Below are positions 1 through 64,000 of a stretch of DNA of 64,000 nucleotides, one piece after another. The notes beneath the pieces are model-generated. The model worked only from the letters and a program-made list of their open reading frames with translations. It was not told the DNA's origin and ran no database searches. A program made the translations under genes and the position numbers. The number at the start of each line of letters is the position of its first letter. Position 1 is the first letter of the stretch. The stretch is from Eledone cirrhosa (lineage: Eukaryota): contig OZ024741.1 in NCBI GenBank assembly GCA_964016885.1, positions 290,966,001-291,030,000 of the forward strand. Direction: 5' to 3'.

Positions 1-1441
1 CTGCTTTTCGTCGTGTGACTTTCTTGAAGCGGGGTTCTTTAGAAAATACAAAAGACACACATACACGTAGATATATATTTATATTTTGACAGAAATATAA
101 ACATGTGTTTGTATATAAATTAATATGAGCGTTCTCAATGTTAAAATAAGTGAATATACACATACACACACACACAATATCTATCCATCCATCTATCTAT
201 CTTTATATATATACGTGTGTGTGTCTCAGAGCACTTAACTCCATGTGGATTCGTGAGAATGCCGTGCCGTCATGAAATACGGAATTTATTAGGTATTTAA
301 ACATGGTGAGCCTATCTCTCGCGTAGCCAATAATTTCTAGACCAACACATAGCGCGCGAGCGAGCGACAAAGAGTGATAGAGTGTGTGCGAGAAAAAGCG
401 TGTAAATTATATAGTGGATGGAATTTTCTTGTATTTATTGATCTAGAAGAGTTAAAGACAAAACTAATCCTCAGCGGAATTTGAATTCAGAAAGCCTACC
501 GCCGGAACTAATACCACATAGGATTTTATGTAAAATTATAACAATTCGTGTGTGTGGTTGTGTGCGCGCTCGTGTGTGTTTGTGTGCGTACGTGGTGAGA
601 AAACGAATTTGATATTGTAAAATTGGCCTATATCAGAGAAAAATACTATTTTAACTCATAGAAAAATCGATAAAATAACCAAATACTGTATGGGCAAAAA
701 TGTTTAAGGACAGACACCATCGACTAGTGGTCGACAAAAGAGACAATCCACGAGGTGGGTGACAATCAGTTGAAATATAGAAAAGATTGAGAGATGGGGA
801 GGACAAAGAGAACTTTGTTGGCGCATAGAAGTGTCTGGAAGAAGAAATTAAAGTAAACAATGCTTATTCATTTAACTATTTTAACTGTTGTCACGGTTCC
901 CTCTTAGACGTGAAATACCACTTCTTTTGCGAGCACTGGGACTTCAATATCAATGTATAATAGTTTTTTTTTTACGCAAAATGGCATCAGTTTCTTAACG
1001 CTCTCTCACGTTTTACGTATATATGTAAGATTTAACATATTTAATGTTAGCATGTTTAAATGTGTGAATATATTAAATTTACACATTTAAACATGCGTAA
1101 ATATATTTAGAAGAAATAAACTTCGTAATTAAATAATATTGTACTTATTATGTCAGCAACTTCTAATTTCTTGTTTCGGTAGTATTCAGGTAGACTTCAC
1201 CAGACTTTGCATAGACACATAGTTATGTGCGCTTAATTATGTATGTATGTACGTATGCATGCATATATGTATTTAAGCATGCATGTATGTGTTTGTTTGT
1301 TAAACCATACTACATATTACACGGTGTTTCCCGTCTCCGTTCTTCAGCAAATGCAAATTGCGAATAGCGGTTCGTGAAGTTTCCAGCCTACAAGAAATAT
1401 GATAATGCTAACATACGCACCGTGTGATCTTTTTTCGAATC

Positions 1442-1563
<122 letters not shown>

Positions 1564-2295
1564 TTGTGTAAGTGCATGTGTGTATGTGCATTTTCCTGTT
1601 TTCGGCCATGTATATTTAGGTGTGTGCGTTTGATTTTGTAAGGGTGTGTAGTAAAGAGAAAGCAAGGTGCCAGGGCGTCGAATGCGCTACAGAAATTTGG
1701 CACGTAAGTCTGTTGTTGTACATTGGCTCAGTTTGTTTTATGTGTAAGAGGAATAGGTAAGGGTATTTTCTGAGAAATTAACTGCGGTAGTCTAGCGTCA
1801 TGTTTGAAATTTGAATGGATGTGTCTCTTCATTTACTAAAAGCTATCTTACGTAAACCTCCTCTTTGTAACATCTGCCACATTAATTGTTACGATTTCTA
1901 TAAACGAAAGAAAGCAAACAATCATTAAAAAACCCGCAAATATGAAGGTACTATAAAATATTAACAGATGCACAGACAGCCTACCAAAGAAACGGTTTCG
2001 TAGATAAATAGATAGATAGATATATAAATACAGAGATAAACAGATAAATAAATATATCTATAGGTATCCAGATATTATAGATCTAAACAGTAATCGATAA
2101 GGATATAATGACACATCAGAACTCTTGTTTTGAAGAAAACATAAGAATGACAATAAGAATAGGAAATAATATATTCATTTAGAATATATAAACACACGAC
2201 ACAATTTATAAAAGTAAGAATTAGATTCTTAATCTCATGTCTTTCTATGTCTGCTACGTTGCATTTGATTGTTCCATAACTGGTGGCCTTTATTT

Positions 2296-2340
<45 letters not shown>

Positions 2341-2459
2341 CATCTGTATACATATATATATATATACACACACAGATGGTTTTACATATTGGACTTCAAT
2401 TAATCGTTTTATATCATAACCACTATGTACATTTCAATGTCATTATGTATTTGTCTTTC

Positions 2460-2640
2460 GGTGGATTGGCAGTATCGGTAGAGGGTCGGACGCCATGCTT
2501 TCCAGCAGAGTTACGTCCCTTTACGATCTGAGTTCAAATCCCGCCGAGGTTGACTTTGCCTTTCATCCTTACGGGGTCAATAAAATAAAGTACCAGTAAT
2601 GCACTGGGTAATTGCTGGCCTTGTGTCTAAAGTAGAAACA
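2460..2640 (+). mobile_element. tRNA-derived SINE family A, full length
   Basis: A-box-like TGGCAGTATCGG, B-box-like GTTCAAATCC, core GCCTTTCATCCTTACGGGGTC. 18-bp TSD attatgtatttgtctttc at 2442-2459 and 2641-2658. Confidence 0.92.
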
Positions 2641-3426
2641 ATTATGTATTTGTCTTTCAGCATTTCCGTTCCCTGCTTCAAAGTACTGGTGAGGCGATAT
2701 TATCAATAATATTATCAAAAGTAGTGGCTACAAGCAATAACTGAAACTAGTAAAGTAACCTTATCTAAGGGCTCAAATTTGAGGGAGGGACTTAAAATGA
2801 AATAGTCGATTATATCAATCTAGATCTTGAATGGTATTTAATTTGTTATCGACAGGGTCAGGAACAAAGTTTCCTCACCGATTACGTAAACTTTATTACT
2901 ATTTAGATGAAAATATTTCTTTTAAATTCATGTTCTTATAAAATCAATTTATATTTTAACAGAAAAATAATGTTTTAGAATATAGAAGACAATATAACGT
3001 TTAGTAAACCATTTCCACGATGAAAAGACCAGACACTTGTAAAGGAATGTGACAAAAATGCCCATGGTATTTTGTTCAATACTCCAAGTCGATGTCCAAC
3101 AATGGCTCCCCATATTTATGGCACAGATCATTAAATCCTGTCCTTCTTAAAATGTCGGCCCTCTGGAATTTCATGCAGACATTAGTTTTTAGTTCACTCC
3201 GATTTGGCTGTGGCCCCTGGGAGATTTCAAAGGTCAGGTGGACACAGTTCATCGCCTTTAGACCAAAACGAAAACGTACGCACTAGATTAATAAAATAAC
3301 ATGCAAGACCAAGGGTAGCCCCATTTTAAAACCCATACAAATTAAGAAGGATAAGCAATAGTCAGGAAAACGTTGACTGAGCTCTCAATAAGACATATTA
3401 GAAAATAAGAAACTAGTAAAACTTAC

Positions 3427-3592
3427 CGTGTTCTGAATATTCTGAAGCTTGAGCTCTTACTTTTCCATAAGGACCAAGTTCTATATATTCATCAGTACAT
3501 CGCGATCTAATTAGTACCTTCTGTGGTGTTTGAAACTCTCGGTTAATTTCACTGCGTTTATGACTCTCCAGGTAATCAGAATAATTGTAAGA
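3427..3592 (-). CDS. FGF8/17/18: FGF8/17/18-family ligand, first core exon (SYNYSDYLESHKRSEINREFQTPQKVLIRSRCTDEYIELGPYGKVRAQASEYSEH+G)
   Basis: 166-nt open exon between a pyrimidine-tract TAG acceptor and a G|GTAAGT donor (phase 0 to 1). It aligns by eye to FGF8 PNFTQHV...[32 protein letters not shown]|A, including the N-x-S/T sequon and the phase-1 intron position. Confidence 0.85.
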
Positions 3593-5760
3593 CTATATCA
3601 GAGACAGAGATAGAAAGATAAAAGATAGACTGAGACAAAGAACATTGCAATATATACATACATTCACACACATGTACATATATATACTTACAGATAGGCG
3701 CGTATACTATACATATATTTACGTATGTATATTTATATATATATGCGCGGCATATATATTAAATATATTTCAAGAGGAATATGATGATGTGGTTTTAGAT
3801 TGTGTTTTGCTCTAGAGAAGCCCTAATTAAACAGACCTATGTTCAAAGGTATTTCAGAAGTAATCAGCATGTCTTTCTCTCGAACACAATTTATCAAGGA
3901 ATACGTTGTCGTTCCTCTTAATTCTACGACGGTATAGTATGATTTTAGGATGCATTTCCCTGCATATGTATCATTCTTAATCTTCAATATATATTTATTT
4001 TAAAAAGAGCTCATACTCTTTCACGATATATTAAGATAATATTGATTCCTAACGATTTAACACAGAAAATACACTAGATTATAAGCAGAACGGTAAAATT
4101 CATGTCGGCGAGATTTGTTCTCAGAAAGTGAACAGCCAAAATTATTGCCAGAAGAAAAAGTCACGAATCTACTACAATAGTAAAAACAACGAAAATAACG
4201 TCTAATAATTTTAGGTAATATAAAATTGATTAAATCGACCCCTAGTATGTGAGTGGCATTTCATGTTATCGGTCCCAGAAGGATAAAAGACAAAGTTGAC
4301 CTCGATGGGATTTGAGCCTGAACAATTAGTTCTAACGGCGAACATTATCAAGTGTTCTTTTCGAGGACGGTAGAGTCTGATTTGAAAGAGATTGGTTATT
4401 TCTTTAGCGGGTCGGATTCTCTATTTCTCTATTTATTTATTTATTTATTTATTTATTTGATAATCATTTTTATTGGTTGAATTCTTGCGATCAGCTTCAC
4501 AATTTACATTTTGTTGTTGTTATTGTAGTTCTTAATTTTATTGGTGCTGGTGGTGTTGTGTTGTTGTTTGGTTGTTGTGGATTAGATCAAGGTCAGCAGT
4601 AATGCAACAGATCCAATGTTTTCTACCAATGACAATCCCATATTTTCATTTTTTTTATGTATAATTTTTCTTATCCCAGAATAATTGTGGTACCCAATCA
4701 GGGTTTGTGCGTTTGAGTTCAAATTTCACCCCCGTCTGCCAGTATTTGCGACCAGCAGACAGCATCAGCAATGGAAGTTCAAATAGAAATATTTTTTTTT
4801 TTTGTCCAATCTAACCATCGATTTCTTTTCCGCTTATTCTTTGCAGATCATACACTGGGAGTTCGAGTCCTAGAAAACAGTTTCAATTCATGACCAGAAT
4901 AGTTTTGCCCCATTTCATCCTTTTTTACGAAAATGAAAATTATTACCAGAACACTTTCACACGAGTACACAAAATATCCAGTCTTCAATTTAACAAAAAT
5001 AGATTAATTTGGCTTCAAAAAGATACCCTCAAAACATTTTCTTTAGCTCCATCAGTTTCACGGCGTGATATAAATCAAATATAATTGTTTCTCGAATGGA
5101 AAGTTATAAGACTACCACAACTGAGGAAAGAGAAAATGCAACGAAACATGGGTTGAAACAACGTTACGTGTCTCGGCAACGACATGGTCTGTATGCTTTA
5201 CGTATATTCAATGTCTACTCTTATTCCGAAGAATTCTTCCCTGAAGACGGAATTTAAATTATTCTAATGTTTCGAAATAACTATATGTAATTTGTTTAAT
5301 GATTTCTCTGAATTGATAATTTATTAGTATATTTTGATATTCTTACATTGATATATCTGAGTATTTGAGACAAATACCATTTCAATTTATTTATTTAGAG
5401 AGAGAGATATCAGGATCTTAATAGTTTTCAACCGCGTGTATGTGTGTGTGTGTGTGTGTGATGTATACCAAGTGTTGCAATTTTATATACATATACTACG
5501 TGCCGTGAATAAAATAAGCCATATGTAAATTCAGAAATTCAAAAGCAACAACAGCAACAAATTTTAACAATGTTAAAAGTGAGTAAGTTAGCGGTAGACT
5601 ATGTTAATAGAGAGGCATTTGAAAGTTTTCAGCTTTAGCAAATAATCAAGAAACAAACAAACATGCAGCATATATTATGTATACATTCTTTGGCTTCCAA
5701 ACCACTAAACTATTTAGAATTCCCGAAGCAACAGTCGCACGCACTCACACACACTTAAAC

Positions 5761-5796
<36 letters not shown>

Positions 5797-7066
5797 GTAT
5801 GTCACTTGCATACGTATACATAAGGTGGATATATATGTTTATACATGTGTGTGTGTGTGTGTGTGTGCGTGCGCGTGTGCGTGTGCGTGTGCGTGTGCGT
5901 GCGCGCGTAAGTGACAAATTGCCAAAATTGTTAGAGTTAGCTGGATTGTCTTGCGATATTTGCTTATGCCCATCTCGAGGTGCGAACTTTGCCTTCCATG
6001 CATTCTATTTCACTAGGTATCATTATATAATCGGCTGAAATAAATTGTATTGCAGTATTTATTCATACTCTCTGCAATCTAATTTGAACTCTGCCGTGCT
6101 CAAATTTGCCTTTCATCTATCCGAAGTCGATAAATGAGGTACTCAGATATGGCTATGGAAAGACGGAATTAGTTAGAGAATCAGAAGACATCAAGCTCAG
6201 AATCTGTTCAATCCCTTTGTGTTCTAAACATAAATTCCATCTTCTAACCATATGCATAGTTAAAATATAACAACAACACTGATAGAAAGCAGGAAGTCTT
6301 ATTAGTTTCGCTATATATATAGATAACGATTGATCTAATGAAGAGGCTCCGGTTACTTTATTTTTTTCTAATCAATCTACATAATGTCTTCCCTTTCTTA
6401 AACGGTGGCCTATATCAGGACGATGCACTCTTCACATTTCACTGCAATAAATGAAACCTAGAAGAAACAAAAAGGCACGTACATATCCTACAGACATTTT
6501 ATTCCTTTGAAGCTTAAAATCATATCGCATAATGCTTTTGGAACTCCGTGGCTTTTATTTCTGACATTTGTTTATCGCATGCCTACATGGTAATCAGACT
6601 ATTATTCCACAAATCTAAAAGTTTATTTCCTGGTGAGATGTTTGAAATGCAATTCCCATTTTGTCGTTTTAATTAAATAATTAATAATTTGCAAATAGTT
6701 ACAGATGTTTACAATTGCAATTCAATGAATTGAAACGATCTTAAAAATCAATAAATTAATTTGAATTCCATAGAAACTTTGGTTATTCCCGTAAATTGCT
6801 TGCTTGCTTGCGCGCACACACAAAAGAAAGAAAGAGAAATCGAAGGTCCAGTTCAAAATATCTTATTTTTATTCACGCAAAAGACGCGATTTTCGAAGAA
6901 AATATGTATGAAACTTCGGTATCTCTCTTAATATGCATATTCTGCCAAGACAAAACAAAACATCTTTTGGTGTTAATCCACATTTTTAACCCTGAGTATG
7001 CATTTCAAGTAAAAGCATAGAGTTCTGAAACAGGCGACAGATGGTTACATTTGGAAATATATATAT

Positions 7067-8210
7067 CTAGGGCGGGTAAAATTCCCGAGATCCATGGACG
7101 AGTTCTCTCCAGCGGTCTCTGTCCCTCATTATCGCTGCCATGTCCTGCGTCTCCAACAGACCAGTGTCTGTCCTTAGGGCATCAACATACGTTAACCTTG
7201 GTCTTCCTCTTCCAGTGTGTCCATGTAGGGGCTCCCACAGGAGCACTGAGTGCAATATCAACTCTGGATGTCGGTGATCATGTCCAGCTAACCTCAGTTT
7301 CCTCCGTGTCACTTTTGAGCTGACATTTGGGAGGCTCCCATAGAGCTCTGAGTTTTTCATCCTCAGGGTATACTGATTAATGTTCAGAGCTATCCTCAGC
7401 ATTCTCGTGTAGCACCCATCCACCATCTGAGTGAGTTTCTTGGTCAGTGTCCAAGTCTCAGACCCGTACAGCATCACAGACTCCACTACAGCAATGAAGA
7501 GGCGGATTTTCAGGTCTTTACGAAGGTCCGACTTCCACACCGATCTCTCAACCACATCATCATCCGTATTCCCAATCTTTGCTCTCAAATACAGGAAGTC
7601 CTCAACCAACTCTAGCGGCTTCCCGCCTACATTAGTGATCCACTCTGGCTTCTCAACATTCTCTCCCAGATATTTTGTTTTAGTCTCATTCATTCTTAGC
7701 CCCACACTCATCGACAGTCTCTCAACCTCCTGCATCAAATCCTCTGTCTCCTTCACTGTATTTGTCACCAAAACTATGTCGTCGGCAAATTCAGCATCTG
7801 ATACCTTTTTCGCCTTAACTCTCTTGCTTTGAGCCGGTGCTACAGTAAAGTCAGAGTCCTGGTGGCTTCAGAGAGGGAAGATCAACCACCAGTCACATCC
7901 TGATGCTGAGGAGGATATTAGAGGGAGCTAGAGCAAAGTGCCTTCCTGCGGTCATGGTTTTCATTGACTATAAGAAGACCTTTGATTCTGTGGACCGTCA
8001 CTTCCTCATGAAGATCTTACAGGCTTATGGAATCCCCAAGAAGATAGTGGACCTGATATCACTGCTCTATACCAACACCAATGCCCAAGTCATTACACCT
8101 GATGGGATGACAGTTCTTTGAGATACTGGCTGGAGTGCTCCAGGGAGATACATTGGCTCCCTATCTTTTTATCATCGTAGCGGACTATTGTATGCGCCTT
8201 GCACTGGAGA
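7067..8210 (-). mobile_element. RTE-clade LINE, 5'-truncated with an inverted 5' segment
   Basis: Minus 7863-7067 encodes AEFADDIVL...MLYGSETWTL...LRLAGH...GRGRPRLTYVD, then a stop and (AT)n. Plus 7864-8210 encodes the preceding RT part FIDYKKTFDSV...GVLQGDTLAPYLFII, with a frameshift near 8115. Both ends abut (TA)n. Confidence 0.93.
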
Positions 8211-8457
8211 ATATATATATATATATATATATATAATAAGGAGTTGATGGACCCAGCATATTTATTAATGCCAGGACTGGTTGTATCTCAGCGCACTCAA
8301 TGGGCAATGTAAGATACATTCCCAGAATATACACATAGTTATTCGCTTTAATACAATACACGTAACACGGGTGCCTATAATAGTTCCCGGACTCGAGTTT
8401 CGGCCGCACTTAATGCAGCAGTAAGGTGCACTGCACCATCCGTCTGCATATAGTATG

Positions 8458-8501
<44 letters not shown>

Positions 8502-8814
8502 GTAGAATTGCTTGAGGAGGAGTGCTCTACATAAAATGAATACATTTAGATAAAATAGCGTAAATCTGCAATGTATCAAAACTTCATATATTTCTTCATC
8601 CCTCTATGCGCATGTTCAGAAAGAAGTTAGTGAAGAAGCCACTATGAGCTCACCGATGATGCTAGAAGTATCAGTTATACCTAGTTTAAAACACACCATA
8701 CTCCTTTTAAAATCATACTTGGGTGATATAATTTAGATTACTCTATCGTAAAAGAAAAGACAGGATGGTCTATCTTTACACTCATAACTGAAAGCGGAAG
8801 AAAAGTCTCCGATT

Positions 8815-8895
8815 ACACACACACACACACACACATACATACATACATACATACATACATACATACATACATACATACATACATACATACATACA

Positions 8896-8941
<46 letters not shown>
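8815..8941. repeat. (CA)n(CATA)n(TA)n compound microsatellite
   Basis: Direct reading. Confidence 0.95.
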
Positions 8942-10869
8942 ATAGGCTAAGGAAAACATCTGTCCGTGCTTCTCTTTATTTTGGTAATAAATCCATTTAC
9001 ATTTTTCTTATGGAAATCAGGGTGTTATGTTCTGAGGACTAGACTAGCAAAACATCCCAATGTGGTCCTTTATATCAGAGATCGATAAAATACATATTAG
9101 GCACAAATCAGTAACTGTGTTAATACGTTCAATTAAATCTCTTAAAGACGTTGCCTCGGCATGCATGCAGTCCAATGATAACATACAGTAATATATATAT
9201 ATGACTGTATTTCTGTCCGCTTGATTCAAGTTATGTGCTTTGGTGCCAGATGGTGATAGCATAGTCTGTGTTTTGTGCAGGTTATATTGATAAGTGGCAA
9301 CTGTGTTGAATGGGAAAGGCGTTATAGGTTGTATTATAACGAGGAGTATCGGTTATGAGTAAACGACGAATAAGATAAGTTGTTAGGGCATCGGTTAAAT
9401 TTTCTTGTTTTATATTTCCCAGCTCTCTCTCTCTGCTCCGAGATCATATCCTGCCAAGTTTAGAATTGCTTTTCGTTCTTACAGTAGTCGACAGAGAAAA
9501 TAAAAACCAGGCCGACGAATTGGAGACATTTTTAGAGTTTTGGACGAAATAACTCGCGTAATCTCTTCCTTCCCGTTGCATTCTGTGTTCAAATTCTACA
9601 TCTAGCATCGGGCATCGTTTGGTTGGATATAAATGCATCCATAAAAACTTGGTTAACCGGGAGTAACCTTCCAAATAAACAATCTGAAACGGTGTATTTG
9701 GCAGATATACTAATTTCATTCGTTGTAAGTGGATATTTTTCGGAGCAGTGATTGCTGTCAGGTGGGAGCAAGTGGCGTAAAGTGTAGTCGGAGAGTGTGA
9801 GTATGTGAGTTCTGTTTCAAGATAGCAGAATAATCACTCAGAATGGAAGGCAGTCAGGGGTCTTGCGTTGCACCAGAAATGTTTGATACCAATGAATGCA
9901 ACATTTACATTTAACTTAATAGATTTTTCTAACCCTGTGTTTCATCTACTGGAAATATCAGTCAAATCTCACACTAGCGTCATAACTAAAAAAGAAAACG
10001 TGAACTACCGTCATTTCACTGACGCTTAAATGACGTGGTGGTCAATTGTGGAGAGCTCTTAGTCATTGATCGGCTAGATTACTGTTCATCAGAATCAATA
10101 ACAAATGTTTCTAAACTATGAACACTCATGCAAAATGTAGGATGTTTTATCTCATGTCGTAAATGAATATATACAGTCAGCTATATAACCATACACCAAA
10201 CATTCACAGAAATATCTATATACATACACCACTACACACATCCATACACGCAAATACTGTGTGTGCGCGTATGTATGTAATATATATATATAAGAAAATA
10301 TATACTTTGTGTGTATGCTTTTAAAAAATGATAAAAGCAAATAAATTAAAAAGAATCTCAAAATAATAGTGCAATACATTAATGTACAAAATAATAAAAT
10401 AATTTAAAAGTTGGATTAACGTATGTGTACATGTGTGTTGGTTTATGTGCAGTGATTGAGTGTGCGTGTATGTATAATAGATAATGTAATCTTAGATTAA
10501 CCACAGCTGTAATTGCATGCTATATTTTACAAATGATCTTATGATTTTTTTTTATGCTCAAAATTCACAGATTATTCAAAAATTCAAGTCATATAATCAT
10601 GCCATTCATATATTATTTCGTAATATGCACGTCATATGTCAAGATAGTATGCACACAATGCCCCATGCCATGCTATACAGTTTCATGCAAGTATATTGAA
10701 TATTTCATGCACCTTTTCTGATCGCTCCTATGAAATCTTTTGACATTATTTTACCTGTGCTTATATATTATAATATTACTCCCAGCAATGCTGCAGAAGC
10801 ATTAATTTATGTTCCTCCATTTTTCTCTATCATTGCCTCCAATTTTGCTCCTCTGAAATCGAACTTAAA

Positions 10870-11565
10870 GCATCATCATCACCAATACCACCACCACAAC
10901 CATCACCACCAGTGTCAAATGTCACCAAGTGTCATCATCACCCAATATGACAAGAAAAGCATGGCCTTGAATATAATATACAACACCGAGAACTAACAAA
11001 CAACATGACTTACTACAACAACAGTCCGCATCTTACAGTCTATTACCAACTCTACTACCGTCTGCTCTACCAATAGAAGAACCATCTCATCAGTAGAAGA
11101 GCCACAGCAGCAATTAACATCAGCAGCAAAAATTTCCGTAACATTAAAAACACCAAAAACAACAATACCATCACCAACAACAAAAGCAACAACATAATCA
11201 GCAGCAACACACCACCAGCCTCACCCAAAGCAAAAGCAATAGCAATAATAACGACACACCACCACCACCATCAGGCAACAGCAACATATCATCAGCATCA
11301 CCAAAAGCAAATAACAGCAACACAACAATCACCAACAACAAAAGCAAGAACAAAACACAGCAGCAACACACCACCACCAAAACACCAGTATCGTATTACC
11401 CACCACCAAACAACAAAAACAGTAACACATCACATACAAGAACAACAACCAGAACAATCACGACAGCTAGCAATATCATAATGAACAGTACGAACAATAA
11501 CAACAGTCAACAAACAACAAACACCATACAACAAAAACAACACCAATACCGCCATGACTACACAA
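10870..11565. repeat. Degenerate CAA/CAC/CAG low-complexity tract
   Basis: Direct reading. Confidence 0.85.
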
Positions 11566-12054
11566 ATAAATGGTTGTCAGCGTATCAAAAATAATGATGA
11601 GGATTGAAATAATTCACTTCCTTACAACACCACCATCATCACGTCTACGTAATACTGTTGTCTCATTCAATAATAAGCCAAAATATAGTTGTGTGGTTCT
11701 GTGTATATGTAGATGCTTTCGAAGTAATACATATCACTATATACAACAGTGCCTAACAGAATCACAAACACGGGCATCCAGAGAATTATGAAGTTTAAAT
11801 AAATTGGTATAGCCACATATTTCTCCGTCTTTCTTGGTTATTGAATATGATGAAAGTTCTGAAACCATAAATTATTGTCAATAAACCTTCTTCGACTGCT
11901 ATTGTATTCTGAACACCTTTTTTCTATATATATATATATATATATTATACATATATATATATAACAAAGAAAGTGTGGTAAGAAACCAGGTGTACCATAA
12001 CGAGCCAGAGTACTCGATACTTAGGGTAGTAGAGTAGGTAATAGGAAAAGAGTC

Positions 12055-12148
12055 AGGACTCCGATGGCTGAGCTCTGGCCGTTTCGTCAGCTAGATCCGA
12101 ACTCGGATCTAGCTGTCGAAACGGCCGGAGCTCAGCCATCGAGGTCCT
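12055..12148. repeat. Near-perfect palindrome (46-bp arms, 2-nt loop) within a Penelope-like insertion at 11963-12160
   Basis: Arms 12055-12100 and 12103-12148; a homolog lies in the opposite orientation at 45481-45625. Confidence 0.9.
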
Positions 12149-13042
12149 CTCTCCCCCTCTATATTATATATATATAGTCAGTGTGCGTGCGGGTGAGTAG
12201 GTGTGCGCACGTACGTGCGGGTATATCTCCCTGTAGCTGCATTATTATTAATGATGGCGGTATTTGTAATCATGACGGTAACTGTTGTTTTAGTTGAAAG
12301 TATACACACATACATATAGATATATATTCTAACACACACACACACACACACATCCACATAATTTATACATGAAACTCCGGACTATACCATTGGAATGGTT
12401 GCATATACTCGGTTACGTCCAGCCAGATACAGCCGTTCTTTCTTCTAGAATAAGAAAAAAAATACAAAAAAAAAAACGAAATAGCAAGGGTCTTATGCAT
12501 ACAATGTCGAGGATTATTATTGTTATTATTATTAATTTATATTATTATTATTATTATCATTGTTGTTATTATCGTTAGATATTAGAATATGGCACGAGTT
12601 GAAAATTATTCTTTAGTATATTAGGATTTGAAGAAGGGGAAAAAACACGCTGATAAGCAACATTATATATTATGTTTAGCTTTCGGACCGATATTCAGAG
12701 ACTTACAGAAATATAACAACATTAGAAATGGAAAGTTAATTCTGTAAGCAGCTCCGAAAACGATACATGATCATTTTCTAAGAATTATTTCAAATACATT
12801 TATATTCTCTACTATATATTATTGCATACATATTTGAAATGCTCCTTTGTCTCGTAATATATATATATATATATATAAAATAGTGTGTGTGTGGTGTGTG
12901 GTATGTGTGTGTGTATGTTCAATCTAATTCTATTAGTTATATCTACTAATCTAATATATACATTTTATTAACGCTAAATAGTGAGTCTTGTTACTCTGGA
13001 GATTCGCCTGTTTATTACAGGGTCAGCATCCGTCAACCACAT

Positions 13043-13077
<35 letters not shown>

Positions 13078-13985
13078 ATCGATCGACAAGTTCCCAGACC
13101 TCATTCGCTTAACGATGGGGGGGGGGGGGGGAGTTCATCAAATCGGGCCGAGGAAACGGTGTTTCCATTGGTCTTTCCAATTGCTATTACTATTTGTCGG
13201 TCGCCAATCCAGAGAAGTTGGGAATAAAGAGAGATATAAAGCTCCAGCATTAGATCAATTATGGCAGTAAAACTAACCAATCTAATAAAGATTGGAAATA
13301 GTAAGACGAAAAGCAAGCAGAAGCAGTCTGTATGTTAATTATATGTATTAATTATTATTACGAATATAACAATGACGACGATGACGACGATGTCGACGAA
13401 AAAGACGAAAATGACGACGATGATTTACTATGATCGCAAGGATTAAATGGTGAAAAATACAAACAATTATTTGTGCTGTTGATGACAACCGTGATTATGT
13501 GATGATGATTGATACTTCATTATATCAAAGTTGACGGTGATAATGGTGAGGAGAAGGAGGAGCGTGACGATGACAATGATCCCACTGATACTAAGATAAT
13601 TGTTAATGTTTTTGTCATATTTCATTCACAAGTACACACATATCTTAGATGGAAGTAATAACGTTCCATTCCCCTTCATATTTTATTGTCAGACCAAGCG
13701 TACATAGAATATCTAGAACTATATCATAAAATGGTATTTTTATTTTAAGATATTAGGGTATGATTTAAAGTAGGTATATGGCAGATGCTTCTAGCATTCT
13801 GCGAGACTGCGTTGATGGCCATGATAGTATTGATGGGGGTGATACCAATTGTACAACTTGTGGATGTGTAGTTAGTTGTAGCAGTCGTGTGGGTTTCGGT
13901 GATGTTAGAAAAGAGGCATGACGAGTACCCCACAGACAAACACACACACAAACATATGCAAAATCAGACACCAGGCACACACACA

Positions 13986-14018
<33 letters not shown>

Positions 14019-14025
14019 AATATAA

Positions 14026-14079
14026 AAGAGCTACAGGACTAGAACTGTTTCATTCATGAGAAATCATCAGGAAGCTCTT
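14026..14079 (-). ncRNA. Minimal hammerhead motif, same family, inserted in (TA)n
   Basis: agagcttc-CTGATGA-tttctcatgaat-GAAA-cag ttctagtc ctg-TA-gctct; stem I appears to carry a 3-nt deletion. Confidence 0.55.
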
Positions 14080-15325
14080 ATATATATATATATATAATGT
14101 GCATACATAAGCTGTTTTATAAAGGATAATATATTGGACCTACCTATGAAGGTCCTTCTGATGGTTCCACTTCGCTACTAGCCGGGGGTCATATTCACTA
14201 TCCATCTATCTATCCATAACACTTAGATACAATGACACTGGTCAAACAAACACCGGTCATTGATGTGCTGTAGTTTGGACAAACGCTGTTGACTCGGAAT
14301 GTAACTAGGTAGTTGGATATTTGTTTCTTTATATAAACTTACCTGATATTTGTTGTTAGTCATTTAAACACTCAACTTAATCAATAAGCATTTAAAATTG
14401 TTTTTTAATTCGATTAACCTGGTGGACGGGTTTGTGCCTCTTGATTTTTGTATTCCACTTAAGATTGATGTGATATATCTGGTAAAGATCATGCTTGACA
14501 GTTGCAATGCGAAGGTTTTACGTGTGTGTATGTGTGTGTATGTATGTATGTCAGTGTGTGCGCGTGGGCGTGTCTTGTTTGCTATATGTAGCGCCGATGA
14601 TTGCTAGAATGTTGAAATAAAGAAAAATCAACAAGTCAATTAATTATGCCCCTACTCGACCAAATAGCCTGGTTCTTCAAACATACTTTAAGGTTCTTAG
14701 GAAAAGTGGCAGATAGAATCTGGTGTTCGTATTTAGACGGAATGGACTGCAAGTGATGGCATCACATTCTCCCTGTGTGTTGGTGGTAAGCTCCTTATCT
14801 AGAACGCGAATTGCAGCAATAATTTCTCCAGCTGCAGCCTGGGGAATTCAGCAACAACATGGGCTTTTTATGTTGTTGAAGTACCGGTCATTGTACCTAT
14901 GGCGTCGAGGACTTACAGCGTTCTGAGTCCCTGAACAACTTTCCCTACTCGCGGTTGTCAGAACAGAACTGGCTGTCCGCATGAAGGATAGCAGTGAGTT
15001 GAAATGACTCGTTCAATATATCTCTCTTGCTACCCTGTCGGATAACACTTTTTGTTGGAAACATAAGATGGCATGTGATTGCGGTTCTGAATATCGGTGA
15101 GAGATTGGATGATTGGTAGTGGGGTGTAGCAACATTTAATTGGCTGCTTCGAGATGTTACTGTTGGTAGCTATATGCATTTATACACACCCAATTACATT
15201 AATACATGCATTTAACATTCATAGACAGATTTACAAAAAGAATGCTACTGAATTGTATACCATTCCTGATGAACCTGTAGAAAATTGGTAAGATAGAATT
15301 GTCTATAAAAAAAAAAAAAAAGAAT

Positions 15326-15357
<32 letters not shown>

Positions 15358-16907
15358 AATAAATGTAAAATGATTTTTTTTTTTTTTCTATTTACATTAT
15401 TCATGTATGTATGTTTTACAATAATAACTCCAGATATGTTGCATTAGATCTGAGAAATATTTTAACAAAGACATGATTTATATTTTCAGGGCCATATCCC
15501 AATCTAGTTGATAGAACAACTGTCACTCACAAACACACTCCAACTACTAACTAGTTCACAGATATTCCGAATTATCCTTTTTTCTGAGTTTCTCCTCTTT
15601 TCTGTCTATATTTCAATTGTTTGTTTGCTCCTCAGAACCCAACAATGCATCAGCAGTTTCATGCATATATACTTGATATGTCTCTCACTCACCAGATTCC
15701 ACATTGAGCACTTCGTTCCTTGCACCATCAGATCGAGAGACGAATATTAGTGGATCACTTGTTCAGCGTTATCTAATTGGCAGAGAATTTCCTTGGAGAT
15801 TACAAAGGAATTTTCCCGTTTTCTACAGAGATTTTCTTTTTACACGACCCCATCTTGTCGGATAGATATAGACAAGTTTACCAGCTCTTCCTGGGTATTC
15901 CAAAGGAAAAGTGGAGGAATTGATACCACAAGGCATCTCATCTAACACTAACAATTTCGTGAATAGACTAATGGTATTTTATTTTTTTGATCCTACATGA
16001 TTGAGTGGTAAAGTTGACCTCAGAATTCAGAGATCAAATATATGGAGATATTTACCGGAGGGTTTAACGGTCGAGGGTTGTGCAGCATGGTGTAATGTAT
16101 CACATCGCTCCGTCCTTTGCAGGTTTTACTTCTGTCCTCTTTGCCTGAAATTCACTGAACCGTTCCTTGGAGGATTATATTAGGCAATCCAACAGATCGT
16201 GTCTTTAAACCGTATAATCTCGTTTTTCTGTTCTTTACAGTAGTTAGCAGGTCTTACCCCCCCCCCCCCCCCCAGTTTATGAACTCTATATCACAAATTT
16301 CATCTACCATTAACTACATTTATTTAGAAAAGAAGGATACAGCTCATCCTTCAGCAACTTTCAAAATAAAAAATAAAAAAAAATAAAAAATCGCTCGTTA
16401 AGTAAGGATTGCAATACGATACCTAACACGACTGAATAAATGAAGACCTTCAAACAGAGGACACACAATCTGATTATTGTCAAACTCTGTTGCAGTAAAG
16501 ATTTCTAACTAGTAATATACATGTTTCTCGCCTTGTTAATGATCTGGTGGAAATCCAGGAGAGGCCATATACCAGCTCACCTTCTACGCATGATGTGTTC
16601 TTAAAAGGCCAATATTGTGACACGCAAGAATACGTGTTGACTGAAGCTCTCGAATCAAACTAACTTCCATCAACAGGCATGAGAATAGTTCATCACAACC
16701 ATTGTACCGTTAATAATCTTGTCGTAGCCCACCCAGGTGTATATGTGTTTCATTGTATACTTAAAATGAATGGGTAAAATTGAGTGCATTGAATCTGAAA
16801 TATTTTCTAGCCCTCTTCTTAAGTCTCCACACAAGGAAAACAGACAATCCTTCAGCATACATACACTATATATGTATGTGAGTTTGTGTGTACATTATTA
16901 TACACAC

Positions 16908-16947
<40 letters not shown>

Positions 16948-18166
16948 TAATATTGGATCTCCCTCGGTTTAAAGGGAGAGAGTTCTTGTTGCCGATCAAC
17001 AACATGTTCTTATTAATTTAGCGTTTAATTAGCTGATAATTCCACAAACACATATACCTTTAACGGCAGAAGAAATGAAGCAAATGTCCCAGCTGTAACA
17101 ATTCCTGCCACTTTTCTTACGACAAACAGACTCGACACAAATCTGAATCCCTGCCCCGCTGACACATGTATGCGTTGCCTAACCCCTAGAAGGGGAACAA
17201 CCCTCCCGACGCCGCATGTAGACACGGGGGTCCCGCAGAATGGGGACGTAATTTTGTGAAGCATTCTTTTCTAATGGTTCATGATTTGCGTTTCTTTGCT
17301 GTTTTGCAGTTTTGCTCTGCTGTGTGTGTTGTATTGTTTCTGATGTTATTTTAGCTAAAATGTGCAAGGTGAGTTACCACATTTTGTTGAGTGGGGTTTA
17401 ATATTTGTGTGTGATGTGTATGTTTTCGTATGTGTTTTAGTGTCATGTTGCATTATTGCGTTGTAATTGCGGCTTTGTTGGTGTCAGATTATCAGGTGTT
17501 CATTATGACAGAGTGCTTCGAGTTAAGTCAAGTAGGTGTTAATGTAAAGACTGACGTACGCAAAAAGAATTCTTATTGAAATTAAATTACACTCTTAGTA
17601 TAGAAATAAATATATAAAAACAAAATTAAAAATAATACTATGAGCAGTGGTTTTCAACTAACAAAAACCATGAGAAAATTGCCAAATAAGAATTAATATT
17701 TTAAAATGTTATTCTCATTCTTAAGAGATAATAAGCTCATCTTTATTAGCAAAGACAGTGAAAACAAACGATAATAGGCATATAGCACGTTTGGTAAACA
17801 CGTGTAACTGAAGTTCGCTCTTAAAGAAACTAAGTTATGGCCATTAATTTAAGCATCGGGTCTGGAATTTACGAACCCACGAGTAAAATATAGCAATCGA
17901 AAAACTGCAAATACTTTCTATGCTAAAGGCGCTATCTCAGATGTATATGCATGTATATGTACGATATTAATTTTGCTCGTAATAATAAAGCAACTTCTAA
18001 AATCTATTTGTGTATATACGTATATAGCAAACATATCAATAAGAAGAAAGACCTCTCTTTCTATATAATTATGATGATATAACATATAATTAAAAAAACA
18101 CTCATACATTTATGCACGCTGTCACCACCCGCGTGCGTGCGCGCGTGCGTGCGTGCGTGCGCGTGC

Positions 18167-18201
<35 letters not shown>

Positions 18202-18259
18202 TGCGTGTGGCATTTAGATGTGTAATAATGTTTCTCATATCTCTCCTCTTCTTTGACCA

Positions 18260-18682
18260 CTTATTCCTGAGAGGGTCGGGTGGCAAAGTCATGAAACGGG
18301 ACCAGTCAGAACCAACTTTTCAACTGATCCAGCTATATCACCAAGCGGGAACAGCTGAGCCTAGTGATATTATCCAACCATCTTACTCGGGGTCAAGCCC
18401 TGGGCCACCTGCCTGTTGTTATTTGCCCGTGAAACGTTTCCAGTGATTCTTTCCTGGGATATTCTAACCACATGCCCGTAATATCGATCTGCGATCTTCC
18501 AATTCGGAGAAGTAACGGCCCTACCTAGAGCGACTATTACCTCCAAGCTACGGACTCTATCGAGTAATGTTACTCAATAGACCCTTCGGAGGAACCCAGT
18601 TTGGGCCACTTGTATTTGCGACAGTGTTCTATCGGTCATTAGCCAAAATTTAGGACCATAGGTAAGCGTTGGCCGAAATACT
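18260..18682 (-). mobile_element. Decayed RTE LINE 3' fragment
   Basis: Minus translation VFRPTLTYGPKFWLMTDR...FLRRV*VTLLDRVRS...YYGHVVR, with stops and frameshifts. Confidence 0.8.
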
Positions 18683-19137
18683 CATTTTTTTGGATAAGAT
18701 TGGAATTGACTAATATCATATGTATAAATCCTATTATGTATATCTTGTACTAAATTAAGCAAGAATAGAATCAAGAAATATTTCAATATAAAATGTAGTG
18801 AATATCTATAAAATTAAGGTTAGTTTCTACACCGGGTAATATTATATTCAAAACGTTCTATATCATGTACGTTCTCTTTTGAATACACTGCACAGATTGA
18901 AAAGCCAGATTTAAACACACACACAGAGGTAGCTATATATATATATTTATGGATACATAGTCACGCATAAATATATGTGAATACACACATATATATATAT
19001 AAATACATAAACACATATATATATATATATATATATATAAACACGTATATATATATATATGCATATATATATAAACACGTATATATATATATATGCATAT
19101 ACACGTATATATACGCAACATAAACATATATAAATGG

Positions 19138-19170
<33 letters not shown>

Positions 19171-20273
19171 TACACACATACAGAGTGAGCGAGAGTGAAA
19201 GAGATAGAAATGATGATGAAAATATTTGAAAGCCATTAGATGTTTCCAGGTTTATTCTAGCATGATATCATGTTTCTCGAGAACACCAATAACATCATTA
19301 TAGTCAACATCGTCATCGTCGTCATCATCGTCATTATAATATTAATCATACTTATGTTCAGATCCCTCATCATTGTTTACAATAAAATTAATTGTATTTA
19401 ATTATTGTCAGCAATTGTATAATTACTATTTTCAATAAAAAAAAAAAAAAAAGATTGAATTAGTATTTTTATAATTCTTTGAAACTTCCTGTGAATTCTG
19501 CTTCTTTCGGAAATTATGCCGAGAGTCAACATGGCTGGCGCCTGAGGCAAAATGTGATAATCCACACATTTTACACTCAATTGTCACACAGATGCAGATG
19601 ACCCAATAAGGGCACAAACAACATAAATGTCCTTGGAAGGGTTTTAAATCGTTAATACCCTACTCTTGGCCATTATTATTATTACTATTATCATTATTAT
19701 TATTATTGATTTCTTTATTAACCACACAGATTAATATTATTATTATTATTATTAGTGGGTAGTAGGAGTAGTAGTAGTAGTAGTTTTTTTAATTATATTT
19801 ATCATTGTTTTTGTTATTATTATTAATAATGTTATTAGGAATATTATTCTAACTAAAATGAAAGTATCATTATTAGTAAGAATGGTGTTAAACAGTTAAT
19901 TGTGGATATTATTATCACTATCAATGTGCCATCATAATCTTCATTAACATTATTATCATTTATATAAATATTGTATATGTGATCATTATTGTTGGTGCTG
20001 TTATTATCATTGTTATTATTATTATTATTAGTTCTGGAATATATATTTTTTAACAGAATGATTAAAATTTTACGGAGAAAAAGTTTTAAATCGAAAAATG
20101 TTTTGCTTTTAGTTTATTTGACATTTAAATGAACATTTCACAAACATGTATTTATTTTTAAAAAAAAGTCATACAGATCAATAGTGGAATAAGATAATGA
20201 TTTATCAATAAATATATAAGGAAAAAGAAAGAAATTAAACAAACAGATGCACTCACAACATACACACACCAAC

Positions 20274-20309
<36 letters not shown>

Positions 20310-20828
20310 AAAGAATGTGTTTAAGCTTAACATGTTATAACATTAAAACAAAATTGAAACAATAAAATAAAATGTATGCAACAGATATATGTGAGTATGT
20401 CTCCATTTATTAATAGTGTGTGTGCGTGCGTGTCTGTGTGTCTGTGTGTGTGCGTGTGTATGTGTGCGCGCATACATATGTATCTATGTATACATAGATA
20501 CATATGTATCTATGTATACATAATACAGATTCACATTCAATTCATTTGAAATTTAAATGGAGATAATGACGAATTTGTATAACATGAAGATATTGAAAAT
20601 ATATAAATACTTGTATATAACGTGAGGTAAGAACTTAGTGATGATGGAAGAAAAAGAACATATATATGAAATATAGAGGTCAGAGTTTGAAATTTCAATC
20701 ACAAATGAATAATTTATATATTGTAAAATAATAGGTAAGATTAAACAACATAATGATCGATACAGCATCATTGATCTACGTAGAAGATTTCACTCAGTTT
20801 CATTTGTTCTCTTTTTCGCTTTATATAT

Positions 20829-20874
<46 letters not shown>

Positions 20875-20875
20875 A

Positions 20876-20964
20876 TACAGGGAGGACCAAAAGTAGCAAG
20901 ACAGGAAAAATAATTGCATTTTTAAATTAACACATTTTTTCTGTGTATCGCGACATTTTGTCCA

Positions 20965-20970
<6 letters not shown>
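20876..20970. mobile_element. Tiny Tc1-like MITE in (TA)n
   Basis: tacagggaggaccaaaagt ... acattttgtccaccatata imperfect TIRs. Confidence 0.5.
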
Positions 20971-21001
<31 letters not shown>

Positions 21002-23142
21002 GCAAGAAAGTCGTCAGAAAGAAAGAGTGCACCATAGATGCATACATAGCTAATAATAGACGTTGTTAAGCTATTTGTATCAGAACTTCATTATGATATG
21101 ACTTTTAAACGTAGCTCGCAGTTCTGGAAGCCTGTTAACTCAAGAAACAATTGGCTGCAGATGTAATGTCGACTGTCTCAATCACTATACATACACACAC
21201 ATATATATATATATACACACACAATTGTGTGTGTATACATAAACAGGGAGAAATAAAAGAGAAAGTGATGCACATAAGATATAGAATTACATGCAGAGAC
21301 AAAAATATGTACAGTTGATGAGGGTCATGACCTAAATGTGTATGAACCCACAAATATATGTATAATATATATATATATATGTATATATATGTATATATAC
21401 TAAGGAACTAGAGAAGAATGTAGGCAATATAAGCAATAAATGATAGTTATTTGAAGTGGCTGAGCCATTAAGCATAACATAAATTTTCTACATAAATTCT
21501 TAAGTCTTTTCGGAAAATTTCTGGTGAAATAATTACGATAACAATTACAGATGCAAAGTACATGATGACGGAAGAACACACATTTCCTGTTGGACAATCG
21601 GGTCACGCATTATTTCAGCGAGAAATCCTTCAATAGATTCACATAAGTGTGATGAAATTTGAGAAATCTCGTTAAGTTCCATTTTGATGTCATCTAAATC
21701 CATTCAAACTATCGAAAAATCGAGAAGATAAATAAAATACATAAAGAAAATATACATGCTTGTGTGCATGATAAAACTTGATTTACAGAGATAATACATA
21801 CACAGGGGTAGAGATAGATAAAGAGTTACACAGGCAGAAAGACAAATGCAGAGATAGTTAGATGGCTATCAGACATTGATCGGTCGATAGATAGATTGAT
21901 TTCCATACAAGCACACACAGAGTTAAATAGACATCTGTGGGAATGTATATGTACGCTCGGACACACTGAAGTACTCCACATGAATATAGAAAGCAAAGCA
22001 TTATGTAGAATATGTGCTAAGATAAATTCCGAGGAAAAAGAGAAAGGGTAAGAGAAAATTGAATAATATATTGATGCATTATATCGAAGTGTAATATAAC
22101 TTGGTGTGGAGGGTAATGTGACATGAAAGATTGTTAAATAACTGTCATTGTTATGAGGTATGGATTAGGTAAAAAGGAAGTATTTCGGATAAAGCACGAA
22201 ACGTTATCGCATTAAGTTACATAATATGAAGGGATATAAAATCTCACATCCTACATATTCATAATCAAGCAGCAAATATAATTTGATTATTCATCATGTA
22301 AACACTAGAAGAAGCAATGAAGTAAAATAATGACGCAGATTATAGAACCTTGCTGAATCCATATGATGATAATACGCGTAGGAAAAGTACGACCCAGTCA
22401 GATGATGTTAGTGTTCTTTCGCCATCTTGTACTTTTTTCATTTTTGATTGATATTAATGTTTCTCTATGAAAGTTATATAAAACGGATATATGGCTAATG
22501 GCTCAGCCATACATGTACACACACACAAATAAATATATATGTACATAGATTCATACATGCATATGTATGCGTATATATGCATATATATGCGTATATATGC
22601 ATGCATGACTGAAAGAGAACGAAAAACGAGAACGAGGTAGAGCGAGAGAATGACAGAGAGAAAACTAACAAGTTGATATACAAGCAGAATATCACTTGTT
22701 CCATATGTTGGATAAACATTGTTCAACATTACAGAAATTGAATGGCAATCCATGCAAATGGAGAAAAAGATATGCTATTGATGAAAAGCCGTGCAAATAT
22801 ACAAATATAATAGAGAAAACTTAATTGGATGAACTGAGAGAGTGAGAGAAACTAAATAAGCTTTGATGCGGACACAATATTCCCCCACACTACATACATA
22901 CATACATACATACATAACATGCACACTTTCATACAGGTAAAAAGCAAGTAAGTCATGGAGAAAAAAGAAAGTTGTAGATATGATGTTAGGTATCGTTTGT
23001 ATATTAGTTATATTGATTTATATTGAGTTATATTCATTGCTAGCAATACATGTCATGATGTGATGATACTGTTAAATCTGTAATTATTATGTATACATAC
23101 ACACACACACACATATATATGTATATATATGCAAATAAATGT

Positions 23143-23356
23143 ATATATATATATATATATATATAAATATATATAAATATATAAATATATATATATATAA
23201 ATATATAAATATATATATATATAAATATATATATATAAATATATATAAATATATATATATAAATATATATAAATATATAAATATATATATATATATAAAT
23301 ATATATAAATAAATATATAAATATATATATAAATATATAAATATATATATAAATAT

Positions 23357-23431
<75 letters not shown>

Positions 23432-23660
23432 TATATAAATATATATATATAAAAATATATATATAAATATATATATATAAAAATATATATAAAAATATAT
23501 ATAAAAATATATATAAAAATATATATAAAAATATATATAAAAATATATATAAAAATATATAAATATATATAAATATATATATAAATATATATATAAATAT
23601 ATATATAAATATATATATAAATATATATAAATATATATATAAATATATATATATAAAATA
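23143..23660. repeat. ~520-bp pure A/T (TA)n-TAAA array
   Basis: No G or C over the tract. Confidence 0.97.
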
Positions 23661-23917
23661 CTATTTATAGTTATGTATATACTATAAACAACTATAAACA
23701 GGAAAGGTCAGTAGTTTCCTACTACCTTATTACCAGTAATAGAAATAGCTCAATGTAAGAACATCAGTTTTACAGAGCAGGATGACTCCAAACGAGAGTT
23801 TGGAAGAAACGATTGTCAGCTATTAAATTATTTGAACACAACTTTGATAATTGTCTAATTTATTTATTTATATATATATATATTAATTTATGCTTAATTG
23901 GCAGGTTTAATACTCAC

Positions 23918-23978
23918 AAGAACATTGATATCTGACTGAACCAGCACGAATACGAAAGGCAGCAACAACCACAACAAC
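23918..23978 (-). CDS. FGF8/17/18: FGF8/17/18-family signal-peptide exon (g+LLWLLLPFVFVLVQSDINVL)
   Basis: 61-nt exon with strong acceptor tttttcctctctgctttgcag and donor gtgagta. Phase 2 to 0, like FGF8 exon 1B. Hydrophobic core ends in VQS|D, a plausible cleavage site, and it splices in frame to 3592. Confidence 0.8.
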
Positions 23979-24107
23979 CTGCAAAGCAGAGAGGAAAAAT
24001 TTATTTATACAAAACATAAAAGACAAGAAAGAATATATCCCTATAATTAACTGAAATTTGAAGTGAACTGAGGAAAATTTGTCTATGTATTTTACTATTG
24101 AGGAAAC

Positions 24108-24287
24108 AATTGTTTCTACTTTTGGCACAAGTCCAGCAATTATCCCAATGTATTACTGGTACTTTATTTTATCGACCCTGTAAGGATGAAAGGCAAAGTT
24201 AACCTCGGCGGGATTTGAATTCAGACCATAAAGGGCCGTAACTCTTTGCTGCAAAGGATGGCGTCCGACCCTCTACTGCCAAACCAC
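24108..24287 (-). mobile_element. SINE family A
   Basis: Reverse complement of the family; TSD-like tgaggaaa(c/t)aat; lies ~130 bp upstream of the signal-peptide exon acceptor. Confidence 0.9.
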
Positions 24288-24344
24288 TTATGAGGAAATA
24301 ATACACACATACGTACACATGAATTCGCATATATATATATATAC

Positions 24345-24383
<39 letters not shown>

Positions 24384-26165
24384 CATGCCTGCATACATAA
24401 TGAATATATGCATGTGTGTTTGGATGTGTGTGTTTGAATACATATATGTAAGTGTGTCATCTTCGGACGAATGTGTATACATATATAAAAATTATAAATT
24501 TGAATTTGCGTCTCCATGTCGTATTCGCCCCCACCCCCTATACACACAAATAAACAACTATAACATGACAAATCAGAGCAATTGCAACAGTTTCAGCAGC
24601 CTCAACAACGAGAGAATGTTGTCAATGATGCACAAAACAAGGGCGGTGGATTGGCAGAACCGGTAAAGTGTCGGCCACTAAGTTTCGCGGTATAGTAAAA
24701 GTTAATGGAAAAGTCGGCGCCAAAATGAGTTTAACTAATAAATCGATTACATGAACTTTCTACAAATAGAACCATAAACGATTTCAAAATGATAGCATCT
24801 GACAACCATCGGATCAAATTGATGACTGGATCTGATTTAAAATATACCCTACGACAAAGCGTTAGACAATGAGTAAAAATACTCATTAAACTGCTCGAAA
24901 TCAGAGCAATCTGTTGCTAGTAGTATTCTCAAATAATCAGGAATGCAGGTGGTGCATACATAGGTCAGACGTAGTCAAATTCGTTCCCTAAACACATATT
25001 TCAATGTTAGAATTCAATGCGTGGATTTTTAGGCACGTATTTCTGCTAAAGAAGCTCCTGTCGACCAAAGCTTTGTGAGTGAAATGAGATATGTGTATAT
25101 GTGTATATATAGAGCCTTACTCCCTTTTCAAATATATATATATACCTTGGGTCAATATTTGCTATATTTTCCTGCTTGCGTCGTTTCCATGATCAGAATA
25201 GAGTGTTTCGGTCCTGAAATTACGTGGCTATATTTGGTTTATTGAAGGTTTTCAACTCACCATATTCACATAGCGAAACTCTATATGTATGTATACCCTT
25301 TATACACAACGCTGCCTACAAGCATTTTCAATACACCCTATTATTCAATACATATCTGTTATTCCCCTGTTTATATATCCATTCGATAGCCAATTTGCAA
25401 AATAAATATGTTTCGGTGAGAAAATTAAAGATCGAAATACGTCCGTTGAGTTCATCAAGTTGGCTTATAGAAAAGATCCACTTCAACAGTATTGGCTTAA
25501 ATTATATCAATCCACTATAGGACTTCGTTCTACTATCTCCCACTCGCCTCGTCATAAATAGACGTCGAGGTTATATATATGTATAACAAACAAATAGTGT
25601 ATATATAATAAACAGTGTCTGCAGTTCTGTTTACATGCCAACACAAGAGCAAGGATGAAGGGCTCATCTATTGACATGGCTTTAAAGAGGTTGTTTGCAA
25701 CGAACAAATCGAATATTATTAGTAATATTCGAAAATCTCAAATTACATTTATATATATATATATATATATATATGGGATAACAAGTTATCGTTATAGGTG
25801 ATCCCCTTAGAGGTACTCCGGTTAGAGTACTCCGCGTTGTGAATGGTTTTAACGTGTGGCTTAGTTTGACTCAACAAGATGCTTCCATAGTGTTGCAGCG
25901 AGTTCGCGGTAGTTTCTATGCAGGTTATACTTGGAGAAATAATAGTTAAAGAAAGCAGAGTAACATGGTTGGCTGTACAATAAGGGCTATATTCAAATTG
26001 CTGACATTGTTTCTTTGATCTGTTGCGTATAGAGTTCGCTAATCGCTTGATGCTGCGTCAATCGATCTCCAATACGTTGTTTACAACCAGTCAACACATC
26101 AGAGCAAGTGGATATGAAAATAATACGCAAGGCATGGCTTTTATAGAAGAGTGGTGTTAACTATA

Positions 26166-26205
<40 letters not shown>

Positions 26206-26340
26206 ATTTATTTTTGTATGTAAATGTGATGCCCTTAATCCAACGACTACAACGACAATTCACACAATATGTATGTAGAGTAAATTTATTTATATTTTCA
26301 TTAATTTTTATTCAATATATTTTTGTAATAGAATTAATGA

Positions 26341-26373
<33 letters not shown>

Positions 26374-26824
26374 GAGAGGGTGTATACGTATATAAATGTG
26401 TAGTGTGAGTGAGTGTCCGCATGTAGCTGAATGCGATTGTGTATTAATATGTGAGTTTGAATCTATATGTCCCTGAGTACACTGCCGTTCATACATAAGT
26501 GTTTGTGTATTTGTCTATCTGTGTGTCTGCTTTACTGACATATTCGACGTAGTCACACGGAGTGGATGTGTTTGTTGTGGTGACGGTTGTGTTTCTGGTG
26601 TTGAGTGGAAAGACGATGGTGAGTGTGATGATGATGATGGTGCTGGGGATAGTGATTGTGATGGTTGTTGAGGAGTTGGTGATGGTAATGATGAGTTGGG
26701 AGGGAGATGGTAAAGGACAGTAGTGAAGGTGGTGTTGTGAGTGTTGCTGAGTGGAGGTGTGGAGTGGGAATGCTAACAGGTGAGGTGGTTATTCTTCCCG
26801 TTTAACACATTTTGCTTGACACGA

Positions 26825-27985
26825 AGTGAGAAAGAGGGGAAGAGAGGGGAAGAGAGGGTAGAAGTCAGAATTAGAGAAAGTGAGACAGGAAGAGTAGAAG
26901 ACAAATTAAGAGAAATAGGAAAAGTTAACTTCATACATGACGAATGAGAGAAGAGGGAGAAGAGATAATGAGAGAAGAGGGAGAAGAGATAATGAGAGAA
27001 GAGGGAGAAGGGAGAAAGAGAACAGGGAGAGCGAGAAGGGAGAGAGACGAGGGAGAAGGGAGAGAGACGAGGGAGAAGGGAGAGAGACGAGGGAGAAGGG
27101 AGAAGGGAGAAAGACGAGGGAGAAGGGAGAGAGAGAAGAGGGAGAAGGGAGAGAGAGAAGAGGGAGAAGGGAGAGAGATAAGAGGGAGAGAGAGACGACG
27201 GAGAAGGGAGAGAGAGAGACGAGGGAGAGCGAGAAGGGAGAGAGAGAAGAGGGAGAGCGAGAAGGGAGAGCCAGAGAGAAGGGAGAGCAAGACAGAAGGG
27301 AGAGCGAGAAGAGAGAGTTGAGGGAGAGAGAGATGAGGGAGAGAGAGATGAGGGAGAGAGATGAGGGAGAGAGATGGGGGAGAGAGAGAAGGGAGATAAA
27401 AGAGATAAAAGAGAGGAGGAGAGAGATAAAAGAGAGGAGGAGAGAGATAAAAGAGAGGAGGAGAGAGAGAAGAGAGATGGAAGAGAGAGAGAGAAGAGAG
27501 ATGGAGGAGAGAGATAAGAGAGATGGAGGAGAGAGATAAGAGAGATGGAGGAGAGAGAGAAGAGAGATGGAGGAGAGAGAGAAGAGAGAAGGAGGAGATA
27601 GAGAAGAGAGAAGGAGGAGAGAGAGAAGAGGGAAGGATGAGAGAGAGAAGAGGGAAGGATGAGAGAGAGAAGAGAGAGAGAAGGCTGAGAGAGAGAGACG
27701 AGAGAGAGAGACGAGAGAGAGAGAGACGAGAGAGAGAGAGTGACGAGAGAGAGAGACGAGAGGGAGACGAGGGAGGGAGACGAGGGAGGGAGGGAGACGA
27801 GGGAGGGAGGGGGGAGGGGGAGACGAGGGAGGGAGGGGGAGGGGGAGACGAGGGAGACGAGGGAGGGAGAGAGACGAGGGAGAGACGAGGGTGAGACGAG
27901 GGAGAGACGAGGGTGAGACAAGGGAGAGACAAGGGAGAGAGAGAGAGAAAGAGAAAGAGAAATAGAGATCGGAAAGGAGGGACAC
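26825..27985. repeat. Polypurine GA-rich compound repeat
   Basis: GAGACGAGG / GAGAAGG units; source of the S/L/P and E/R ORFs. Confidence 0.95.
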
Positions 27986-29089
27986 AGATAGAAATCCGGA
28001 GGTAGTGTATATGATGTGGAAGTACTATGTTTAATTATAAATTGGATCAGGCATCAAACGTGGAAAGAAACGGAATGCCAATCGAAGGTAGTTATTGCAA
28101 CGGTGTCATCAACCAGGGTACGGCACCTTTGACATTAGTATTACATATTAGTAGTACTAACCCCATTAAAATATACAAAAAGAAAGGCTAGTCATGCCGG
28201 ATTAGCAATCCAACATTGTTCTGCTCGATCAATGATCACCTGGGCCTAACTAAAACAACTATATTTTGAAAACAACGCAACGAATGAGTGATCCTCTGAT
28301 TGTGGTTCCCAAAAGGTGCACTGCAGCACTGTGTTATGCGGCGAGTTGAAGATAGGTACGGGGCAGATATATCAATATGTAGCGTACACATTGCCATTAT
28401 CTTCGTACCCAGAAAAACCATAAGCTACTGTCTTTATGGATTTCAAAGCCAACAGACATTTCATCAGCTAACAAATCAACTTATGCTCCTATATACGTCA
28501 ATTATTTTCTCAAATACAATATATATACAATTATCCATCGTAGAGAACAAATATCTGAATAGCTAGTAAGAATTTATAAGACATATAAAAATAAATAATA
28601 AAATTGTGAAATACGGTTTGAATATTTATAAGAAATATAGAATGCTACAGAAGATATTGAAATATGGAAAATATTGATTTGTTCTCTAACCTTTATGTGA
28701 ACAATATGTCCGTTTCTTCACAAAATTGCTAGACTGGCTAGCGGAAGAGACAAAAAGTGATTTTCAGTTTAATGATATATACATAGTCAAATCTCATTCA
28801 TATTTCGATCTACAGTTATAAAAGTGGCTTATCAATTCGTCTGGTCGGCGATGCACGCCAATATAAACAGGATTACACTTATGCAGAATCAGACAGAAAT
28901 ATACAGACAAAACATATAGGGAAAAAACAATCATAGTGGCCAATTGAGATTATATATAGTGAATAATAATTAACACTGAGATCATGTGAGCGGTAAGGGA
29001 AAAATGCTGATTCGGATAATTATGCTACGTTAGACAATTTTACCTACATCATTATCAGAAGTAGATAGAATAAGTTCCAGTCAAATAAT

Positions 29090-29275
29090 TGTTTTTACTT
29101 TAGGCACAAGGCCAGCAAATTACCCAGTGCATTACTGGTACTTTATTTTATCGACCCCCGTAAGGATGAAAGGCAAAGTCAACCTCGGCGGGATTTGAAC
29201 TCAGATCGTAAAGGGACGTAACTATGGTGGAAAGCATGGCGTCCGACCCTCTACCGATGCTGCCAATCCACCGCC
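29090..29275 (-). mobile_element. SINE family A (subfamily 1)
   Basis: Full copy flanked by taagttccagtcaaataat on both sides. Confidence 0.92.
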
Positions 29276-29294
29276 TAAGTTCCAGTCAAATAAT

Positions 29295-29480
29295 TGTTTC
29301 TACTTTTAGCACAAGGCCAACAATTACCCAGTACATTACTGGTACTTTATTTTATCGACCCCGTAAGGATGAAAGGCAAAGTTAACCTCGGCGGGATTTG
29401 AACTCAGAATGGCAAGGGCAGTAACTCTATGCGTCAAAGCATGGCGTCCAACTCGCTACCGATACTGCCAATTCACCGCC
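29295..29480 (-). mobile_element. SINE family A (subfamily 2)
   Basis: Full copy flanked by gttccagtcaaataat; diagnostic aatggcaaggg...ctatgcgtcaaagc segment shared with the 56968 copy. Confidence 0.92.
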
Positions 29481-29631
29481 GTTCCAGTCAAATAATGGCG
29501 GATCGAATGGATTATATTCATTTTTCTTGAGAGGGTCGTGGGAGCAGAGTTCTCAGACACGCCTTTGATAGGGTCCTATCAGAAATATCCCTTTTCAAAT
29601 GACTGCTGGATCACCAGTATGACAGTCAGAG

Positions 29632-29673
<42 letters not shown>

Positions 29674-30012
29674 GGATTATACCCTTTTCCGCAAAAACAC
29701 GCTGTCATATGCTTATATAAAAACGTGTTTATTTCGAGAGGCTTTTCGAAGATCTGTCATATATATCTTCCCTCTGTACACGGGTTTTTCAATTTTGTCT
29801 TCAACAATATGGCATTGAAAATAGCTATGAAATAAATGGTTCCAGAATATTTAAACGTTCATGCCCATTTCAAATTTCTCTCTACTTCTATAAAAAGAGT
29901 TAATAGGCAAATAAGGAGCATGGTTGTTAGACATGGTTGGTCGACCTAGTCGAAGCAATAGAAGACAACATGAGAAAAATATTTTGAGGAAAAAACACCC
30001 GTGTATTCACTC

Positions 30013-30128
30013 ATATGTATGTATTATATATGTATGTAATATATATGTATGTATTATATATGTATGTAATATATATGTATGTATTATATATGTATGTAAT
30101 ATATATGTATGTATTATATATGTATTAT
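30013..30128. repeat. 30-bp minisatellite, ~4 copies
   Basis: atatgtatgtattatatatgtatgtaatat. Confidence 0.9.
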
Positions 30129-30552
30129 TTTGAGAACCCGTATAGAGAGAAAGCAGAAATTCTTTGCTTAAACTTTCAGCTGTACTAATAATACATACAT
30201 ACATACATGGTGGCTGCCAACTCGTTTTCGAGTACGGCCACTACTTTATATCCATGTAGGAGAACCCCTACCGATGCGCTGAACGAGTGTGACTTTTAGT
30301 CCAGCCAGCGACTTGAAAACTCTGGTACAAACACTACACTTGTGACAATTATTGACACATAGTGCTTTACCTTTGGTACCATGTGACGACAAGTGCAGAG
30401 AGATCTCCAGATACAAAGCAATGCCTGTGCCGTGAAGCTTTTATAGTGAGCAAAGGCACTGCACAAAGCCAGTCCCACTCTCTTAACCAAGATGATATTT
30501 ACCAAAAAGAAGAACGAGTCAACATCATTGGATACCATCAGGGTTGCAGGTG

Positions 30553-30583
<31 letters not shown>

Positions 30584-32374
30584 CATACACGCACATATAT
30601 ATATACACACACACACCTCGAACTAGTGCTGGTTCCGTCTAACAAATTTCGCTCAATGCATTGGTCATCCCGAGGATGTAGTACCAGACATTTGCGCAAG
30701 CTGAAGTGCAGCGGTCGTGAACCCGAAATACTTAACCACACAGCCATAGTAGAGGGTATATATAAAAGAGTTGAGTCGTATCAGCAGGACTTTGCTTAAA
30801 AGATGCTTGAATATATTTGCATATAATTATCGACATTTTCTGACTGTTCGGCGTCATCCTATAAGATTGCAACATGCAGGAGGTTTCATGCATATTATGA
30901 TAAAAGCACTAGTTTGCTCACCCCTATCTACCTATCAGCGTGTTTTTATCTTTCTATTACTTTCATGTGTATACTCCTCGCCTTACCCACACGTATATAT
31001 AGATATATATATTATATATACACACATATCTATACCTATATAAATATACTCCTGTATATATATTATACACACACATTTTAAACTGAACTTTATCACTATT
31101 TACCTAGTTCGATTTATTTTTTATTGTTTGCTGTACTGTCTGTTTTCTATTTGAAAGCACACTGGTAGAGGTAGAGTGCTTTTGGCAATAGTCTTATTTT
31201 TTCAATTTGAAATGTGTTGACACCTTGTATCTCTGTACATGATCAAGCCTGGCTTATCTTCTCTTTGATGTGACGTCACGCACCACTAAAAGGTTTACTA
31301 GTACGGTCACTTGCCACTAGCAATTGAACGTGATTGCACGCATCGTTTGTCTTTCTCCTCACAGGAAGGCGAACTTTAACTGAAGAACCGGCCCGACGCC
31401 TAATTACGTAATGTGCACTATCATTACAAAATATTCTGCCCATGGCTGCTTCTTTCGGAATATTACCAGCAGATGGGGACCACAGAAACTGTTGCAACAG
31501 TCCGGGTACATTAACATTCTTACCCACACGAAGTCGTCTTCCGCACTGATTAACGAATGTCTGCATTCTGGCCAGTTGGTGCGAATTTTACTAATACGAA
31601 ATCAACTGGTCATTGAAGAAACGACCAAGGTTATGTCTGTTCTACTCGGCATGCTTCGTCTCATATATATACTAGAATTTGTTTTACATACGCTGACGCG
31701 TATGCGTATATGCGTGTCTGTATGTACATATATTTATATGTATGAGCATATAAACAAACAATCAAACACAGACACACTTGCAAAAATACTCACATACATT
31801 TACACAAACATACACACATAACGTAGTTTTTTTCACCATCCTTTCCTTCCTTTTACACACATACATTCACGCAGGAAGTAGACGTAAAGAGAGAGGAGGA
31901 GTATGAGGTGGTCAAACTACTCCCCTCTCTTTACGTGTTGCGATAGAATCGCAGAGAGAGAGGGGGGTATTATCTGGGTGTGCGCGGGATGATAGAGAGA
32001 GAGACGAAGAAAAGAGGGAACCGAGTAAGATTTACTTCTTATTACCAGGCAGAAATCGAACATGTCTGTTTTCTAGTTTTCTGTCTCAGGTATTCAAGTA
32101 TTCCGCTATTCAGGTGGTATTCAGATATATTTTGATTGTTCAAGTCACATTAACAAATTGGTGAGTGGGATTGGTAAATACATGTCACAAAACACTACAA
32201 CCTTTTTTCCCACTCTCGCTTTATCTCCCTCTTTCTCTCCCTCACTCACTCTAAGCTACTTCTAATATATATATGTATATACTCTATACGTGCGTGTATG
32301 TGAAGAAGTCTGTGTGCGCGCGCATTTAAACATATATGAATATAGATCTAGATACGTACATACACATATATTTG

Positions 32375-32712
32375 ACATCTGATCAGGTGGTGAAATAACT
32401 CTAAGTGTTTCGATCCCTATGACCACGGCTCCAGAGCTACTCGGGGGCACCGAACCATGTAGGCGATGAAACCCCTGGCCAACAGTACAGTCTGATGTTT
32501 TGACTCCGTCTAACTCAACGTGTCAGAACAGAAGGAAATTTGCTGGACCTGATGTTATTACTCCAAGTGAGATATCTCCATCCCTCTCAATGTCAGCGGT
32601 ACCATTCATTTGCACTTGTTTAGCCAAATGTACTGAATCACTTTTTCGGCTGCTTCTGAAAATGCCCTGGAAATGTGTTTCTTTTCCGTTGCTACCAGTC
32701 CAAGGTATTTGA
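32375..32712 (-). mobile_element. Possible Hero-type (RLE) non-LTR element 3' end
   Basis: Minus KYLGLVATEKKHISRAFSEAAEKVIQYIWLNK* resembles, from memory, the EAAE(K/R)xSxWLWLK C-terminus of Hero elements; a short 3' UTR follows. Confidence 0.5.
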
Positions 32713-32790
32713 TTTATAATCGGGGGTAACCACAGTAAATGAAGTACTCAATACATTAGTAGAGTATATACAACATTTAATATAGAAGTG

Positions 32791-32840
32791 GCTTCTACAG
32801 AACTAGAACGGTTTCATTCGAAAGAAATCATCAGGAAGTG
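32791..32840 (-). ncRNA. Minimal type I hammerhead ribozyme motif (Penelope-type)
   Basis: cttc-CTGATGA-tttctttcgaat-GAAA-ccg ttctagtt ctg-TA-gaag; T.T closes stem II. Confidence 0.6.
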
Positions 32841-32844
32841 TGTT

Positions 32845-32967
32845 GAGAGATAGAGAGAAAGAGAGAAAGAGAGAGAGAAAAACAGAGAGAGAGCAAGAGA
32901 GAGATAGAGAAAGAGAGAGAGAGAGAGAGAAAGAGAGAGATAGAGCAAGAGAGAGAAAGAGAGAGAT

Positions 32968-33005
<38 letters not shown>

Positions 33006-33175
33006 CGATAGAGATAGAGAGATAGAGATAGAGAGATATATAGAGAGAGAAAGAGAAAAATAGAGAGATATAGAGAGAGATAGAGAGAGAGATATATATA
33101 TAGAGAGAGATAGAGATGGAGAGAGATAGAGAAAGAGAGAGATAGAGAAAGAGATAGATAGAGAGAGATAGAGAG
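32845..33175. repeat. (GA)n/GATA compound repeat
   Basis: Direct reading. Confidence 0.93.
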
Positions 33176-33625
33176 GTCTGCAAGTGCGTGTGTTTTTATG
33201 TATGTATTCATGAAGAACGATATGGTTGGATTCAATTGATTTGATTTTGAATAGTTGTGAGTACGGTAGTATATTTGAGAGTTGTTAGTTAGGATTGAGT
33301 GTGCTGTTAGTGTCAAGATGTTAAATTATATATTCACAAGTCGAATAGACGTCAATTTAGAAAATATGTTAAGTATTCCTGACACCGGAGAGCAGCAACG
33401 AAAATAACTAAAGATAATGTATTTGTTTGTTTGTTTGATTGTTGCTGGTTGGTTTCTCTAAGTTCGTCTGTGAACACACACGCGCACACATACACAGATA
33501 CATACATACACAGGTACTCATATGCATAACAATGTGAGTGTGCCTGCACATATATATATATATATATATATATTATTCTTTTACCTGTTCCAGCCATACG
33601 GCTGAGGCCATGCTGGGGCACCGCC

Positions 33626-33665
<40 letters not shown>

Positions 33666-34084
33666 GAAATATATATATATAAATGAAAATATATATATAT
33701 ATATATTCAAAATTTCATATATGTAACATCTATGCATGACCTTATATTTCGGGATCCAGTTAAGGCCATCACTGTATAGTGGAGAATCGGCTTCAACACT
33801 GGCATCTCCCTTGACCTACGGATATTCTGTATGTGTATATATATATATATATACAGCATGACAGTGTATGACAACACAAGGTCATTGAATTACAGGTGCA
33901 CTCAACCAAACGCGCTTCTGTAGTTTCCGCCTATCCAATTTTACCCACACGTCTTTGGTTGGCCTGAGGTTATGATAAACAACATAAGACCAAGATGCCA
34001 CGCAGTGGGTTTGAACCTGGAAATCGTTATTGCAAGGTGTAATTCTGAACACGTATGCCCAATCTGCATGTATGAAGCGTTATA

Positions 34085-34392
34085 TATGGCTCTCCGTCGG
34101 TTACGATAACGAGTGCTACAGGTAATCCGATCAACGGACACAGCCTGCTCATGAAATTAACGTGCTAGTGGCTGATCATTCGACTATCGTCGTTCTCGGG
34201 GAGATTCAGCATGATAAAGAATGTGACAAGGCTGATCCTTCGAATTATAGGTATAACTCAGTTTTGCCAGCTGTGTAGACTAGAACAACGTGAAATAAAG
34301 TGTCTTACTCAAGGATACAACGCAGCGCCGGGAATCGAACTCACGAAATTACGATTGTGAGCCGCATACCCTAACCCCAAAGCCACGCACCT
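34085..34392 (-). mobile_element. Second tRNA-derived SINE family (CORE-like)
   Basis: Minus strand reads gtggct...gttagggt...gagttcgattcccggc followed by tccttgagtaagacactt. A decayed plus-strand relative lies at ~63315-63440. Confidence 0.7.
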
Positions 34393-35258
34393 ACACTGAG
34401 GCGTTATTATTATTAGAAAGCCAAGATCGACACAGCATAGCCGAATGGTTAACAATGTTGTTTCACAATGATGAAGTTCTGGTCTAGGTCCCATTGGATG
34501 ACATCTTGAGCAAGTGTCTTTTACCAGAGTTTTAGGTCACCAACAAGCTTTGGAACAGAAATTGGTTTGACCAAAATTGTGTTGAAGTCTGTCAGATTCC
34601 TTGTACCACTCGGAATCTCTGAGAATTAACTTAAGGATATACGTGTGTGTGGAATACTCAGCCTTTTTTTTTTTTAAAGCTAGAATGTTTTCCGTACGGT
34701 GACGTGTATGTGTATGTGTTTATATGTATGTACATATGCATACATTTATATGTAGGAGTATATAAATATAACCGTGCAACCACATCAACTTAAAATAGCA
34801 CTCACAGATATACATTTACACAAACACACGCATACATTTACACAAACACACGCATACATTTACACAAACACACGCATACATTTACACAAACACACTGCGC
34901 AGTTTTTTCACTATCCCACTTCCTTTTACACACACATACATTCACTCAGGTGTAAAGAGAGAGGAATAGTTTGACTACCTGATACTACTCCTTTCTCTTT
35001 ATGTATTGTGACAGAATCACAGAAATTTATATTTAGATAGATTGATTCAATTAATTTACTGTTCTGTCGACCAAACAACTGAAATATTTGTTGCCGAAAA
35101 AGACGGAGATACCAAAAATAAATAAATATAATAAAATTTAAAGAAAAGAGTAGTAAATAGAGAGGAGGCGACTATACATTTAGATTAGCAACAGACATTT
35201 ACTTCGTAGTTTATAACTCAATATTCATCAGAAACCCCACAAGAGAAGATATCGATAT

Positions 35259-37079
35259 TGTAGTAGTAGTAGTAGTGGTGGTTGTAGTGGTAGTAGTGGT
35301 GGTTGTAGTGGTAGTAGTGGTGGTTGTAGTGGTAGTAGTGGTGGTTGTAGTGGTAGTAGTGGTGGTTGTAGTGGTAGTAGTGGTGGTTGTAGTGGTGGTA
35401 GTGGTAGTAGTGGTGGTGGTAGTGGTAGTAGTGGTGGTGGTGGTAGTAGTGGTGGTAGTAGCGGTGGTGGTGATAGTTGTAGTAGCGGTGGTGGTGATAG
35501 TTGTAGTAGCGGTGGTGGTGGTGATAGTTGTAGTAGCGGTGGTGGTGGTGATAGTTGTAGTAGTGGTGGTGGTGGTGATAGTTGTAGTAGTGGTGGTGGT
35601 GGTGATAGTTGTAGTAGTGGTGGTGGTGGTGATAGTTGTAGTAGTGGTGGTGGTGGTGATAGTTGTAGTAGTGGTGGCGGTGGTAGTTGTAGTAGTGGTG
35701 GCGGTGGTAGTTGTAGTAGTGGTGGCGGTGGTAGTTGTAGTAGTGGTGGCGGTGGTAGTTGTAGTAGTGGCGGTGGTAGTTGTAGTAGTGGCGGTGGTAG
35801 TTGTAGTAGTAGTGGCGGTGGTAGTTGTAGTAGTAGTGGCGGTGGTAGTTGTAGTAGTGGTGGCGGTGGTAGTTGTAGTAGTGGTGGTGGTGGTAGTTGT
35901 AGTAGTGGTGGTGGTGGTAGTTGTAGTAGTGGTGGTGGTGGTAGTTGTAGTAGTGGTGGTGGTGGTAGTTGTAGTAGTGGTGGTGGTGGTAGTTGTAGTA
36001 GTGGTGGTGGTGGTAGTTGTAGTAGTGGTGGTGGTGGTAGTTGTAGTAGTGGTGGTGGTGGTAGTTGTAGTAGTGGTGGTGGTGGTAGTTGTAGTAGTGG
36101 TGGTGGTAGTTGTAGTAGTGGTGGTGGTAGTTGTAGTAGTGGTGGTGGTAGTTGTAGTAGTGGTGGTGGTAGTTGTAGTAGTGGTGGTGGTAGTTGTAGT
36201 AGTGGTGGTGGTAGTTGTAGTAGTGGTGGTGGTAGTTATAGTAGTGGTGGTGGTAGTTATAGTAGTGGTGGTGGTAGTTATAGTAGTGGTGGTGGTAGTT
36301 ATAGTAGTGGTGGTGGTAGTTATAGTAGTGGTGGTGGTAGTTGTAGTAGTGGTGGTGGTAGTTGTAGTAGTGGTGGCGGTAGTTGTAGTAGTGGTGGTGG
36401 TAGTTGTAGTAGTGGTGGTGGTAGTTGTAGTAGTGGTGGTGGTAGTTGTAGTAGTGGTGGTGGTAGTTGTAGTAGTGGTGGTGGTAGTTGTAGTAGTGGT
36501 GGTGGTAGTTGTAGTAGTGGTGGTGGTAGTTGTAGTAGTGGTGGCGGTAGTTGTAGTAGTGGTGGCGGTAGTTGTAGTAGTGGTGGCGGTAGTTGTAGTA
36601 GTGGTGGCGGTAGTTGTAGTAGTGGTGGCGGTAGTTGTAGTAGTGGTGGCGGTAGTTGTAGTAGTGGTGGCGGTAGTTGTAGTAGTGGTGGCGGTAGTTG
36701 TAGTAGTGGTGGCGGTAGTTGTAGTAGTGGTGGCGGTAGTTGTAGTAGTGGTGGCGGTAGTTGTAGTAGTGGTGGCGGTAGTTGTAGTAGTGGTGGCGGT
36801 AGTTGTAGTAGTGGTGGCGGTAGTTGTAGTAGTGGTGGCGGTAGTTGTAGTAGTGGTGGCGGTAGTTGTAGTAGCCGTGGTAGTTGTAGTAGTGGTGTTG
36901 GCGGTGGTAGTGGTGGTGGTGGCGGTGGTAGTTGTAGTAGTGGTGGTGGCAGTGGTAGTTGTGGTGGTGGCGGTGGTTGTAGTGGTGGTGGCTGTGGTAG
37001 TTGTAGTAGTAGTAGTGGTGATGGTTGTAGAAGTAGTGGTAGTCTCATCAATATTTGTAGTGGTAGCAGCAGTTGCAGC

Positions 37080-37115
<36 letters not shown>
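35259..37115. repeat. 1.85-kb GTN trinucleotide minisatellite with 18-24-bp higher-order units
   Basis: GTAGTTGTAGTAGTGGTG(GTG/GCG) blocks; yields the poly-Val ORF. Confidence 0.97.
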
Positions 37116-37116
<1 letters not shown>

Positions 37117-37272
37117 TCTTGCTGGGTAGAAGTGGAAGTGAGTAAGCATATGGTGAACGGAAATGATTAAGTTATGGAAGAAAAGTAATTAAATGGTTAT
37201 ATGAATGCTTAATAAAACAAATCTATTGTCATGACACACCTGTTGTGTGCATATATATATATACATATATAC

Positions 37273-37321
<49 letters not shown>

Positions 37322-37479
37322 TAGTGAGATTGTGAAAGCGTGATGTTTTTGTTTACAAATGCGAATTATGTGTGTGAGTGATTGTGTGTGCGTGCGTGCG
37401 TGTATTTATGTAACGTGAAGGTCTGTGAGGAAACGGACGGGTATAAGGATTAGTCCAGAACCTGGACGATAAAACACAT

Positions 37480-38215
37480 TATGGGTTGACAAGAGGAGGT
37501 TGCGTGAAGTTAGTGTCAGGCCAGTAAGAGTGTAGGTGGTATACAAACGGCTCATTCAGAAGTACAATGGCATTTGTGGTAGCGACAAAGTTTGGCAGTG
37601 TGATGAAATAGTGCCCTCAGGGTGCTAGAAATTAGAGTTTATTGTTGAGTGAGTGTTTACCAATCAATCTGATGGCTTTCTTTCGGATAATGTCTACAAT
37701 ATGTTTTCATAAAAGCAACAACAGCACCAACTCAATTGTGTCAATGCAATATTCTATCGTAGAAGTTATACATCAAGTGTTTTCTTGAGCAAAGGATCAA
37801 AGCTTGAATGTTTTCTGATTTATAGATCGAATTTTAGCTATGCTATGGTGGATCTGGGTTTGCCAAGATACATTATATATATTATATATTTGTGGAACTA
37901 GCATTTATAATTACTTGGGGAGTTTTCATTATGTGTTATCTCTGATTAGATAGGTTTAGGTATAATAAATATTTCTGAATACATGCCTTAATTGTATCTT
38001 TGTCCTCTTGAAGGAGACAAAACCTTAATGTCATGATTGGGCTGTTTTTAATATCTTTGTTGTTGCTAGCTGTGGGAAGTGATGTGTCAAGGTTATATAT
38101 TAGTAATGTCTGTGTGTAGATGGCTAGAGTACTGAAGAGTAGTATCATTTGCATAGGAACAAGTGGTTACAGGTGAAAGAATGTAAGTTGTTGATGTAGA
38201 GAAGCATTAATACTG
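37480..38215 (-). mobile_element. Heavily decayed LINE (CR1/Jockey-like) RT C-terminal half
   Basis: Minus LLYINNL...YANDTTL (YADD relic), and downstream CRYHKCHCTSE*AVCIPP. Confidence 0.65.
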
Positions 38216-40031
38216 ACATAATATAGTGTGACGATATAGCCCAGACCGATTAAGGAGTGATATGCCAAACAGTTCACTTCCCAAGCAAAATATGAAAGCC
38301 TAATAAAGCCCGTCGACGATCGAGCAGCTTAGCCAGGGCAATATACCAATATTGTTTGACATAACAGATTAGTGCTCCAATCTATCTCGTAGTATGTGAG
38401 TTGTACGTGTATTCAGTGAAGAACGAGAGGGTTGTAAACGGTTTAAGAAAAGGATATATATTCACACTAAGAGTAAGACGAGACATGCACACGATGTTTA
38501 CGTAAGCTACTAGCAGAATGCGATTGATGCAGTTCATGCTTAAAGAGATCATTATCTGCACACCAATATCAGAAACAAAAATGAAGTTAGATCTGAGATT
38601 GCTTGCACCAATGTACACTCTGCTCTAATACTTCATATTTCGGGTTCGAAGATAACCCGGTCGTTTAGCCATTGATGGATAAGTTTTACCTGAAAACTAC
38701 CTTAGTACATATTTCTTGACAACTTGATAAGCTATGGTCTATAAGATTAAGGTCACTAACTTGAATCAGTACAAAACAAGTGTCAATAAATAAGCATCTA
38801 CGTGATCGTTAGATCTACAAGAAATATAAACCAAATAATCCTCAAAATACACCTAACCATTTTAGAAAGGGACATATTAGATGATGTAGTCTTTGGTTCA
38901 CTGCACACAGGAAAATGGCAGGATAGTCACAGCAGAATACTTTTGATTAAAGGTCTGCTCAACTAAGGCTAAACTCGCACTGAACAGCAATGTCAACAGC
39001 AACAATGACAACAATCAGACTAAACTGGCCATTGAAAATTGTGTAGAATCGGTCATCTTTCTTTTCCACAATCGCAATATGGTTTCTACTATCACCGCAA
39101 AAATAGACAAATGGTGTTATTACATACTGTAACATATCTTATCAAGCCTCGGAAAGACAAAGAAAATATTTGAACATAAAATATAAAAGGATGCATCTAA
39201 ACATTACAAGTCGATAACACTGTCGATTCTGTTATGAAGGAACACACACACTCGTGTGTGTACGGAAGATCAGCTTTATTTCTTCGTTAAACACTGTATT
39301 CGTTCGATAACCCTCTATCAACCCCGCCTCAGCCCTTCTTTAATGTGTCCACCTCACGCTTTCTTTCTTTCATTAGCACCTCCGACGGCAACATAATCAC
39401 AACTTCCAGCATCCCCCATTCTCGTGTGTCCATTGCTCCACCGCCATCTGTTAGAGAAATCAATAATTTCTCAGAAACACCTTCACACACACACACACAC
39501 ATATACACACGCACTCATACACATTATTCCACAGGCAACCTCTCCCTAACACTTCCGCATATCCTGTCGTCGAATCAATCCTCTCTTCCTTCAAAGAATT
39601 GTCATAATTGTTTCCCGTCATAGGCGTGAAGCCTGAGATTATTAATATTATTATTAGCGTGTGAGAAGTTTAGATGAGAAGTTATGACAGTCAAGACGTT
39701 GCCGAGGTTTACATGTGACACGATGGGAGTAAAATTATTCACTACAATCTAACAAAGGTGTCACTTCACTCCTCTTTCCTTACCCCATCATATTAACGAA
39801 CAAACTAAGGTACTCGTGAATACAAAGACGGTTTTCTGATACTTAAAACACAAATAATGACTGCCTCTTGCTAGATATAGCCAATTACAAGAAGGTGAAA
39901 GAGTGGAAGAAGACAAAAAGAATCACCTCTAAAATTTAACAGGTACTTTATTTCTCGATCCTTAAAGGTTGAAAATGTTATTTGAATATTGAACGTGGTG
40001 CATTCTATCCGACATTATAATGATTGTCAAA

Positions 40032-40219
40032 GGGCGGTGGATTGGCAGTATCGGTAGAGGGTCGGGAGGCATGCTTTTAAGCATAGAGTTACCTCCCTTT
40101 ATGATCTGAGTTCAAATCCCGCCGAGGTTAACTTTGCCTTTCATCCTTACCGGGTCGATAAAATAAAATACCAGTAATGCACTGGGATAATTGCTGGCTT
40201 GGTGCCAAAAATAGAAACA
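40032..40219 (+). mobile_element. SINE family A
   Basis: Full copy; TSD attataatgattgt at 40014-40027 and 40220-40233. Confidence 0.92.
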
Positions 40220-40868
40220 ATTATAATGATTGTGATAATTAATCACCTTTGACTTGAACCTTACATTTGACGAATATAATGGATAACCCATTTGTGGTAA
40301 CTATGCCAGACAAGACCAGAAAAAAGAAGGAATGCTCACAGCTAGGAAACCTGGCAGGCGGTAATGGTTAGGTAAAGAAACACATAGTACGACATCTATT
40401 TGTAAGATGGATTAACTATAGGCCAAAGGCTTAAGAACTAATCCCTATCGAATATCTATTTGAAATCTCAAGACATGTATAAAACAAATCTAAAGAGCAA
40501 ATTCAGTCCAATCTTTCTACACGGCACCCTTGTGAAGTGCCCTCTATTGCAGCTTAAAGCTTTGAGAAGAAAACTGTGTAGAGGCCTATCAGTTGGACTG
40601 TTGCTATAATTTTGTGAAAGATATAATCTACCATACCGTTTATCTTCAGCAGAGAACACTGCAAAAATTCGATATAGGTCTCCGATTTGATGTTAACTCC
40701 CTCTCTTCTCCCACTATCTACAGTGACGCTGAAACGAGGACTAAGTATATGGTACTTTGTCCAGCTCTACACCAACTGCATCACTGATAATGACCTCCTA
40801 CAACTACTGTGAATAATATCAAGTACATATAATAAACAGATGAAGTTCTTCCCACACACGCACATAAT

Positions 40869-40911
<43 letters not shown>

Positions 40912-41618
40912 CATGATTATGTGAGAGCGTATGTGTGTGACACCCAACATCAACAAGGCATCGCTACTTTAAATATGGAGTTTATGGTATTTAGGTCTGT
41001 TATTTCACTTGGTTTTCCATCATTCTCCTTATTCTCGCTATCTTTCGCTTTTTCTCTTTCTTTCTTTGTATGTGTATCCATCTCTCTCCCACCCACATCT
41101 CTAAGATATTCTCTATATTTTACCTATGTTGTCGTTCATTAATTCATTCAGCCCCCCCCCCCCACACACTATCTTTCTCTTGTCTGTGTATCAATTTATC
41201 TAGCTATTTCTTTCACTTCGTTGACAATTTACCCTTTCTTTTCAATTGTCCGCATTTTTCTAGTTAATTTCAGTTTTTCCTATATTTTTTATTTCATTCT
41301 TTCTTCCTCTCTGGTGTATTTATTTCCAGTGTCCTTTTTCTGTTGTCTTACCTTTTTCTATTTCCCTCTCTATCTTTACGCCGAGTTTATTTCCTTAACT
41401 TTCGTTTCGCTTTACATTATATATCTCCCATTTCTTCTTGTTTCATTATCGACTCGACAAAACATCTTTCATTCATTTCAATTTTTATACATTTATTTCT
41501 TCGTAGTCTTTCTTTCACCTTTTCGTGTTTCACTTCCTTGTTCTAAATGTTTTGTTCGTTTGCATTCGATTTCTTCTTCTCTAGTGTTTAAATACACTCT
41601 CTCTGTATATATATATAT

Positions 41619-42010
41619 ACTAGCAGATTTACCCGGCGTTGCTCGGGGTTTGAAATTATTGCTAAGAATATTCAGCTAGGAAGTAAAAGAAAATTATTTG
41701 TCCCCAACCTGTCAAAATAAGCAGTCTCTTTATAAGGATTGTCAATAAAATCGGTTATCTCCCTTTTTTTATAAGGATTGTCAATAAAGTTGGTTATCTC
41801 CCTTACATCAATTTTGTTACCGATAATTTTGATATCGATTTTTTATTGCTCAACGTGGGTCGATTGGAAAAATGTTTGTGATGTGACTATCTTAGCGACC
41901 TGTGCAACGTGCACAGAAAATTTGGTCAATTCGGTTGGTAATTGTAAAAGCCTTAGGTATCCAAATTTGTACACAGACACACACACATCCTGGCTTTTAT
42001 ATATATAATG
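41619..42010 (+). mobile_element. Helentron/Helitron-type non-autonomous element
   Basis: Starts actagcagatttacccggcgttgctcggg (short hairpin) and ends (ca)n...cttttatatatat, in a TA context. Internal ~40-bp duplication at 41728-41803. Confidence 0.6.
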
Positions 42011-42457
42011 ATATAACCATGTCCATTAGGAGCTGAGGATCCGCTAAGGTGAAACAATTGTTCTCGGTATGGTGAACTAACTTGTGTAACCACTTCTATA
42101 TATATATATATATATATATATATTCCCTTGTTTTAACTGTTGCATCTATTCCACTCCGTGCTTTTGATTTTAATTTAATTTGAATGTTTGTACAATTATT
42201 GTACAATTCTCTTAAATATATGCCACATCCATTCCACCCTATAAATACAAAACTGTTGCTCACAACATCAATTTATATGTATCTATATTATTGTTGAATA
42301 GGAGGTTAATTATATGGGCAAACATTGATAATTCTCCGATGAAACCAAACGAGAGTTTGGAAGAAACGATTGTCAGCTATTAAATGATTTGAACACATCT
42401 TTGATAATTGTATAATTTATTTATTTTCCTGCTCTGTAAAACAACTGAATTCATACA

Positions 42458-42555
42458 TTAACTTTGCCTTTCCTCCTTACGGGGTCGATAAAATAAAGTA
42501 CCAGTAATACACTGGGCAATTGCTGGCCTTGTGACTAACGTAGAAACAATTATTA
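42458..42555 (+). mobile_element. SINE family A, 5'-truncated
   Basis: Core and tail only. Confidence 0.85.
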
Positions 42556-44043
42556 TATATATATATATACATACATATACATATATATAAGAGAGAGAGA
42601 GATAGAGCGAGAGATATTTCGTCTACCAAACTCCACTCACAAGTGCAGAACTAAACGTTTATCATATTTATGTTTCAATTCTTTACTTTAAATCTATGGT
42701 AGAATTCAAGGTACCACACCGTAGGAACGAACCCGGTACCACATGCCTATGGAGTGTAAATCTTAACTAGGCAACCTATAGTGTCAATTGTTAATTACTT
42801 TTAACAAGATGTATTCGTATCTAGCGCTATTTGCTTCCTTCTCACTGTTTTGTCATGATTGAGGTTAATATGTGGGCATCAATTTTCACTTGTAATTTGA
42901 CCATCCATATCATATATCGTACGTGATAATAATGCTGTACTTGGTCACCATATGGTGATATCTTTTCTTTCCTTATCTCCTCTGACGGATTCACGAGTTT
43001 CTTAAATGTCTGTGTCTCAGAAAAAAATTGTAACACATACTAATTTGTGTCCTTTATTAGCCAAACACACGGCCAGAAATACACTAGTATCTGGTTTAAT
43101 CGCTCGAATGACACTACATACATGTATACATGTCAAGTAAGATAGAATCTCTTATCGATCTCAACAAGAATGTAAAATTGATACCAGAAGGTTCTGATCA
43201 CTTAGTGTATAAGGATGCAATATAATATATTTAGCTTCAATCCATTGTACTCAAGTCTATGCAAACTTGTTGAACTAAATACGTGTAAAGCATTTCGTCC
43301 GAAGTTCTAAAGATTCTGCCAACCCACCGATGATAAAAATATCAGTTCCTATTCTCTCACAAACATACCTGTTGATACACTTCCAAACATAAACGCCATC
43401 CACGTGTAGCCAAGACGCATTACGTCAAAGTTATACTACCGACATGGACAGAGAAACATTGAAAACTACACCAATCGAGATATGAGCTTTTTGCCTACTT
43501 CAAGAGCAATCACGGCACGCACTAGAGGTACCCAACCTCCACTAGTTTTGAAATTAACTGCAAAAGGCTATAAAATTTGCTTAGCTGAACTTTGATACTT
43601 GACTGGTGATTATTTAATCGAATCCTGGAAAATATAATGTAAAGTGTTGTTTGACAGGAATTAAACACAGCAAGTAAAGAAATGAAAGCAACACATGATA
43701 AACGACAAAGAAATATTTAGAAAATAGATATTATCGCGGCGTATACCTCTGACCATATATTCCGTCACGTCTCGACATTGCTACTAAAAACAAAGTGCTC
43801 AACGCAGTATGTAAAGAAAAGTATATTTACGTATGCATGAAGCACTTATACAAACAGTGACTTAATGTTTTCACAGCCAAGACATTTCATTTAATATGTT
43901 TCGATTGTACCAATCTTTTTAGAACTGATACACACGTGTGTACGATCAGATACAAGCAAACTATCATCTCCCTCACACACACACACACACACACAAGGCA
44001 GACAGATAAATGGATAGATAGACAGATTCAGAGAGGCGGAGAG

Positions 44044-44205
44044 AGAGTGAGTGGGTGAGAAAGAGTGAGTGGGTGAGAAAGAGTGAGTGGGTGAGAAAGA
44101 GTGGGTGGGTGAGAAAGAGTGGGTGGGTGAGAAAGAGTGGGTGGGTGAGAAAGAGTGGGTGGGTGAGAAAGAGTGGGTGGGTGAGAAAGAGTGGGTGGGT
44201 GAGAG
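44044..44205. repeat. 18-bp minisatellite gagtgggtgggtgagaaa
   Basis: About 9 copies. Confidence 0.93.
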
Positions 44206-44437
44206 GGCTAGAAAGTGTGAGAGGGTGAGAAAGAGTGAGAGGGAAAGAGTGAGCGGGAAAGAGTGAGAGAAAAAGTGAGTGAGAAAGAGTGTAAGCGAGT
44301 GTGTGTGTAAGCGAGTGTGTAAGTGTGTGTGTAAGTGTGTGTGTAAGTGTTGGGTATTTCCGTAGAAAGGTAAAGGAAAGAAGAGTGCTCTATGTATAGT
44401 ACAGAGCTATTTAGTTATCTAATAACAATATAACTAT

Positions 44438-44446
<9 letters not shown>

Positions 44447-44472
<26 letters not shown>

Positions 44473-44511
44473 TAAAGCGGGAGAGAGAAAGAGCGAGAGA
44501 GAAAGAAAGCG

Positions 44512-44542
<31 letters not shown>

Positions 44543-44706
44543 GAGAGAACGAGAGAGAGAACGAGAGAGAGAACGAGAGAGAAAGAGAGAACGAGAAAAA
44601 GAAAGAGAGAAAGAGAGTAAGAGAGAGAAAGAGAAAAAAAGAGAAAGAGAAAGAGAAAAAAAGAAAGGAGAAAAAAGAGAAAGAGAAAAAAAGAGAAAAA
44701 GAAAAA

Positions 44707-44737
<31 letters not shown>

Positions 44738-44838
44738 AAGAGAGAAAGAGAGAAAGAGAGAAAGAGAAAGAAATAAAGAAAGAAAGAAAGAGAGAAAGAG
44801 AGAAAGAAAGAACGAGAGAAAGAAAGAACGAGAGAAAG
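44447..44838. repeat. GA/GAAA polypurine tract
   Basis: Direct reading. Confidence 0.93.
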
Positions 44839-45387
44839 CTGTACATGTGCGCCACAATACATATCTCTGATAACCTAGATATATAAAAGCTCTCTAAATT
44901 TCATTGAGCGTGCTCGATAAGATATATTAGAATTGATTAAATCACTTAAGAGCGACGAAAACAAAAGCTATGTGAATAGAATAGAAGGAAAGAAAAAGAT
45001 ACAAAATAAATGACAGAAGAAAGAAACAAAAAAAAAAACAGAAACAAACAACAAAATAGTTGTAGGTTCAAATTCTTTAGTCTACGTATTTGAAAAATTT
45101 CTCCATTGCTTCCGCTGGTTTGAGCTGACCTGACAACATTGTTTTGGCTTTTTCGACGGGTGTGTTGGGAGGGTATTTGCAACAACGGGTGTCAACGGGC
45201 GGGATGGGTTCCTGTCGTTCATAGCTATATGTTGTAAACTTGTCATCCAACTGCCGTTGAAGTTATCGGCTATATTCAGGAAGGCCACCAAGTAATGCTA
45301 TCTATGTCGTTAGTTTTTCAAAGGTGTGGTAGCATCTGTACGCATATACTCGTGTACGAGGTTGTGTTTGCGTATGTATGAATATGC

Positions 45388-45436
<49 letters not shown>

Positions 45437-46058
45437 TAGAACACACAGAGAGCGCGACACACGCACATATATATATAGACGAAAAGGTTCAGGACCCCGA
45501 AGGCTTAGTTCGGACCTAGCTGTTGAAATGGCCGGAGTTCAGTCGTCGGGGTCTTGAACCTTTTCATATTAGCCTCTGTATCGAGTACTCTGCTGGGTTA
45601 TGTTCCACCTGGTATCTTACCACACACACATATATATATATACACACACAACTTCATATACATACATACATACATAGAGTTGGGGTTAGATGTAGATACA
45701 CACACACATTTTATTTATATATCCATATATATAATGCACGAAACTTTATTGCCCAAGGGTGGCTAATGAGGAAACTAGATGCTTCACGTTTTCTCTCTCA
45801 AACCCTCTCTCTTCTTTCTTGATGAAAGTCTATTTCCTTTCCTCTCACTACCTTGGACCGTGTCTTGCCCTAATTCCAATCGTAAAACTTATTTGATTAC
45901 GTATTCGCTTTGATCTTCTAACAGAAATAAACTCGCTTACTCTCCTCCATATCTATTTTGTTGTGTTGACTCATATGCATCTTTTCGGCAACTTTTTCTA
46001 AGCCACCGGGATTCAACATTATGCAATTCGCCATTTTGCACGAAATTGCATTGCCCCC

Positions 46059-46060
<2 letters not shown>

Positions 46061-46112
<52 letters not shown>

Positions 46113-46165
46113 AAGAGTGAGAGAGAGAGAGAGAAAGAGTGAGAGAGAGAGAGAGAAAGAGAGAA

Positions 46166-46252
<87 letters not shown>

Positions 46253-46410
46253 GAGAGGAAGAAAGAAAGAAGAGAAAGAAAGAAAGAGAAAGAAAGAGAG
46301 AGAGAGAGAGAGAGACAGACAGAGAGAGAGAGGAAGAAAGAAAGAAGAGAAAGAAAGAAAGAGAAAGAAAGAAAGAGAGAGAAAGAAAGAAAGAGAAAGA
46401 GAGAGAGATA
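46061..46410. repeat. (GA)n/(GAAA)n tract
   Basis: Direct reading. Confidence 0.93.
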
Positions 46411-46418
46411 GCTATTTT

Positions 46419-46453
<35 letters not shown>

Positions 46454-46508
46454 AAATAAGGTTATATTGTTTGACTTAGCAGAAACTGCTGGACGCTGGA
46501 GAGAATAG

Positions 46509-46617
46509 GGCGGCAGATTGGCAGAGGGTCGGACGCCATGCTCTGCAGCATAGAGTTACGGCCCTTTATGGTTTGAGTAAAAAGTCTCGCCGAGGTTACT
46601 TTGCCTTTCATCCTTAC
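46509..46617 (+). mobile_element. SINE family A, 3'-truncated
   Basis: Head plus start of the core. Confidence 0.85.
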
Positions 46618-46770
46618 AAGGATGCGTGTCAGTAATTACACACACACGAGAATTGGTACGGAGGCAGCCCTATTTATATATATATAACAGAATTTTATTT
46701 CTCGTCTTAGCACAGCTGATACATAAATGTAAGTATGCGCACACACACACAGGTTATACCGAACATTAAT

Positions 46771-46944
46771 AATTATTTCTACTTTTGGCACAAGGCCAGC
46801 AATTAACCAGTACATTACTGGTACTTTATTTTATCGACCCGTAAGGATGAAAGGCAAAGTTAACCTCGGCGGGATTTGAACTCAGACCGTAAACGGGCAT
46901 AACTATGCTGGAAAGTATGGCGTCCGACTCTCTACCGATACTGC
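46771..46944 (-). mobile_element. SINE family A
   Basis: Near full-length reverse copy. Confidence 0.9.
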
Positions 46945-46969
46945 GAAATAATGTCCGATTCGTTTGTAA

Positions 46970-47235
46970 ACAAACGGCCCGATTTGAAGCTGTCCCATGT
47001 GACCGATCGTCACCTGTTCGTTCAACACTGGCTTTGAGGAACAATCAACATGTTTCTGGGTCATTATTCTTCACCAGGGCTGTAAACCTCTGCCAGTCTG
47101 TTGAACGGTTGAAAATATATAGTATTTTATTAAGTACACCTCGGCTGAATAGCCTCATTTGCATACCGAGCGAGTGTTGAACAAAGAGGTGTCGAACAGT
47201 CACCGACACGACAGCTTCAAATCGGGCCATTTGTC
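46970..47235. mobile_element. MITE/fold-back element with ~60-bp imperfect TIRs
   Basis: ggcccgatttgaagctgtc...ttcaacact versus agtgttgaa...gacagcttcaaatcgggcc. Confidence 0.7.
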
Positions 47236-47347
47236 TTTAGAATATGAATTTAAATTCAGCGACGCACAGGACAGAGGACATGGGGCTATCAGCCGGTCCG
47301 TCATTTTTTCCATTCTCTTCCTCCCGTACGACCCATATTTTGAATTC

Positions 47348-47393
<46 letters not shown>

Positions 47394-47589
47394 AGAGAGA
47401 GAGACAGATAGAGAGATAGAGATAGATAGAGAGAAAGAGAAAGAGAGATAGCTAGATAGAAAGAGAAAGAGAGATAGCTAGATAGAAAGAGAAAGAGAGA
47501 TAGCTAGATAGAAAGAGAAAGAGAAAGAGTGGAAGAGAGAAAGAGAGAGAGAAAGAGTGGAAGAGAGAGATAAAGAGAGAGAAAGAGAG

Positions 47590-47622
<33 letters not shown>

Positions 47623-48734
47623 AAGAGAACATGAATTTTACACACAAAGCATATTTGGACTGGGCGCTATGATAAAGATGCCAAAATGGTACGCCGATGA
47701 AACATTTCTGGGATCTCACGACTAGCCACTGACAATATGGCGGCAAAATTAAGATTACACCACACTGACACAAGTATGTTATATATTAGCCATGTGAAGG
47801 AGGCATAATGGCCACAACATATTTTACTGTAAGAGAAAAGATGAGAAATATTTGCTCAGAATAGTATCAAATATTAAGGCCCCACCAGTATCACCACCAT
47901 CACCACCACCATCATCAACGTCTTTTTCATACATATATAATAGTTCACGAAGAATTGTTGATGTTTTCAACATGGACACCTGTTATAAAAACCTATTAAA
48001 CACTGACCTAGAAATTTCCTCATTGTGAATAAATAGAATAAATTACATAACATTGGTAGCAGCATAACTATATAAAGTTCCCTTTGGTTATCACTGACCG
48101 TGAGTTTGCACTTGCAAAGATTCCTCTCCAAGGCGCAAGCATTTCAGTCTCCCTTCTCCACTCCACTGATACTGTCCAAGGAATTGGAAACAGGCTGATA
48201 CAAGATACAATTTGGCACCAATATTGCCAAAATGCATGCTTTCCAGCAGAATGAACAAAAGTAACTTGAATAAAAGTGCCATGCTCAAAGACACAACATG
48301 CCACCTGTTCTGAGAATCTAGCGCAAAGTCTTAAGTTACTGAGCCATAGTGTGTAGTTAACCGCTTGGGTTTAAGCTTAAACATTTCCATGTAGGTTGAT
48401 TCATATTGTAAAATATACGACTTTCTTTTCGTTTCTTTGCTATACATGAAGTATGGTTAACGTATAGTGTAAATAAAAGCACAGCGTATAACAAAAAAGA
48501 GAGGTATGTCATACATGATGAATTTCAAGAGGATTAATGATGAGCAATGGATAGTCAGAGTAGTTAACACACAAGACAAAGGCTTAGAAATATATTCGGT
48601 CTCTTTCCATTTTGAGTTCAAATCTCTCGATACAATCAACTAGCAAGCAAGTACTCTGAGATCGATATAATCAACGTCCCTTCCCTCCAAGATTACTGAC
48701 TTTATGCCTATATTAGAAATCATTATTGCTTACA

Positions 48735-48776
48735 ATGCAGTGGGTAATTGCTGGCCTTTTGCCTAAAGTAGAAACA
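48735..48776 (+). mobile_element. SINE family A tail-only insertion
   Basis: 42-bp 3' end with 13-bp TSD attattgcttaca (48722-48734, 48777-48789), inside the tail of an older decayed SINE. Confidence 0.8.
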
Positions 48777-49030
48777 ATTATTGCTTACACTAGCATACAT
48801 GTAAATAAGTAGTAAAAATTACTGAACAAGAGAGAAAAATGTATGATAATGATTAACAGAACGTGACGTTGTCATTATGTGTTGGCTCTATGTTGGTGTG
48901 TCTATACATACATACATGTTTATGTATGTGTGTGTATATATATATATATATAAGTTAATATTAACCTGATGACTTACACTCCTTGTTTGTTTATATATAT
49001 ATATGTATATATACACACGTGTATTCACAC

Positions 49031-49099
<69 letters not shown>

Positions 49100-49897
49100 C
49101 ACACACACACACATATACATATTTTATTTTTATATTGTATATTTACTATGGTATACATATACTAAACCAATACACTTTTCACAGATTATATATATAACTT
49201 TTTTTTTTTTTTTGATAGATATGTGTGTGTGTGGTGTGTGTGTGGTGTGTGGTGTGTGGTGTGTGGTGTGTGTGTAATGCATTTAATTCTAATTGGAAAA
49301 AACACACACATACCGGTATGCGGGTATACACACTGCTTAAGTCGGATTATATTTAAAACTGTCGTCAGTAAATATATGAGGAAGTACGTACTACGTTAAG
49401 GTAAATATATTTCATACAGTAGTAAAATACCTTCAGTGCAACAAACAAGGTGCAGGGGACAGAAAAGATTTATAGAGCAGGGAGAGGTGTGTCACAGGTA
49501 GCCAGACGGGTGGCTGTCGTCTACCCAGCTAGATGGATTTGAAGTTAAAAATATATATATATACGAATTGACAGATATAAACACAGTATATGTGCGCGCA
49601 CGTGTGTAGTCTGTGTGTATGTGTGTATGTATGTGTAGACTGTGTCTGTAAAGATGAATAGAGCATTAGAAAGATAGACAGGTAGATAAATCGATAGAGA
49701 TAAGGATATGTCGATAGATATAATAGAAAGGTGGTGGACAGATTTATGTATTTACATACACCAAGTCAATAGAAAACGAACACTACATATATATATATAC
49801 GCACACACACATATCTGTATAAATGACCGAAAATAAAAAAAAATTCATTGTGGACTAGCCGGGAATGTAGACATACCTTGAGAGAGAGAGAGAGAGC

Positions 49898-49928
<31 letters not shown>

Positions 49929-50124
49929 ATAAATAGAGAGAGAGAGAGCTAGATAAATTTATTTATTAGCCACCAGGGCACAAAAGAAGGGGACAAATAC
50001 AAATGGGGAGTTTACATACAGGTATATGAAAATAAAACTTAATAAAATAACAAATAACAATTGAAATCCCCAATAGGGGGGAGGCGTGACACTGGGGTTG
50101 TACACATCACCGAAAAAATGTACA

Positions 50125-50580
50125 GATAGATAGAGAGAGAGGGAGGGAGATAGATAGATAGAGATAGATAGAGAGAGAGCTAGATAGATAGAGAGAGAGA
50201 AAGCTAGATAGATAGAGAGAGAGAGAGCTAGATAGATAGAGAGAGAGAGAGCTAGATAGATAGAGAGAGAGAGAGCTAGATAGATAGAGAGAGAGAGAGC
50301 TAGATAGATAGAGAGAGAGAGAGCTAGATAGATAGAGAGAGAGAGCTAGATAGATAGAGAGAGAGAGCTAGATAGATAGAGAGAGAGAGCTAGATAGATA
50401 GAGAGAGAGAGCTAGATAGATAGATAGAGAGAGCTAGATAAAGAGAGAGAGAGGGGAGAGCTAGATAAAGAGAGAGAGAGGGGGGAGAGCTAGATAAAGA
50501 GAGAGAGAGGGGGGAGAGCTAGATAAAGAGAGAGGGGAGAGCTAGATAAAGAGAGAGGGGAGAGCGAGATAAAGAGAGAT
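50125..50580. repeat. (GAGAGAGAGCTAGATAGATA)n minisatellite adjacent to the putative first donor
   Basis: Direct reading. Confidence 0.93.
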
Positions 50581-50598
50581 TGTATGTGAGATACTTAC

Positions 50599-50612
50599 AT
50601 GCATTTATACAT
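50599..50612 (-). CDS. FGF8/17/18: Probable FGF start exon coding part (ATG TAT AAA TGC AT| = MYKCM)
   Basis: ATG followed by a consensus CAT|GTAAGTA donor in phase 2, which matches the 23978 exon. In-frame TGA TGA lies just upstream. Only 14 nt, so a chance match is not excluded. Confidence 0.55.
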
Positions 50613-50992
50613 CGATTGTTTTCATCACTTAAATACCGCCTATCCGAAGACACATTGTATAGGTGGTGGTAACATATTCCATTTCTTCTACAAGTGTGTA
50701 TATGTGGTTCATATATATTATATTATATATATATATATATAATTATTTATACGTGTGTGTGATATGTATATTATCACTGCTGTAGTTCTGGGTGTCGCGG
50801 GTGTGTTTGAATTTTTTGCTTTATTTTGTTTTTATCTTATAATTGTCATTTGTTTTATTTCCCTTTCAAATAAATAGAGATACGCTTTTATAAATAAATT
50901 TAGAAAAAAAAAATGAATACTTTCATAAATTATATAAATATAAAGTTATAAAAAATATATTTTAAATATAGAAAATATGTGAGTATATATAG

Positions 50993-51023
<31 letters not shown>

Positions 51024-51369
51024 ATAAATTATCTACATTCCGCACGTCGATTTAAAAGTAAATACGCATCCGTATAATAATAGTATATATATATATATAG
51101 AGTTTATGGATTGTAATGTCAAGTTACTGTTGATTCCCCAATGTGAGCACTGGTACTGGGATGTCCTTCAAGGAGGTTGTGTTGTGCAAACTTTCCATGG
51201 TCTTCCACGTATATGTGTGTGCGTATATATACATACACATACATAGATATATATAAATATATACATATATATATATTCAAACACGTATATATTTATTTAC
51301 GCATATATATATACACGCGTACATGTTACAGGCTGTATAGATATGCATGTGTGTATATGTATATTCCAC

Positions 51370-51500
51370 GCGAGAATAATGTGATCCAATCAATGTCAGC
51401 ATATAAAGAGCTGTCGGAGGGTGGGATCGACGTTGGTTGGTAGTAACGAGGGTGGTGAGAAGTGAACTCGTCTGGGTAGGACAGAGGGTGGAAGGAGAAG
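51370..51500. promoter_or_regulatory. Candidate core promoter region upstream of the FGF start exon
   Basis: Non-repetitive, CpG-containing patch with CCAAT (51386) and ATATAAA (51401-51407), ~0.8 kb upstream of the putative ATG. Motif orientation is ambiguous. Confidence 0.3.
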
Positions 51501-51734
51501 GGGAGAATTTTTTTTTTTTTTTTTAAAGAGCAGGAAGTTGATAGGGCGAAGCAGAATGGAAAGTAAAGATTAAGCAAAGAGAGGAGAAAGGAAAATAAGA
51601 AAAAGAACGAGTTTTACGACGACGGTGTGGTGATTGAATTGTGAATGAAAGATCGCTAGTGTGAACGTAAAATGATATGACTAGTATACAAAACGAAGGT
51701 GGGACAGATGCGTGTGCACAATTTATTTATAGGT

Positions 51735-51909
51735 AACTTCCGTTGTAACGAATTTTTCAGTATAACGAATGTTTCAATATAATTTTTTTCAATCCCCGAG
51801 GTAATAACAAATGATCGATTTGTTTCGGTTCATCTCGTCTTAAAGAATTTTTCGTTACAACGACTTTTTTAATACCCCTTAAATTTCGTTATAACGTAAT
51901 TTCACTGTA
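51735..51909. mobile_element. pogo/Tigger-like MITE relic
   Basis: Repeated cgttataacg/taacgaa motifs ending in ttcactg|ta. Confidence 0.55.
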
Positions 51910-51996
51910 TATCATTTGCGCACCATCAAACTGCCCAAGGGTTTTAACGTAAAACGAAGGTAGGCAGATGAGGATACACAATATATATGTAATATT

Positions 51997-52119
51997 AATT
52001 GTTTCTACTTTAGGCACAAGGCCAGCAATTATCCAGTGCATTACTGGTACGTTATTTTATCGACCCCGTAAGGATGAAAGGCAAAGTCAACCTCGGCGGG
52101 ATTTGAACTCAGATCGTAA
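51997..52119 (-). mobile_element. SINE family A, 5'-truncated
   Basis: Tail, core and B-box present; head missing. Confidence 0.88.
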
Positions 52120-52124
52120 CTAGC

Positions 52125-52370
52125 TTTATAAAACCATATTTATCTTATATATATTTCAAAGGTACCAGAATTTTGATACGCACTCATCAGATAAAATACG
52201 AAAGTTATTTTACGATAGTGACATATTCGAAACTAGAACTTAACGTTTTGAGTTCTAGTTTCGAATATGTCACTATCTGTAAAACAACTTTTGTATTTTA
52301 TCTGATGAGACCGTACGAAAATGTTGGTACCCTTGAAATATATATAACAACATAAATATGGTTTTATAAA
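52125..52370. repeat. Long inverted repeat (~115-bp arms, perfect 27-bp inner arms)
   Basis: 52214-52240 is the exact reverse complement of 52251-52277; CTGATGA on each arm. Confidence 0.9.
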
Positions 52371-52698
52371 TATAGTCTCCATTTATAAATATTATAGATA
52401 TTACACTCCAGAAGAAAATACTGTTGAGTGCTTCTAATCTGTTTTAAACTAAATTTGTTGAATAACCAACAAATTAAATAACTCATTGCTTATATATATG
52501 TATATACATATATATATATATAGGGCACCCTCAAACTGCGCACCTTTATTTTGTTAAACACTCATAGCCTTTTTACGTTCAAACGAGTCACATACATTAC
52601 ATATGGTAGTATAGAAGGCAGAGAATTGGAAGACTGGTTAGAAAGTGGTATTTTTCTGACACCCCTACGGCTCTCTCAGGATTACGGTACCATAATCT

Positions 52699-52738
<40 letters not shown>

Positions 52739-52944
52739 TATGTATATGTATGTGTGTTATGTTGCATTTGCTCCATTTATTTCTGTATCAATTTTGTTCG
52801 TTCTTGTCTTTCTTTTTCCGATCAAGCAGACTTGTGAGTAAAATTGATACAGTCATGACAATCTCATTTTACATCTATTTGTTTAGCCACAGTCCGGCAC
52901 TGGTCGAACAAACATGCTTAATGTGTTCCACTCATGATCCTACA

Positions 52945-53030
52945 CCAGGGGTTCTTAACCTTTTTTTCGCTGTAGACCACCAAAATAAGTATTTTTTTCC
53001 TGTGGACCACCTAAACTTTTATATCTTTTG
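52945..53030 (+). mobile_element. hAT-like terminal fragment
   Basis: caggggttcttaacct terminus with repeated gaccac. Confidence 0.45.
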
Positions 53031-53254
53031 TAATAGAACTGCTACTTATAAGCATCTGTAGATGTTTGTATCCCGGCTTTTATTCATTGCATCCTTTAAT
53101 TAAAAAAAGAAGCGGGTAAGTAGTAAAATAGTATTTGACTGCTACTTTTAGCAAGACCTTCATAGGTTCGATCTATTTCCAATCAGCTGATTTGACAACA
53201 CACACACACACAATACAAGAAACTAGAATAAACTACATATACAGAGTCTGGGAG

Positions 53255-53420
53255 ACGTAGGGAAAGGGACAGAGAGAGAGACAGTGAGACAGGGAGAGAG
53301 AGAGACAGGGAGAGAGAGAAAGAGATATATAGAGAGAGACAGAGAGAGAGAGAGACAGACGGACAGAGAGAGAGAGGGAGAGAGACAGATAGAGGGAGAG
53401 AGAGATATATAGAGAGAGAC

Positions 53421-53497
<77 letters not shown>

Positions 53498-53504
53498 TAG
53501 AGAG

Positions 53505-53543
<39 letters not shown>

Positions 53544-53586
53544 TAGATAGAGACAGACAGAGAGATAGATAGAGAGAGACAGAGAC
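53255..53586. repeat. (GA)n(TA)n(GA)n compound repeat
   Basis: Direct reading. Confidence 0.93.
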
Positions 53587-53921
53587 TGTTATCTACATAC
53601 AGAACAGTAACCGTCACACATAAAAGCCGAAACACCTCTTCACATAATCACACATGTGCCCTAACGACCTCAATGCACACGGATACTGCCAAACCCATCC
53701 CCTATTCATATAGACATTCACACGCGCACAAAAATTATTGATACGCTGCAGATATTAAGGATGGCTTATACAATCATGTGATCATCTGAAACGCCACACC
53801 GTTCAGTTAACCTGTTAGAGTTTGTTTATTCCACAGATACACAAGTAAGTTTAACTTAAAACACAGACTAAATCAACGTGGTAAAATATGTTACGAGGTC
53901 GTGTTGACCGGACCGGGTGAC

Positions 53922-54101
53922 CAGTGCCGGATTTACCAATGCGCTTAAGTGTGTTTCAGCATAAGACCCCGTTGGCCGAGGAAGGGGAGGAGGGGAGGGC
54001 AACATTTTTTTTTTTTACCGGGCCTACCTCCTTCAGGACCCAAGTAAGGGGCTTCATAACTTAACTAGCGCAGGGCCTCATTTGTCCTAAATCTGACACT
54101 G
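53922..54101. mobile_element. hAT-like MITE
   Basis: TIRs cagtgccggattta / taaatctgacactg; no clean TSD seen. Confidence 0.6.
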
Positions 54102-55038
54102 GTGTTGAAGACCCTTCGCCAAGGAAACTGAAAGGGGAAATGGATGGTTGTACTGCTTTACTTTTTAAATGGGGAACCCTACAATTTAGGCAAATTTACG
54201 GAGATACACTAATTTCGAAACTCTTTTAGAATTATTGTGAAATAGAATGCCCATCCAGAATCATCAGATGACGACAAGTCGCATTCCAATTCAGAGATCC
54301 TGGTGAATGCCCTGCTACTGTAAAAGACCCTTGCCCAGTATTACACTCGGTGGAACCAGAATCTCATGATTGCAAATCGTACTTAATTATATGTCATACA
54401 CAAACAGTATGTAGACACACGTAAACATGCGTTCATACACACATATGTAGGCATATTTAGGTACACGCTCGCGCCCATTCTGAGAAACAGACACGCATAG
54501 AAAGATATATAATCACACACACACACATATATAAACTTAGATATACTTACATATATTTATGAAACAGAATTCCACGATTACAATACACGACCAACCATCA
54601 GGTTCACCACCAACACCAAAACCACTGGTAACAACAACAACACGAAAAATAAACAACAATAACACTACCAACAATAACAATTGTAACAACAAGACCAGCA
54701 ACACTGCCACCACATGTACGCTCTCCCATTCATGTATTCGTTCATTCATTGAGAAACGTCTCGCTCTACAGACCAAGAACTCTTTTCTTTTCTTCACCAG
54801 TCCACTAGCAACAGTAGGCGGTTTTTTTTTTTAAGATTGAAGCTCTAATTCACACGGTGACACTCCAACACCTCATCGTCATCCCCCCCCCCCCATCCAC
54901 CACCAATTATATTGTGTGCTAGGGTCATTAAATACCTGCTGATTTTATATATATATATATATATATATATAAAGATATAGATACACATACATACACACAC
55001 ACATAAATTATTATTATTATTATTATTATTAATGATAA

Positions 55039-55149
55039 TTTATATAGAAATGACTTCTACAGGACTAGAACTGTTTCATTCTTCTGAAATCATTGGGATT
55101 TCATACGAATGAAACAGTTTTAGTCCTGTAGAAGTAATTTCTATATAAA
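55039..55149. repeat. Fold-back of the 14026/32791 hammerhead family
   Basis: 53-bp imperfect arms around a 5-nt spacer. Confidence 0.88.
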
Positions 55150-55545
55150 ACCTCGACGCCAAGCGGTTTCGGCTTGTGTGATCAGCAAGCCTTTTCATAT
55201 GCATGATTATATATATAATATATATATATATATACATACATACATACACACACACAAACACACACACACACACACCGACATACGTAAATACATACATATA
55301 TACTCACATATATACACATACATATATTCATATATGATATTTATAGAGAGGGAGATTTACATACATATATACGTACATACATATACATAATATCTGCCAC
55401 TCGAATAATGCCATCGCATGATACTTAAGCATGAGTATCACGGGCGTGGCTTTTTAGTCCTGCCAGGGACTTGTCTATGGCCAGCAAAAAATGTCATATC
55501 AAGCGGCACCGGTGCTTCAAGCTTTTTTAAGTGAGGAAAGGCTTT

Positions 55546-55703
55546 GCACGGGGCTAATCCCACTCTCTGAACATCGAATGCATTTGCCCAAGAAGAACTG
55601 GTCTACATCATTGGGTGCAAACGAGCACGGGGCTAATCTCACTCTCTGAACATCGAATGCATTTGCCCAAGAAGAACAGGTCTACATCATTGGGTGCAAA
55701 CGA
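55546..55703. repeat. 79-bp tandem duplication
   Basis: Two copies (55546, 55625) with 2 mismatches. Confidence 0.92.
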
Positions 55704-55899
55704 AGTCGCAGTTTTCGTATCAGAGTGACCTTACCCTAGAGAGATGTCTTAATGAAGACTATGGGTACGTATACCAACACACACACACACACACACACAC
55801 ACACTGAATGGGAAGAAACTTCCTATTTAATATTGTTAATAACTTTAGGAATTATTGGTCGATTTTCCTAAAACATTTTATTGTGCAGAGTATAATTGT

Positions 55900-56270
55900 A
55901 GAAGTACATTACAGAGTGACATTTCTACATAAGCACTAGTGTTGTCCATCAATGTTTGTAATTGTCTAGGTATGTCCACGAGTGACTTCTTCAGGAACTC
56001 AGATGGTATGTTGGTGTGTTGGTGTGTGCATGACGAATGCCTTCCTTCAATTGAATCAGGTTTGCTGGTCTTGAATAATAAAGTTCTTCCTTACCCCATC
56101 CCAACAAGAAAGAAATGCATCTGTTAAGTCAAAAGTTCTTGCTTGCCATTCATATGGACCTCGACGACCCAACCAACGCCCTAGAAATTGGACATCAAGC
56201 CTCTCATAAACAGTGCGTCCACAATGAGGAATGGTCTGATCTTGTATTAATGAAGTCTTATAATTCACAC
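55900..56270 (-). mobile_element. Tc1/mariner-superfamily transposase relic
   Basis: IQDQTIPH...FLGRWLGRRGPYEWQARTFDLT matches the QQDGAPPH...FPGRWIGRRGPxxWPxRSPDLT motif. Confidence 0.8.
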
Positions 56271-56859
56271 GTCAGTTATGTTTAGGGCACCATTGCCCAC
56301 TCTAGTAAAGACTTATTGGTTTCGAAGACATAACTGCGTGTAGGGGTTTATCCGGTATTTCTTGGTGGAATTTGTCCAGGGTCATTTTGACTTTTATGGA
56401 ATCTGCTTTTGTTTTTATATACATTGTTTTTTTATATTAAAGAGAGCGTGCCAAGCTAATGTGAAAACATTATGCCGTATGATTTTTATGAGATGCGAGT
56501 GATTGTTTTAGTGAGCTGATATCACTGGCACCAAGAAAAGTTAAAGAGAAGGATGATAATGTGGATATCACTCAAGCGGAAAGTTCTAAGAATCCAGGAA
56601 CACATACTGCGGGCCATGTCAACCTAGATGTTTATGTGAGTATTCCAGCATGCGTTGCTATCAACAATTACTCCAAGGTCTCTGGTGTTGTTGGATGCCA
56701 CGAGGGTTTCACCTGAGGGAAGAGAATATGGTAACTTCAGTGGCTCTTCTTTTCTAAAGTGGATTAGTTAAAATTTATCTACGTTTAGTCGCATATTATT
56801 TTGTTGTTTTTTTTTAATTTTATTTCGCTCATTGGATAACAGCAAGCAGATCCGATTGA

Positions 56860-57620
56860 AGGCATCTCCGGTCATCCACTGTTGATTACCTTCTGGAGCT
56901 TGGAATAATCTGCAAAGATTCTTATGTTGCTGTGCTTGAGGACGTCATTAATGTCATTGATATAAATAATTGTTTCTACTTTTGGCACAAGGCCAGCAAT
57001 TACCCAGTGCATTACTGGTACTTTATTTTATCGACCCGTAAGGATGAAAGGCAAAGTTAACCTCGGCGGGATTTGAACTCAGAATGGCAAGGGGCGTAAC
57101 TCTATGCGTCAAAGCATGGCGTCCGACCCTCTACCGATACTGCCAAAAATAATGAAATGAAATTGACTCAACACATTACCTTGTGGGACTCCACTACTGA
57201 CTTTGGCTCAGATCGATCGTATTCATTTGACTACAACTAGCTAGGCTCTGTTTATCAGGAAACACTTATTCCATTGTAGAAACTTTCCACTAACACCAGG
57301 ATGCTGTGATTAACTCTGTTAAAGGCCTTGCTGGAATCTCGGTATATAACATCAGTGTTGGAGCACTCTCTCTAAGCTTTTAGCGTGGTATCAAAGTGAT
57401 GCAGTAGCTAAGTTAGGCAGTCGCTGCAATCACGAAGGCCTTGCTGTTTGGAGTTCAGTAGATGGTTCCTTTCGAGGAAAGTAAGTTATTCGTGATACCA
57501 CCACCCTCTCAAATACGTTAGAGGTGATTGAGATCGGACGATAATTCTTTGCAAGAGAGTTGCTTCACTTATTGAAATCTGGGACGAGAGACGGACAGAA
57601 ATCTTTCAGGATTATTGCCA
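56860..57620 (-). mobile_element. Decayed CR1-like LINE RT
   Basis: Minus NYRPISITS...DVIYRDSSKAFNRVNH...VSSGVPQGNVL...YINDI...IFADYSKL, with stops; split by a SINE. Confidence 0.85.
56968..57146 (-). mobile_element. SINE family A (subfamily 2) nested in a CR1-like LINE
   Basis: Interrupts the RT segment FII|YINDI; aaataat on both sides. Confidence 0.9.
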
Positions 57621-58364
57621 GCGTCAAGTGAGTTCCACTACAGATGAGCAACAATATATGCAATTTGATGTTGACAAACTTTCAGGAAACTAGCAGGGAG
57701 CCTATTGGGGATAGTGCTGAGTTGTATTTTATTTTGTTTATGGACACTAAGATATAACTTGGAATAACCGTTTTATTTCTTTGTTCGTCAAATTGACTGG
57801 AGCAACGCAAAAAGAACTTGATCAACATACAGTGGAAATAATATATTTTGAATATTATTCTCTATGAATAAGTATAATGCAAGGTACGGCAGCGGGATAT
57901 TCATAAGATAAAAGGAATGACAGCAACAATAAAACCAACAGAATCTTAAGTAATATTATTCAAAGCTCAAACCCAAATGAGAGCTGACGTTTGACGTAAA
58001 AAAAACAAAACAAATATAAACAATACGATTGAAATACAGTATATAACTAAAATACAGGAAACTTAATTACAGGCTGAATGATAAAAGCAACGAAGTGCCA
58101 GATTTCATAAACAAATCTTGAATACCCTCGAAACAATAAAAAAAAAGCACACATTTATTTTTCCTTTACTTGATATAGTAATTAGATTGCAGCCATGTTA
58201 TGGCATCGCTTTGATTTAGTCGGTTATATTGATCCTAGTATTTATTTATTCCAGTTTGGTTGTGGTACATTACTCTTTATCAATCTCTCTTTTTCCAACC
58301 ACATATTTATGGCAGACATACACAGACGTAAATAGATACTATGCCCACACAAATTTATACATAA

Positions 58365-59064
58365 TTATCATTTAACGTCTGTTTTCCCTGTTAGCAAAGG
58401 ATGGTTATGTCGTAACAGACCACTCAATCATCAAGCGGAACATTTGACCTCCAAGTGGACCGGGAACGTCATATTATCCCGCACTCTACCGATACATTTT
58501 ATTCTATCACCAACACTGGGGAAGCTGTTATGTTTTAGTATAGCTCAAAAGAATTCCTGGAATTTATTATTAGATTTTCTATGGCTGGATGTCATTCCAC
58601 TCACTAACCACTTTACAGAGTTTAACAGGTGGTTCTTTATTGTATAGTTCACAAACACCAGGGAGATAGTCATGTATATAGCATAGCTGAAGTGTCCACC
58701 TGATCCTTTGTTTGGCACGTTTTCTATGGTTGAATGCCCTTTCTATTACCAACAACATTACAGTGTGTACTGGGCTCTTATCCTGTACTTCACCAACACT
58801 AGACACGTTGTCATGTCCCCTGACACAACTAAGAATTCTCTTGATTCTTTTGTCATGGTATCTACCGCGGATACCCTTCATATCATCAACCATCTTACAA
58901 GGTGTTCTAGATATATTTATCGTGGCATCGTTAGTAGAGACCATACAATTAACTGCACCTGAACATAGAAGCCTTCTCCTACGGACAAGAGTAAGTTGTC
59001 GGTTGATGGCATAAGATATCCGGTAGTGTGGGAGGTATTGTGGTGATAACAAACCAGTCCTCAA
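58365..59064 (-). mobile_element. Old RTE-like LINE 3' remnant (explains the 161-aa ORF)
   Basis: RILSCVRGH...VMLLVIE...RKRAKQRIRW resembles the RTE C-terminal LxWxGH...GxRxRGRxxxxW pattern. Confidence 0.45.
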
Positions 59065-60872
59065 TTATTCAACACATTAGATAAATGTTTGACCGTAAAA
59101 AAATGTCGGTGTACTGCAGGATTTACCATTCAATTTACAGCTGACATAACAACGGAATTTTATACTTTTCCGAAAATTAAATCTTGTATTGACTTCACCC
59201 ATCACAAAATGAAATTGAAACTGTTTGTTCATAAACTAAGGAAACCTGGAGTTTCACTACAATCCTTTAAAACGACAAAGTGAATTGTGCTCAAGATTAT
59301 AATAATTTTTCATTATATTTAGAAAAAAATCAGGTCATTCCAAGTCAAAGTCGTTTACGAGGTTTTGCTAAAAGGAAAGACTGCATACTAGCATTAATAT
59401 ACCCATTTTTACTTAGTGAACAAAAGAAAGGAACAAGAAACACGACAATGAAACTTGGAGACTTGGTCGTCAAATTTCATTTGCTACAATGAATTTGTTT
59501 TCATCTTTCAATTCCAAATGCTGTTGACATGATTAATTTATGGCGATCATTATTATCCTGTTAAGATATTTCAGAACTTAGATATTTGTCAGTAACTACA
59601 TCTGTCCTTTCGGAATGATATGCAGATGTGAACAAACATTTTCATCCACGAAACTAATAAAAATCAAAATGAGGTCACGACTGACTGATTCAAATTTGAA
59701 AAATAGTATGCTACTTTCTGTAACTAATTTAAGTTCTAACATTAAAATCGTGGGTAGTTGAAAACAGACATATATTTTAAGTATGTCAGTGATCGTTAAA
59801 ATACTTTTTTATTAAATCATTATATCTCGTAAAGTTGAAAAATCTATATATCCATATCAATATATTTCATACGAGGAGTTATGGACACAATAGAATTGTA
59901 CGGCGCATCTGAACCCATACACGTAAAAATTGGCGCATGAAAATGGTCAGCACAATAAACGGTTCTCGTATCAATTCCGCTGCGACCTCGGCAGGTGCCT
60001 TTTACTGTTGACTCATGTTGACCAACTAAGCTGTGTTATATGCATATGTATACATATGTATATGTCTGTGTGAGGTGTGTGTATACGTATATGCGTGGTG
60101 TGGTGTGGTGTGCCTATCTCTGTGTGTGTAAAACTAGGCTTTTAATGAACACCAGAAAAATCATGATTCCAAGTCGTCCAAAAACAAAGGATGTATCTTA
60201 ACCCAACCATTCGCTTGTGAAACGTTTTTTCCCTTCTATTATACCCATAAACCATCACCAAATAAACCACCCTAACACTACCGAAACTACAGAGACAATG
60301 TTTTAAATATTTCTGACGACACCAACTGTCACAATGGGCCTATTAAAAAAAAAACGAATAATATTTAATGAATACCGATTGAATATTACTAAACTAAGTT
60401 ATAGCATTATAAATACATCTATGTGCCGTCAAATTTCTGCCGATTGAAAGTCAAAAGAGGAAACTAAACATTTACAAACATTCAAGCCAGATGCATTATC
60501 AGGACCAGAGAGATAATTTTTGTTCAATCCACACTTTATAATGGTTTCGTATATAAGAACATGGCCATCAATTTTTGGGGAGGGAAAGTGGATTAAATAG
60601 ACCCCAGTGCATAAGGATGAAAGGCAAAGTTAACCTCATAGATGAGAGAGATAGTGGGTGTGGGTGTGAATGTGGGTGTGAGTGTGAGTGTGGGTGTCAA
60701 TGTGAGTGTGGGTGTCAACATGAGTGTGGGTGTGAATATGAGTGTGGGTGTGAATATGTGTGTGGTTGTGAGTGACTGAGTGAGTGTAGATAGAGATAAA
60801 AAAGTAACAAAAACTGAGGAGTAGAAAGATTCACAGTTATATTAGTTTCACACTTGGAGTATATGGAGGAGA

Positions 60873-60908
60873 GTTCAACGTTTCGGACAGAAGTCCTTCA
60901 TGAGGAAA
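60873..60908 (-). ncRNA. Degenerate minimal hammerhead motif
   Basis: ttc-CTCATGA-a-ggac ttct gtcc-GAAAC-GTT-gaa; a core G>C change suggests it is inactive. Confidence 0.4.
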
Positions 60909-60956
60909 GTTTGGATAAGTAGAGAACAGGTAGAGGTATAAAATTGTGTGTATATA

Positions 60957-61785
60957 CGAGGTCTGTCTGAAAACTAAAAGGACTGGTGTCACAAACAATT
61001 TATTTCAATAAAAAAAAACATGGTTTCCCCTTCAAAGTAATGCCCTTTTCCATCCTTCTCTGCCATGACTATGCACTGCTCCAAGAACTCTTCAGGGATG
61101 CCCCACAGCTCGTTTGTTATGGCCCTTTTGATGGCATCCACGTCTTCAGAAACTAGTCCTCTTGATGACCCCCTTGAGCTTGGAGAAAAGGAAACAGTCA
61201 CAGGGTGCAAGATAAGGTGAATAAGGAGTTTGTTCTAGTACAGCGGTGTTCTTCTCAGCCAGGAACTGCCGGACGCTTAGGGCGTTGTGAGCCGGCGATT
61301 TTCCAGTTGTAATCTTCCAAATGCTGTCGTAGTTCATGTTTAGCTAACTTGCAATCAGTCAAACAGTCAGCCAATAATCACCACGCACCACCTGCCTCAC
61401 GCGCTCAACGCTGGCCTCAGTTCCCCTTCTCTTGGGGGACATCTTCCACGTCCTCTCGTCCCTTTAGACCTTTTGTGCCTCTCCGAAATCTCTGATCGCA
61501 ATATCGTCTCATCTCCGTACACTTGCAGCAGTATTCCGAATGCTTCTGGCGGAGTTTTCTCCAGCATGATTAGAAATTTATGGTTGGTTTGTTACTCTGT
61601 ACCCATCGCTCGACTGCCTAAAATTGAGTAGCTGTTAACAAAAGCACGCCGAAAAAAACAAAACAAAAAAACAAACAATGGCTGCAGAGAACCGTGATCG
61701 GAGTTATATACTGCTATTACGAAACACGGCGAGGCAATCCACTAAGACCTCCGCCACCCTTAGCCTGTTACTTTTCAAATACCTC
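60957..61785 (-). mobile_element. Internally deleted mariner transposon
   Basis: TA|cgaggtctgtctgaaaa left end and ttacttttcaaatacctc right end. Contains PYSPYLAPCDCFLF (YSPDLAP motif) and an N-terminal HTH relic LLQVYGDE. Confidence 0.9.
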
Positions 61786-61812
61786 AAATGTTTGTGTATG
61801 TAGAGAGTACTT

Positions 61813-62080
61813 GTGTATGTGTTCGTGGTTGTTTAAGTAATATTACTGGCCCAGAAAGCTTCCAAAAGCCATCTTTGGTGAAACACTATTACTTAAACAA
61901 TCTGTTAAAAAATACAGATACAAGTCGCACTTACTTTTACAGTACTCAATACTGAAAAAGATGTGTAGAGCATATTTATTTAAATAAGACTCAAAGCGTA
62001 CTAACATTGTTCCACTAAAGATGGCTTTTGGAAGGTTTATGGACCAATACTACTATTTAAATAACCACGAACACATACAC
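61813..62080. mobile_element. Fold-back element with ~70-bp imperfect inverted arms
   Basis: gtgtatgtgttcgtggtt...cttccaaaagccatcttt versus aaagatggcttttggaag...aaccacgaacacatacac. Confidence 0.7.
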
Positions 62081-62902
62081 AGAGAGAGAAAAAACAGTCT
62101 CCACATACACAAGTATTTAAAGAAAGAGAGAGATGTATGTGAGTGTGTGTGTACCGACTCACATAAACATACGACAAATATACATTTACACTGGTTCATA
62201 ACAACGTTTTATTGTCTTTCTCTACTTAAATTTATATATATATATATAAATTTATATATATATATATATATAATGAAGTCAATATGTTTTACTGTAGAGA
62301 AAGGAATTTGGAATGCTTTTCTTTTTCATAACTTGTTTTTTCTACGATTTGTATTAATATTATTTCCTTATTTACTTATTTCTTGTTTACATTTTTATCC
62401 TCATCTTTGTTTTATAATCTTATTCTTGTCAATACCGTGCTCACTGACGACCTTATCGCTTCGGCTGTTGTTGTTATTGGTGCGGTAAGTCTCGTTCATC
62501 TTGCTTACGTTGAGGCCTTCTTCCGTATTTGTTACTATTATCGTTATTATTATTGTCGTTGCATTTTTTTCTCTTTTCGTTATTCTTGTTATTTGTGGTG
62601 TTGTATTCCATTTATTAATACTGCACATTATTTATAGTAGCCATTGCTGGTGGTGTCGGTGATGGTGTTGGTAGCGGCTTTGATATATTTCTATAAATCC
62701 TTTATTGTTTACATTGTAGTTGTTGTTGATTTTTGTTTTTTTGTACTTTCCTTGAGTTATTTGGTTGGTGGATTACTGTAACTTAACACGCCTAATGGGA
62801 ACGTTGATGATGATGATGATGATGATGAGTATGGTAGCGGGGAAGGTGGTGCTGAAGATAATACTTTATTTTTATGTTTATTATTATTTTTGTACGGGAG
62901 AT

Positions 62903-63265
62903 GGATTGGTAGTATCGGTAGAGAAATGGACAATATGCTTCGTGGCATAGAGTCACGACCGTCTGCGTTCTGAGTTCAAATCTCGCCGAGTTTAAGCACC
63001 AGTAATGTACTGATGTTGAATTAATCGACTTTCCTTTTCCCTTATCGCTGGTCATGTGCCAAAAGCAGAAACAATTATTATTATCATGGATTAGCAGTAT
63101 CGGTAGAGAGCCGGACGCCATGCTTTCCAGTATAGTTACGTCCCTTTACGGTCTGAGTTCAAATCCCGCCGAGGTTAACTTTGCCTTTCATCCTTACGGG
63201 GTCGATAAAATAAAGTACCAGTAATGCACTGGTTAATTGGTGGCCTTGAGCCAAAAGTAGAAACA
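62903..63265 (+). mobile_element. Tandem SINEs: older deleted copy (62903-63075) plus young family A copy (63087-63265) in its tail
   Basis: Two heads (ggattggtagtatcggtagag / ggattagcagtatcggtagag) and two gaaacaattatt tails. Confidence 0.88.
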
Positions 63266-63684
63266 ATTATTAGCATTGTAGTAGTAGTAGTAGTATATAT
63301 CCATTTGGAAGCGGAGAGACGTGGTTTAGTTAGTGTGTTCGTTTCATGATCTTATGTTCATAAGATTGAATCCCGGTGGCGTGGAAAAACTTTGAGCAAA
63401 ACAATTTATTTCGTTGCTCCAGTCCATTCAGTTGGAAATATAGTTTTGCCTTGTCTCTCACTCCACCAACACCTTCTTATCATGTATCAGACTGTGACCC
63501 TGGGTGAACCAGTAGTACCATCGATAGGGGTCGAAACTGCCAGATGTCCATCTCGAAAGCTGAAACCTTAAAGTACTGTGTCTTTCATTCGTATGTCTAT
63601 TTAAAAAGAAAATATTTTCGTTCTGCCTTGTTTTCGTTCATTGTCTTCTTTATTACTTTTCTTAAGTTTGTTTATATATATATA

Positions 63685-63822
63685 TATATATAAACACCTT
63701 TCGCCCTTCTATTATACCAATATATATATATATATTATATATATATAAACATTTTTCGCCCTTCTATTATACCAATACATATATATATAAACACTTTTCG
63801 CCCTATTATACCAGTATATATA
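63685..63822. repeat. Three tandem copies of aaacaY..ttcgccc..tattatacca separated by (TA)n
   Basis: Direct reading. Confidence 0.85.
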
Positions 63823-64000
63823 TAAATGAACAAACAAACACCAGGATGCAATAACATGAAATATGTTAGTTTCACGCTTGGAGGAAGAAGAATGAAAAAT
63901 GAGTCACACACACAATTTGAAAACATGTGTGTATTAGAGGGAAGACGCTACAATGCAGATAAGTATAAATAATATTTGTACAAATCGGGTGGGCAAGTTT

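What the first reader, a model, noticed from the sequence alone, without database searches (positions are those of the whole stretch)
3427..50612. Hidden spliced FGF8/17/18-family gene spanning >47 kb, not recovered by the ORF track
Seen: three minus-strand exons (14, 61, 166 nt) with canonical splice sites join in frame to MYKCMLLWLLLPFVFVLVQS-DINVLSYNYSDYLESHKRSEINREFQTPQKVLIRSRCTDEYIELGPYGKVRAQASEYSEH. Known: vertebrate FGF8/17/18 split the signal peptide with phase-2 and phase-0 introns and end the first core exon in phase 1. Inference: this is an invertebrate (probably cephalopod) ortholog that keeps the ancestral tiny-exon layout inside transposon-inflated introns, so it is easily mis-annotated.
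Basis: partly seen in the sequence, partly recalled or inferred. Interest (0 to 1): 0.8.

Follow-up and report, generated by a model that had tools for sequence, protein, structure and literature searches.

The report
Octopod FGF8/17/18 gene with swappable starts
This is a real, intron-stretched octopus-type gene for the growth factor FGF8/17/18, already annotated in related octopuses, whose likely secreted product can begin from several alternative upstream exons; it is an ordinary family member with a modestly interesting splicing pattern.

Summary
The gene is real and is the FGF8/17/18 ortholog of an octopod. The three stretches lie at the stated coordinates with correct splice signals. Two core exons lie left of the window. 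The product is 77-82% identical to annotated Octopus and Argonauta FGF18/8b-like proteins and groups with invertebrate FGF8/17/18 in a tree (98/88).

Contigs of one run that behaves as RNA join the 61-nt exon to a missed 57-nt cassette exon (12388-12444) and to two upstream exons right of the window. The 14-nt exon resembles an O. bimaculoides isoform start, but microsatellites give 15 look-alikes, so it is plausible, not shown. The gene spans at least 132 kb.

Annotated isoforms of snail, chiton and brachiopod orthologs also swap their start at the same point of the signal peptide. That is the only feature of note. Verdict: new member of a known family, low interest.

The parts
50599..50612 (-). 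Use not shown.
   Evidence: Consensus GTAAGT donor; single match in the genome; 4 of 5 residues match O. bimaculoides isoform X2, P0005. Against: 15 other MYxCM|GT sites in the 89-kb interval, mostly microsatellite-like; not among X4 partners.
23918..23978 (-). Shared 61-nt exon (phase 2 to 0): hydrophobic core and likely cleavage site of the signal peptide. Its two upstream partners seen in X4 lie right of the window: exon A (G000:C2:291079014-291079093, window-scale 113014-113093) and exon B (C2:291046629-291046757, window-scale 80629-80757).
   Evidence: Identical to three octopod proteins over 21 residues including the junction residue; covered exactly by an X4 contig; best 11-residue hydropathy 2.81. 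Exons A and B.
12388..12444 (-).
   Evidence: AG|...|GT, open frame; matches the insert of P0002 and P0003; X4 contig joins the 61-nt exon to it; absent from P0001 and P0006.
3427..3592 (-). First FGF core exon, 166 nt (phase 0 to 1): N-terminal helix and first strands of the beta-trefoil. The other two core exons lie left of the window: 101 nt at G000:C2:290950111-290950211 and 92 codons plus stop at C2:290946750-290947028.
   Evidence: 71% identity to P0001, E 2.7e-17; ortholog model has helix 61-67 and strands from 81. Downstream exons.

Best explanation
This is the octopod FGF8/17/18 gene, spread over at least 132 kb, and it likely encodes a secreted paracrine growth factor whose start is supplied by alternative upstream exons. 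Shown: exon coordinates, an intact 238-codon frame (exon A + 61 + 57 + 166 + 101 nt + last exon), three splice junctions in contigs of one run, family placement, and an FGF8/FGF18-like fold for the 82%-identical ortholog. Inferred: the signal peptide sends the protein into the ER and is cut after the V-Q-S of the 61-nt exon (judged by eye, no SignalP). The mature protein would be N-glycosylated (sequons at 60, 162, 214), bind heparan sulfate and the FGF receptor, and signal in mesoderm and neural patterning as in other spiralians. Exons A, B and possibly C swap only the signal peptide n-region, so the mature ligand would be unchanged. Exon B turns the exon-A frame into a 26-codon upstream frame and would lower output by decay or poor re-initiation. 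The 57-nt cassette adds 19 residues before the receptor-contact helix and would tune the ligand rather than switch it.
For: Orthologs at 77-82% identity named FGF18-like or FGF8b-like. Pfam FGF for the two full orthologs scanned, E 1e-17 and 2.6e-18. Best PDB sequence matches of the ortholog: FGF8b 2.6e-15, FGF18 4.1e-15, next 3.6e-10; best fold matches are the same two. Tree of 69 rows: inside a 30-row clade holding 5 named invertebrate FGF8/17/18 (98/88) and on the FGF8/17/18 side of a 100/98 branch; the genome's two other FGFs fall on the other side. Brachiopod fgf8/17/18 finds only this locus (1 match of 4 candidates). Junctions A>61, B>61 and 61>57 in X4 contigs. Isoform models of four lophotrochozoans diverge at the same point before the hydrophobic core. 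Expression of fgf8/17/18 linked to mesoderm and neuroectoderm in brachiopods and a phoronid (PMC8180254, passages).
Against: The octopod clade sits on a long stem (2.1 changes per column), the tree program warns of long-branch joins, and the outgroup has no named FGF4/5/6, 7/10/22, 9/16/20 or 11-14 member. Junction evidence is one run of one study, contigs only, not on record as RNA. Exon C and cassette skipping were not seen in this species. Secretion, cleavage, glycosylation, receptor binding and the effect of exon B are untested. The structure is of the O. bimaculoides ortholog, not of this protein.
Confidence: 0.93

Rival explanations
1. One reading: the 14-nt exon starts the protein and the 61-nt exon joins the 166-nt exon directly.
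For: O. bimaculoides X2 begins with a 4-of-5 match to the 14-nt exon peptide. This site is the only one of 16 MYxCM|GT sites with a GTAAGT donor and is single-copy. Cassette-less models exist in two Octopus species.
Against: X4 shows exons A and B upstream and the cassette downstream. Three of three relatives carry the exon-A peptide. X2 itself includes the cassette, so no model seen here combines C with skipping. X2's start could come from a microsatellite, as 15 look-alikes do here.
Confidence: 0.1
2. The core gene is real, but the extra upstream exons B and C are splicing noise from very long introns, with no regulatory role.
For: No ortholog model seen here carries exon B's in-frame start. 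It has 6 ATGs ahead of the in-frame one. The intron between A and the 61-nt exon is 89 kb and offers 44 ATG...GTRAG phase-2 candidates. The other species' isoforms are automated models.
Against: Exon B survived contig assembly, which drops rare forms, has clean AG/GTGAGT ends and is single-copy. Four species show alternative starts at the same point.
Confidence: 0.45
3. It is a divergent FGF of another subfamily, or a cephalopod-specific paralog drawn to FGF8/17/18 by long-branch attraction.
For: Long stem and long-branch warning; row set biased to FGF8/17/18 because most rows came from a search with the ortholog.
Against: Unbiased PDB searches by sequence and by fold rank FGF8b and FGF18 first. 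The genome's C28 FGF ranks FGF7, FGF9 and FGF1 instead, with no FGF8 or FGF18 among the 60 of 112 rows shown. It shares a cysteine pair with invertebrate FGF8/17/18.
Confidence: 0.04

Closest known systems
Octopus bimaculoides FGF18-like / FGF8b-like X1-X3 (XP_014774625-7), O. vulgaris CAI9736390, Argonauta hians GAB1607539
   Same: Same gene: 77-82% identity for the full-length models, identical signal-peptide exon, same exon-A peptide, same cassette position, isoforms with and without the cassette and with a short alternative start.
   Different: Exon B is not evident in any of the 6 octopod models seen. The O. vulgaris model leaves the family sequence inside the last exon and has an N-terminal extension matching the intron-like tract before exon A, so it is probably mis-modelled at both ends.
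Spiralian FGF8/17/18 (Terebratalia fgf8/17/18, Lingula, Aplysia, Pomacea, Liolophura)
   Same: Same clade; the brachiopod protein is the best non-cephalopod blastp match; shared extra cysteine pair; alternative starts at the same point of the signal peptide.
   Different: Only 24-30% identical to the O. bimaculoides protein; long octopod stem. None of the 9 isoforms compared from the three non-cephalopod species differs downstream of the signal-peptide junction, so no cassette is evident there.
Vertebrate FGF8, FGF17, FGF18
   Same: Beta-trefoil with an N-terminal helix; cysteines 136 and 154 invariant in 46 of 46 aligned rows. Mouse Fgf8 also has a skippable exon (1C) ahead of exon 1D (PMC11358489, passages). 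Intron phases 2, 0, 1, 0 are recalled, with indirect support from gene models.
   Different: The signal-peptide exon is 61 nt here against 37 nt (recalled). The acceptor of the first core exon lies about 5 codons further downstream than in FGF8b (alignment; the vertebrate boundary is recalled). The a/b switch, a 33-nt acceptor shift, has no counterpart seen: both octopod forms keep the helix. Alternative first coding exons are not a feature I recall for vertebrate members.

Membership tests
FGF family (PF00167) | FGF core domain over the Pfam cut-off | tested here: met
   Orthologs P0002 and P0003 score 64.8 and 66.7 bits against a cut-off of 24. The single 166-nt exon alone gives no Pfam match. 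The joined protein itself was not sent to Pfam; a local FGF profile matched all three core exons.
FGF family (PF00167) | Beta-trefoil fold | tested here: met
   Model of P0002 (82% identical): mean pLDDT 82.9; Foldseek top matches FGF8b and FGF18, target TM-score 0.80-0.91.
FGF family (PF00167) | Two introns inside the core domain | tested here: met
   Phase-1 and phase-0 introns flank a 101-nt exon. Two conserved core introns are described in bioRxiv 10.1101/2024.08.30.610304 (passages); their phases are recalled.
FGF8/17/18 subfamily | Groups with FGF8/17/18 in a phylogeny | tested here: met
   98/88 clade with 5 named invertebrate members; 100/98 split from FGF1, FGF2, FGF19 and the genome's two other FGFs. 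Long stem, incomplete outgroup.
FGF8/17/18 subfamily | Reciprocal best match with known members | tested here: met
   Last exon matches only FGF18 and FGF8b in PDB (2 of 2 rows); brachiopod fgf8/17/18 matches only this locus.
FGF8/17/18 subfamily | Cleavable N-terminal signal peptide | tested here: inconclusive
   Basic n-region, 13-residue hydrophobic core (hydropathy 2.81) and a small-residue cleavage pattern by eye; no SignalP on hand.
FGF8/17/18 subfamily | N-terminal helix with an aromatic residue at the FGF8b receptor-contact position (F32, recalled) | tested here: met
   A tyrosine of the ortholog aligns with that phenylalanine of 2fdb; helix 61-67 in the model. The same tyrosine is in the 166-nt exon here.
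FGF8/17/18 subfamily | Phase-2 then phase-0 introns splitting the signal-peptide region as in vertebrates | tested here: inconclusive
   Phases 2 and 0 are shown here. Vertebrate phases are recalled; three attempts to read or find sources failed. Vertebrate gene models break at a 12-residue hydrophobic block, in keeping with the recalled layout. Exon length and the phase-0 position differ.
FGF8/17/18 subfamily | Linkage to an Fbxw gene | tested here: inconclusive
   None of 47 F-box-like matches lies within 10 Mb (lower bound). The linkage is described as deuterostome-specific (PMC4729200, passage), so it is not expected here.
FGF8/17/18 subfamily | Heparan-sulfate-dependent activation of an FGF receptor | not testable with these tools
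   Needs a cell assay.

The most novel reading that the evidence does not exclude
Lophotrochozoan FGF8/17/18 genes keep an ancient plug-in point, a phase-2 intron just before the signal peptide's hydrophobic core, where several promoters or exons supply interchangeable n-regions. Octopods add a frame-stopping exon (B) that acts as a dose switch and a 19-residue cassette that parallels mammalian Fgf8 exon 1C. Morphogen output would then be set by first-exon choice in octopus, snail, chiton and brachiopod alike.
Probability: 0.25. Interest if true: 0.45.

Novelty: new member of a known kind. Interest (0 to 1): 0.2.

Why it matters
As a gene it is expected: spiralians have an FGF8/17/18, and octopod orthologs are already in the databases. 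The practical value is a correct model for a developmental ligand that profile scans miss and that one public model appears to get wrong at both ends. My paper searches turned up no study of this gene in a cephalopod (limited library, and the slash-written name could not be searched). If the alternative starts prove conserved and regulated, they would give a testable way in which invertebrates set FGF8 dose.

Tried and rejected
Pfam on the 166-nt exon alone: no match; PDB sequence search gave only designed beta-trefoils, none passing per stretch. PF00167 over the genome found two other FGF loci but not this one. Run search: no RNA holder listed; X4 was treated as RNA only because its contigs stop at exon ends and join distant exons. 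Junctions 50599>23978 and 23918>3592: not seen in X4 contigs, which cannot show absence. Contig depths were not used to rank isoforms. The idea that the C28 FGF is a second FGF8/17/18 was considered because of a similar C-terminal motif and rejected on the PDB ranking and the tree; it is a partial, long-branch row. O. bimaculoides X2 was first taken as proof of exon C and downgraded after finding microsatellite look-alikes that match it better. Fbxw linkage: nothing near. No non-repeat neighbouring gene was recognised among 72 flanking ORFs scanned, a subset of the 318 listed; short exons would be missed. The exon upstream of exon A was not found. Earlier scan notes: none. Three papers wanted for vertebrate exon structure, the FGF8b contact residue and the octopus FGF count were not held; the first two points are recalled. 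Phrase searches written with spaces for the slash name gave 0 papers and are uninformative. No supplements were read.
Full report
Observation. The window is G000:C2:290966001-291030000 of a 3.0-Gb genome. Coordinates below 1 or above 64000 continue the window's scale (C2 position = 290966000 + coordinate). The 14-nt piece alone is not beyond chance: 19 ATG-to-phase-2-donor candidates lie upstream of the 61-nt exon within the window.

Identity. The 166-nt exon found one protein among 18 candidates, O. vulgaris 'FGF8b-like X3', at 71% identity. With it, two more exons appeared left of the window: a 101-nt exon (phase 1 to 0) at -15889..-15789 and a last exon of 92 codons plus stop at -19250..-18972. 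Further orthologs are O. bimaculoides FGF18-like X1-X3 and an Argonauta protein. The joined 238-residue product is 82% and 77% identical to them. The organism is therefore an octopod by protein similarity.

Subfamily. The O. bimaculoides ortholog scores 64.8 bits on Pfam FGF. Its best PDB matches are FGF8b and FGF18 by sequence and by predicted fold. This genome's own last exon matches only those two at E<=0.01. Among 155 representatives found with the ortholog (150 listed), the best non-cephalopod blastp match to this protein is brachiopod fgf8/17/18, which in turn finds only this locus in the genome. In a 69-row tree (66 of the fetched proteins, chosen by me, plus three from this genome) the protein lies in a 98/88 clade with five named invertebrate FGF8/17/18. 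The two other FGFs of the genome fall with FGF1, FGF2 and FGF19 across a 100/98 branch. Caveats: long octopod stem, row set biased to FGF8/17/18, several subfamilies without a named member.

Relatives carry a 19-residue insert after the signal peptide; it maps to a 57-nt AG/GT exon at 12388-12444. Their usual start maps to exon A at 113014-113093, 49 kb right of the window, identical over 28 residues, coding from an ATG at 113066; its 5' boundary is inferred from an acceptor-like site, so a further upstream exon is likely. Run X4 is not on record as RNA, but its contig covers the 61-nt exon exactly while a contig of X1 reads through the introns. All three X4 contigs on that exon have loose ends: one leads to the 57-nt exon, one to exon A, one to a 129-nt exon B at 80629-80757. 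The two upstream contigs are 59 and 188 nt long, exactly the lengths expected if A splices either straight to the 61-nt exon or through B; A>B is thus inferred, not read. Exon B is single-copy, stops the A frame after 26 codons and offers an in-frame ATG behind six others. The gene spans at least 132,344 nt.

The 14-nt exon. O. bimaculoides isoform X2 starts with a five-residue peptide matching it at four positions. But (ATGT)n-type microsatellites spell nearly the same peptide: 16 such sites with a GT lie in the 89-kb interval, and several match X2 better. Only the site at 50612 has a GTAAGT donor, and it is single-copy. It was not among the X4 partners. I put its use as a minor start at about 0.6. 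The direct junction 23918>3592 was also not seen in X4, though two Octopus models have it.

How it likely works. Shown: anatomy, frame, three junctions, family, fold of the ortholog. Inferred: a signal peptide built from a variable n-region (18, 4 or 5 residues) and a shared hydrophobic core leads to secretion. The mature ligand has N-glycosylation sequons and four cysteines, and a helix whose tyrosine aligns with the FGF8b phenylalanine recalled as a receptor contact. It would act through the FGF receptor in mesoderm and neural patterning, as expression suggests in brachiopods and a phoronid (PMC8180254, passages). Upstream exon choice would change output, not the ligand. The cassette would tune the mature N-terminus; its position recalls mouse Fgf8 exon 1C (PMC11358489, passages), with no sequence likeness apparent by eye, so convergence is as likely as descent.

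Wider pattern. In 11 annotated isoforms from O. bimaculoides (2), Pomacea (2), Liolophura (3) and Lingula (4), the sequences differ only before the hydrophobic core. The junction residue is R in 8, and K, V or M in the rest, as a phase-2 junction would give (left out: a fragment, a truncated isoform, an unnamed extension, and octopod models sharing exon A). These are automated models and I did not see their DNA, so the phase is inferred.

Introns. Local self-comparison and tandem-repeat scans mark 43%, 20% and 18% of the three in-window introns as repeat, a lower bound. One reverse-transcriptase remnant lies at about 7070-8118.

Novelty. FGF8/17/18 is reported across spiralians including molluscs (PMC8224027, passages), and octopod orthologs are annotated. 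This is a new member of a known kind. Searches (listings only, except the passages cited) showed no paper on this gene in cephalopods or on its alternative starts, within a limited library. Interest 0.2.

Noticed in passing
P0002 positions 89 and 198 (window 3427-3592 and last exon): Two cysteines near the first and last strands co-occur in alignment A1: both in 30 of 46 rows, neither in 15 (including the rows that look vertebrate by recalled motifs), one in 1. They may form an extra disulfide in protostome FGF8/17/18; shared ancestry alone could give the pattern.
   Followed up: partly
G000:C28:72163550-72173704 (L001, L044): A second FGF gene; two core exons found. Its last exon ranks FGF7, FGF9 and FGF1 structures first and has a long Thr-rich then basic C-terminal tail. 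First core exon not found in 120 kb upstream.
   Followed up: partly
G000:C17:23691946-23693277 (L002, L003): A third FGF gene; two core exons found, outside the FGF8/17/18 side of the tree. Subfamily not settled.
   Followed up: partly
P0001 (O. vulgaris model): Leaves the family sequence at a point where this genome's last exon has an internal GT, and its N-terminus matches the pyrimidine tract before exon A: probably mis-modelled at both ends.
   Followed up: partly
window 7070-8118: Broken reverse-transcriptase remnant in the intron between the cassette and the first core exon, pieces on both strands.
   Followed up: no
window 24104-24147 and other places: Core of a very abundant short interspersed repeat: 12 matches in the window, 67 in 464 kb; a tandem pair of a 205-nt unit at 29071-29496.
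   Followed up: no
window 35263-37019: 1.76-kb tandem array of a 21-nt unit (80 copies, 89% matches) with strong strand skew; purine-rich arrays also at 26946-27961 and 44031-47628.
   Followed up: no
L030:7492-L031:1115 and L041:614-4072: Long open LINE-like frames with endonuclease and reverse-transcriptase domains upstream of exon A; a GIY-YIG frame in L032 and a DUF4371 frame in L005, inside the intron before the second core exon.
   Followed up: no
G000:C2, window-scale -25432..-25233 and 137899..138098: Two 200-N gaps flank the gene; the exon upstream of exon A could lie beyond or within the right one.
   Followed up: no
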